64,000 nt of DNA from the NCBI RefSeq assembly GCF_004010195.1, contig NC_057718.1, forward strand, positions 47,745,556 through 47,809,555. The letters run 5' to 3'. Origin of the DNA: Chiloscyllium plagiosum. Taxonomy: Eukaryota. Under the pieces are notes generated by a model. It saw nothing but the letters and a program-made list of their open reading frames with translations, ran no database searches and was not told the DNA's origin. The position numbers and the translations under genes were made by a program. Below, piece after piece: positions 1-64,000 of this stretch. Every line of letters begins with the position of its first letter. Within the stretch, counting starts at the first letter, position 1.

Positions 1-799
1 ATTTCACACAGGGGAAAAAATGCTTATCCACAATGCACCATGTTAGTTCGATCTAGGTGTATGAAAGATTTAAACTAGTAAATCTATATGAAAGCCCTTC
101 TGCCCTTGAATTTCACTTTGACTGAAGGAAAACAAATTGACCTTCCTTTGCATTAATTTTTCATTTTCCTTCTCACCAAATTGCTACACAATCAAAGACC
201 AACAAAGGGCTGTGTGGGGTTAATTTCTAACATAGAAGACCATATGTTCATTATCAAAAGCTATTATTCCAAAAAGGTGAAGACTTCATGCTTTTATTGC
301 TTTGAATGTAAAACTAAGTTACTAGAATATTTTGCTTATTTTACTCACAATTTGTTAAACTCACTTCTTAATAAAGTGAGTTGGTTTTCAGTTTAAATAT
401 GAAAATTGTCATTGTGTATTCAGTAAAAAAAAACTTAGAGTCAGAGTCTCTCAAGTCCCAATCCATTGCTATGAATGGAGGCTGCACAAAAGACAAAATT
501 TCTGAATGGGTAGTGTCAGACCATATAGCACAGGAGTCAACCAATCAGCCTGTCAAGTTTTCACCAGCTCTCAGCAACAGTGACACAAATCGTCCCACTC
601 CTCTGCTTCATCCATAACCCTGCATGATGAATTTACCTCCACTAGCTTCTCAGAAATTTTAAATCCTAAGCACTCCAGGCAAAAAACATTTTTTGCATTT
701 TTGGTTCTTCTGCAACTTATCAATCTGCATTATTCTGCAAAACAATTCTTCTGTCAATTTTGTCTTAATTCCTTCAAACAATTTGTCTTCAACAAATAT

Positions 800-1900
800 T
801 TGTTGACTTTCCACAACTAGCTCACCCTTGTCCAAATGACTATTAGTTTTGTCCAGGCTTCTCTTTCATAAAGATTTACACACCTCCGAGTTAAATTGAT
901 CAGCCCATGTTCCTGTGTTTTATCCTTACATCCCTTTTTGATCAAAAGTGAAAAAATTGCAATGGCCAGTATCTCCACAATTTCCATCCACACTTCCTTC
1001 GGCTTCCTTAACAGCATCTCAATTGCTGTTATTATATTTAATTGCTGCCAGCTTTTCCAACACCACCTCTATTAATTATTTGCCTGTACACATGTCAATC
1101 ACCACTTCCTTCACTAGAACTTTGGCAGTATCTCCTTTCTTGGTAAACACAGCAACAAAATAACATTTTAGTACTTCGCCATGCTTTCTGTCTCCTAAAA
1201 GCAACAACATTTCGGCCCTAATCAGCTTCACACTCCAAAAGAAACATTTAAGATTCCCCTTCATGTTAACTGGTAGTTTCTTCTCAATCTCTCTTTGCCT
1301 CACTTACTCCTTTACTCATTACTCAGATGAACCTCAGTCAGCTGGTTCTTATTTGTATTGTCAACTTGACATCTATCACAAGCTCCTTTTTTCTGCACAT
1401 CTTATTCTCATAGCTTTTTCATCATCCAGACCCACAATTGCCCCACGTGTACCTCTACTGCACTTGAATGTTCTCATTTCTAATAGCAATACTTGTCCAA
1501 AAAATAGGTTTGGCAGGTGAAACTTCGACCCCATTTGCTCACTAAAGGCCTATTATTACTGCACTGAGTTTGGCCCTTCTCCAGTCATGTATTTTTACTC
1601 CATTTGGTTCCTTGCTTTTTTTCATAGTTAATCTAAATGTTATAATAGTATGATCATTACTTTCTAAGTATCCCCCTATTAACACTTAAATAATTTCAGC
1701 ACCTCATTCTCTCAAACCAGACCCCAAGATAATGGTCGGAATGAGACCAATTCTAAAAATTCTCAACATACTTCAGAAAGAGACTTCCCTCTCGGTCTTG
1801 CACATCAATTATTCAAACAGAAACTGGGACATGAATAAAATCGTCCATGACTGTTATTTGATCAGTCTTGCATGTCTATAACTTCCCTAAAAACGTTCTC
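800..1900 (-). mobile_element. Old, highly decayed CR1-type LINE ORF2 fragment
   Basis: Diffuse similarity to the younger CR1 copies at 55950-57200. Confidence 0.5.
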
Positions 1901-1944
1901 CACAAGACCTTCCCAAATAAATAGGGGCCAATAGAATGTATGAA

Positions 1945-2402
1945 GTAGATTACAAAAGGATCTTGAACAGATAGGCCAATGGGCTGAGAAGTGGCAGGTG
2001 GAGTTTAATTCAGATAAATGAGAGGTGCTGCATTTTGGGAAAGCAAATCTTAGCAGGACTTATACACTTCATGGTAAGGTCCTAGAGAGTGTTGCTGAAC
2101 AAAGAAACCGCAGGTAGATAGGATAGTGAAGAAGGCGTTTGGTATGCTTTGCTTTATTGGTCAGAGTATTGAGTACAGGAGTTGGAAGGTCATGTTGCAG
2201 CTGTATAGGACATTGGTTAGGCCACTGTTGGAATATTGTGTGCAATTCTGGTGTCCTTCCTATCGGAAAGATGTTGTGAACCTTGAAAGGGTTCAGAAAA
2301 GATTTACAAGAATGTTGCCAGGGTTGGAGGATTTGAGCTATAAGGAGAGGCTGAACAGGCTGGGGCTGTTTTCTTTGGAGCTTCGGAGGCTGAGGGGTGA
2401 CC
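1945..2402 (+). mobile_element. CR1/HER1-type LINE, 3' part of ORF2
   Basis: [17 protein letters not shown]...LERVQKRFTRMLPGL, the CR1 ORF2 C-terminal motif. Confidence 0.9.
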
Positions 2403-2829
2403 TTGGCCTATATCCCTCCAAACCCTTCCTATTCATATATGCATCCAGATGCTTTTTAATTATTGTAATTGTACCAGCCTCCACCACTTCCTCTGGTAGC
2501 TCATTCCATACATGCACCACCCTCTGCATGAAAAAAAACTGTCCACTCGCTCCCTTTTATATCTTTCCCCTCTCACAATAAACCTATATCCTCTGGTTCT
2601 GGACTCACCCACCACAGGGAAAAGACCTTGTCTATTTATCCTATCCATGCCCCTCATGATTTTAATCAACCTCTATAATATCACACCTCAGTCTTCCACA
2701 CTCCAGGGAAAACAGCCCCAGCCTGTTCAGCCTCTCCCTATAACTCAAATCCTCCAACCCTGGCAACATCCTTGTTAATCTTTTCTGAACCCTTTCAAGT
2801 TTCACAACATCGTTCCAATAGGAAGGACC
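2403..2829 (-). mobile_element. CR1/HER1-type LINE 3' fragment, inverted against the preceding copy
   Basis: LERVQKRLTRMLPGL and QRVVHVWNELPEEVVEA motifs on the minus strand. Confidence 0.9.
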
Positions 2830-3676
2830 TGTGTGTACAGGACGATTGGAACTTGCAGGGCTTGTAAACAAAGAAGGGACAAGTGCAACAGGGGTACACA
2901 AGTCAACAGAACTACACTCTAGAAACATTAGATTGAGCACGAACAACACATCACGGGAGTTAGGAAATTGGATGTAACAGGACATCTGGACGTAACAGGA
3001 TACCTGGACAGCGTATAGGAGACATGGAGTATACTTTCAAGGAGCTTGCACGATCAGGGATGAGAAAGCTGTTGATGGAGTAGCCTAGACAAGCAAACTG
3101 TAATGACAGAAAAGAAGAATCTGGACAGGGGGATGGGAAAATGCATGCAACAAGAGATGGTGAAGCTGGTGCTGGGAGCAGTGGATATAGAAGAGAAAGG
3201 GAATGGGAAAACATGGAGAGATTGGATGGCAAATGCACTAGAGACATGGGCTGGGAGTACATGCATGAGTTATTTGGATGGGAAAAGGCTATAAAATGGA
3301 AGGATCTGCAGATGCAAGGATTGTGCAAGTCTATTGGAATGTGTACACAGGGCCCCCGAGAGATGGGGAAGAGCACATACCCAAGGGACTTAGGAGGTGA
3401 AAGCTAGGAAAGTGGAATTTTTACAACAAGCATGCGTACATTTTCTGGACTGAGAAAGTACCCAGGACACCAAGAGAGTGAGAGCCACGCAGGAGTTAAT
3501 GACTACAAGTACAAGCAAGAGAAAGCCAGAGAAGAAATATCAGAGGAAAGAAGAAAATTTCTGTCAAGTTTGGACAACAACTGCTACATTCACAAAAAAA
3601 AAATCAAAAATACTTTTAAATATGAAGTTAACATTCTTAACGGATTGCTTAGTTCAATTACGACTCTTTTAAGACT

Positions 3677-3768
3677 TGGAGACGCTGGGGTATACAAAGT
3701 TAAAAATGACAACACCAGGTTTATTTGGATGCACTAGCTTTCGGAGCGCTGCTCCTTCATCAGGTGGT
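3677..3768 (-). mobile_element. Short Penelope-like element fragment (family A) with a hammerhead motif
   Basis: Same family as 58431-58567 and 62320-62558. Confidence 0.75.
3732..3766 (-). ncRNA. Minimal type-I hammerhead ribozyme motif (family A)
   Basis: CAC-CUGAUGA-A-GGAGC(AGC)GCUCC-GAAA-GCUA-GUG. Confidence 0.75.
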
Positions 3769-6700
3769 TCAAAGTCATTGACAAATCTCTAAGTTAGAAC
3801 AAGGGTATATATTACTTCAATTATTTGGCCTAAATAATTTAAAGAATTTAATAGCAAAGGGAATTTTTTTTACAAACTTTTCATTATTAACTTTCTCCCT
3901 ACTGAAAGTGGTAAGAACTACAGCTACATGTTCCTACTAGGAATAGCAATTCCAACTCCCACAACAACAAATACAAGAAAATTTTTAAAGCAACTGAATA
4001 AACTTGAAGACTACCATTTAATGAAAGAACATTGATTAACAAAAATACTGTCTTACAGAACAAGGTAACTTCTCTACTTCAGAAACTTAAATACAGAACA
4101 AATTAATCAATCAATCAATGTACATAGTATTACAATGCAAACAGAACTGTACTTGAAACAATGTTAACTGGAGGGAAACATAAATAGTCTAAGATCTTTA
4201 GGCTGTTTCACCACATTAAAGACAATTTTATTAATTACAATTCTATATGCCAGTGATACAGTAATTGTTAATGGCATGCATAATACCCAGTATAGAATAA
4301 TATTGTTAAAATCTATTTATCCGGTGTGAAACATTCACATAAGCTACTACGAGTGTACAATATTGATTGCCATGCATTTTTGTCTCAGATATATTCCATG
4401 GCTTTTTTTATGCAAACTTATTGTTGTAACTGCAGGTGCTGCACGTATGTTCAGAGTACACTATTAATTACTCAAATGTTTCAAGCGTAAAATTAAGATG
4501 AATATATTTATGGTATTTAGACATCAAAATTATTTGAATGTAAAACCAGTAAATCATAATACATTTTAAATTTCAAATGGGAAATAGGAATCATTTGAAA
4601 TTACTAGCACTTATGCAATGCCTTTGAAATAATAAATACCTCATATTACAGAGCGAAAATCAATGCTAAGCAACGAGACAAGAGCTTCGGAACCAACTAT
4701 TAATGGAGGTTGAAGAGATGAGCTTTAAGGATTTTGAAATTGGGAAATAAAGTTTGGAAAGAATTTGAGGGGGGAAACTTCTTCAAAACTGATTAATGCT
4801 CTGCTGCACTACAAAGGATAGGAACCCTGAAAAAGGTGAAAGCAGGTGGTACAGGCTGTATTAGAACACCAACAACTTACATTTGTATAGAACCTTGAAC
4901 ATTCTGAAACATCTCCAGGCACTTCACACGACCATTGTAGAACAACAATTTGACACTGGTCACATAAGGAAATATGATGTCAGATAACAAAAGACTTGGT
5001 CAAAGAGGTAGTTATTAAATCGATAGAAGTATAGGACAGGTGATCAGAGACCAAGAGACTTATGATAGAAAAGCCAAACAGATTAACATGATGAATGTAT
5101 TATCAGAATGTTTGCTACGGCACTGTTACTGTCGCAACTTCAATGCAAATACATAACAAAAAAGGAATTTTGTAGGATGATTCAATCATAGGAAAACGGA
5201 AACCAAAAATGAGGTGTGAAAGTTCACCCACGCCAAGTTAATGAGTATAGAACTCGGAAACATACAACCTGCTTTACTTGAAATTACAACATGATGAATT
5301 AACTTCTATTACATTGCAGTTATAATTGACTACCACGGTAAAATGCTGTTATTCCATCAGCACTCTGCTTGTCTAAATTTAATCGATTTAAGTTGCATTT
5401 TTGGAAACTTAAAATGGTTTTCCACCCCACCCATTGAAACCAAGTAGAACATGCTGTACTTGTGTTGTAAATAAATGTCCCACTTCAAAATTTACAATTC
5501 GAGCAAAATAGGTACAGTCAGTGACAATGCCATATATGATAATGAATTTTGTAAAACTGAATGAAAATTAATAAGGTAATAATGCACTATAGTGACTTTT
5601 TAAAATTCCACTACACTGAACTTTCACCTGTATAGTGAAACTATGTTGCTTCCAACTACTTAAAGAAAACTAATATGCATCAAATGGCTCAACACAATGA
5701 ACAGAATGAGAAATAACAAACTAAAGACAATTAATCAATTCTGCCATGTACATATTTGGATATGAGACACTCTGAAGAGAGCACATCATAAAGTGAAACC
5801 CCAACACCTTTCGATAGCTCTTGAAATATACATTTGAATATAAAGAACATAAAGGTTAATGAATTCGTTATTGAAGATTGCTAGATGAAGTTTATTTCAA
5901 AGAAGCCAAATCTTTCAAATCACTGGATCTTCACAGATGAACTAACACTATATCAACTCCTTGTCTACAAAAAGCAAGCTTAAAATTAAAAGTAGAGGTG
6001 GGAGAAAGTGGAAAAAAATCAGTGACTTTCAATACCACATTAAGAGCAAGGAATACATTTCCTGAACTTCAATACTACTGAGGACTAGAGGGGTGAAGGG
6101 TTGGAGTACCTGAGTGAAGAGTTACCATACTACTTCAAGGTATCAAGCCTCAAAATCATAATATTTTTTCATAATAAATTGTGACCCTTGGTATCAGTCA
6201 AGTTGATTGGAGTTAAATTAATCGAACGTCAAGCCCAATAATTGTGAGTAGCACAATCACCTTTGAACAGTTTTACTTTTATAGAGTTGAAATAACACAT
6301 TCACTCTTGTGCTAATAGTGTGGCATATTGAAAAATAATCTAAATTGCATACTTGCAAAGGATAAATTTTGATGAGTAAGAAGAGGGCGGACGTTATTGC
6401 TAAATGATTTTTAAAAATGACGTAAATAATGTGCAAGTTTCTAAACGTTGATATTCGTATTGGTGGGCACATGATTAAACAGCTGTCAGCAAATGGGAAT
6501 ACAGGACTAGAGTGTGTGGTCTCTGTTGCTGGGTGAATGCGCGATGCCTAAACTTCAACATTTTCACGGATGAATGAGAATGATATCTGAATTTTAATGG
6601 CCGATGTTTTCGTTGGTCTCTCAATTCGCTGCTGTTCAAAATCGGACAGTTTGATTTGTGACAAGGTGATCTCTGGAGTTCTTAACCTCACCTTTCAGAT

Positions 6701-7113
6701 GAATATGGATATAACGTGTGACTACAAGACATCTGTACTTCGATGGGCGAGTAGGGGGTGATCTTTGAATCTAGATACTCGAAGAGATGTGATTTCTAAA
6801 GCTCAGTACTTTGACGGGTCAGTTACGGGGTGGGGTAGGGGAGAAGAGATGGAGATCGAGAGCGATATCTCCAAAACTCGGGATTTTGATGCGTGGCTGG
6901 TGTTGAGGGAGAATATCTGAATCTCCAGACTGATTAGTACTGGCATTTTTAAACCTTGATATTTCATTGCGTGAACGTTGGGTAAACTCCAAACCCGAAC
7001 ATTTTGATGCGTGTATTGTGGTGACGGAAACTGCACATTTTGATGGATCCCATTGGGAAGGCTCTGACTGCTGTATGCTTAAACCAACAAGGATAGCCCA
7101 ACGATCTAGGTAC

Positions 7114-7273
7114 CTTTGAGGGGCGGTAGAAGCAGGATCTCGACCGGGCTGCTCCGACTCCTGAACTGCGACGATCCTTGCGACCTCTTCTGCCTGGCCG
7201 CTTTCCGCACGGATTTCCTGGTGAAACCATCCACTTTTTCCGCCGCTGTCACCACCGCCGCCGCTGCCGACAT
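7114..7273 (-). CDS. PPP2R5A: First coding exon of PP2A regulatory subunit B' (B56) alpha; the gene continues beyond the left edge of the window
   Basis: Manual translation gives [53 protein letters not shown] plus 1 nt. This matches the B56 N-terminus, and [27 protein letters not shown] fits alpha better than epsilon. The ATG at 7273 has A at -3. The phase-1 donor AAAG|GTACCT is at 7114/7113. The exon lies within a CpG island. Confidence 0.9.
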
Positions 7274-7636
7274 CTTCTTGAAAACACACTGGCGATCACG
7301 CCGGCAGGCAAATTAGCGGCAGCAGGCGATGAGCTGCGCGTTTGTGAATTCGATCCAATATCGGATTTAAAGTAACCCTACGTTACTTTAAAGGGAAAGG
7401 ATAGGGTGGGTGAAGAGGAGTGGGGAGAATTATACGTTTTTTTTAAGAAAGTGAAGTCGATGATACGGTGAATGAAGTTAGTGTTGACGGTACGGGCCGG
7501 AGCTCTGTCCTCTAGCCCCCTCGAGGCCTGCTCAGCACCGCTGCCGCCTCCACCTCCCCTCCCTCCCCACTCCCTGGGGAGTGGCTGTTGGTCGTCCCCT
7601 CCTCCTCCTCCTCCTCCTCCTCGGAGCTTGAGCTGA

Positions 7637-7705
7637 CTAATACGCTGTCAATCCCCGCAACCTGCCGCTGTCGCCTTCACTCGCCGCCGTTCTCTGCGCG
7701 TCCAT
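7637..7705 (-). other. Candidate upstream ORF (22 aa, MDAQRTAASEGDSGRLRGLTAY) in the presumed 5' UTR
   Basis: ATG at 7705 (G at +4) runs to TAG at 7639-7637. It is the only minus-strand ATG between 7274 and 7800. Confidence 0.4.
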
Positions 7706-7905
7706 CAACAGACAGGCCAACAGGCGCCTCCCGCAACAACAATGACGATGATTTTTTTTCCCCAATGGGCTGAAATCGCTCAAGATTGATCGTGGCTTTA
7801 CATTTAAAAACACAGACGCTTTTTTTTAAAAAAAGGGAGCCACCAACTGTCGCCACCTCCCTCGCGCGCTCCAAAACACACAAATTGAGTTGGTAATACT
7901 GTTGA

Positions 7906-8115
7906 GCGGAAATGTCGGGGTTTGTTTTTGATTGGCGTGCCGCTGACCAATCGTAAAGCGGAGAACGAAACTGCCTCGAAATCATCGGCGGTGTTGTTGA
8001 CGTCATCTAGCCAATCAGAGAGCCCAGGGGCGGGCCGAACCGAACACTGCCATATTCAGTTGACGGAGGCCATATTGGTTCTAGGGCAGGTGATAAGGAA
8101 GGCTGACGTGATTGG
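7906..8115 (-). promoter_or_regulatory. Housekeeping-type promoter of PPP2R5A: five CCAAT boxes, CRE, GC box, ETS-like and YY1-like sites
   Basis: ATTGG 7931-7935, CCAAT 7947-7951, TGACGTCA 7998-8005, CCAAT 8011-8015, GGGGCGGG 8027-8034, GCCATATT at 8049 and 8069, ATTGG 8074-8078, TGACGTG 8104-8110, ATTGG 8111-8115, GCGGAAAT 7906-7913. Confidence 0.75.
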
Positions 8116-9309
8116 CTGTTAGCCTGTGACCGGGTTGTGTTGTGGATATGTGGAGGTATTTGTGTTTCTGGAGGAAATGTATTTCTCCCCTTTCAACTTT
8201 AAATATAGTCCTTCCACGTAATTTCGTCTGTTACTTCAAATTTTTAATCGCTGAAGTATCTTGCACCATTGTTATGATCAACATCCTTGTTGCTATTACT
8301 GATTGAGGTTAAATCTTTGAAAATGCGAAAAACTGCATCAGTATTTTGTTTACATGTGACGCCCCAGACCTGTGATACCTCGTTTGTCATGTCCTAGAAC
8401 AGGTTCATATATTTTTCCTTTTCAATAAATAATATGACGGATGTTTGTGACTTCTGAAAATTTATTTGCAATAGCTGATTAACTCCTTCGTTACAAAAAG
8501 CAGTGTATGTGAATTAAGATTTTAATAAATAGCTGAAAAATAATTGAGCACAGACGAGGCACGGAATATTTATTTGTTTATTATTTAAATTTGATTGATA
8601 AAGAGATTTCAAAATGACTTTTAAAGTGTTTGCAAACTCTTTGGTAGAGAGTTAACTTTATATTTAGAATGTTGAATTTTTTGTCTAAAATTATAATTAA
8701 AGATGCTTTAATCGTGTATAAAGTAATGTGTTGTAAAACGGGATTTATGTTAGGAAGTCCGCAAAACAAATAATAGATTTAGACAAAGTTTATTTAGAAT
8801 TAATTGAATGTCTGCATTGATTGCTCGCTAGTTCAAATTCATAGTTATATTCAGCTGAAAAATTTCAATAAATTGATGTTACTGTTGTACTGGATAAAAA
8901 TATGTTTATAAAATACAAAAGCAGAAAATTCTGGAAATACTCAGGTTGCTCAGATAGCATCTGTGGAGAAGGACAGTTAAAATTTCCAGTCAATGACCTT
9001 TTAGAATTAATCTGATTGTCTTGAAATGTTAACTGAGTTTTCTCTCCACATTTGTTACTCAACCATAAAATTTGGAGCTTATTCTGTTTTTATTTTAGAT
9101 TTCTGCAATCTTCAGAAGTTTCCTTAGTATTTACAATTCTTATGAAATGAAGCAAAAATGTGAAATTAAGTGGAAATGCTGGAAATAGAAATTAGTAGCA
9201 TCTGTGAAGAGGAGTGCAGGCTTTGAGTTTCTATCATTGATCCTCACACTACAAATCAAATTTAAGCACATCGTATTAGAATTCCAATTGTATCCAAAAG
9301 AAATTAATA

Positions 9310-9990
9310 GAACCTAAAGGGATTTGGAGGTACTTGTGCATGAAACATAGAAAACTAGCACACAGGTGTAGCAGGTATTCAGGAAGGCTAATGGAGTATT
9401 GACCCATATTTCAAGGGGGTTGGAGTATAAAATTAGGGAAGTCTGACTGCAACTGTACAAGGTACTGGTAAGACCACATCAAGAGTACCATGAGCAATTT
9501 TGGTCTCCAAAATTTGGGAAAAATATTATTTCATTGGACTAATTCAGAGGAGGTTCACTAAAATGATTCCCAGTATTAATCATATGCCTTATGAGCAAAA
9601 GCTAAACAGGTTTGGACTGTATTCATTGGAGTTTAGAAGAATAGGAGGTAATCTCATTGAGACATGTTGTATTCTTAAGGGACTTGACAAGGCAAATTCT
9701 GAGAGGCTGCTTCCCCCCTTGGAAAAGTCCAGGACCAGATGGCATTGTCTCAGAATTAAGGGGGCACCAATTTAAGACTCAAATGAGGAGTAATTTATTC
9801 TCTCAGAGGATGATGATCTTTGGTACTCCTTACCATAAGAGAGGTGTAGGGACAGCGTTTCTGTGTACATTTAACACTAAGATTGATTGATAGCTAGATT
9901 CTTGATCAGTAAGGGAATCAAGGGTTATGGGGGAAGAACAGGAAAGTGGATGTGAGGAATGTTGGATCCGGCATGACCCAATTAAATGGT
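9310..9990 (+). mobile_element. CR1-type LINE (second subfamily), 3' end
   Basis: IQRRFTKMIP...LNRFGLYSLEFRRIGGNLIET. Related to 48930-49462 and 61565-62208. Confidence 0.85.
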
Positions 9991-9999
9991 CCTGCAATA

Positions 10000-10305
10000 T
10001 TTCCATTCCATTCTACCAGTTCCTTCGCTTGCATTTCATCTGTTTGGTTGATGCCACCTTCTAAAACAGCACTTCTGACATGTCTTGCTTCTTTCATAAC
10101 CATGGTTTTCCACTGACTGTGGTTCTCAGAGCCCTCAATTGCATTTGACTGTTCGCCATGTGTCTGCCTTTGCCCCTTCCCATCACGCACAACAGCGTGA
10201 TCGGGTTCCCATGTCCTCACTTTTCATCCCACCAGTCTCTGCATTCAAAGGATCATACTGCATCATTTCAGCCAACTCAAGCAGAATGCAACCAACTTCC
10301 CTCTA
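10000..10305 (+). mobile_element. Penelope-like element ORF fragment (region C-terminal to RT), disrupted
   Basis: Manual translation SIPFYQFLRLHFICLVDATF*NSTSDMSCFFHNHGFPLTVVLRALN...DRVP resembles the PLE pattern SIP.SQ.LR..RIC......F...F..RG.P. Confidence 0.7.
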
Positions 10306-10693
10306 TTCATAGAATCGCTACACTGGAGATAGAGGCCATTCAGCCCATCAAGTCTTCACCAACCCTCTGAAGACTTTCACTGTCAACATTAGGCACTATC
10401 TTCATAGCTTCATATTAATTTGCTTGGCTTTTCTACCTCTAGTCTCTGTGTGTGATCTTTGATCATACACCTCCCCATCTCTACTTACTTTTTCTTTTAA
10501 GGCATGACTTAAAACTTGCTCTGACCAAGCAGAAAGGGTCACTCGACCCAAAAGGCTAACTCCAGCTCCTCTTTACAGATGCTGCCAGGCGTGCTGAACT
10601 TTTCCAGTAATTTCTATTTTTGTTTCTGACCAAGTTACCTGTTAAATCCATATCTGCTTGATCAGAGGATTCAGAGTAAATATGTTCCTGCAA

Positions 10694-10986
10694 AGATTAG
10701 ATTAGATTACTTACAGTGTGGAAACAGGCCCTTCGGCCCAACAAGTCCACACCGACCCGCCGAAGCGTAACCCACCCATACCCCTACATTTACCCCTTTA
10801 CCTAACACTACGGGCAATTTAGCATCTTTGGACTGTGGGAGGAAACCGGAGCCCCCGGAGGAAACCCACGCAGACACGGGGAGAACGTGCAAACTCCACA
10901 CAGTCATTCGCCTGAGTCGGGAATTGAACCCGGGTCTCTGGCGCTGCGAGGCAGCAGTGCTAACCACTGTGCCACCGTGCCGCCCC
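10694..10986 (-). mobile_element. HE1-like V-SINE (tRNA-derived) with an internal deletion
   Basis: Head GGGGCGGCACGGTGGCACAGTGGTTAG with B box GGTTCAATTCCC, V-domain GGAGTTTGCACGTTCTCCCCGTGTCTGCGTGGGTTTCCTCC, and (AATCT)n tail. Confidence 0.9.
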
Positions 10987-10999
10987 TTAAAGCTAGAAC

Positions 11000-12240
11000 T
11001 CCTGAAACTAACAGTCCAATTATGTTAGTGTGCATATGGGGTAGGGGGTAAGACAAAAAAGGAGAACTAATGTCAGACACTGAGAACACAAATGTTACAT
11101 AAAGCCACGGAGAATTTGGAAAATGCAGGGGGGAGATTACAAAAGCAAAGAGAGCACATCAATTGGCAAGTAAAATAGGAAAATCCAAAGGTGTTTTATA
11201 GACACATAATGAACAATAGGAAAACTGCAAGGAGGGTAGAACTGAGAGACCAGAAAGGTAACTTGTATGCAGAAGTAGAAAATGTGGCCATAGTTTATTA
11301 CTAATACTTTATACTGCTGTAGCAAAAGAGTGTGAAAATGCAGGCATTAGGAAAGAGAAGTGTGAAATATTGCATGGGATAAATGTAGTGAAAGGGGTCA
11401 TATTAAGGTGTTTGATGGTGAAGGGGAAAATCATGAAGTGCAAGATGTCAGTGAATGCTCAAGTGGGTAAATTAACCTCAAGCTGGAGAAATGTGAGGTA
11501 TTGCTTTTGGTCAGGGCCAACAAGGCAAAGGAATATATGATTATTGGTTGGGTGTTGAGAAACTGAGAGGACCAGAAATACCTTGGAGTGCATGGTCCAT
11601 AGTCTACTGACCAATGAAGATAACTAGGTGTATAGAAATTCTTACAGAATACTTTGCAGTATTACCCAAGGCAGAGAGTAGAAGAACAGAGAAGTTAGAA
11701 GTTATGCTAGAACTGTATTAAACACTATGTAGGTCTCAGCTGGAGTACCATACAGAGGTTTCATCACTGCATTATGAGAAGGATGTGATCACACACGAAA
11801 GAGTACAGAGGATATCTTTGGGAGTGTTGATTGGAAAAGGGAATTGAAGCTATGAGGCAAGATTGGATTGGCTGTGGTTGTTTTCTTTGAAGCAGTGGGC
11901 TAAAGGGAGATTTATTTGAGTTGTATAAAATTACATGGAACCTAGATAGGGTAAATTGGTAGATCAATGACCCTTAGTAGAGGGATTGATAACTATGAGA
12001 CATGGATTAGTAGAAAGTTTAGACAAGAGTTGAGAATTTTCTTTCACATAGACGCTGCCAAAAGTCTGGAACTCACTATGTGACAGTCAGGTAAGAGGAC
12101 TTGGAAGAATATTTGAAGTGCTGTAACCTACAAATCGGGCGACCATGAAAAATGTTATTTTGCTCAATAGTTCTTTCTCAGCTGGAACATATGCTATGGT
12201 TCAAATGTCCTCCTCTTATGTTGTAAATTTCTATGATTCT
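11000..12240 (+). mobile_element. Old CR1-type LINE remnants with internal deletions
   Basis: Decayed ORF2 and 3' UTR similarity to the other CR1 copies. Confidence 0.6.
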
Positions 12241-12393
12241 ACAATTTAGTTTGCTTTAACTTGTTTCCACATATAGCCATCAGACTAGTATATCAATGAG
12301 AAGGGACCGAAAATCTGCAAGGGACCTTTGCTTTTCAGTATCAGGTTCTACTAACCTGCCTGGGAAAGATGATCAGCCAGCGGTTGTACCATA

Positions 12394-12705
12394 GGGGTAG
12401 CACAGTGGGTCAGTGGTTAGTACTGCTGCCTCACAGCACCAGAGTTCCAGGTTCGATTCCAGCCTTGGGCAACTGTCTGTGTGGAGTTTGCACATTCTCC
12501 CCATGTCTGCGTGGATTTCCTCTGGGAGCTCCGGTTTTCTCCCACAGTCCAAAGATGTGCAGGTTAGGTGAATTGGCCATGCTAAATTGCCCATAGTGTT
12601 GGGTGCATTAGTCAAGAGGGAAATGTGTCTGGGTGAGATACTCTTCAGACGGTCGGTGTGGACTTGTTGGCCCAAAGGGCCTGTTTCCACACTGTAGGGA
12701 ATCTA
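12394..12705 (+). mobile_element. HE1-like V-SINE
   Basis: A/B boxes, V-domain, and tail GGGCCTGTTTCCACACTGTAGGGAATCTA. Confidence 0.9.
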
Positions 12706-12709
12706 TCAT

Positions 12710-14305
12710 AGGTGCTATAGATATGAAGGAGATGTTGTTCTGCAGTCAGAATCTGGAGAGCCCAATCGAAGTTTAGCAAATAGGACCTCAAAAGTAGAAC
12801 TCTTCAGATTACGCCCAGTACCATGCGCCAGTGCAGAAATAGGATGATAAGACAGATGATTGCGTGACTGAAAAGAGGTGCTAGAGGAAGGACTTCAAAT
12901 CCCTGGGACACTGGGACTGGCTGTGGGGGAGATGGCACCAGAACAAGCTACAAGTTGTATTTAAACAGATTCCTTGGATGAGTATTACTGGTGCTGTTCC
13001 AAAGACTTTAAAGTAACTCTTCAAGAGTGTGGAAACTAGGAAAGAAAATTACAGAGTAAAAGCAGGGTGCACAAAATATTGGGAGAGATAGTAGCATTAG
13101 AATAGTGAATGGGGACATTGGTGGAGTGAACTGGATTGCACAGTGAATATTGGTGGAGTCAGAGTAAAGTAGAAATTAAAACATTCTAAATCATGGTTAT
13201 ACTACATGTTTGTAAATGCATTGAGTATAATAAACAAGATTGGGGAGTTATAGGTGCAGACTGCCATGTGGCAGTATGGTGTTGTGCTGATTACAGAGTT
13301 AGCTGAACAAAGGATAGGATTGGACGTTTAACATCCTTGATCACAGAATGTTTAGGAAAGGAAGAAAGGGAGGATTGATGGTATGTTGTAGCACTGAACA
13401 AAGAAAATGTCTCGGAGGTTCAGAGATAGGATCAACTTGGCTAGAACTTAGGAATATGAAGGGCATAATTGTATTTCTCCGTGTAGTTTACAGACCATCA
13501 ACTAGTAGGAACAATATAGAGATACAAATTTAAAAGGGAATTGAGAAGAAGTGCAAACGGTGTAAAATATTCACAAATTGTGTTCAGGAATATCTTCTAC
13601 AGCAGTATATGTTCAGTCCAACAAAAAATGAACACTGCTGGATGTGACTCTTTGGAATGAAGTGCACCAAGTATTTTAGGTTCAGTGAGGGAACATTTGA
13701 GGGAAAGTGATAATTGTATCATAGGTTGATTATGACAGTAGAAAAGGGTAATGGACATTTCACTGTAAGAATAATTAAATGGGGGAGAATCAACTTCAAG
13801 TGGGCAAGAACAGAGCTGAGTTGGATATACTGGAGCCAAAGCTTGTTGAAAAAATTGTAGCTTAACAAGTGGGCTATCTTCAAAGGAGAGGTGTTAAGAC
13901 AGTCAAGGTTATACTCCCTCAAAACAGAGAGAAAGGCAAATGAATCCAGAGCTCCCTGGATGAAAAAGGAGAAAGAAATTAAGTTAATGAAGAAACATTG
14001 TGCTTATGACAGGTGTCAGATAGAAAATACACTTGAGAACCAAGCTAAGTACACAATTTGAAAACACAAACTAGAGAATCAGAGAAATTATTAAAAATAA
14101 GTTTGGTAGCTGACATAAAGAAGAATCCCAAATGAAATATAAATAAATAGTGCATAAATAGTAAAAGGGTGATAAAAGGAGGTGTAGAGCCAATTAGGGA
14201 CCAAAAAGGGAAATACACATGGAGGTAGGGGTCATGTCTGTGGTGTTAAATGAATATTTTGCATCTGTATTTACTCAGGAAACAGATATTCACCAGGCCA
14301 TGATA
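12710..14305 (+). mobile_element. Old CR1-type LINE: end of ORF1 (esterase) and ORF2 endonuclease region, decayed
   Basis: STWLELRNMKG...VVYRPST is an APE-domain motif. There is similarity to the reverse complement of 56900-57900. Confidence 0.65.
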
Positions 14306-14310
14306 ACAGT

Positions 14311-15045
14311 GAACTTGGTATACTGCCCAACGTGATGGACCACAGAATCAGTGACTTCCTTTACACAACAATGGGGCTTTGAGTCATAATCACAGAGTCA
14401 TAAAGATGTACAGCACAGAAGCAGACCCTTTGGCCCAAGCTGTTCATGCTGACCAGATATCCCAACCCAATCTAGTCCCACCTGCCAGCACCCAACCCAT
14501 ATCCCTCCAAACCCTTCCTAATCAAATACCCATCCAAATGCCTTTTAAATGTTGCAATTGTACCAGCCTCCATCACTTCCTGTGGCAGCTCATTCCATAT
14601 ATGTATCAGACTCTGTGTGAAAAAGTTGCCCCTCAGGTCTCTTTTATATCTTTCCCCTCTCACCCTAAACCTATGCCCACTAGTTCAGGACACCCCCACC
14701 CCAGAGAAAAGACTTTGGGTATTTACCCTATCCATTCCCCTCATAATTTTGTAAACCTCTATAAGGTCACCCCTGAGCCTCCGACACTCCAGGGTAAACA
14801 ACCCCAGCCTGTTCAGCCTCCCTATAACTTTGACTGACAGATGTTGCATGGATCTCTAGGCAATCCCTGAAATGGACAACTGATTAAAAAGTGGAATGTC
14901 AACATCTTAAGACTGGCTTCTGTCACATATATCACATAGCTTCACCACCATCTCTGTGGGGAGACATAGTCTTCATAGATATTGGTGCTTTGACATTTCA
15001 ATGAAGCTGAGCCTCTCACGGTACACCCTTGAGGTACTCAAAAAC
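14311..15045 (-). pseudogene. PIF/Harbinger transposase N-terminal remnant, split by a CR1 insertion
   Basis: SRVYRERLSFIEMSKHQYL*RLCLPTEMVVKLCDI ... HFLISCPFQGLPRDPCNICQS | KPHCCVKEVTDSVVHHVGQYTKF resembles the HARBI1-type pattern RVYR.R.SF..MS / FF..GSFQ...GD..GISQS / CI..VT.AL....YI.F. Confidence 0.7.
14383..14827 (-). mobile_element. CR1/HER1-type LINE, 5'-truncated 3' end
   Basis: RGERYKRDLRGNFFTQ...WNELP motif. Flanked by CTTTGA at 14377-14382 and 14828-14833. Confidence 0.9.
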
Positions 15046-15688
15046 GTGCTATTCATGTGGCTTCCCCTTATCCCCCGTGCACTCGTTTCGATCTGGTTTC
15101 CTCGGGCTGCTGGATTTCCTCGGGCTGTTGCACAGCCACTCCATGTGGCCTTATCTATATCTCTGTCCCATTTTTCCCTCCACTGGAGGAGTCAAAGCAT
15201 AAGAACTTTGTCCTACCTTTAATGCCTGCTGTAGATCTCAAAGACAGATATCCATAAGCAGCATTCACTTTAGTCCGACCCTGTGCAATACGTCCAAACG
15301 TAATGTGTTGTTTCTTTAATGCACAACCTGCAAACAGCTACACAAGACAGCTGCCACTCAGATATCGCCTCTTGTGCATAAGTGAGGCACTGAACCTTTG
15401 TGGGTCCTATACACTGTTGTTACAACAGAAGATATGACATTTGGCTATTTAATGACCTCAATTACCTGGCTGACATGTCTGGCATGTGCAGTATAAAACA
15501 TGGAGAATGTAGCATGGCATTTGATGTCCAAAAACATCTCAAAATTGTTTTGGTGATGGAAACATTAGTTCCGCTATGTCTGCACGGGCTTTCTAAATGA
15601 GTAGAAAAGAATGTCAAGATACATCAAATGCAAGTCAGACTGAGAGGACAGATGATTCCTGGCAGTCAGACTGACTTTCATCAAAAGT

Positions 15689-15891
15689 AGCTGAAAATGT
15701 GTTGCTGGAAAAGCGCAGCAGGTCAGGCAGCATCCAGGGAACAGGAGAATCGACGTTTCGGGCATAAGCCCTCCTTATGCCCGAAACGTCGATTCTCCTG
15801 TTCCCTGGATGCTGCCTGACCTGCTGTGCTTTTCCAGCAACACATTTTCAGCTCTGATCTCCAGCATCTGCAGACCTCACTTTCTCCTTTA
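15689..15891. mobile_element. Palindromic Penelope-like insertion (family B) with target-site duplication
   Basis: 80-bp inverted arms at 15689-15768 and 15774-15853 (1 mismatch). Flanking repeat ATCAAAAGTAGC at 15680-15691 and 15892-15903. Confidence 0.85.
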
Positions 15892-16599
15892 ATCAAAAGT
15901 AGCCCAATTAATTGGAATGGTGAAGAGGCTGGTGCAGGATTCCCATCTACCAGTACTGTGTTTCCAAATAAGGGACCTATAATTGAGTAGGGGGCTGATG
16001 CTCAAATCCAGCCTTGCCTGTGACCCCTACAACAACCCCCCCATCCCCTGTCATGACCACAAGCATGCAATCTCTATTCTGCCCTCATTCACCTTTGGTC
16101 TGGGGTCCACTCAAAGAATGGGGAGAGGTAATGCTAAGGTCATTAACGTATATGTGGAACTGACCTGCTTTCAGAGGATAGCAATGCTGATCTTGGACCT
16201 CAAGTAGATGCAGTCCTACTGATGCCTGCAGCATGAGCCTGAGAATGCCTGGCAGTGGCTACCTTAGTACCTAAAAGGCACTTGATTCTGTCAGGCCTCC
16301 CCACATGAAACTGACTAGGGTTCCCTCCTGCTTTTCTAACCAATAGAGGAGACCCTCATTTGTCTGGACAATGTAAAGACAGTGGAGGGATTGGAATGGG
16401 TGGTGCTGGGATCATCAACGTGCATGCAGAACTGACCTGTTTTCAGATGAGGTCATCACATCAATTTTCACATCTGCACACCTATCTTCTGTCCTCTAAC
16501 TCTGGTTTACAGAATACATCCCTTTATCTTGACTCCCTATGTACAACTTTATTGGAGATTGACCATTATAAAATATTACATAGGACATTGAATAGACAT

Positions 16600-17635
16600 T
16601 TTACTATTCATGGGATGTTGCCTTTGCTTGCTGGGCCACCATTTATTGCCCATCCCTAGCTGCCCTTGAGAAGGTGGTGGTAACTGCAATCTTTTTTTGT
16701 GTCAGTAAACATGCAATGCAATTAGAGAGCACTTTCCAGGATTTTGATCCTGTGACAGTGAAGGAACAGCAATATATTTCCAAGTCAGGAGTGGCTTGTA
16801 AAGGATTTTTTAAAGTATGTGGTCCCCTTTCCTTCTATATGATAATGGTCTTGGGTTTCAAAAATACTGTCTAAGGTGCTTCGGAGAATTTCTGCAGCAC
16901 ATCTTACAACTGATACACATAGCTGCTACTGTATATTGGAGGGAATGAATGGCACCACACCCACAAACAATGCAGGGATCTGGTTTGTCTTGGACGGTGT
17001 CAAGCCTCTTAAGTGTTGTTGAAATTGGACTCATCCAGACACTTGGGAAATATTCCATCTCACTCCTGACTTGTGTGTTGTGGCTTTTATGAATCACTAG
17101 TGAAGTAACTTGCTGCAAGATTCCAAGCCCATAGCCTGTTTTGTAGACTCTAATGCTTATATGTCTAGTCTAGTTCTGTTTTTGGTCAGTGATAACCTCC
17201 AGGATGTAGATGGTGTGGCTCTCAGCAATGGTAATGCCATTGAATGTCAAAGATGAAGATTATCATTGCCTAGCATTTGTGTGGCATGCATATTACTTGC
17301 CACTTATCAGCCTATGGCTGGATACTGTTCAGGTCCTGCTGCATTTGGACATGGACTACTTCAGTATTTGTGTAGCCCCAGATGGTGAGGAACATTGTGC
17401 AATCATCCGTAAACATCCTGACTTCTGACCTTATGATGAAGGGAAGATGAACGAAACAGCTGAAGATAGAGATAGATGGGTCTAGTACACTGTCCTGAGG
17501 AACTCATGGAGAGACTTCCTGGAGATGAGATGATTGACCTCCAACAACCACAACCAGCAATGAGTTTTCACCCTGATTCCCATTGACTCTAGTTTTGCAA
17601 GGATTCCTTAATGCCACACTCAGTCAAATGCAGTT
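16600..17635 (-). mobile_element. Second LINE family (L2/CR1-group RT), decayed 3' portion
   Basis: RT motif VRMFxDDCTMF and QVRSEMEYF-type motifs. 3' tail GGGCAxCTAGGGATGGGCAATAAATG. Confidence 0.7.
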
Positions 17636-17641
17636 TTGGGT

Positions 17642-18266
17642 TGATTAGATTCCCTACAGTGTGGAAAGTTCAAGTCCACACCAACCCTCTGAAGAGCAAC
17701 CCACCCAGACCCATTCTCCTACATTTACCCCTAACTAATGCACCTAACACTACGGACAACTTAGCATGGCCAATTCACCTAACCTGCACACCTTTGGACT
17801 GTGGGAGGAAACCGAAGCATCCGGAGGGTGCTTCATCATAAGGTCAGAAGTCAGGATGTTTATGGATGATTGCACAATGTTCGTCACCATCTGGGGCTCC
17901 ACAGATACTGAAGTAGTCCATGTCCAAATGCAGCAGGACCTGAAGAGTATCCAGCCATAGGCTGACAAGTGGCAAATAATATGCATGCCACACAAACGCT
18001 AGGCAATGATAATCTTCACCTTTGACATTCAATGACATTACCCAGAGGAAACCCATGCAAACATGGGGAGAATGTGAGTGGCAAATAATATGCATGCCAC
18101 ACAAACGCTAGGCAATGATAATCTTCACCTTTGACATTCAATGACATTACCCATGCAAACATGGGGAGAATGTGCAAACTCCACACATTCTCCCCAGAGG
18201 CGGGAATTGAACCTGGGTCCCTGGCGCTGTGAGGCAGCAGTGCTAACTGCTGAGCCACCATGCCGT
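17642..18266 (-). mobile_element. HE1-like V-SINE interrupted by locally templated insertions
   Basis: SINE segments at 17642-17827, 18042-18076 and 18151-18266. Confidence 0.85.
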
Positions 18267-18499
18267 GGCTGACTGGGACATTGTCTGTAAGGTACAATTC
18301 TGTGAGTATGACAACATCATACTGCTGCTTGTTTACATTGTGAGACAGCTCTCCAAATTTCAGCAATAGCCCCAAGATCTTATGGGGAGTTTTCAGGGCC
18401 AACAGAGCTACATTTGCAATTGTCAAATATGGTTCCTAGTTTGATGCCAGGTAGTCTGTCCAGTTACATTCCTTTGAGACTTTTTAATAACTTGTTCAT

Positions 18500-18792
18500 C
18501 CATTTCAGAGGGCAGTTAAGAGTCAATCACATAGCTTTGGGTCTGGAGTCACAGGTAGGCCAGTCCAGGTAAGGACAACAGATTTTCTTACCTAAAAGAC
18601 ATTAGTAACCCAGATTGGTTTATACGACAATTAGCAAGTGCTTCATGGTCATTATTAAACTTTTATTCAGTTTTTAAAGATTTAAATTCCACAGGCTGCT
18701 CTGGTGGGATTCAAACCCAGATCACTGGAGTGTTATTTAGGTCTCCTGATTACTTGACTGGCAACAATACCGCTCTGTCAGTACTTCTTCCA
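18500..18792 (-). mobile_element. Second tRNA-derived SINE family (MetaSINE/SlmI-like core)
   Basis: B-box GGGTTTGAATCCCACC. The core resembles CTGGTTCACTAATGTCCTTTAGGGAAGGAAATCTGCC...GTGACTCCAGACCC. Family name is from memory. Confidence 0.65.
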
Positions 18793-20149
18793 AAATTCAA
18801 GACGTTTACGTTCTAAATTGACTAAATATTTACATCTGAAAGAACAGGAGTAAATAATTATTACTTTATTGAAATGCCACATCTGTGAGCAAAATTCCCA
18901 TTGGATATGTTAAAACTGTGGGTCACAATTTGTAAATTACTTAATAGTTAGTTACAAGAAGGAAGTCATTGTAATTGAGGGTAACCCAAAACAGAAGATT
19001 GCAAAAATAAATGACTGGCACTCTTGCATAAAATGGGACAAGCTCATAGCAACATCATTTTTAGTTACACTTTACCAACTGCTCCAGTTCTAATGCAAAC
19101 TACTCTAAAAAAAGTTTGTTTCATCATTATTCTTATCTATTTGTTTAAATATTGCAATTCATTACTTGCATTTGATGTATCTTTACATTCTTTTCCTTTT
19201 GTAAACGCAAATGCCACTTTACGTCAAATATACATTCAACTTATATGTAGATGTACATCGTTTCATTAGAATCTGGCTCTGTTCCTCGATTTAGGGTATT
19301 CCAGTGGGATCACTGACTTGCTGGTTCATACCAGCTTAAATTTTGACATGAAGAAAGCATGTCAACAGCTGGAAGCTAAGTAATGTGCGGGGAGAAATAT
19401 TGAAGTTAGGGAGTTAGCAGTGGGAAAAAGAAGATAATGACTTGTCAAATATCACTCATTTGTATTGTTTGTGGTCATACACTCACATCATCTCGGATGT
19501 CTCAGGTGGATTTGTTGCTACCGATCCTTCTTCCTTGTATTAATCTATTCTGTGGATACCATGTTGTGAAGAATATACACATACAACATCTTCAAGAGAA
19601 GATAGGTTCAATTTTGATGAACAGTAAATTACTTAATAGCTGGTTACATTGCATCTGAGATACATGATGGTCTCTTGGAGAGACTTGACTCAAGACCAAG
19701 TTCACTTTACTGCTACTAAGACATTCTTACATGTCATTGATAACAAAGATCAAATCAGGAGCCTAACTGATTAGCTGCTCCCAGGAATAGTGCTTTATAT
19801 TTGGTGGTTGAAGCCTGTCTCATGAAGTTAGTTAAACTTTTATACAATAACTTGTACAACAATTTGAAATGGGATTATCCCTTGATTTAGAAATATCTTA
19901 GCGTTCCACAAATTGGAAAATAACTACATAGCAGCTTTGGAATTATTGGAATTCTATTTCCTCCCCAGTAGTCAGTCAGATTGACAGGCTGACTGGTTGC
20001 TGAGCAGGAGAACTGACAGGAGGAAGCTGCTACTGGGAACAGTTGGAAATGCATCCAGGCAATCATTAGAGATCAGGAGTTGATGGAGATGCCAAAACGC
20101 AGAAATTGGGGAAAGGAAAGAAGATTAGAACTTGGGAGATTTTTTAAAA

Positions 20150-20540
20150 AATTACTCGTGGGACGTGGAAATCATTGGAGAGCAAGCATTTACTGGCTAT
20201 CCCTAGTTGCTGTTGAGAAGGTGATGATGAGCCATTTTCTTGAATTGCTGCAGTCCATGTGCTGTACGTTAACCCACAATGCCCCAGGGAGATAATTCCA
20301 GGATTTTGACCCAGCAACAGTGAAGGAATGGTGATATATTTCCAAGTCACAGTGGTGAGTGGCTTGGAGGGAACTTTGCAGGTGTGGTGTTCCCATGTAT
20401 CAGCTGACCTTGACCTTTGAGATGGATGTGGTCGTAGATTTAGGAGATGCTGTTTAAGGATCTTTGGTGAATTTCTGGAGTCTTCTTGTAGATTATACAT
20501 AGTGCTGCTACTGAGCATCGGTGGCAGATGCTTGTGGGCC
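20150..20540 (-). mobile_element. Second LINE family, 3' end
   Basis: Homologous to 16600-16950, 38250-38600 and 41590-41950. Confidence 0.7.
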
Positions 20541-20833
20541 ATCTCAGAAGGTAGTTGATAGTAACCACATTGCTATGGCTCTGGAGTCACATGTAGGACT
20601 GACTAAGTGAAGGTGGCAGATTTCCTTGACTGAAGGACACCAGTGAGCCAGATGGGTTTATACAACAATCAACAATGGTTTCATGGTCATCAATAGCTTC
20701 TTAATTTCAGATATTTTTAATTGAATTCAAATTGCTGTCTGTCATGGTGGGATTCAAACTTGGGTCCCCAGAACATTTGCTGAATTTCTGGATTAATGGT
20801 CTGACAAGAATATAACTGAGCCATCGCATCCCC
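20541..20833 (-). mobile_element. MetaSINE-like SINE
   Basis: Homologous to 18500-18792; head GGGATGCGATGGC. Confidence 0.65.
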
Positions 20834-22160
20834 TGGATTTTGGTGTTGGTGTCAAAAGAAATGAAACAACAGAAGCAAGGCAATACTGTATGATTGTACA
20901 GACAGCATTGCCAGAGCTCTTGACCATGATAATATTCACGCACCTCACTTAATCCATTTAAGCCCTCATTTAAAGGCTGATCTTATAATTGGTTTGAAAA
21001 ATGGTCCTAATTTCCACATGCACTGAAGGAAGAGAGTAACAGTCCAGTCTTATTGAATTGCACACAGTTCATTGTTTTAGATATTCTTAATAAAAATGAC
21101 ATGAATTGCTTTGTTTGGCATTAGTCTATGAAAAGTCAGCGATATAAAATGTTAACTCTGTTTCTCCTGTCAGCTGCCTGAGCTGATGAGTATTCCCAAC
21201 ATTTTCTGTTTTTATTTCAAATTTCCAGCAACTGCAGTATTTTACTTTAAATTTAAAACTAGACATTGCATATAAGTTTGTGTATAATCCAATGCATGTT
21301 AAACCTTTAAATTCTGCAGTTAACACTACATGCAGTGTTGAGATTGACATCTTTAAAATGATTGTATTTAAAATCAGATGTTATTGTATTGCAGTTTATT
21401 TTTGACGAGAAACATTTATATAAACTGGTGGGGAGCACTACTGTTCCTCCTGACTCAAAGGAAGTGCTCTAATAAGCAGTTACCTTCTGCAGCCATCTGC
21501 TCATGTCTGCATTTGGCTGCCAGGTTTCCTGAGCCCTGGAGAAACATTGCCGGCAGCTATTAAATTTACATCAGTCTACCAATGGCACTGTAGAAGCTTG
21601 ATTTAAAAACTTGATTTAGAAGCTTGATATAATGAAAGGTGCTGTATTTCCAAGATTGAATGCCAGCACAGAACATAGCATGCTACTGCAAAAATGGTAG
21701 CACATATAAAAACATTAGATTGAGGTCACATTATGTAATATGTAAATTTTTACACACCTCCTTCTTCCACACACTCTCACCAGTCATGGAGCATGGCTGG
21801 TATAAAATCAATCTCCATGGGTTTAATTAGATTTGTAAATATGTCTTTATTTTTAACATTTCTCACTCCCCAATTCTCACTCGCTTTCTCTCTCATCTCT
21901 ATCCTCTCACTCTTTACATTGTGTCAAGTAGTGACTTGATGAGTCATACAAACAGATGCCCAATGTGGAATTAGAGATGACTCAAGATAAGGAAATGAGG
22001 GATAGGACTGAAAGAAGAAATAATTAAGTCTTTCAGGTAAAATGGGTGGGGAGGCATAAACGTAGACTTTATTAAGATTTTCATGGGATTGAGCATCGTT
22101 GGCAAGGCTAGCTTTTATTTCCCATTCACAATTACCTTTGAATTGAGTGGCTTACTGGGT

Positions 22161-22480
22161 TTCTCCAGTTTCCTCATTTCCCCTCCCCCCACCTTGTCTC
22201 AGTCAAATCCCTCGAACTCAGCACCGCCTTCCTAACCTGCAATCTTCTTCCTGATCTCTCCGTCCCCACCCCACTCCGGCCTATCACCCTCACCTTGACC
22301 TCCCTCCACCTATCGCATTTCCAACGCCCCTCCCCCATGTTCCTCCTCCCTACCTTTTATCTTAGCCTGCTGGACACACTTTCCTCATTCCTGAAGAAGG
22401 GCTTATGCCCGAAACGTCGATTCTCCTGTTCCTTGGATGCTGCCTGACCTGCTGCGCTTTTCCAGCAACACATTTTCAGC
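22161..22480 (+). mobile_element. Penelope-like element 3' region (family B) with a hammerhead motif
   Basis: Pyrimidine-rich tract followed by the hammerhead motif. 22402-22480 is nearly identical to 15774-15852. Confidence 0.8.
22387..22422 (+). ncRNA. Minimal hammerhead ribozyme motif (family B)
   Basis: AUUC-CUGAAGA-A-GGGC(UUAU)GCCC-GAAA-CGUC-GAUU; predicted cleavage after GUC at 22418. Confidence 0.75.
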
Positions 22481-22602
22481 ATTTCAGAGAACAGTTAAGA
22501 ATCAACCATTTTGCCATAAGTATGGAAAGACGTACAAGCAAGGTTAGCTAGGAATGTCAGATTTCCTTCCTGCAAGGGCATCGTAGTAGACATGAGTTTT
22601 AT

Positions 22603-22832
22603 TCAAAGTTTGTGAGAAGATTTGTAGCTCGGGTGCTCATTGTTGTGGTTCTGTTCGCCGAGCTGGGAATTTGTGTTGCAGACGTTTTGCAGTGGTTTTA
22701 AACCACTATAAACGCCGGAGGAAACATCACAGAAGCACTTCACAGGAGGCTCCCAAGCACTGAGGATGTCACCTAGACAGGGGACGAAACGTCTGCAACA
22801 CAAATTCCCAGTTCGGAAAACAGAGCCACAAA
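22603..22832. mobile_element. Penelope-like insertion (family C) with inverted arm and TSD
   Basis: Arms at ~22643-22687 and ~22787-22831. ATGAGTTTTAT duplicated at 22592-22602 and 22833-22843. Confidence 0.8.
22757..22796 (+). ncRNA. Minimal hammerhead ribozyme motif (family C)
   Basis: GCA-CUGAGGA-U-GUCACCU(AGAC)AGGGGAC-GAAA-CGUC-UGC. Confidence 0.75.
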
Positions 22833-23199
22833 ATGAGTTTTATGACACTCGATGATCATTTCATGGCAACATTACTGAGACTATCTTTATAGTCCAACAG
22901 TTGATGAGATTTGGGATGGGATTCAAACTCAAGTCTTTAGTACATTAACCTCAGTCTCTTGGTCACTCATTCAATGACATTACTACAACACCATAACCTC
23001 CCCCTGCTCAGTATTCTATGAAGTGTTAGATTGCTTCCTCTGAATGGGAAAGTAACAATTACTACAGTGGGCCCATTGCTAAAAACAGTTTTGGCCACAG
23101 AATTGGTCTCTCTAACACGGTTGGCGTCAGTGTAATGGACAGTCTAATGAACTATTTATTTGTGCTGACCTCACAGATGCTTTGCCTGGCATGATGTCC

Positions 23200-25800
23200 T
23201 GCAAGATGTTATCCTAGTTGTTACTACATGACTGGACTGTACTAAGTGCAATTACGAAATTAGCCACCACATCCACACTGGCAAGGCAGAACTCCAGGCT
23301 TTTCGCAATGCTCAACGCTAAACTGGATCTGTACAATTCATGCATTTGGAAAAAAAAACTGCCTGGAAAGCCTTCAACTTCATCAAGAATTTCAGTGCAC
23401 ATGTTCTTCAGCATTATCCTACATGCCACTTTGTTGATTTTCTCACCTCCAGTAGCAACATATACTTGCAAATGCACCCTAAGTCAGCTGAGACATAAGT
23501 TATCCTTTGAACTTTACTTTGCTGTTGTCAGCTTGTGTGTAGTGGATCACTGTTGACAGAATTAACCCTACAATGTCTTCTCAAATTTACTCGGTGCTAG
23601 TATCTGAGCTGGAAATGAGGTACAGCATGATGTTTGCATGCTGCATCCCTCAACAGAATCAGGAAGGGGCAAATTATGAATTGTTGTTCCTGCTGTCACA
23701 AAGCTAGTCCTTTCTTTTCTAAAAGCTGTTCCTTGGCTCAAGGAGACTCTGTCCTAGATTTTTTTCAGAGGGGCAATAAACCAGGCCGGGTTCCGATCAG
23801 TCTGGTTTGGTACAGAGATGAAAAGGATGTTGAGAGGCTTTTTATTTACATGTAAACAGATGAGACTTCAGGCCAAAGTGGTCATGTTTTAGAAGTGACC
23901 TGTTTAATGAAAAAGGAGTGGTCAGCTCTCTAGCTGAGCTGAGCAGTTTTTGTTCCGTCTGACCTGTGAGAAGTTCAACAGGGAGATGTGTGGAAACTTC
24001 CTCCTTTTTCTGCCGCAACTTCAACCTGTAAGCATGTGTTCCATTTATATTGGTTTTTAAAGGGATTTTGCTTATTGGGACTGTTGTGTATACCCGGAAC
24101 AGCATAATTAAGTCTGGTTGGATAGGTTGAGTTCTGTAGGAGTTCTTTATTCTGTTCTTTGTGTTTTATTATGTGATTTGTGAATTAAATTTTGTCTGTT
24201 TTAAAATCTAGTGGTCAATCTAGCTAACTTAATTGGTATAATTTTCACTGTACACTTACTGAAACAAATTGCAAAGTTATGGTCGGGGCTGCCTGGTTAA
24301 GAATGTTTTAAGTGGCCTGGCTTAGTCCATAACACTGCACCCAAAATTTTGACCCCTTTTTCAAGCAGAGTTACAATAGATTTTAAAGCTAGTGTCATAT
24401 GTGGAACAGATGACATTGCTGAATTTGGACTCTGCACATGAGGAACTGGGGGTGATCTGCAAAAATTCCAATGCTGAAGATTGAATAATGTCTGATGCAT
24501 CGATCAAACACCATTTATAATGCATGAAAAGCAGCAGCACAAAATAATACTGCTGGTTTGACTTTATTAGTGTACTTCAATAGAATTCATGCTGTTGCAA
24601 AAATCTAAGTGTGCAGAAGTGACACCTCAACTGTTCAAGCAGCCAGAAATTATTTTTGTCACTGAAGCACTGAGGATTGTTTAAGTACACACTGTAGGTA
24701 ACAAGCTTTCACTCAATAGATTTCACAGATAAACTAAGTTTTCACAGTCTATAGCTGTCATGTATAACTGAATTTCCAGTCATTCACCAAACGTATACTC
24801 ATTATACGAGAATGCAAACTATTTCAACACAAAATACCTGGAGAGCATGCCCAAAGATTTTTGATCTGTTTCATCTCAGGAATAAGCATTAGTGTTTCCA
24901 GAAGGTGTTGGGTAGACTAAATGTTTGGAAAGACTGTACAGTTGGTTAGAAAGGAAGAGAAATGGGAGGTGAATCAATGCTGATGCGCAAGTTGTTGGAA
25001 GGTGGCCAGCCCTTGTTCAATGTGTGATTGCTAAAGTGAATATCCATATGAGGTAGGTATGATGAGGCTGGGTCATTTTGTATTGCAGAATATTTTCCCT
25101 ACTGCATACCATGCCTGGCAGGAAGTGGAGATGAGATTGAGTGTACAAAGTAGAATTCAGCTTACCATGTCTGTGCCAACCATGATGCCATTCTAAAGTA
25201 ATCCCATCTGCCTGCAATGGTCCATAATCAATAGTATTTGGTAACATACATAGAAAATTATATCACATTTCAAGCGATCTGACAAAATAAAACCAACCAC
25301 TAGCATTGTATGTTGGTTAGATCACACATAATGCAAATTGTAACTTGACAATTTGATCAGTGTTTATTGTTGAACCATGTTCGTCTTGATGCAACCTTGT
25401 AGCTTTTCATTGCTTCCAATGTGCATCACTAAGTGAGCAAGGCACGCAGTCAACAGTGAAATTGCTATGTACGATAAAAGTTTTGTTGTTCAAATCTGTT
25501 ATGTCCTTACTTTCATCTTTTGCCAATATATCTACCAAGAAATTTAAGTTATTTAAAAGCAAGCTTACCTTAAAAGAATGAGTTAAAAAAGCTGTCAATT
25601 CTTTTCCCTAAAGTTAGAATGTTTTGAAATTTCTAACCAAGAACATCATGCGACTACTGTAATTATTCCAAAAATAAAAGCTGTTCTGAAGACTATTTAA
25701 GAGCTTCACCCATGGAACCTCCCTCCAGCTCTTCTAAATATTCTCACAAAAAAAAAGCAAATTTGATTCTCGTTCAGAAATTGAGTGGTGTTGTTTCAAA
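23200..25800 (-). pseudogene. Possible very old hAT (Charlie/SPIN-like) transposase remnant, interrupted by the solo LTR
   Basis: ILAKDESKDITD at ~25500-25535 resembles the hAT catalytic motif SLALDESTDI.D. Other motif matches further along the minus strand are weak. Confidence 0.35.
23694..24334 (+). mobile_element. Solo LTR (Gypsy-type, 641 bp)
   Basis: TGT...ACA termini with 4-bp TSD CTGC at 23690-23693 and 24335-24338. Strand is tentative. Confidence 0.7.
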
Positions 25801-26425
25801 TGATTTTGTATCAAACTTGTGCCTCAGGGACTTGTGAAATTGGTATATAAATTAGTGATAGAAAAGCACAGAATTGCAGACTTTATACAAATCATTACTG
25901 GATCTCTACTTTGAAATTGCTTTAACATCAGCATTAGCTACCGTTTGATGTGGTGCAACAGAAAGCCACATATTTAACCTTAAATTGTGGCCTCCGTAAA
26001 GCCATATTATTAACATAACATCTTCTCACTTTTGCCCTTTAATTACATTTGTTTCGTTCCTTCCTAATCTAAAATGATGGCACCTCTTATGTCCCACGTT
26101 CATAATGCATTTTTGAAATAGATGAAGTTAGATGCAGTTGGGTGTGATCAATATCATTGTATACAAATGCTGGCTTTTTTCTCATCTGCAATGTTTTAAA
26201 AATATGTGTGTTGAATTTCACTTGCTCAAATCCCACTACTTAAGATTTTACCTTTTTAAAATTACTGTAACAGTCTCCTGAGTCTCAATTGATTTAAATT
26301 TGACCAATTTGCATTGGGTTTAGGTTGAGTCATGCATTTTGAACTAGTAAGGATTCTGTTCTGAGTTTCTATTATGCTTTATTATTATTCTATCCTTTAC
26401 CTCCAAAATCACGCCCCTAATGTTT

Positions 26426-26758
26426 GATTAGATTAGATAAGATGCCCTACAGTGTGGAAACAGGCCTTTCGGCCCAACAAGTCCACACCGACCCTCCGAA
26501 GAGCAATCCACCCAGACCCATTCCCCTACATTTACCCCTGACTAATGCACCTAACACTATGGGCAATTTAGCATGGCCAATTCACCTGACCTGCACATCT
26601 TTGGACTGTGGGAGGAAACCAGAGCACCCGGAGGAAACCCATGCGGGCACGGGGAGAATATGCAAACTCCGCACAGACAGTTGTCCGAGGCGGGAATTGA
26701 TCCTGGGTCCCTGGCGCTGTGAGGCAGCAGTGCTACCCACTGAGCCACTGTGCCGTCC
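26426..26758 (-). mobile_element. HE1-like V-SINE, full length
   Basis: A/B boxes, V-domain and (AATCT)n tail. Confidence 0.9.
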
Positions 26759-27348
26759 ATATTCTTCAGCCAATTCCTTATTCATTTTCATATTTTACCT
26801 CATTATCTGAGTGTTTCAAACTATGACCAAATACTTTACATTTTAAGCTACCAGTGGTAGCAAAACGATGTTACAGCATCTTGTAAGTTTCATTTTCATC
26901 TGGTCGGATCTATTTGCTTACTTAATGGAACTCATTTACACTAATAATGACACATGGTTTATTATCATTGACACACAAGATAAATATATATACAACTTTA
27001 CAAAACCAGTCTTTCCTCTAGTATCCTGAGTAACCTTACAGTCCTCAAATATTTATGTCCACATACTAGTTTCAAATCTGCTTTGAGAGTGCAAGATGTT
27101 AAAAAAAAGTGTATACTGTGTCGAATACACCTGAGTGAAGTAGAGTTTAGGCTATTCTTCCTGCCCCTAAGGTTTCTGTTTATTGGTCTTGATGTTTTCT
27201 GGAGTACTGTATATGCGAGACCCCTCTGCCTTAAATGGTTTCTTTTAACTAGTTATCCAGGTCATTTCTGAGTACAGTAGTTTGATGTTACAATGTAATT
27301 AGCATAATTTAAATTGAGTTTCTATCTCAGGAAGAGTGTTTCAAAGGA

Positions 27349-27478
27349 CATGATATGGAGGGTGCCGGTATTGGACTGGGGTGGACAATGTCAGAAGTCA
27401 GATGACACCAGCTTATAGTCCAACAGTTTATTTGAAATCACAAGCTTTCGGAGTGCTGCTCCTTCATCAGGTGAAGTG
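27349..27478 (-). mobile_element. Penelope-like fragment (family A) with a hammerhead motif at 27439-27473
   Basis: CAC-CUGAUGA-A-GGAG(CAGCA)CUCC-GAAA-GCUU-GUG. Confidence 0.75.
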
Positions 27479-27904
27479 ATGAAAAACAGATGGGCATAGA
27501 ATTTATAGAAATTGAAAGAATTATATCCTGGTATGGCGTGACTGAGAAGGTTAGTAGCCTTACATCTGCTAAGGAGATGCTGGAAAGTGCTTGAGTACTG
27601 AGGGGAAGTGGGGAGGGGGGCATTTAATCAGAAGAATTAGGGACATGTGTTCTTAGTGTCAATGGATCAGTGTAAATAAGATGATAACATTTGTTCACTT
27701 GTGGAATGTGTGGCAGTACACATATTTCACAGTGGGATGTCAGTAACTAAATTTCTGGTTCATATCAAAAACTCTAAGCAAAACTCATACTCGATAGGAA
27801 AAGAACTTGTAATTTAGTAAACTGAGTGGAATATGCAGGTAATAGAACAATTCTGATACATTGTTCTGTATCAGAATTCTGAAGGGTTCAAGGGACACAG
27901 AGAG

Positions 27905-27965
27905 AGATTAACCTTTATGGTCTGACTTGAGTGGAAAGATTAACCTTTATGGTCTGATTTGAGTG
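27905..27965. repeat. Tandem duplication, period 32 bp, 2 copies
   Basis: AGATTAACCTTTATGGTCTGA(C/T)TTGAGTG at 27905-27933 and 27937-27965. Confidence 0.9.
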
Positions 27966-28804
27966 AACACTGGCTGGTCATGGATTGAATGTATATGTTG
28001 TTCCCTGGAGCTCGATATCTGGGAATGTTATGAATTTAAGTTGTATTTTGGGAATCTAAGATGATTTTAAAAGAAACAGCCATTTTGTAGGATAATGATA
28101 CTGGACACGTTAGCTGAGCAAGGTGACCCCATGACCTTTTCATGTAGTTCAGACTAGTCTCTCGTTATGATGTACTAGCCAAAGCAAATTGACCATTTGA
28201 CCTAGCTGGATCAAGGTTTCCCACTTTGATGTGCATGTTGTTTAATTAGTCAAATGTACACAGACCTGTCAGAGTTTCTCTTCCTCTGCAAACGTTTGCC
28301 ATTTTATTGCTGTTTATCTGATGAAGGAAATGTGGTGTTTTTGTCATTTTAATACCAAATTCTGAATAAAGACAGCTTGTTTGCAGACTACCACAGAGTA
28401 CGATCTCTGGGACGAACCAAGAGAGGCTACAGGTTGAGTCCATCAGGGAGTCTCTGAGCCATCTCAAATAGGTACTTTAACATGACTTCTGACCTTGTTT
28501 CAAAGGAGAGTATTGGATATCATAATTCCCCCTATTGATTGAGCCGAGCTATCTCAAAACAGTTCTACAGAGATTCAGATCTATTGTTCCACCCAGAATC
28601 TTGCAGCATTGTCTTATCAACAACCCATTCAATAGTCAATCAAGGTGAATGGCTTGCATATCTATCTGGCTTGATTTAATTTGACAGTGAATGCTGCAAT
28701 CTTCATGGTTTAATATCTCAGTTCCACTGTCTTATTAACTCCTGCTAATATAATCAATCGAGGTAAACGGTTTGCATACATAAATAAAAAAAGTTATTTG
28801 GAAA

Positions 28805-28950
28805 TAAAAGAAATCAGAAATTGCAGGCAAAGCTCAGCAAGTCGATCAACAGTTCTGAGGAAGGGTCACTGGATCCAAAACATTAACTCTGATTTCTCTC
28901 CACAGATGCTGCTAGACCTGTTGAACTTTTCAAGCAATTTCTGTTTTTGT
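28805..28950 (+). mobile_element. Older Penelope-like palindromic element (family D) with a decayed hammerhead at 28851-28888; relatives at ~8915-9110, ~10530-10625, ~21145-21240 and ~42725-42815
   Basis: AGUU-CUGAGGA-A-GGGUC(ACUG)GAUCC-aAAA-CaUU-AACU, with core G-to-A changes at presumed CpG sites. Inverted left arm. Confidence 0.65.
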
Positions 28951-29309
28951 TGCATACCAGTCTGTCTCGCCTGATCCAATTCTCAGCTTGCTGTTCAGTT
29001 GGCCAATGTTGCTTTTAGTGTCCCAAAAGAACTGTTCTTTTATTCAAAATGGTTATTCCACTATCTACAATCTTATAAAGCTCAGCCTCTTTATGATTAT
29101 TTGCATTTACAGCCTCTCAAATTAATATTCCACTAATGTGTATTTAAAATGTTGTCTGAGATCTTTGCAGGATCAACAGAAGCTATTTCAATCCGTACAC
29201 TCTCTGATTTGAACTTTCCATGCTTTTGCCTATCCCCACGTGACCTGAACAACCAAGGTGACTAAGTGTCAAACTTCTCATTTCCACTAAATTTAAGACC
29301 CACATTTAA

Positions 29310-29796
29310 GCGGCTGGAGCTTTACTTTTGCTCCAGCAGCAGCCTGGCCTGGCACTGGAGCCAGGGATGTCTAGTTGCAGTCAACCCAGAGCAGCGATTC
29401 CTGGTTATCAGCAAGGCGGCGACAGCAATGGAGCCAGGGTCTCCTGATTGTGGAGCAGGTGTGTGTTCAGCATAGAACTCAGCAATGGTGGTGAGGTGGG
29501 CTCAGCAGCAAAGAGATGGTCCCTAAAGAGTGGCAGTGCCCACAAAGGTGGGTCCAGTGCAGGTGGTGACGAGGCAGTAGAGGAGGAGTGGCAGCACAGG
29601 TGTCGTGTCACTGGTGAGCGAACTCAGGACTTATGGTGGAGGCAGAGGAACGGAGATAGATCCTCTTTCAGTCATATCTTTTTACTCTTTTTATTCTTAA
29701 ACTATTCAAAATGGCACCGGATTGTGGCGACATTTGAAGCTTTTCATTGTATTTTCCTGTATTATTCAGTGACAATAAATCATTCAATTCAAATTC
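29310..29796 (+). mobile_element. Unclassified non-autonomous retro-element with GC-rich body and LINE-like tail
   Basis: Ends GCTTTTCATTGTAT...GTGACAATAAATCATTCAATTCAAATTC, a poly(A)-like signal followed by short tandem tail repeats. Confidence 0.4.
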
Positions 29797-29924
29797 TTCA
29801 AGCAGCTCCTATACATTGCTTAAAAATGATTCCCCTTTCACAAAGCCATGTTGTCTCTGTTTGATTGTCTTGAATTTATCTCAGTATTCTGTTAAAACAT
29901 CTTTCAAAATAACTTATAATATTT

Positions 29925-32830
29925 TTCTGTGACAGCTATTTCGCTAACTGGCCTACAGTTGCCTGCTTTCTGTCTTCCTCCCTTTTTGAATTAAGAAGTT
30001 ATTTTCACCACTTTTCAATCAAATTGAACCTCCTGCAAACTTTGAAATTTGAAAAAAATTAAAACCAAGACATTTGTCACCTCCCCAGCCACTTCTTCCA
30101 AGACCCAGATGAAAACCATCAGAACCTGCGGACATGTCAGCTGTCAATTCAAACAATTTGTTAAGTGCTACTTCCCTGATGTATGTAATATTCTTGGGTT
30201 TTCCTCGCTCTATCTCCCTTACAATTCCTGATTGGCAACTATTTCTGGAACAGAACAGAACTTCGGGTCCAGAAATAGGGACACTACCACTGTGCTGTAA
30301 GAAGCATTATTATTTGTATCCACTAGAGTCATAGAGTCAGCATGGAAACAGGCTCTTTGGCTCAATATGTTCCTGCTGACCAGCTTTCCTGAACTGAACT
30401 GGTCCCATTTGCCTGCATTTGGCCCATATCCCTCTCAACCTTCCCTAACTGTGAGAAACAAAAGCTCACTCACGTCAATAATTTCAGTCCGAGACCAAAA
30501 ATCTGAAACAGTGTCGTTTATTTGTACACTTGCAAGTGGGTGCAATGTCTAATGCCAGGTAAGGCAATGACAAATGCACATCAAATCCAACAAACTCTCG
30601 AAATTTATACAGTTTGAATCCCCATATTTTTTTCTTATTTCATTGTTTGCCCCCATCCTCCGCTTACGTCATTCATTTCCTTAAGACTGATCCCACAACT
30701 TCTGTTTATCCGGCCTTGTCCGTGACAAATGCCTATCTCTAGCCCCCCATAAGGTTGTTTGACGTCATCCCATCCTTTGCTTACCATTATCTACTCCCTC
30801 CATCTGCGCTGCCCCTCACAGCATTTTATCACTAAGCCCTTTTAATTGGGGTTTGTTCCTGTGTCTCTGTACAAGTGGGAAACAGATGTTTTTCCTGTTT
30901 GACCATACATCTACCATTGTTCTATAATCATGTCTCATGCTAACATATCATTTTTTTAGCTGAATATATATATTTCCTCATTCTTGTTCTGTATCAGAAT
31001 TTATAGTTGCAGAAATAACATTAATTCATCTATATCCCACACTAACCATGTACCTGTCCAAATGACTTTTAAATGTTGTTGTCATTGTACCTGCCTGCCA
31101 CCACAGTGAAGACTGATACAAAATATCACTTCAATTTATCTACCATCTCTTCACCTTTCATTATTAGTTCCCCAGATTCTGCTTTTATAGGACCAAAGCT
31201 GACTTTTTTATTTTTAAAATTTTTAAAATTGCTGTCGAAACTCTGATGATCTGTCTTAATCTTTCACAAGCTTTCTCTCATATTCTAATTTTTGCCTCCT
31301 CATTAATCTTTTCAGCATTTTTTTTTATCTTCTGACCAACCTTCTGACCTGCTAATTGTCTTTATACAAGTGTATGCTTTTTCTTTAAAGTTATTACCAC
31401 CTTTAGCTAACCATTGATAGTGGGTCCTCTGCTTGGAATTTTTATTTCTTGTTGGAATTTATCTGTCTGTGCATTCTGACATTCTGACATCTGAAATATC
31501 TGCCATTGTGTCATTTAACCTAAATTGCCAGTTCACTTCCGCTAGCTCTGCTTTCATGTCTTCATAATTGCTCTTATTTAAGTTTAAACTATTAGTTTTA
31601 GACCCATTCTTCGACCAAGGGACATTTTCAGTATAAGGCCATTAATTATTCCTGTCCCTTGGTTAGTATCAAATCTAGTAAAGCCTGCTGTCTGGTTAGT
31701 ATCAGAATAAGGTGTTCTAGGAAACAACCTGAAAACATTCTATGAATTCTCATTTTGGCAACCCTTACACATCTGATTTTTGTAGCTATATGTAGATTAA
31801 AATCCCCCATGATAATTGTCATCTGCTTCTGATTTGGCCCATACCCCTCTAAACCTTTCCTAATCACGTACCTGTCCAAATTACTTTTAAATATTGTAAT
31901 TGTACCTAGCCTCTACCCCTACAGTGAAGACTGATACAAAATACCACTTCATTTCATCTGCCATCTCTTCACTTTCCATTGTTAGTTCCCCAGATTCTGT
32001 TTTAATAGGACCAAAGCTCCCATTCCTCCTTCCATCATACCTTTTCCTATTATGTGGTTACTCTAAGGTGGCCTATTGAGCACTCCTACATGAGACCAGT
32101 TGTCTTTATCATTCTACTTCTCCATCCGAACCATTTGCACATCTTGGTTTCCTGAACTTTGGTCATCCATCTCTATTGTGCTAATATCATCTTTGATTGA
32201 TCGAGCCAACTCTCCAGCTTTTCCAGCTTCCTGTCCCCAATGTTATGGACTCTGCAATGTACAAGTCCCAACCCACATCATCCTGCAGTCATATTGCTAA
32301 TGGCCATTAGTGCAAATTGACATAAATAAGTATTATCCATCATCTTTATCTGCTTTGTTTAAAATGCTATCTGCAGTCAGATACAGAGTCTTATTTTGAT
32401 CTTTTATTATTTTTGCAACTTCTTGTCTTAACTGCTGATTTACTGTTAGATTAGCACTTTCTGTCACTTCCTGCTCTGGACGATTTGTCATTTCCCACAT
32501 TAATATCTTCCTCTCTTGGCTTGTCTCTACTCTTTGATTTACCAAGTCTTTCTAAATTTGATTCCTTGCTGTCACTATTTGCTACATCCTTAGAATCCTT
32601 ATACCTGTCCTTGGATGGTTCAGTGTTGACTGTCCTAATGGTACAACTCCTACTTTTCCCAGTACAGGTATTGGTGCCAGGGCCTATACATTATAGTCCA
32701 TTTCTTCCACACCCCTCTTCAAGCCGCAAGTTTGGCTCTCTAATCTGATTTGCCCCATACCAATTTGCATGTGATTTAGGTAATATTTCAAAGATTATTA
32801 CTTTTGAGGTAATTTAGTACCTGATACCTT
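29925..32830 (-). mobile_element. Patchwork of old CR1-type LINE fragments (ORF2 endonuclease and ORF1 end)
   Basis: TIIMGDFNLHI...TRQQALLDLILT APE motifs at 31646-31830. Confidence 0.65.
30450..31041 (-). mobile_element. Solo LTR (592 bp, 5-bp TSD) inserted in a CR1 3' tail
   Basis: TGTGAGA...TCCCACA termini. TSD CTAAC at 30445-30449 and 31042-31046. Minus-strand TATAAA at 30609-30604 and AATAAA at 30522-30517. Confidence 0.8.
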
Positions 32831-33293
32831 GTACTAATTATGCATAATTTCTTTCCTTGTCTGACCTGTGTCATTATCTGTGTTAGCCTGCATATTCCAC
32901 TTGTCCTGTCCCCAGGAAGAATTTCCATCTGCCCAATAAATGGCTTGTCAGAGAGAGCTTCCTGGATTGTGTCATCTGCCAGATTTCAACAGTTGTTATT
33001 GTTTTTGTCTTCACTGACCTGGGGACCAAAAAGATATTGGCAACAAAATCTTGAGGGATGGAAAGTGGGGTCTTGATCAGGATTATGTCAAAACTCTGGA
33101 GGTGGGAGCCATTTTGTCACTTGCAGCCTGTTTTTATTTTTATTTTTATTTTGTTTTGTACTTCTTCCTCTTAGAAATTGGACTCAGGAGCTTAAAAAGC
33201 AGAGTGAGAAATTGAGGGCATTAGGAAAGAAGAACAGAGGCAAGTTTACATGTATACTCCTTTGTGACCATGTTCTACAGTGTCAATTATGAA

Positions 33294-33613
33294 GGGTGAC
33301 ACGGTGGCACAGTGGCTAGTACTGCTGCCTCGCAGCACCAGAGACCCAGGTTCAATTCCCGCCTCAGGCGACTGACTGTGTAGAGTTTGCACATTCTCCC
33401 CGTGTCTGCGTGGGTTTCCTCCGGGTGCTCCGGTTTCCTCCCACAGTCCAAAAAATGTGCAGGTTAGGTGAATTGGCCATGCTAAATTGCCCATAGGGTT
33501 AGGTGAAGGGGTAAATGTAGGGGAATGGGTCTGGGTGGGTTGCGCTTCAGCGGGTCGATGTGGACTTGTTGGGCCGAAGGGCCTGTTTCCACACTGTAAG
33601 TAATCTAATCTAA
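33294..33613 (+). mobile_element. HE1-like V-SINE, full length
   Basis: A/B boxes, V-domain, and tail TAATCTAATCTAA. Confidence 0.9.
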
Positions 33614-35154
33614 GTAATTGTGGCCCCCAGTACTGACATGAAAGCAGACCGAGCAAAAGTGATCTGGCAGTTTAGGTTAAATGACACAATGGCAGATATT
33701 TCAGGTGTCAGAATACCAGAATGCACAGGATTAAGGAATCACTAGGGTTTTGAAGCTTTGTTGATTTATTCCTTCTCAAATACCCACTACCTTTGTTTTG
33801 TTTCTCATTGCCATTTGTACACTTTTCTCTCCAAACAAAAGAATTTGGTTGGAGCTGGTATTCAAGGAATGTCTCCCAATCAATCATCAGTTAGCTGATG
33901 CAATTTATCTGTTGACATCACTCTGATAAACTGGAAGAAAAATTTGTTGTAAAGATTTGTGGTAGGGTTGGTAACATCTCTACTTTTCTTTCTTTGTTTT
34001 GTAAAATATGCAGAACTATGTCCAAATAGTGTATAGAATTCTGTGCACATAATCTTGGTGTCACTCCTGATTGCAACTGAGTGGTCTTGGTTGCCTTTCA
34101 TATTGGTGAAACAAGATGGCGTCTGTTTTCTATTCTGGACCAGTGGAGACAGAAGCTGTAGCAGGATACTCTTGGGGCTAAGCTGCTTTGACAAAAGGAT
34201 ATTAAAAGTTTTGAAGGGCCAGTTTTATTATAATACAGTTCAAACACTTGAGAACCTTGGCTCTCAGCACTAATGTAGGGTATCAAAGTGGGCTTACGGA
34301 TGGCATTCAAGGGTACTGAGGGAAATGAAATAATGGTTTTCATCACTGTAAAGTGTTTGAAGGATTGTGGGAAAAAAAAAATTGGGATCCTGCTGGAATT
34401 GATTAAACACTGACTGAATGGAGAGTTCTTTGGTATCTGGAACTGGTTGGGGAAAAAGAAGCCTATGAGGAAGGGCTGTCCAATTGATTTCTTCTACTTC
34501 AGAAAGAAAGTCTCTTATTGAGTTCTTTGTGAAATCTATTTGTTCTTCTGAGAAATTCCTGAAATCAATGTTGTGTGTTCTGCACAGCTTACTTGTGCCA
34601 AAACTCCAGATACAATTGCGCCTGAATAGTGATTTGATCACATATGCCAGAACATTAGAATGGCAGGCTTCAGAACATTGTAAGGTTTATCCTTTATCAT
34701 TTTGCCTTCAAGAATAACCATAATGGCCAGAATGTGTTTTTATCTTTATTTTAAAGTGATCTTCTACAGAGAGAGAAATTTGTTTTATTTTCTGGTCTTT
34801 TCCTGAAGAGTATGTGGTTTTGGTTATTCCAAAGAATAATCATTTATATTTCTATATTACCAACATTGACCTTGATTGAACAATTTTGTTGGGATTGTAA
34901 ACCAATCGTGTTTGTTAACAAAAAGCCTTTTACTCATGGAGTAATGGGACAAGAGAAACAAGACACTTCAAGCAGTCTCGTGATAACAGCTATTTATAGG
35001 GAGTCTGATCTTTCAGTGAAAACTGTCTTGGGGTTCCTTACAAAGATAGAATTCAGTGGTGCTTAAGAGAGAAAGCAAGGTTTCTTGGCAATCTTAAGTC
35101 ATAGATGTTTTCCTTTCAATTATTAATTGGAAAAAATATTTTTAATAAGCTATT

Positions 35155-35400
35155 AGAGTAATAGTCATAGAGATGTATAGCATGGAAACAGAACCTTCGG
35201 TCCAACTCGCCCATGCCAACCAGGTATTCCAACCTAATTTAGTCCTACTTGCCAGCACCCAGCCCATATCCCTCCAAACCCTTACTATTCATATATCCAT
35301 CCAGATGCCTTATAAATATTGCACTTGTACTTCCACTACTTCCTCTGAAAAAGTTGCCCCTTAGGTCTCTTTTATATCTTTCTCCTCTCACCCTAAATCT
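35155..35400 (-). mobile_element. CR1/HER1-type LINE 3' tail
   Basis: Homologous to 46290-46560. Confidence 0.85.
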
Positions 35401-36183
35401 TATTAAATTTGTTTTATTCCTGAGTCTGGATTCTCTGCTGCCACTTTCTTTCCCTCCAGTTTTATTTGTCTTCTTGCCATGATCCTATTCCTTTCTGTTC
35501 AGGGATATTTTCACCAATATTTCTCCACAAAATATTTTAGAAGATCACTGCAGGCCACAAATATTTTGATATTCTATGAGCAGGTAACTACAAAGTACCT
35601 CGAGGATAATGGAAAGAATGGAATCACCCCAAAGATGTGCCATTATTGTGTTGTCTATGCTACATGTTAGAATAAGGTCCATTCTACCTTGTTTGCAGAT
35701 GTTTTGGACATCTGAAAAAATATAAGGCACTGTGACGCATAAGGAATGATCCTGTTCTCTAGAGTCAACCAGATACTTCTAACAAGCCGGAATTCTGAAG
35801 CTACCTGAATAAATTGGAGTCATAGCAGTTGCAGGATAAGTCTACAGCATTTATAAAGTCGTAAAACATTCTAATGTTTCACAAATTGTGGCATAGTTCC
35901 TTCGGAACTTTGTGGACTTGTTACAAAATGCAACATTCAGTTCAATTAAAAAAAACAATTGATTTGTTCTCAAGTTGTGAGTAACTGGTAACATTTATTG
36001 TCCACTCCTAGTTATCCCTAAGAATGTGTTTGTGATAACCTTTTGCATTCTGTGGTAAAGATTGGTTGTAAATTCTTGAATTTGAAGCAGTGACAATGAA
36101 AACAGGAAGGTGTGCAATTCACATTCATTGCCATGCAGCTGTCAGTCTTATCTTTCCAGGATACCAATGTTGTGGGTTTGTGG

Positions 36184-36405
36184 TGAAATAACGTCAGAGG
36201 CAAGCAACCAATCACCAATCACCCTTTATTTACAAATGCATAGCCTTTGTCAATAGCACTAAGTCAGGCATTTGACCTTCCAATATCCCTGATATTCATC
36301 CTTTCATGTTAGCCAAATCTCCCTGATTTGACCAGTTTAACAGCCCCAATCAGGGAACTCATATTCTATGAGGTCCAGTTGGCTGACCTTGTTACAATCA
36401 CTACA
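36184..36405 (-). mobile_element. Short solo LTR (222 bp) inside a second-family LINE remnant
   Basis: TG...CA termini. 4-bp TSD GTGG at 36180-36183 and 36406-36409. Minus-strand AATAAA at ~36230-36225. Confidence 0.65.
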
Positions 36406-37039
36406 GTGGCATTCTGCTGATGAAGACTTAGTGAGTTGCAGCAGGGCATTTCATGGTATACACAACAACTATAATGTGCTGGTGAAGAAGGAAATGACAT
36501 TTGGGTGGTGGATAGTGTGCTTTGTGTTGGATGGTATCAAACTTCTTGACTGTTGTGGAACTTGCACCCATTCAGACAAATGGAGTTTATTCCATCATAT
36601 TTCTGACATGCCTTGTAAGTGGTGAACAGTATTTAGGGAATTAGGAGGTAAGCTATTTGCTCTATCCATGTATTTATTAATCACATTCTTAATCTGTCCT
36701 ACCACCTTCAATGACTTAAACACATTTACACTCAGTTCCTTCTGTTCCTGTAACTCCTTTGGTGTAGTTACTTCTACTTTGTACTGTCTGTTCATGTTTT
36801 TTCTACCAAAGTGTATTAGCTTGTACCTCCACTTTGAACTTCATCTGTCAACCTTCGATCCATTCTACTAACTTATCCATGTTCTTTTGAAGTTATCTAC
36901 TAACCTCATCATCATCTTCAATTCCTCCAAGTTTTATATAATCCATAAACTTTGAAATTGTGCCCTGCGCACTGAGATCTAGGTCACAGAAGCAATTACC
37001 TTACAGCAGCCCCTTGGAAACATCAGAGATTTCATGCCC

Positions 37040-37662
37040 TGCTTTGGTATGCTTTCCTTTATTGGTCAAAGCATTGAGTATGGGAGTTGGGAGGTCATGT
37101 TGCAGCTGTACAGAACATTGGTTAGGCCGCTTTTGGAATATTGTGTGCAATTCTAGTCTCACTCCAATAGAAAAGATGTTGTGAAACTTGAAAGGGTTCA
37201 AACAAGATCTACAAGGATGTTACCAGGGTTGGAGGGTTTGAGCCACAGGGAGAAGCTGAATACGCTTGGGCTATTTTCCCTGGAGCATCAGAGGCTGAAG
37301 GGTGACCTTACAGAGGTTTATAAAATGATGAGGGGCCTGGCCAGGGTAAATAGACAAGCTCTTTCACTTGGGGTGCGAGAGTCTAGAATAGAGGGCATAG
37401 GTTTAGGGTGAGAGGAGAAAGATTTAAAAGGGACCTATGGAGCAACTTTTTCATGCAGAGGGTGGTGCGTGAATGGAATGAGCTGCCAGAGGAAGTGGTG
37501 AAGGCTGATAAAATGACAACATTTAAAAGGCATGGGTCTATGAATAAGAAGGGTTTAGAGGGACATGGGCCAGGTGCTGGCAAATGGGATTAGGATATCT
37601 GGTTGGCATGGACGTGTTGAACCGTAGGTCTGTTTCCATGCTGTACATCTCTATAACTCTAA
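37040..37662 (+). mobile_element. CR1/HER1-type LINE 3' end
   Basis: LERVQTRSTRMLPGL and QRVVREWNELPEEVV motifs; CTCTATAACTCTA tail. Confidence 0.9.
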
Positions 37663-38239
37663 ATAGGGAGCTTTGAGCAGGGAACATAGCCCCTGTGGCC
37701 CAAAGGTCTTGCCATATGAATTTCCTGTTCAACCCTCCATCATTTGGATTTCTGTTTTTATTAGTTGGCGGCACCCTGAGATGTCTAGCCTATAGCATAG
37801 TAGGCTCTATAATGGACAGTGAGCTCACTGGCAGCCAATTAAGAGGCCTACTGTGATAAAATGGTCAATCTGGTCCTGTTGCTGGCAATATAGAAATCAG
37901 TTTTTGCCCGACAACTGGGATGCAAAAGATTGTGGTAAAATCATGCCAATTAAAGCAGGTGTCAGCCATTCTGCCTCTCAAACATGATATATTATTCTCT
38001 TAAAATTAAGATTTTGATCAGCTATGATCTGCCTATCTGCATTGATTCTGTCATGTTTAATACTGTTTAATGAACAAAAATCTTAATTTTGCAGCCATTC
38101 TACCTGCTTGGCTTGGATATCAGTGACCAAATTTCAAGAAAATCTTGGTAGAAATTATGGGATTATGATGAAGAAAAGGCAAAATATTGTCGATAGTGAG
38201 AATCTGGAAGATAAAACTAAGAATAGTGGAATTTCTTTT

Positions 38240-39065
38240 ATATTCATCCAGGTGGTGTGGGCTCCTCTGATCGGGCTAATATTAATCGCAAATCCCTAAT
38301 TTCCCTTGAGAAAATGGTAGTGAAGTGCCTTCTTGAACCTCTGCAGTTCCAAGGCTGGAAATTTTAGAATTTTGACCCAGTGACAGGAAAGGGAAGTCAA
38401 TATATTTCCAAGTCTGGATGGTGAGCAGAATTTGCAAATGATGGTGTTCCCGTGTACCTACTATCCCACTACTTGGAATAATAGTGGCCATGGGTTTGGA
38501 AGTTGCTGTCTAAAGATCCTTGATGAATTTATGGACTGCATCTTATATATGGTAGACACAGCTGCTGTGTTGCATCAGTAGTGGGGGGAGTGATTGCAAC
38601 AAATCCACAATCAGCAGGCTGCTTAATTCTGGATGGTATGAAACGTCTTGAGTGTTATTGGAGGTGTACTCATTCAGGCAAGTGGGGAGCATTCAAACAC
38701 ACTCATGACTTATGCTTATAGATGGACAGGTTTTGGGGAGTCGGGAGGTCAGTTACTCGCTGCAGTATTTCGAGCCTCTGACCTGCTCATGTAGCCACTG
38801 TGTTTATGTGGTGAGTCCAGTTGAGTTTCTGTCAATGGTAACCCCAAGGATATTGATACTGGGGGTGTCAGTGATGCTAACACCAATTAATATCAAAGGG
38901 AGACAGGAGATGGATTCCTAGCCCAAATTCAGTTTCTGATTAATAGCAACCCCAATATGTTGATAGTTGGGTACTCAATAATGACAATGCCATTGAATAT
39001 CAAGAAGCAGTGGTTGGATTCTCTCTTATTTGAGATGGTCATTGTCTGGCACGACTGTTACTTAG
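38240..39065 (-). mobile_element. Second LINE family, 3' portion
   Basis: Homologous to 16600-17300. Confidence 0.7.
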
Positions 39066-40786
39066 CAGGTCTGACATTTTTGGAGAGAGAAAAATATGTG
39101 CCTTCATCAAAATATCGTAATCTTACAGATGATTATCAGGTTTTAAGCTAGTACAGAGAAAAGAAGGTGGGTGGGGAGTTGAGGCTAGAAGAAAGAACTA
39201 TAGGGAAGGCCAGTGGTATGGAGAAAGGTAGGAGAGATTAAATGATCTACAACATCAATTAAAGCAAGGAAGCAAACCAAAATAATGAGAGTAGTACTTA
39301 CAGTCCAAAATTATTGAACTCTCTCTGGAAAGTTGGACAAGTGCCTCATTGAAAGATGTGGTGCTGTTTCATAAGCTTCCATTGAGTCACATTTGTTTGG
39401 TCTATCCTTTGGCCTTTCAATACATGCCTTTACAATGCAAGTTCTGCGGCCTAGAACAAAATTACACTGCAATTTCCAGTTTCTAGATTAGCCACTGCTG
39501 TGGCAAAATAAAAAGTACAGACTTCAGTTAGGAGCATTCTACATGCAGATTCATATTTCAACAACAACTATTTGCATTTTAACATAGCAAAACATTCCAG
39601 TTAGTTTCATCGCAATGTTATCAAATTAAATTTGACTGTGAACTACACAGCAGATACGATATATGATTAATCGGTAGATTTTAAGGAGTGGCATAAAGAA
39701 AGATAGCAATATGGAGAGGATTGGAGAGGGAATTCCAGTATACAGAGCCTTGTCAGATGAAAGTGGAATATTAAATGACATTAATGGCAGAGTCATTAAG
39801 ATCAGGGATATGCATGAGTCCTAATTGTGAAAAATGTTCAGCTCTTGAGTGTGAGGGGGAAGTGGGTTTGCAGGTTTAGAGGATGATCTTATAGGTAGGG
39901 AGGAATAAGACCATGGAAAGATTTGTAAACGTAATTGGGAGTTGTACAAACTAAGTATTGCTGAACTGGAAATCAATGTTGTTTAACAAGTACTGGAGTA
40001 AGGCATGAATGGGATTTGGTGTGATTTAGGATACAGGTTTCAAAGTTTTAGAATGTTTGGTAGATCAACTGGGAGAACTGTTTTATCACATAAAAAAAAT
40101 TAGATAAACCCCATGATGTTGGCTGCTTTAAAATGTGTTTTGAAGCCTAAACTGATTACGCAAAAAGAGTTTTACTACAAGCATACCGTAGTTTGGGACA
40201 TTATAATCTTTGACCTTTAACCATTATCAGTTTTATGGTTTTTTTTGTGCACTCATGCTTTACCTGTGCAGATTCCAATCCATATTATCCAACTTATTCC
40301 TTCATCCAAGTGTTTCATTTGCTATGGAAAGCTCTTTTCTAAGTTCAGTCAAAACTGTTCCTGCACAGAGTTAAGGGCCTTGTTTACTGAAAGTCAATAA
40401 CCATAAAAGATATGATCACATTATGTCTTTGTTAAGATTGCTGTGCTAAATTGCTTTAGTTTATCGTTAACCATTGTCAGTGGCAATCAACCAGTCTAGT
40501 AATTGTGATGAACAAAAAAACTTTGTATGTATCTATCTTTAAAAGGCAGAGAATCTAAATTGGAATTCTTTTTGCCATGCCACTGCCATCATCATTATAT
40601 TAATACAATATTTTGTGAGTGCCATGAGGCAGCACCAATCAGACTGTTCATTGACTGCACTCATCAGCATTGTACTAGCAAACTAAAATTACTTAAAGCT
40701 GGCCTGCACCTACTAAAACAGAGGGAAGGTGCATTGTGGTTGCTGGTGTGGACATAATTTAGAATAGTGCTGTGCAAGAAGCGAAA

Positions 40787-41370
40787 ATGGCTGACCATAG
40801 GAGAGAGCATACATCAAGACTCTTGGACACTGGAGGTCAGTGGAAGATCTGGGCAATGGGAAGACATCTGAACATGTTATGAGAATGCAATGAGAACAGA
40901 TTACCATGGAAGTACATGCCAATAGTTTATTTCTAAGCAGTTGAATGCAGTGCTGCAAGAAATTTAATGACCTCACACCCGTCGTCAACTCAGTAAACAC
41001 ATGTTAAGTTATTTCTTCCAAGCTGCATCATTAGCCACAGCCAATGCTTAATTCAGTACACCTCAATCAGTCGCATACCAACCATTTCAATTAATCATGA
41101 TTCATTCCCAACATTCATATTTTTCACCTCACGCTGTCATATTTGGCAATGTTCAAAGTTACACACACACACACACACACACACTCAACTCATGCTTTAC
41201 ACATACAGCAAGTTTCAAGCATGATAACCACGTTGCTGAAACAGATTGCAGAAAACACTGGCGTACTTCCTTCTCTCTTGCAACCTGCAGCGGCAGGAAC
41301 TAACCAGAGTGGGCAGGTGGACCACACATCATAAACTCTATGGAGGAAACAGTTCTGGCCAATCTTGGAA
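40787..41370 (+). pseudogene. Harbinger-type Myb/SANT-like DNA-binding protein remnant
   Basis: MADHRREHTSRLLD ... MQ*EQITMEVHANSLFLSS*MQCCKKFNDLT matches W.QIA.EV.A.S...RTW.QCRKKFNDL, with the Trp codons decayed to TGA. Downstream INSMEETVLANLG. Confidence 0.65.
41161..41184. repeat. (AC)12 microsatellite
   Basis: Direct reading. Confidence 0.95.
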
Positions 41371-41589
41371 ACACTTGCTCTGGTGAGGTTGTGTCTAGCA
41401 GCAAGCGTGAATCAAATATATGTGAAGGTGTTCTCAAATTGAATCGTCCCTTTCATCCTACTTTCTCTTCATTCCACAATCACTTGTGACTTACATGCTT
41501 CTGCGGCTGTACTTAATTTTCCTTCTCTCCTCATCAAGCATTTCATGTCTCCATCTTTCCTTTTAGATAAACAGAAATTGTGCTTGTTT

Positions 41590-43745
41590 ATTCATTAATA
41601 GATTGTGATTTTGTTGATTAGGGCAGCATTTATTATCCATCCCTAACTGCCCTGGAAAGGTGAGGATACACACAGTGCTATTAGGAAGGGAGTTCCAGGA
41701 TATTAATGCAGCAACAATGTAGCTATGGTGATGTATTTCCAAGTCAAGATAGTGTGTGGTTTGGAAGGGTACTTAGAGGTGCTAGTGTTCCTTTATATCT
41801 GGTCCCCTTGTACTCGTAGGTGGTAGAGTTCATGGGTTCGGAAGGTGCTGTTAGAGAAGCTTTGGTGATTTACTGCAGTGCATCTTGTAGATGGTATTTA
41901 CTGCTGCTACAGTGCATTGATGGTAAAAAGAGTAAGTGTTGAAAGAGAGGCATGGAATGCCAGTCAAGTGGGCTGCTTTATCCCAGACAATGTAAAATTT
42001 CTTGAGTAATATAAGAGTTGCACTGATCCAGACTGGTGAAGAGTATTCCATCACATTCCTAACTTGTAGCTTGTAGATGGTGCATTGACATTGGGGAGAT
42101 TGGAGTGAGTTGCTAGTCACAGAATTTGCAGTCTCTGACCTTATCTTGTAGTCACAATACAGTATTTATATGGCTGGTCCAGTTCCCCTCTGGTCAATGT
42201 TAACCCCAGGATGTTGATAGCAATTGTTTTGCCATTGAACATGAAAGGCCAATCATTAAGAGTTCTCTTGTTGAAAATGGTTTTTGCCTGGCACCTGTGT
42301 GGCACAAATTTTGCTTGCTACTTAGCAGCCCCAGCCTGAATGTTGTTCAGATCTTACTGTTTATGGACACAGACTGCTTCAGAATCTGTGTTGCTGCATA
42401 CGTTACTGAATTTTATGCACTCATCAGCGAACATCCCCACTTCTGACCTTTTGATAGAGGACATATCAGCTGAAGATGTTTCAGTCTAGAACACTACCCT
42501 GAGAAACTCCTATAGTACTTGTAGATAATTGAATTCCAAAACCATAACTACCTTCCTTTTATGTTAGGTATTAGGCAAGAACTTCCAAAAGTTGATTGGG
42601 GCCAGATATTTGTCGGTAAAAGGATGATGGCTGGAAAGTGGGAAGCTTTCAGAAATGAGATAACAAGAGTCCAGAGATGGTATGTCCCTGTTAGGATGAA
42701 GGGCAAAGCTGGTAGATGTGCAGATGACTCGATGACCCTTCTTCAGAACCCCATGTCAGACCTACTAAGTTTCTCCAGCAAATTCTTCTTAAATTTCCAG
42801 CATCTGAAGTTCTTTATTTTAATTTATTCCTTTGAAAGCCTCACTCAATAGCACTGTCAACAGGCCTGATTGTCACTTTGAAGATAAAAGGTAAACTGAT
42901 AGTACAATAAATGGTTGGGTTGGATTTAGCCTTTTTTTGGATTACCTGAGCAATTTTGCACATTGTTGGGAAGATGCCAGTTTTGTACCTGAACTATAAC
43001 TGCTTGGTTAGGAGCATGCCTAGTTCTGGAACAATTTATTCAGTAGTATTGCCAGAAGGTTATCTGGGCCATAGCCTTTCAGTATTCATTGCCTTCAGCC
43101 ATTGTTTGATGTCACACGGAGTGAATTGAAATGGTAGAAGACTGGTATCTATGATGCTGGTGACCTCGGGAGGAGGCTGAGATGGATCATCTACATGACA
43201 TTTCTGGCTGAAGATTGTTGTGAATGCTCTCACTTTGTCTTTTGCATTGATGTGCAGGGCTCCCCCATCTTTGAGGATGTAATTACTTATGAATCTGCTT
43301 CTTCTGTTAATTGTTTATTGACCACTGTTAATTGTTTATTTGACCATGGACAGGACATCACATGTGGCAGGACATCACATCACTCTGATGTTGTTATCAG
43401 GTTGCTTAGCCCTGTCTTTTGCTGCTTCCAATGTTTTGGCATGGAAGTAGTCTTGTAGTACAGCTTTACAGAGTTGAAACTTTATTTTTAGCTGGTACTA
43501 CTCCTGACATGCCTTACGGCACTCTTCATTAAACCAGGCATGTTTTCTCAGCTTGTTGGTAATTTTTGAGTGGGAAGTATGTGTGGCCATGAGGTTACAG
43601 ATTGTGGTTGAATACAATTCTGCTGCTGCTGAAAACCTTTGGTGCCTCATGGATGCCCAATTTCAAGTTGCTAGATTGTGCAAAGTCTGTCAATTTGGCA
43701 TGGTGGTAGTGCCACACAAGATGGGGGATATCATAAATGTGAAGG
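41590..43745 (-). mobile_element. Second LINE family, longer decayed copy with nested fragments
   Basis: TIYKLQVRNVMEYSSPVW motif at ~42030-42085. Interrupted at ~42562-42720 by a CR1 fragment and at ~42725-42815 by a PLE fragment. Confidence 0.65.
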
Positions 43746-44147
43746 TCGGATTTGGATGTGAATATAGGAGGTATGGTTAGTAAATTTGCAGATGATACCA
43801 AAGTTGATGATGCAGTGGACAGCGAAGAACGTTACCTCAGGGCAGAATGTCACCTTGATCAGATGGCACTGGTTCCCCTGTATTCCATGTGATCTAATTT
43901 TGTTAACCAGTCTACCATGTGTAAGCTTGTCAAAAGCCAGATAGGTTTTTTATAAAATTGACTGTGGTTATATGTGGCCATCATTAAGCTTATTTTTTAA
44001 TTCCAGATCTTTTTAACTTTGAATTCAAATTCTTTGTTGTGGTGGTGGGATTCAAATTCATTTCCCCAGAACACGAGGTTAGGATGTCAAGAAATAGCAG
44101 AGGAACTGGATATTGCAACAGTTACTGGCCCTAATAACATTCTGGTA

Positions 44148-47100
44148 AGAGTTATACAGATGTACAGCATGGAAACAACCTTCGGTTCAACTCGTCCATG
44201 CCGACCAGGTATCTTAAATTAAACTAATCCCATTTGCCAGCATTTGGCCCACATCCCTCTCCTTATCCCACATTCCTATTCATGGAGGTATTCAGATACC
44301 TTTTAAATGTTGTAATTGTACCAGCCTTCACCACTTCCTCTTCAGCTCATTCCGTACATGCACCATCCACCCTCTGCATGAAAATGTTGCCCATGAGGTC
44401 CCTTTTAAATCTTTCCCCTCTCACCTTAAACCTATGTCCCCTAGTTTTGGATTCACCCACCCTGGGGAAAATCTTTGACTATTCACCCTATCCAAGCCCC
44501 TCGTGATACTAAAAACCCCTGTAAATTCCCCCCTCAGCTTCTGACACTCCAGAGAAAATAACCTCTCCTTATAGCTAAATCCCTCCAATCCTGGCAACAT
44601 CCTTGTAAGTTATTTCTGAACCTTTTCAAATTTAACACAAATCTTTCCTATAGCAAGAAGACCAGAACTGAAAACAGTATTCCAAAAGTGGCCTAAGCAA
44701 TGTCCTGTACAGCCGCAGCATGACCTCCCAACTCCTATAGTCAATGCACTGATCAATAAAGGTGAGTGTACCAAATGTCTTCTTCACTACCTTACCTACC
44801 TGTGACTCCAGTTCCAAGGAACTGAACCTGCACTGCAAGATCCCTTTGTTCAGCAACACTCCCTAAGACCTTACATTCAGTATATAAGTCCTGCCCTGAT
44901 TTGCCCTCCCAAAATGTAGCATCTCACATTTATCTAGAATAAACTCCATCAGCCACTCCTTGGCCCATCGGCCCATTTGATCAGGGTCCCATTCTACTCT
45001 GAGGTAACCTTCTTGGCATCCACTGCACCGCTAACTTTGGTATCATCTGCAAATTTACTAATCGTACCTCCTTATATTCACATCCAACTCATTTATGTAA
45101 ATGACAAAAAAAACAGTGGACCCGGCATTAATCCCTGTGGCACACTGCTGGTCACAGGTCTCCAGTCCAAAAGGCAACCCTCCACCACCACCCTCTGTCT
45201 CCTACCTTCTAGCCAATTTTGTATTCAAATGGCTAGTTCTCCCTATATTCCTGTTAACCAGTCAACCATGTGGAATCTTGTCATATGCATTACTGAAGTC
45301 AATATAGACAACATTCAACGCTCTGCATTCATCGATCATCTTCGTAACTTGGTCTAAAACTCAATCAAGTTTAGTGAGCCACAATTTCCCATGCACAAAG
45401 CCACATTGACTATCCCAAATCATTCCTTGCCTTTCCAAATACATGTAAATCCTGTCTCTCAGAATCCCCTCCAGCAACATGATGTCAGGCTTACTGGTCT
45501 ATAGTTCCCTATCTTTTCCTTACCACATTTCTTAAATAATGGCACCACATTAGCCAACCTGCAGTCTTCCGGTACCTTATCTGTGGTTATCAATGATGCA
45601 AATATCTCAGCGAGAGGCCCAGCAATTACTTACCTAGCTTCACACAAAGTTTTAGGGTACAATTGGAGGTGTAGTAGACAGCGAAGAAGGTTACCTCAGA
45701 TTACAAGAGGATCTTGATCAGATGGGCCAATGGGCTGAGAAGTGGCAGATGGAGTTTAATTCAGATAAATGCGAGGTGCTGCATTTTGGGAAAGCAAATC
45801 TTAGCAGGACTTATACACCTTAATGGTATGGTCCTAGGGAGTGTTGCTGAACAAAGAGATCTTGGAGTGCAGGTTCATAGCTCCTTGAAAGTGGAGTCGC
45901 AGGTAGATAGGGTAGTGAAGAAGGCGTTTGGCATGCTTTCCTTTGTTGATCAGAGTACAGGAGTTGGGAGGTCATGTTGCGGCTGTACAATACATTGGTT
46001 AGGCCACTATTGGAATATTGCGTGCAATTCTGGTCTCCTACCTAACGGAAAGATGTTGTGAAACTTGAAAGGGTTCAGAAAGAATTTACAAGGATGTTGC
46101 CAGGGTTGGAGGATTTGAGTTATAGGGAGAGGCTGAACAGGCTTGGGCTGTTTCCCAAGGAGCTTTGGAGTCTGAAGTACCCCTTATAGAGGTTTACAAA
46201 ATTATGAGGGGCATGTATAGGATAAATAGACAAAGTCTTTTCCCTCGGGTCGGGGAGTCCAGAACCAGAGGGCATAGGTTTAGGGTGAGAGGGGAAAGAT
46301 ATAAAAGAGACCTAAAGGGCAACGTTTTCACACAAAGGGTGGTATGTGAATGGAATGAGCTGCCAGAGGATGTGGTGGAGGTTGGTACAATTGCAAATTT
46401 AAAAGGCATTTGGACGAGTATATGAATAGGAAGGGTTTGGAGGGATATGGGCTGGGTGCTGGCAGGTGGGACTAGATTGGGTTTGGATATCTGGTCGGTA
46501 TGGACAGGTTGGACTGAAGGGTCTGTTTCCATGCTGTACATCTCTATGACTCTATGACTCTATCTGATGTGGTCCCGGGGATTTGTCCATTTTTATGCAT
46601 TTTAAGACGTCCAGCACCTCCTTCTTTGTAATATGGATATTTTTCAACATATCGCTATTTAGTTCCCCAAGTTCTCTAGCTTCCATATCCTTCTCCACAG
46701 TAAACACATATGCAAAATGACCATTTAATATCTCACCCATCTCCTCTGTTTCCACGCATTGGTAGTCTTGCTGATCTTGAAGGGGCCCTATCCCTCCCTA
46801 GTTACCCATTTGTCTTTTAATGTATTTGTAGAATCCCTTTGGATTCTCCTTTACCCTATTTGCCAAAATTATCTCATGTCTCCCTTTTTCCCTCCTATTT
46901 TCCCTCTTAAATGTACTCCTACTGATCTTATAATCCTTGAGGGATTCACTTGATCCCTGCTGTATATACCTGACATATGCTTCCTTCTTATTCTTGACCA
47001 AAACCTCAATTTCTCTAGTCATCTAGCATTCCTACATCTACCAACCTTGCTCTTCACCCTAACATGAACATATTGTCTCTTGACTCTTGTTATCTCAGTT

Positions 47101-47192
47101 TTGAAGGCCTCCCACTTGCCAGTTATCCCTGTCCCTACAAATATCCACCCCAATCAACTTACGAAAGTTCTTGCTGAATACTGTCAAAATTG
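44148..47192 (-). mobile_element. CR1-type LINE ORF2 (RT), interrupted at 45661-46561
   Basis: RT motifs (PQGLMPGP.F, SKFADDTKV) and LYRTLLRPLLEYC. Colinear across the insertion. Confidence 0.9.
45661..46561 (+). mobile_element. CR1/HER1-type LINE 3' end nested in the opposite orientation
   Basis: EQRDLGVQVHSSLKVESQVD motif; tail of octamer repeats CTCTATGA. Confidence 0.92.
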
Positions 47193-47519
47193 ACCGACTA
47201 AAGACAAACTCCACAGGTTGCTGTATTTTTAGCCAAGCTATTCCAAGACAGCTACAAAATGGGCATCTCTCCAACAATGTAATAAGTTGCCCAGATATAT
47301 ATCCTGCACATACAAAGCAGGACATATCCAACTCAGCCAATCACCTCCCCATTAGTAAAGTATGGAAGGGGTCATCCATATTGTTAGCAAGCAGCACTCA
47401 CCTGGCAATAACCTGCTCACTGACATTCAGTTTTTCAATTCTTACTTTCATCTTTCGGACACGTTGGACCGAAGGGTTTGTTTCCATATTGTATATCTCT
47501 ATGACTATGACTCTAATAA

Positions 47520-48150
47520 TGAATTTTTCAAATATGATAAATTCTTACTATTATCAGAACAGATTTATGAATGCGACAGGATCACCGATATGGTAGTATC
47601 TAGTATGCAGGATACTTTCAGCTGATGCAGAGAATATAAGAGCAGGGAAGTTGTGCTAAATCTTTGCAAACACTGGTTTAGACTACAGCTGCAATACTCC
47701 ATCTCTTTCTGATCAGCATATCATGCCAGAGAAAATGCAGCGAAGATTTACAAGGGTAAGTCTGGAGAACTCTAAGTCTGGAGAAAGATTGTGTAGGCTG
47801 GGATTGCTTTCTTTGGAACAGAGCAGGCTAAAAGGAGATTTAATTGAGGTCCATAAAATTGTGTGAGTCTAGTTGAAGTGGATTGGAAGAACCTGTTCCC
47901 TTTTGCAGAGACATCAATAAACAGGGACATAGATTTAAAGTAATTGACAGAAAAGTTAGAGGTAGGAGAATATTGTTCATCCAGAGGATGGTGGAGTCTG
48001 GCCTGAAATGATGGTAGAATCAGAAACCTTCAGTACTATTTTTAAAATATTAATTGAATATACAATTCAAGAGCCATTATCCCTACTGGGTTATGAACAA
48101 CATCTGAAAAGTTAAAATAAGCTGGAGATATAATGGGTCTTTTGTGTTGT
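47520..48150 (+). mobile_element. Old CR1-type LINE 3' remnant
   Basis: Decayed similarity to the ORF2 C-terminus. Confidence 0.6.
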
Positions 48151-48469
48151 ACATGTGTATGTTTTTATAATACAATTAAATCTGACATGAAATATTTGTT
48201 TAACGTCTCTCACGTTTCCTTATTCCCAATAGAATTTTCCTGTCTCATCTTCTAGGCAACCCAAGTTCCCTTTTGTTATTATCTTCCTGTTTACATACTT
48301 ATAGAAGCTCCCAAAATCTATTTTTATATTTCTTTAGTTCTTTAGTTCTGGGATTTATATATTAAAGAACCGAAATGAGCAAACTCATTCTAAAAGATGA
48401 AAGCATTAATCTAGATTGATCATTTCAGCTGCATGACACTAATCTTTTGCTATAAATTCTTTGTCTTAC

Positions 48470-48607
48470 GGTCCTGCTTCACAACCACCTGAAAAAGGAG
48501 CAGCGCTTTGAAAGCTGGTGCCTCCAAATAAACCTGTTGGATTATTACCTGGGGTTGTGTGATTTTCAACTTTCCCCACCCCAGTCCAACACGGGCTCCT
48601 CCAAATT
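48470..48607 (+). mobile_element. Penelope-like fragment (family A) with a decayed hammerhead at 48486-48520
   Basis: CAC-CUGAAAA-A-GGAGC(AGC)GCUUU-GAAA-GCUG-GUG; core and cleavage site are mutated. Confidence 0.7.
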
Positions 48608-48929
48608 ATTTATATTTCTTGATTGTTTGCTAGAAAGAAGGGAATGGATTGGGATAAAAATCAGACTTGACAGTGGACATGCAAGGAGAGGGCGGAGTAA
48701 CAGGAAATAAAAGCAGTTGTAACAGCAGATCTGCAGGGGAGTAATATAAACATCAAAAAAAGGAGGCCTGAGAAAAACCCTTTGAGAGAACAAGCAGTGA
48801 TAGGTAAGGGAAGTCTGAGAGTAGATATGCAGGACACTAAGCAGAACAACAATACGTAATACTGGACCAAAGAGCAGAACAGCAGGAGATTGAGTGAACA
48901 GCAGGAGGTTGAGGGGGCTAGTGAAAGAT

Positions 48930-49462
48930 CGTAAGATATAGGAGCAGAAATTAGGCCATTCAGCCCACCAAGTCGTTTCTGTCATTCAATCATGGCTGAC
49001 CAGTTTCTCAACTCCGTTCTCCCACTTTCTCCCCGTAACCCTTGATCCCTTTGGAAATCAAGAACCTATCATCTCAGTCTTAAATATACTCAATGAGCTG
49101 GCCTCCACAGCCTTCTGTGGCAATGAATTCTATAGATTCACCACTCTCTAGCTGAAGAAGTTTCTCCTTATCTCCATTCTAAAATGTCTTCCCTTTACTC
49201 TAAGGCTATGCCCTCAGATCCTAGTCTCTCCTACAAATGGAAACATTTACTTTGTCCAGCCATTCAGTATTCTGTATGTTTCAATTAGATCCCTCCTCAT
49301 CCTTCTAAACTCCATCGAGTATAAACCCAGAGGCCTCAAAGGTTCCTCATATGTTAAGCTTTTGATTCCTGGGACTTTCTTGTGAACTTCCTCTGAACAC
49401 ACTCCAGGGCAGTTCATCCTTTCTGAGATATGAGGCCCAAATCTGCACACAATACTCCAAAT
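48930..49462 (-). mobile_element. CR1-type LINE (second subfamily), 3' end
   Basis: LTYEEPLRPLGLYSMEFRRMRRDLIETYRIL. Confidence 0.85.
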
Positions 49463-49627
49463 TTGTAGGGGAGCAGAGGTAATGTTTCAATGTTTCCACT
49501 AAGTTCTGAGTACTTAGCTCAAGGAAGAACTGGTTAGATTTTGGACAAAATCATAGATCCGTTTTAAAAATATTTGTTAATATTGGGATATGGAGCAAAC
49601 TGACTTTTTTTTTAGGATTGTTTACTG

Positions 49628-50685
49628 TGTTATGGATAGTCTCTCAGCTGCTGTGTTGGAAATTGTCACAACTGTCAAATGTCAGCAGAGTTTTCCCAGT
49701 AGTTTGCTGAATGTGGATTAACTTGAAGCTTCCTCAGTGAAATAGAAGCTGTTAATAAAAAACATCTTTGTATTTTTAGCTTTTGTGATAGAAGGACTCT
49801 AATACTGTTGTCATTGTTTTTGGATGATTTTAAAAAGAGAGATAGATTGATGTGGGTTAGTTCTATGAAGCCTTTTGAAAAGAAAGGATCAGCAAGTTAT
49901 TCTGATGCAATAACCTAATTCCAGCATTGCTCAAAAAGTGCAAGACTGCAGACCATTCTGATGTTAATAGATTGATGTTTATACTTTTGAGCTTATGACA
50001 AGCAATGAAAACACATTAAAGCCATTAACTTTATTTCCATTTCAGTTCAGAAGCACCAAAGATTGAGTTCTGAAACAAGTCTTTCAGTTCAGTTCAGAAA
50101 ACATCTGACTTCATTTTAGAAGTAAGTTTCAGTTTCTCTTCATGTAGGAGTTTTTCTTTTTAGTTCAGTTCAAGGGAAGCAAGCCAATTGCCTGAGTATA
50201 AGTATCTAGTTTGAGAACCTTCAGGCCAAGCGAGTTTGGATTGAAATCTATACATTGTTAAAGTTGAAAAAGGTTTGGCCCTCAAATTTGTGAAATGTTT
50301 TTGACAACAGACTTACAGAGGAAACCTAAAACTATCTCCATAATCCTTGGGAAAGAACCTGGAAGGAGTCATTTAAGTAGAAACCTGAAGGGTTGAGATA
50401 CCTGTGGACTTGAGTCTGTGTAATGGATATTGCAGGGAAACAGGCTGAAATTTGGATTTGATGTTTCTTTTAAGATCATTTGAACTGTTTATATATACAT
50501 ATTTATTTTCTTTCTTTTGAGTAATAGATTTATGTTCTCTTGTAATAGAGCATATGCAGCTTTTGTGAAATCTTTCACTGACTAACTGCCATTTCAACTA
50601 AATAAATAAAATAAAAGATTTATCAAGCCAGATTTGACTCTGGGTTCTGACTTGTCCAGAAGTGCCATCAGCTGGGATCATAACA
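49628..50685 (+). mobile_element. Probable solo LTR (left boundary uncertain)
   Basis: TGTTATG...CATAACA termini and AATAAA at ~50600-50615. The 3' end resembles the 24334 LTR end. No direct TSD at this left boundary. Confidence 0.4.
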
Positions 50686-52049
50686 CAGTATAGTTAATGA
50701 GCATCATCCAAACAGGGAAAAAAAACATGAGAAAGAGCTGTGTAATTGTGATAACATTGACTTAACACAGCACGGCACAAGTATGCACTCTACTGAAGGC
50801 TCTCAACATGTATTTATCTAAGAACAAAAATAATTAATTGAAAACTACTTTTAACTAATTAAAGGAGACAGAGGTATAAGAAAAATGAACAGCACAGCCA
50901 GGAAAAGTAAATCACAAAGTTATGTCACAGCTTGAGATGAGATGGCGACGTAAAATTTACAGATGAACAATTACATTAACTTACATGTAATTTTACCTAG
51001 ATCAAGAAATCAGTTTAAAAAGTAAAAATAAGCCAAATTGAATGAGAGGTCCTTAAGTAAAGGTGCATGAGTGTGAGAGAGAGAGGTATTGAAAACACAC
51101 AAAACCGTTTTCAAGAGTGTTCTGATTGTAGTTAATGAATGTTTTTTTTTAAAACAAGATTATTTGTTTATTCATGATTTGCACTTGTGTCTGAGAGCTA
51201 GTTGATAGCTTGTTCCTAGGATAGTTATTGGTGCTCAGGCAGAGAGGAAATAGGCGACCGGAGGCAACAAATGAAAATTGGGCAGATAATGTTGCACTGA
51301 ATCCCAAGTGAATCTTACCCACTGACCAATATTCAGTTCTGATATTAGTAAGAATGATTGTTCTTTTGGGAAGAGCAATCAGAGCCAAATCCATGCCATC
51401 ACAGATCACTCAGCTGTATGGGGGAGAAGGGTGGGGGGAGCATGGCAGACTAAAGACTGGTAAAGCAATTGTAATGAGAAGGAGGGGCATGACAGGAGGA
51501 AGAGAAGAATAGCAACACTAACAGAGGGAGGACTAACATAGCAAGAGGAAGACGGGGAAAGACAATGGTGAAGGAAGGGGAGGGGACACAAGAGAAGGCA
51601 AACTGGATGAGCAACATTGAGAGGAGATTCTATAATTCAGGCGAAAGATGAGCGATACTGATGCTGGACTGTAATTCCACGATGTGTTATCTCTCAAGTG
51701 CCAGGGTCAAGGATGTCACTGAAGGGCCGCAGAGCACTATGAAGGGGAAGGATGAATAGCCAGACACTATGGTTCATATTGTTCATGTGGCTCATATTGT
51801 TTTCAGCAACATTGGTGAGGGATAGGATCTTGTGGGGTTTGGAAGGAAATGAGCAAGCAGAACGTAAAAGGTTTTGAGAGGACTGGCAAGGACTGCAAGA
51901 TAGGCTGTCATCATTGAGAAAACGGCCTGAAAAGAGTGTGAGGGGGTTGTTTTCACTGGGAACTGCCTCCTGTAATTGGATCTTTATTCAGTACAGGAAA
52001 AGAATGCAATTGGTGAGTACTGGTAAATTTATCTATGTAATAAAGTTTA

Positions 52050-53690
52050 AAGTTACAGGATGATAGGTCAGTTTGGTCACATGGAGTATATATCTTGTAG
52101 TAAGTGAAGTCATGACCACCACATAGGTCCCAAATATATTTGCAGGAAATGTTATTGGCAACACAAGCTTGAGCTGTGGTTTTTGAAACTTGAAAATGGC
52201 AACTTGAGTTATTATTATGCATCCACAAAGCCAAAGACTGTGGACAGTATGTTTGGTGAGGTGGTTATATCACAGGTGAGAAGCTTACAGGCAACAAGCA
52301 AATGATTGACCACTAAGCAGTGAGTGCAAGAATCTCTTGAGTCTGCCTAACTTGCTAATCTTGCATACTTGTGAGGGTGATATTTTCTCAGGAGCACGTA
52401 TCCAGAACTCAGATGACACCATGTGCAGCTCAAATGTCTAGTGATCAGGAAGAAGAACAGAAGAAGAATGGGAGAATCCATCATCATGACATCACACAGG
52501 CATTTCTGCAGCTGTCAACCTTTTCCATCTTTGATATAAAGGAAGTTACAGAGCAAATGTAGTAATCTGTAACTCTGTAATTGCAGTGCAATAATTCTGC
52601 AGGTAATTAGCCAAAGACTGCAGTCTACATTCGTGCCAAGGACTTAAATAGGGATAAAGTCCTGAAAGCAGATTTATGGGAGCTATGTAGGAAATTAAAA
52701 AGCAGGACATCTAAAGCAGTAGATTTCAGATTACGCCCAGTCCCATATGCTAGACGTGTAAAGTAGGATAATTAAGTGAGTGAAGATGTAGATGGGTAAT
52801 AGTGGAGGAGGGTGGATATCAGATTTCTGGTGTATTGGGATCAGTTCTGGGGAAGACGGGTCCTGTATAAACCAGTCAGTCTATATTTTAACATATTAGG
52901 GATATATTATCTTGCAGGGAGATTTGCTCGTGCTGTTGGGGAGGATTTACAATAGCTTGGCAGGGATATGGGAACCTGAGGGCAAATTCAGAGCAGGGAA
53001 TGGAAGGTAGAAATGTGACACAAAACTCAGACAGAGTAAACAGAGGTTGAAAAATACAGTACAGGAAATTGGCAGTATATCTAAAGCTAGTGAGCTGAAG
53101 CAGAATGAGACATGTCTCTGATAGGTAGATACAGTTAGGTAAGGAAAACCTTTTGTGGGCGTGGTATTGAATAAAAGAGCAGGGATGTAATGATGTAACT
53201 ATAAAATATACTGGTGAGACCACAGCTGGACTTTTGCATTCAGTTCTGGTCACCACATTTCAAGAAGGACCAATTGCTCAGAAGACAGTATAGAGGAGAT
53301 TTACAAGAATGTTGATAGAGCTTGAAAATTGCAGCTGCGAGGAAAGATTGAATAGCTGAAAGTTGATTATCAAGATGTACAAAATAATGAAGGAATAGAT
53401 GGATTTCCTCTAATGGAGAGGTCAGTTACAAAGTGGATTTAAGGTGAGGAGAAGGATTAGAGGGGACTGGAAGAAACCTTTTTACACTAAGATGTGTCTT
53501 GAATTCATTGTGCAGTTTGTGATTAAGTGGCAAGCCCTCAATTCATTTAAAAAGAACCTGGATCTGGCATGAAGCCCTGCAATGCTATGGTCCAGGTACT
53601 AGTAAGTGGGATTAGAATGAGCAGCTGGTTTATTCAGCCAGCACAGATATGATGGACTGAACTGTGGACCTTTTCTATGATTCTAACTTT
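52050..53690 (+). mobile_element. Old CR1-type LINE with ORF1 zinc-finger/esterase remnants and 3' end, internally deleted
   Basis: YICRKCYWQHKLELWFLKLE at ~52135-52195. ORF2 C-terminal remnant at 53190-53690. Confidence 0.6.
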
Positions 53691-55380
53691 TGGATTGCTC
53701 CCCATGCATCCTGTTTCTGAGTATAACAATAGTGGAGAGTTGGTAAATGATTGTCAATAGAGTAGGATGGAGGAGTTTAGATTTATGGAGCATTGAAGGT
53801 TGCTTTGAAGGAAAATTGGGGCCAGTGCCCTCTATGGTGGTTTGCTAGTGGTAAAGAAGAGGTGGGGATGCAAGAAAGGAACAAAGTAGTCGATTATCCA
53901 CTGCGGTAGATAAAAGGACTGGGCTGGGGCAGCACAAATCTAAGAAAAAGTATGGTATTATTGGGACCAGAGTAGAGTCACAGAGATGTACAGCACGGAA
54001 ACAGACCTTTCAGTCCAACCAGATATCCCAACCCAATCTAATCCCACCCGCCAGCACCCAGCCTATATCCCTTCAAACCCTTCCTATTCATATACCCATC
54101 CAAATACCTCTTAAATGTTGCAATTGTACTAGCCTCCACGACTTCCTCTGGCAGCTCATTCCATACACGTACCACCCTCTGTGTGAAAAAGTTGCCCCTT
54201 AGTTCCTTTTTATACCTTTCCGCTCTCACCTTAAACCTAAACCCTCTAGTTCTGGACTCCCCGACCCGAAGGTAAAGACTTTGTCAATTTATCCCATCCA
54301 TGCCCCTCATGATTTTGTAAACCTCTATATGGTCACCTCTCAGCCTCTGGCACTCCAGGGAAAACAGCCCCAGCCTGTTCAGCCTCTCCGTATAGCTCAA
54401 GTCCTCCAACCCTGGCAACATCCTTGTAAACCTTTTTTGAACTCTTTAAAGTTTCACAACATCTTTCCAATAGGAAGGAGGCCAGAATTGCACACAATAT
54501 TCTAATAATGGCCTAACCAATGTCCTGTACAGCCGCAACATGACCTTTCAATTCCTGTGCTCAATACTCTGACCAATAAAGGAAAGCATATCAAAAGCCT
54601 TCATCACTATCCTATCTACTTTGAAGGAGCTATGAACCTGCACTCCAAGGTCTCTTTGTTCAGTAACACTCTCTAGGACCTTACCATTAAGTGTATAAGT
54701 CCTGCTAAGATTTGCCTTCTCAAAATGCAGCACCTCGCATTTATCTAAATTAAACCCCATCTGCCACCTCTCAGCCCATTGGCTCATCTGATCAAGCTCC
54801 CATTGAAATCTGAGGTAACCTTCTTCGCTGTCCACTACACCTCCAATTTTGGTGTCATCTGCAAACTTACTAATATACCTCTTATGCTCACATCCAAATC
54901 ATTTACTTAAATGATGAAACGTAGTGGACCCAGCACTGATCCTTGTGGCACTCCACTGGTCACAGGCCTCCAGTCTGAAAAACAACCCTCCACCACCACC
55001 CTCTATCTTCTAAGTTTGAGCCAGTTCTCTATCCAAATGGCTAATTCTCCCTGTATTCCGTGAGATATAACCTTGTTAACCAGTCTCCCATTGGGAATCT
55101 TGTCAAATGCCTTACTGAAGGCCATATATATCGCATCTACCGCTCTGCCCTCAGCAATCCTCGATGTTATTTCTTCAAAAACTCAATCAGGTTTCTGAGA
55201 CATGATTTCCCATGCACAAAGCTATGTTGACTATCCCTAATCAGTCCTTGCCTTTCCAAATACATGTACATCCTTCAGGATTCCCTCCAACAACTTGTCC
55301 ACCACCAACGTCGGGCTCACTGGTCTATAGTTCCCTGGCTTGTGGATATAGGTTTGCTCGCTGAGCTGAAAGGTACATTT

Positions 55381-55420
55381 CCAGATATTTCATCACCCTA
55401 CGAGGTGACATCTTCAGTGG
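55381..55420 (-). ncRNA. Minimal hammerhead motif (family C), slightly diverged
   Basis: CCA-CUGAAGA-U-GUCACCU(CGUA)GGGUGAU-GAAA-UAUC-UGG. Confidence 0.65.
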
Positions 55421-55819
55421 GCCTTCGGGCGAAGCACTGTTGATAATTCCTGCTTTCTATTTATATATTTGGGTTTCTTTGGGTTGGTGATGTCATTTCC
55501 TGTGGTGATATCTTTCCTGTGGTGGTGTCATTTCCTGTTCTTTTTCTCAGGGGGTGGTAGATGGGGTCTAACTCAACGTGTTTGTTGATAGCATTCCAAC
55601 CGGAACTCTATGCTTCTAGGAATTCTTGTGCGTATCTCTTTTTGATTTGTCCTAGGATGGATGTGTTGTTCCAGTCGAAGTTGTGTCCTTCCTCATCTGT
55701 ATGTAAGGATACTAGTGAGAGAGGTTCATGTTGTTTTGTGGCTAGTTGATGTTCATGTATCCTGGTGGCAAACAAATAAATAGAAAGCAGGAATTATCAA
55801 CAGTGCTTTGCCCGGAGGC

Positions 55820-55859
55820 CCACTGAAGACGTCACCTAGTCGGGTGACGAAACGTCTGG
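55820..55859 (+). ncRNA. Minimal hammerhead ribozyme motif (family C), intact
   Basis: CCA-CUGAAGA-C-GUCACCU(AGUC)GGGUGAC-GAAA-CGUC-UGG. Confidence 0.8.
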
Positions 55860-58430
55860 AAATGAATCTTCCAGCTCAGTGAGCAAACCTACATCCAGAA
55901 TCTCAAACTGAGCCACAAATCTTCTCAAAACTCGCTTCCCTGGCTTGTCCTTACCACCTTTTTTAAACAGTGGCACCACGTTAGCCAACCTCCAGTCTTC
56001 CGACCTCACATGTGAATATCGATGTTACAAATATTTCAGTAAGAGGCCCAGCAATCACTTCCCACAGAGTTCTAGGGTACACCTGATCAGGTCCTGGGGA
56101 TTTTTATGTGTTTCAAGACATCCAGCACTTCCTCCTCTGTAGTATGGACATTTTTCAAAATGTCACCATCTATTTCCCTACATTCTATATCTTCCAAATC
56201 CTTTTCCACAGAAAATACTGATGCAAAACACTCGTTCAGTATCTCCTCCGTTTTCTGTGGCTTCACACAAGGGCTGCCTTGCTGATCTTTGAGGGGCCCT
56301 ATTCTCTCCCTAGTTACCCTTTTGTCATTAATGTATTTGTAAAAACTCTTTGGATTCTCATTAACTCTATTTGCCAAAGCTATCTCATGTCCCCTTTTTG
56401 CCCTCCTGATTTCCCTCTTAAGTATACTCCTACTACCTTTTGACTCTTCTAAGGATTCACATGATCTATCCTGTCTATACCTGTCAATGCTTCCTTCTTT
56501 TTCTTAACCAAACCCTCAATTTCTTTAGTCATCCAGCATTATCTATACCTACCAGCCTTTCCTTTCACCACAACAGGAATATACTTTCTCTGGACTCCCG
56601 TTATCTCATTTCTGAAGGCTTCCCATTTTCCAGCCGTCCTTTTACCTGCAAACATTTGTCCCCAGTCAGCTTTTAAAAGTTCTTGCCTAATATTGTCAAA
56701 ATTGGCCTTTCTTCAATTTAGAACTACAACTTTTAGATCTGGTCTATCCTTTCCCATCAATTATTGTCACTGGCCCAAAAGTGCTCCCCTGCTGACACCT
56801 ATGTCACCTGCCCTACCTTATTTCCCAAGAGTAGGTCAAGTTTTGCACCTTCTCTAGTAGGTACATCCACATGCTGAAACAGAAAATTTTCTTGTACACA
56901 CTTAACAAATTCCTCTCCATCTAAATCCTTAACACTCTGGCAGTCCTAGTCTATGTTTGGAAAGTTAAAATCCCCTACCATAACCACCCAATTACTCTTA
57001 TAGATAACTGAGATCTCCTTATAAATTTGTTTATCAATTTCCCGCTGACTATTACGGGGTCTATAATACAATCCCGTAAGGTGATCATTACCTTTCTTAT
57101 TTCTTAGTTCTGCCCAAATAACTTCCCTGGATGTATTTCTGGGAATATCCTCCCTCAGCACAGCTGAAATGCTATCCCTTATCAAAAACGCCACTCCCCC
57201 TCCTCTCTTGCCTCCCTTTCTATCCTTCCTGTAGCATTTGTCTCCTGGAACATTAAACTGTCAGTCCTGTCCATTGCTGAGCCATGTTTCTGTAATTGCT
57301 ATGATATCCCAGTCCTATGTTTCTAACCATGCCCTGAGTTCACCTGCCTTCCCTGTTAGGCCTCTTGCATTGAAGTAAATGCAGTTTAATTTATCAGTCC
57401 TACCTCATTGTCTGCTTTGTTCCTGCCTGCTCAGACTATTTGACATGCTTCTGTTCTCAACTCTACCAGTGTCAGATTGATTGCTTTCCTCAGTATCTCC
57501 CTGGGTCTCAACTCGCCTCCCCCCCCCCCCCCCCCCATCCCCTGCCCAACCTTACTAATTTAAATCTTCCTGAGCAGCTCTAGCAAATCTCCCTGCCAGT
57601 ACATTAGTCCCCTTCCAATTTAGGTGCAATCCGTCCTTCTTGTACAGGTCATGTATACCCCAAAAGAGATTCCAGTGATCCAAAAATGTGAGTCCTTCTC
57701 CCATACACCAGCTCCTCAGCCATGCATTCATCTGCTCTATCCTCCTATTGTGCCCTCACTAGTTTGTAGCACCAGGAGTAATGCAAATATTACTACTCAC
57801 GAGAATCTCTCTTTCTGCCTAACTCTCTGTAATCTCCCTTCAGAATCTCAACCTTTTCTCTTCCTTTGTCATTGTTTCCAATGCGTACAATGACCTCTCT
57901 CCCCCTTGAGAAATTCTGCACCCTCTCTGAGACATCCTTGATCCTGGCACCAGGGAAGCAACACACCATTCTGCTTTTTCACTCCTGGCCACAGAAATGT
58001 GTGTCTGTACCTCGGACTAGAGAATCCCCTAACACAATTGATCTCTTGGAACTCGACGTACCCCTCATTGCATTAGAGCCAGTCTCAATACCAGAAACTT
58101 GGCAGTTCGTGCTACGAGAATCCATCACTCCCTACATTTTCCAAAACAGCATACGTCTTTGAAATGGAGATAGCCACAGAAGACTCCTGCCTAACTGCCT
58201 ACCTCTCTTACCTTTCCTGGAGTTAACCCATCGATGTGACTTTTCTCTCTTCCTATCCATCCATCACACCCCCTAGCTCTTTTAAGAGGGAATGCAGTAG
58301 ATTCTAAATTAGGCTTACACCACATGCATGTCAGTTAAAGTAGTGTGGTAAGAAAGACTGGTGAGCATGCAGAAACACATAGCCACTTGCAAATATTACA
58401 TCCTAGTGATAATGACAACCTTGCTCAAGG

Positions 58431-58567
58431 AAAGTTAAAAATCACACAACACCAGGTTATAGTCCAACAGGTTTAATTGGAAGCACACTAGCTTTCAGAG
58501 CGACGCTCCTTCATCAGGTGATTTTTAACTTTGTACACCCCAGTCCAACACCGGCATCTCCGAATCA
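58431..58567. mobile_element. Penelope-like insertion (family A) with a minus-strand hammerhead at 58486-58520, short inverted arm and TSD
   Basis: AAAGTTAAAAATCAC at 58431-58445 and GTGATTTTTAACTTT at 58518-58532. TTGCTCAAGGAAAG at 58421-58434 and 58568-58581. Confidence 0.85.
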
Positions 58568-59459
58568 TTGCTCAAGGAAAGGCTGACTGGTTACTTAATA
58601 CGTATGGAAAGAAGATAGTCAGGAAAAGTAGGGAAGCAAAGTGACAGCAAAGTATGAAAATGATAGAGTAATGATAATAGGGCACTTTAATTATTCGTCG
58701 AATATAAACTGGGACAGTAACAGTGTAAATTCCAAAGAAGAGATCAAGCCCAGTGAGGAAGTAGGCATTCATGGATCTTGTTCTTGGTAATAAGGTACTG
58801 TCGAGTGAGTCAATTCTCATTGTGGGTGAACATTTAGGGAACAATAATCATAATACCGAGTAGTTTTACGTTAGCTATAGAAAAGTGCCAGGAGTAAAAT
58901 TAGTTAATTGGAGGATGGTCAATTTCAGTGAGCTAAGAATGAATCTGGTCCAGATAAATTGGAATGAAAGTTAGGCAGCCAAAATTGGGACAGAACAATT
59001 AGTTGCCTTTGAGGAATATATAGTGCAGATGCAATCAAGGTACATTCTCACAATCGGATAAAAGAGATGTTGGTCAAATCTAATGATCACTAAATGACAA
59101 AACAGAGATTAAGTTTAAAATAAAGGGAGATACTAATTTTATTGATAATACAAGTGAAACCAGGTTGAAGGTAGAAATTGCCTGAAGAATGTGAACCTAG
59201 AAATGAATGTAAAGTGAGAGTATGAAAAGAAACTGGCAGATGATGCTAAAAAGAACTTCAGCATGATATGTGGATATATAGAGAGCAAAAGGGGAGTAAA
59301 AGGATCAATTTGGGGACTGGGGTTCTGCAAGGAGAACTTAATGACAGGATATTTGATAGAGAAGTTCAAAATCATGGTCAGGCTTTTGCATTTTAGTAAA
59401 ATTAATAAAACTTAAATTGCACTGTACATAGTCTGAGTGATGTAAAATATTAATTTGAT

Positions 59460-61485
59460 AGAGGGTAATTTGTGAAGCATGTTCAAGAAAATGTTTTGAT
59501 TCAGTATCTGGATTTATCTAGTAGAGAAGGTGCAAAGCTCTTGGGAAATAAGGCAGGGCGGGGGACTGAGGTGTCAGTGGGGGAGCACTTTGGGGCCAGT
59601 GACCATAATTCTATTAGTTTTAAAATAGTGATGGAAAAGTATAGACCAGATCTAAAAGTTGTAGTTCTAAATTGGAGAAAGGCCAATTTTGACAGTATTA
59701 GGCAAGAACTTTTAAAAGCTGATTGTGGGTGAATGTTCAAAGGTAAAAGGGACAGCTGGAAAATGGGAAGCCTTCAGAAATGAGATAACGAAGTGCAGAG
59801 ACAGTATATTCCTGTTGTGGTGAAAGGAAAGGCTGGTAGGTATAGATAATGGTTGATGACTAAAGAAACTGAGGGTTTGGTTAAGGAAAGGAAGCATATG
59901 TCAGGTATAGACAGGATAGCTCAAGTGAATCCTTAGAAGAGTATAAAGGTAGTAGTAACTAGGGAGAGAATAGGGCCCCTCAAAGATTAGCAAGGTGGCC
60001 TTTGTGTGGAGCTGCAGGAGATGGGGGAAATACTAAATGAGTATTTTGCATCAGTGTTTACTGTGGAAAGGGACATGAAAGATATAGAATGTAGGGAAAT
60101 AGATGGTGACATCTTGCAAAATGTCCAGATTACAGAGGAGGAAGTGCTGGATGTCTTGAAACGCATAAAAGTGGATAAATCCCCAGGACCTGATCAGGTG
60201 TACTCATGTACTCTGTCGAAAGCTAGGGAAATGATTTCTGGGCCTCATTGAGATTTTTCTATCATCAATAATCACAGGTGAAGTGCTGGAAGACTGGAGG
60301 TTGGCAAACATGGTGCCCCTATTTAAGAAAGGTGGTAAGGACAAGCCAGGGAACTATAGATCAGTGATCCTGACGTTGGCGGTGGGCAAGTTGTTGGAGA
60401 GAATCCTGAGGTACAGAATGTACATGTATTTGGAAAGGCAACATGGCTTTGTGCGTGGGAAATCATGTCTCAGAAACTTGAGTTTTTTGAAGAATTGACA
60501 AAGAGACTTGATGAGGGCAGAGCAGTAGATGCGATCTATGTGGACTTCAAAAAGGCGTTCAACAAGGTTCCCCATGAGACACTGGTTAGCAAGGTTAGAT
60601 CTCATGGAATACAGGGAGAACTGGCCATTTGAATATAGAACTGGCTCGAAGGTAGAAGACAGAGGGTGGTGGTGGAGGGTTGTTTTTCAGACTGGAGGCC
60701 TGTGACCAGTGGAGTGCCACAAGGATCAGTGCTGGGTCCACTACTTCTCGTCATTTATATTAATGATTGGAAATATGAACTTAAGAGGTATTGTTAGTAA
60801 GTTTGCAGATGACATCAAAATTGGAGGTGTAGTGGACAGTGAAGAGGGTTACCTCGGATTATAATGGGATCTTGATCAGATGAGCTAATGGGCTGAGGAG
60901 TGGCAGATGGAGTTTAATTTAGATAGATGCGAGGTGCTAACTTTTTGGAAAGCAAATCTTAGCAGGACTTATACACTCAATGGTGACGTCCGAGGGAGTA
61001 TTGCTGAACAAAGAGATCTTGGAGAGCAGGTTCATTGTTCATTGAAATTGGAGTCACAGGTAGATAGGATAGTGAAGGCGGCGTTTGGTATGCTTTCTTT
61101 TATTGGTCAGAGCATTGAGTACAGGAGTTGAGAGGTCATGTTGCGGCTGTACAGGACATTGATTAGGCCACTTTGGAATATTGTGTGCAATACGGTCTCT
61201 TTCCTATCAGAAGGATGTCATGAAACTTGAAAGGGTTCAGAAAACGTTCACAAGGATGTTTCTAGGGTTGTTGGATTTGAGCTATTGGGAGAGGTTGAAT
61301 AGCCTGGGGCTGTTTTCCCCTACAGCGTCGGTAGCTGAGGGGTGACCTTACAGAGGTTTATAAAATCATAAGGGGCATGGATAGGGTAAATATACAAGGT
61401 ATTTTCCCTGGGGTGGGGGAGTACGAAACTAGAGGGCATAGGTTAGGATGTGAAGGAAACGTATAAAAGAGACATAAGGGGCATT
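59460..61485 (+). mobile_element. CR1/HER1-type LINE ORF2, disrupted
   Basis: [46 protein letters not shown] and SKFADD motifs. Confidence 0.92.
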
Positions 61486-61564
61486 GAGTATTAAAGATCA
61501 TTTGGATCCAGTGTAATCAGGAGTGCTGGGGAAAAGAAATTATCTTAAAATATAGTGAACAAAA

Positions 61565-62208
61565 TGATAAGAAATAGGAATAGAAGTAGGCAGTTCAGCC
61601 ACTCAAGCCTGGCCTGCTATTCAATGGGATCATGGCTGATCAAATATTTCTTATGTACACCATCTTGTCCTTGTCCCACTATCCTCCATTTCTGTAATGA
61701 TCAGGAATGTATCTGAGCCTTGAATATATACAAGGACTCTGCCCCCATAGTTCTCTGTGGCAAGAAGTTCCAAAGACCCTCAACCCTCTGAGGGAAGAAA
61801 TTCCTTATCTCAGCATCCCTTAATTTTGAGATTATGTCTCCCATGGGGGGAACATCCTCTCAGCATTTACCCTGCCAAGATCCTTAAGAGCTTTCTATGC
61901 ATTCTTCTAAATTCCAATAAGTAGATTCCCAAGTTGTTTAACCTTTGCTCATAAGGCAATCCCTCCATTCTGGGTATCAGGTTAGTGATCCTTCCCTAAA
62001 CTGCCTGCGATGAATTGATATCCCTCCGTAAATAAAGGAACCAAAACTGCTCACAGTAGTCCAGATGCAGACTGACGAGCACCTTGTACAATTACAGTAA
62101 GACATCCCTACTCTTGTACTTCAACTCCTTTGAAATAAGGCCAACATTCCATTAACCTTCCGAATTACCTGCTCCTCCTGTGTACTAGCCTTCTGTGTTT
62201 TGTGCACA
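61565..62208 (-). mobile_element. CR1-type LINE (second subfamily), 3' end
   Basis: Homologous to 9310-9990 and 48930-49462. Confidence 0.8.
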
Positions 62209-62319
62209 ATAGAAGATATATAAATATTTAACTGTTGAGGAACTGTTTAGTTAGTTGGTTTGGGAGAATCAGTGGTTAGGAAAGGCAGATTCTTTGTTTG
62301 AAAACTTTCCACCAAAAAG

Positions 62320-62558
62320 TCATGATTTGGAGGTGCCGGTGTTGGACTGGGGTGTACAAAGTTAAAAATCACACAACACCAGGTTATAGTCCAACTGGTT
62401 TAATTGGAAGCACACTAGCTTTCGGAGCGACGCTCCTTCATCAGGTGATAGATCGAGCCCTCCACTATCACCTGATGAAGGAACGTCGCTCCGAAAGCTA
62501 GTGTGCTTCCAATTAAACCTGTTGGACTATAACCTGGTGTTGTGTGATTTTTAACTTT
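62320..62558. mobile_element. Palindromic Penelope-like insertion (family A) with two divergent hammerhead motifs (62413-62447 minus, 62469-62503 plus)
   Basis: 94-bp arms at 62358-62451 and 62465-62558 (2 mismatches) with a 13-nt loop. TTTCCACCAAAAAG at 62306-62319 and 62558-62571. Confidence 0.88.
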
Positions 62559-62571
62559 TTCCACCAAAAAG

Positions 62572-64000
62572 ACATTGTGGGAAGTTAGGGAAGAAATTGC
62601 AAGGCCTCCAGCAGACATATCAGCTACAGCCACGGGTGAGGTGCTGGAGGATGGAAGGGTGGCTAATGTTTTGCCTTTATTTAAGAAAAGCTAAAGAACT
62701 ATAGGCCTGTGAGTTTTACATTAGTGATGGGTTAAGTTATTGGAAGGGATTCTGAGAGATAGGATTTATATGCATTTGGAGAGGAAAGGACTGAATAGGG
62801 ATAGTCAGCATGGCTGTGGGTGTGGGAAATAGTATTTCTCAAACTTGATTGCGTTTTTTGAGGATGGAACCACAAAGACTGATGAGGGCAGAGTGGTGGA
62901 CGTTGTCTACATGGACATTAGAATAAGCCTTTGACAAGCTTCCCTATGGTAGACTAATAGTAAAGTTACATACAGGGGATTCAGGGACAGCTTGCCAATC
63001 ACATACAAAATTGGCTTGACGGTAGGAAACAGAGATTGTTGGTGGAGGGTTGTTTTTCAGACTAAGTTTGTGACCAGCCGTGTTCCACATGGATCAGTGC
63101 TGGCTCCGCTCTTGTTTGTCACTTATTTAAACGATTTGGATGAGAATTTAGGAGGCATATTTAGCAAGTTTGCAGTTGACACCAAAATTGGTGGTATAAT
63201 CGATAGTGAAGAAGCTTATCTAAGACTACAAAGAGTTCTTGATCAGATCAATGGGCTAAGGAGTGGTAGATGAAGTTTAAGTTGGATAAACGTGAGGTAT
63301 TGCATTTTGCTAAAACAAACAAAGGCAGGACTTATACTGGGAAGTCTTGTACAACAGAGGGACCTAGGGGTTCAGGTACATAGTTCTTTGAAAGTTGAAA
63401 CATAGGTAGACAGGGTGGTTAAGAAGGCATTTCGCTCACTTGCCTTCATTGCTCAGACGATTGAGTATAGGAGTTAAGACATCATGTTGAGATTGTATAG
63501 GAAGGCCACTTTTGGAGTATTGTGTTGAGTACGGATTGCACTGTTACAGGAAGGATATTATTAAATTGGAGAGGGTTCAGAAAACATTTACTAGGATGTT
63601 GCTGAGACTGGAGGGTTTGAGTTATAAGAACAGGGTGGGACCTTTTCACTGGAGTGTAGGAGGTTGAAGGGTGACCTTATAGAGGTTTATAAAATCATGA
63701 GGGGCATAGAAAAGGCGAATAGCAAAGATCTTTTCTCCAGCTGGTTGAGTTCAAAACTAGGGGGAGGATTTTAAGGTAAGAGGAGAAAGATTTAAAAGGG
63801 ACAACTTTATCCACTGAGAGTGGTTTGCATATAGAATGAACTGCCAGAGGAAGTGGTAGATGCAGATCCAGGCGTAGTTACAACATTTAAAAGACATTTG
63901 GATAGGTACATGAATAGGAAAGCTTTCAAGGGATATGGACCAAACACTGGGAAATGAGACTAATGAATGAATTGGACCTAAGGGTTTGTTTCCATGCTGT
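62572..64000 (+). mobile_element. CR1-type LINE RT and 3' end, disrupted
   Basis: VTSRVPHGSVLAPLLFVTYLNDLD...SKFAVDTKIGG. Confidence 0.9.

Follow-up and report, generated by a model that had tools for sequence, protein, structure and literature searches.

What are the hammerhead-like motifs that recur across this shark locus, and are the short repeats that carry them elements in their own right? An earlier note on the window, by which we mean the whole 64,000-nucleotide stretch of the Chiloscyllium plagiosum genome analysed here, had listed nine such motifs and two decayed copies. We observe that the motifs share a minimal hammerhead architecture and occupy the 3' module of at least five families (A to E) of Penelope-like elements (PLEs). 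They are very probably minimal type-I hammerheads (min-HHRs) of endonuclease-bearing PLEs, present here in twelve dead insertion units and predicted to cut as dimers.

The motifs share a hammerhead core and covarying stems

On checking the sequence of the window, all nine motifs were found at the positions and on the strands claimed, as were the decayed copies at 28851 (AAAA instead of GAAA) and 48486. Every one of the nine has the core C3-U4-G5-A6-N7-G8-A9 with G12-A13-A14, which decay has removed from the copies at 28851, 48486 and 10531. Helix I directly flanks this core (3-4 bp in the six strict matches described below), and helix II, of 4-7 bp, is closed by G10.1-C11.1 in all families, with one unpaired nucleotide between A9 and 10.1 (an extra A in A, B and D, an extra U or C in C and E). 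The motif has no helix III of its own; A15.1-U16.1 encloses a palindromic 15.2-16.2 and is followed by an H17 that is not G, giving AGCU+A in family A, ACGU+C in B, C and E, AUAU+C at 55381 and ACGU+U in genomic copies of family D.

Three of the nine carry a defect. The motif at 22387(+), the window's family B copy, has a U.U within helix I, where the B subfamily CTGT has a perfect AUUC/GAAU; the stem II mismatch previously reported for 62469(+) is an A.C in helix II; and at 22757(+) the 3' strand of helix II is one base short (GGGGAC vs GGGUGAC). A motif is indeed present at this last site, but it falls into a fifth, C-related family (E) and not into family C.

Comparison of the families bore out the claim that their stems differ and yet still pair. 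Helix II of family C changes from GUUACCU/AGGUAAY (C-major) to GUCACCU/GGGUGAC (C-minor), a compensatory U-A to C-G replacement between subfamilies whose U.G intermediate was seen in one copy; families B and D have a homologous 3' region, but their helices II read GGGC/GCCC and GGGUC/GAUCC. Within individual copies the hammerhead shows no excess conservation over its flanks, as expected of dead copies, such that of the two signatures proposed as a check, covariation between families and subfamilies was found and excess conservation in single copies was not.

Chance matching of a short degenerate pattern in repeat-rich DNA might be suspected from the loose core pattern alone, which is weaker evidence: it occurs 15 times in the window against a shuffle mean of 6.69, an enrichment of only about twofold that 2 of 100 shuffles reach. 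The Rfam covariance models were likewise silent on hammerheads in the window (none at the gathering threshold, nor at E values up to 10), a miss that is to be expected where helix III is absent. A strict min-HHR descriptor (minimum lengths of 3 bp for helix I and 4 bp for helix II, CUGANGA with 0-1 extra nucleotide, GAA, an A..U palindrome for helix III, H17 not G), by contrast, returns six sites in the window, at 3732(-), 27438(-), 55381(-), 55820(+), 58486(-) and 62413(-), and not a single match in any of 200 dinucleotide-preserving shuffles. Across the 3.56 Gb genome, exact family patterns match 9,961 times for A, 65,074 for B, 21 for C and 157 for D (75,213 in sum), against 0 for every family with the reversed pattern. 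The strict descriptor and these counts rule out a chance origin, which the covarying stems also speak against and to which we assign a vanishingly small probability.

The motifs lie in twelve dead insertion units

The content of the window resolves into twelve insertion units, all dead and either 5'-truncated or head-to-head:

3685..3769 (-), old 3' end of a family A PLE (75% to reference), beginning at the 5' edge of the hammerhead; the min-HHR, 3732-3766 (-), is intact
10531..10629 (+), 3' fragment of family D, its hammerhead core decayed
15689..15888, family B head-to-head unit; (-) arm 15689-15776, (+) arm 15774-15888 with tail; flanking duplication ATCAAAAGT
21152..21238 (+), family D 3' fragment without hammerhead
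22160..22480 (+), family B PLE 3' end without tail, young (98.4% to reference), truncated 5' just past the end of the endonuclease reading frame; min-HHR at 22387-22422 (+) with the helix I U.U
22606..22830, family E unit; inverted arm ~22606-22693 (-) and direct arm (+); min-HHR of the direct arm at 22757-22796 (+), with a 1-nt deletion in helix II; flanking duplication ATGAGTTTTAT
27347..27474 (-), tailed 3' end of family A, beginning at the 5' edge of the hammerhead; min-HHR 27439-27473 (-)
28811..28951, head-to-head unit of family D; the inverted arm, 28811-28843 (-), is short, and the direct arm, 28851-28951 (+), holds the decayed AAAA hammerhead
48345..48609 (+), old, tailed 3' end of family A (74%); its hammerhead, 48486-48520, has decayed; TTATATTTCTT is a candidate duplication
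55332..55947, one head-to-head insertion of family C within a LINE; its arms are 55340-55769 (-), bearing min-HHR 55381-55420, and 55769-55936 (+), bearing a tail and min-HHR 55820-55859; 11-bp target duplication TCCCTGGCTTG at 55332-55342 and 55937-55947
58431..58568, young unit of family A (99%); the (-) copy, 58431-58523, starts at the hammerhead edge, holds min-HHR 58486-58520 (-) and is adjoined by an inverted tail-only piece, 58518-58568 (+); flanking duplication TGCTCAAGG
62322..62565, young head-to-head unit of family A (97%); the (-) arm, 62322-62449, has a tail and min-HHR 62413-62447, and the (+) arm, 62451-62565, has min-HHR 62469-62503, whose helix II contains the A.C; flanking duplication TTTCCACCAAAAAG

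The first reading of the sequence had overlooked the family B pair at 15689-15888, both arms of which lack CUGANGA because their junction lies inside helix II, together with the family D fragments at 10531-10629 and 21152-21238 and the inverted arm of the 22757 element (~22606-22693). Six units are composite (head-to-head), five of them with target duplications, and duplications of 9-14 bp occur at seven units, one of these a candidate only. Two sets of microRNA matches, mir-680 at 15689..15888 and MIR845/mir-36 at 62322..62565, are false, having been produced by the palindromes of the family B and family A units, respectively.

Tandem Repeats Finder reports two small arrays in the window, neither made of hammerhead units. 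Direct tandems of the pseudo-LTR (pLTR) are absent from the window and rare among the genomic places sampled, where inverted arms dominate; the only same-strand pair in the sample proved to be a local duplication, its flanks having been copied along with it.

Longer copies continue into PLE coding sequence

No PLE reverse transcriptase or endonuclease was detected inside the window by Pfam (150 of the 155 ORFs of at least 75 aa). Longer genomic copies, picked via their upstream flank, are 96-99% identical and supply the coding context (Pfam cut-offs: RVT_1 29.6 bits, GIY-YIG 22.6 bits; every GIY-YIG match on the shark genome's own frames scores below its cut-off). In those of family A, an upstream frame combines a reverse transcriptase marked by YIDD (RVT_1 23.8 bits) with, after it, a GIY-YIG-like endonuclease homologous to that of family B (E 6e-11). 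Family B copies encode a CX4CX2C zinc-finger linker and a GIY-YIG endonuclease (16.4-20.7 bits) whose frame ends 157-159 nt upstream of the hammerhead; the reverse transcriptase was not seen, as the long copies sampled either break off at -540 to -700 or read N over the stretch. Both domains occur in longer family C copies (RVT_1 32 bits, above cut-off; GIY-YIG 18.7 bits), the endonuclease again homologous to that of B (E 5e-9), and in database relatives of this frame, named from orectolobiform sharks, a single protein has RVT_1 (43 bits) ahead of GIY-YIG (22.4 bits). Reverse transcriptase and C-terminal GIY-YIG thus share one frame in longer A and C copies and in the database relatives. For family D no coding partner was found, none of 32 copies reaching more than 154 nt upstream.

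The assignment of the motifs to PLE hammerheads therefore stands, whereas the proposal that families A and B are short non-autonomous elements does not: their longer, near-identical copies run on into PLE coding sequence, a continuity which, shared by family C, argues that the short copies are by-products of autonomous elements.

Copy ends gather at the edge of helix I

Families A, B and C all display the PLE-specific combination of an optional ~35-nt tail, inverted 5' arms and target duplications of 9-14 bp. Family B 3' ends (n = 55) divide into 31 without tail, 20 with tail and 4 other, those of family A (n = 55) into 30, 18 and 7, and both classes are present in family C; these two classes match the optional 30-40 bp tail described for PLEs (Frangieh 2024, PMC11167929; Craig 2021, PMC8557442). 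At the other end, of the 55 copies sampled per family, 35 in B and 28 in A start within a few bases of the hammerhead 5' edge, far more sharply than smooth truncation would give, and inverted 5' arms adjoin 19 of the 35 short B copies. In both families, 5' ends and inversion junctions gather at the 5' edge of helix I and not at the predicted cut site.

This sharp boundary would fit short units, each a hammerhead followed by ~90 nt and optionally the tail, that were self-propagating, retrozyme- or SINE-like non-autonomous elements mobilised in trans by PLE proteins, as the earlier note had suggested for A, B and D; family D, for which its 32 copies offer no coding partner, would fit the same description, and a 2026 preprint argues that vertebrate retrozymes come from PLE pLTRs (Li et al. 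2026, 10.64898/2026.07.22.740005). We nevertheless consider it improbable. Each loop-II subfamily of B sampled more than twice (TTAT, CTGT, TAAT, TCAT) mixes short and long copies, such that the short ones form no separate lineage; the continuity of A, B and C with coding sequence points the same way, as does the fact that nowhere in the window do hammerhead units form a head-to-tail array; and the inverted arm and target duplication of many short copies are the by-product architecture described for autonomous PLEs (Craig 2021, PMC8557442).

The boundary could alternatively mark the start of the RNA that PLEs copy, with the hammerhead and the next ~90-125 nt as the minimal mobilisable unit and the hammerhead serving as a structural 5' template cap more than as a self-cleaver. 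We offer this as a tentative suggestion that is more probably wrong than right. Were it true, the minimal unit would make up half to two thirds of the more than 75,000 shark copies, the pLTR would act like a retroviral LTR with its start site at the hammerhead edge, and family A would use a poly(A) signal ~30 nt beyond the cut site.

Cleavage is predicted for dimers and not for the window copies

In endonuclease-bearing PLEs the motif sits ~60-125 bases upstream of the element's 3' end, and in RNA of an active element two motifs would likely pair via their AGCU/ACGU palindromes, building the missing helix III, with cutting predicted after H17. Dimer formation, cleavage and a role in PLE RNA processing are suggested by the literature on related elements: fungal PLE hammerheads are reported to cleave well and metazoan ones weakly, as dimers (Cervera & De la Peña 2014, PMC4209133), and Lünse et al. 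2016 (cited by review PMC6765202) are likewise credited with dimer cleavage. The window copies themselves are insertion by-products and are not expected to act; since most of them stand alone or are paired head-to-head on the two strands, one transcript would form a long hairpin and not a ribozyme dimer.

Abundant sense-strand poly(A)+ reads of family A span the predicted cut site uncut. In a poly(A) single-cell RNA run, one B and one A copy showed no pile of read starts or ends, nor were back-joined reads, such as circular RNA would give, reported; this library is blind to cut products, and the absence of read ends is hence no evidence against cutting. Family A RNA is polyadenylated ~30 nt past the predicted cut site.

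Such intact RNA, and the gathering of ends at helix I, would also be consistent with a hammerhead-shaped module kept mainly for something other than cleavage (a platform for PLE-protein binding or folding, or the 5' limit of the copied RNA), its catalysis incidental or parasitic. PAc of Anolis carolinensis, the one PLE tested biochemically, lends this some weight: its cleavage is reported to require the element's protein, core mutants were not impaired in insertion in vitro, and no RNA-seq reads are reported to terminate at the hammerhead site (Frangieh 2024, PMC11167929). Hammerhead-free PLE clades proliferate too, and hammerheads may simply parasitise PLEs (Craig 2021, PMC8557442). Against it, families with unalignable flanks all retain the full core, the G10.1-C11.1 pair, H17 and the palindrome, a complete catalytic set that exceeds what a mere binding site would need; fungal and metazoan relatives cleave, as cited above; and the intact reads come from a library unable to detect cut molecules. 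We regard a mainly non-catalytic role as unlikely.

Relation to known elements

Min-HHRs of endonuclease-bearing PLEs, our preferred reading, have close counterparts in metazoans. Those of Cervera & De la Peña 2014 (PMC4209133) share with the shark motifs the type-I topology, the CUGANGA / GAAA core, the unpaired nucleotide between A9 and G10.1, the G10.1-C11.1 pair, a helix I of 3-4 bp, a helix II of 4-7 bp and a palindrome for helix III; there too, several covarying families per genome run to thousands of copies, mostly single, with opposite-strand pairs 100-700 bp apart or closer. The host differs, the vertebrates of that paper's main text being bony fishes, coelacanth, Xenopus and reptiles, and the copy number is higher in the shark (at least 75,213 exact matches against ~4,000 in coelacanth and ~9,000 in Xenopus, obtained with a different descriptor).

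The suggestion that this diversity and density are poorly described is refuted, as the extra nucleotide after A9, the lack of helix III, dimers, many families and high density all appear in that 2014 paper; the shark families are new members of a class whose odd features and PLE link have been in print since then. Their value as a discovery is small, and they should be annotated as 3' ends of PLEs, neither as novel ribozyme elements nor as hairpins of microRNA type. Tens of thousands of such motifs escape standard Rfam scans, and with young families at 96-99% identity and more than 75,000 motifs the shark genome is a rich data set on the role of PLE hammerheads, suited to asking why 5' ends gather at the hammerhead edge and not at the cut site.

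Metazoan non-LTR retrozymes (Cervera & De la Peña 2020, PMC7229834; Li, Clavereau & Pollet 2026, 10.64898/2026.07.22.740005) likewise have type-I hammerheads with palindromic helix III, a proposed PLE origin and a reported chondrichthyan presence, the 2026 preprint sampling one chondrichthyan. They are described as head-to-tail arrays that give circular RNAs and whose non-coding monomers measure 170-400 nt (PMC7229834), or 51-972 nt according to the preprint, whereas the shark units are dispersed, single or head-to-head, and continuous in longer copies with PLE coding sequence.

PAc, a Poseidon-type PLE, resembles the shark families in its hammerhead within the 3' / pLTR module, in two alternative 3' ends a 30-40 nt tail apart, and in the reported lack of RNA-seq reads ending at the hammerhead site, a likeness qualified by the blindness of the shark library to cut products (PMC11167929). 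Its frame begins inside helix II, whereas in the copies seen the shark hammerhead lies ~160-330 nt downstream of the endonuclease frame end, and it has biochemistry where the shark families are known here from sequence and RNA reads. Like endonuclease-bearing (EN+) PLEs in general (Craig 2021, PMC8557442; Arkhipova 2006 cited therein), the shark units are heavily truncated 5', can be abutted at that end by an inverted 5'-truncated copy, may carry a tail on one side and have the hammerhead close to their 3' end; direct partial tandems (pLTR-ORF-pLTR), as noted, were not seen in the window and were rare in the places sampled. The family B linker recalls the zinc-finger-like CX2-5CxxC that precedes the endonuclease in the Neptune clade (PMC8557442), a likeness and not a clade placement.

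Hammerhead motifs in the window

The earlier note had placed nine minimal type-I hammerhead (min-HHR) motifs in the window (C9:47745556–47809555 of assembly G000); all nine are present, in the places and on the strands that it gave, and the decayed copies that it reported at 28851 and 48486 are real. Our strict descriptor required three or more base pairs of helix I directly next to the core, CUGANGA, zero or one extra base, four or more base pairs in a helix II whose loop is 3–8 nt long, GAA, a palindromic A..U block, and an H17 (the base before the predicted cut) other than G. Six sites in the window match this descriptor, and none was found in 200 dinucleotide-preserving shuffles of the window; taken by itself, the loose core pattern separates the window from shuffles far less well (15 in the window versus a shuffle mean of 6.69, with 2 of 100 shuffles reaching 15). 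The other three motifs each carry a single defect.

Hammerhead motifs in the window (start, strand, state)
3732 (−): strict-descriptor site
22387: U.U in helix I
22757: helix II lacks one base in its 3′ strand
27438 (−): strict-descriptor site
55381 (−): strict-descriptor site
55820 (+): strict-descriptor site
58486 (−): strict-descriptor site
62413 (−): strict-descriptor site
62469 (+): A.C in helix II, already pointed out in the earlier note

Rfam searches of the window, at the gathering score and at E up to 10, returned no hammerhead; sub-threshold matches to mir-680, MIR845_1, and mir-36 were rejected as artefacts, being perfect hairpins of head-to-head arms of Penelope-like elements (PLEs) at 15725–15818 and 62408–62503.

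Structural constraint and relation to known hammerheads

Comparison of families with unalignable flanks shows a fixed core, extra base, G10.1–C11.1 pair, palindrome, and H17, whereas helix II is wholly different yet still pairs (GGAGC/GCUCC, GGGC/GCCC, GGGUC/GAUCC, GUCACCU/GGGUGAC). MAFFT set family C out of register with A, B, and D in the cross-family alignment, and we argue covariation from subfamily sequences. Helix II of family C reads GUUACCU/AGGUAAY in the major subfamily versus GUCACCU/GGGUGAC in the minor one present in the window, a U-A to C-G exchange whose U.G intermediate is seen in one copy; helix I of family B pairs perfectly (AUUC/GAAU) in the CTGT subfamily versus a U.U in the main subfamily.

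Among copies picked via their upstream flank, an intact core plus helix II is present in 14 of 19 for family A, 15 of 16 for B (after removal of 3 of 19 with N), and 6 of 15 for C. The hammerhead is no better kept than its flanks in these copies, a comparison biased in that the upstream flank is the query itself and the downstream flank overruns tail-less 3′ ends. This lack of excess conservation is a prediction of neutral decay of dead copies, and is neutral on function in source elements; the constraint on hammerhead structure acts on families, not on individual copies. In thermodynamic folding, the A and C monomers form helices I and II; in cofolding, the palindromic helix II pairs into extended duplexes in preference to the ribozyme dimer. 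Nearest-neighbour energies are no guide to the hammerhead core, and neither calculation counts as evidence here. A heterodimer of the same-strand motifs at 22387 (family B) and 22757 (family E, a fifth, C-related family), both of which have ACGU, was taken as coincidence.

Cervera & De la Peña 2014 (PMC4209133) place min-HHRs in PLE pLTRs and describe an unpaired base between 9 and 10.1, a conserved G10.1–C11.1 pair, a palindromic 15.2–16.2, a long helix II and short helix I, and many covarying families per genome, with some 4,000 motifs counted for the coelacanth and 9,000 for Xenopus; copies are mostly single and truncated, pairs lie on opposite strands, and dimers cleave weakly. The features listed in the earlier note are thus already contained in that paper, and its suggestion of novelty does not hold: the families are new members of an already known kind. 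The dimer model is summarized in a review (PMC6765202) that cites Lünse et al. 2016, and Li, Clavereau & Pollet 2026 (10.64898/2026.07.22.740005) sample one chondrichthyan and derive vertebrate retrozymes from PLE pLTRs. What we consider worth keeping is the very high copy number, the pile-up of 5′ ends at the hammerhead edge, and a poly(A) site in family A.

Coding sequence upstream of the hammerheads

The assignment of these families to PLEs, as the earlier note had it, is borne out by long copies elsewhere in the genome, those of A and C carrying reverse transcriptase and endonuclease frames and those of B an endonuclease frame. Within the window, Pfam searches of 150 of the 155 stop-to-stop frames that are 75 aa or longer found no PLE protein. 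In long family A copies, a YIDD frame (RVT_1, 23.8 and 19.4 bits) lies upstream of the hammerhead and is followed by a second frame reading NIVYLIRC...WYIGETEQRL; in family C, a YVDD frame (RVT_1, 32 bits, above the 29.6 cut-off) is followed by NVIYKIPCKDCNKHYIGQTGRKL (GIY-YIG, 18.7 bits); and in family B, a CX4CX2C linker plus IYCIRCTRCGLLYIGETGR (GIY-YIG, 16.4–20.7 bits) ends 157–159 nt before the hammerhead. All GIY-YIG scores for this genome's own frames are below the Pfam cut-off. The endonuclease frames are homologous (A versus B, E 6e-11; C versus B, E 5e-9), and database relatives of the C frame, the named ones being “uncharacterized protein” entries from Stegostoma tigrinum and Chiloscyllium punctatum, have RVT_1 (34–43 bits) followed by GIY-YIG (up to 22.4 bits) in one protein. 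These names are in favor of the shark origin given in the earlier note. Profile searching of the genome with Pfam GIY-YIG gave one match among the 150 of 14,403 candidates scored, and PDB sequence searches with the C reverse transcriptase frame and the B endonuclease frame returned nothing below E 0.29. A family B reverse transcriptase was not found in the sampled long copies, which are truncated or read N there.

Four family B loci (L056, L057, L058, and L064, on contigs C73761, C16, C6, and C3 of assembly G000) have one rearranged form in common: an inverted arm with the tail (an optional ~35-nt PLE 3′ extension) plus a direct 3′ module that passes into endonuclease-linker coding sequence after about +62. 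Some stretches of these loci read N, and the form may represent amplification of a variant with an internal rearrangement.

Insertion architecture, 3′ ends, and copy number

PLE hallmarks, according to Craig 2021 (PMC8557442) and Frangieh 2024 (PMC11167929), are heavy 5′ truncation, an adjoining inverted 5′-truncated copy, and a hammerhead near the 3′ end; every one is found in the present families. The window holds twelve insertion units (five of family A, two of B, one of C, one of E at 22606–22830, and three of D), half of which (6/12) are head-to-head composites, in which a direct 3′ module adjoins an inverted 5′-truncated arm and the two are counted as one insertion. Direct duplications of 9–14 bp flank seven units (the one at 48345 being a candidate only), a clear example being TCCCTGGCTTG at 55332–55342 and 55937–55947 around the family C unit. 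Such duplications flank five of the six composites, and each composite is therefore a single integration event; no head-to-tail array of hammerhead units occurs in the window. The family C head-to-head unit is inserted in a decayed LINE at 54551–57260 (−), with a weak RVT_1 match at 54551–54898 and an AP-endonuclease fragment at 56949–57260.

Counted from C3 (the first core C of CUGANGA), the 3′ ends of family B (n = 55) fall at +80 to +105 in 31 copies, at +118 to +145 in 20, and elsewhere in 4; family A (n = 55, two copies having N upstream) divides into 30, 18, and 7 in the same classes, and family C has the same two 3′ ends. Craig 2021 and Frangieh 2024 also relate an optional PLE tail of 30–40 bp to two reverse-transcription start sites.

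Exact patterns matched the genome 9,961 times for family A, 65,074 for B, 21 for the window's variant of C, and 157 for D (reversed controls, 0 in each case), a total of 75,213 or about one per 47 kb of the 3.56 Gb assembly. In samples picked via the upstream flank, without use of the hammerhead for selection, copies are 96–99% identical to the query in family B (40 of 1,306 candidates scored), 96–98% in A, and about 90% in the major C subfamily; because of these identities, we regard A and B as young families. Of the 31-letter words sampled from the family B 3′ end, at least half are present in sequencing runs under four coded organism labels, and near-identical B copies seem to be common to several related species.

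5′ ends and the status of short units

Among 55 family B copies with exact hammerheads (loci L011–L022 and L105–L144; 57 found, two with N dropped), 35 begin 1–8 nt upstream of C3, 19 of these short copies having an adjoining inverted arm, while 11 begin at −16 to −99 and 9 at −100 or beyond; the same three classes hold 28, 9, and 18 copies of family A (n = 55; L001–L010 and L165–L204). Ends and inversion junctions concentrate at the 5′ edge of helix I, 1–13 nt before C3, with no concentration at the predicted cleavage site in the A and B samples.

5′ ends at the helix I edge in the window
3769: 5′ end at helix I edge
27474: 5′ end at helix I edge
28851: 5′ end at helix I edge
58523: 5′ end at helix I edge
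62449: 5′ end at helix I edge

Most simply, this pile-up would mark the 5′ terminus of the RNA that is copied, as judged from the DNA copies. In the Penelope element of Drosophila virilis, the end of an intron is a splice acceptor, and we considered the boundary on that model; no AG precedes it in any family, which rules this reading out. The earlier note had further proposed short, non-autonomous families, and the non-smooth spread of 5′ ends leans towards that proposal. Short and long copies occur together in every family B loop-II subfamily with more than two sampled copies (short/long: TTAT 22/6, CTGT 7/4, TAAT 3/1, TCAT 2/2); the short units therefore arise as by-products of each PLE subfamily and do not make up a separate lineage. 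Non-autonomous status falls for A, B, and C because they are continuous with PLE coding sequence. It may hold for D, of which none of 32 copies reaches more than 154 nt upstream, although the 3′ regions of D and B are homologous.

RNA evidence

The RNA data were raw single-cell poly(A) reads from two runs of one organism label; a search of sequencing runs for the family B element listed no RNA run that contains it. At family B copy L052 (1100–1900), run X19 gave 4,317 reads on both strands, with a step up in depth of about tenfold where the hammerhead starts and 93% of placed reads continuing into unlike flanks. This poly(A) run has no site in L052 where many molecules begin or end, and the reads look like read-through from dispersed copies.

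The long family A copy L084 (1–2050; hammerhead 1836–1870, predicted cut between 1867 and 1868) drew 2,080 reads, strongly strand-biased over 1588–1863 (174–623 versus 19–60). Poly(A) that is not templated begins after 1896 in 271 reads and after 1899 in 341, 612 in all, starting 12–15 nt past an ATTAAA that sits directly behind helix I. Family A sense RNA is thus polyadenylated ~30 nt past the predicted cut site, and those molecules span the site uncut; an oligo-dT 3′ library is blind to cut products, and the uncut reads say nothing on the cleaved fraction.

Window modules equivalent to L084:1836–1900
58455–58520 (−): family A module
62469–62530 (+): family A module

The poly(A) site, located upstream of the element's two DNA 3′ ends, is not the end point of any of the 55 genomic A copies; the retrotransposition templates must therefore be read-through RNAs.

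Another abundant repeat, unrelated to the hammerhead families, lies on both strands of the window (10703–10920, 12462–12705, 17671–17827, 26440–26693, and 33359–33607) and at L052:1100–1261, where the RNA reads end at ~1239–1247 and pass into poly(A); it resembles a SINE or the 3′ end of a LINE.
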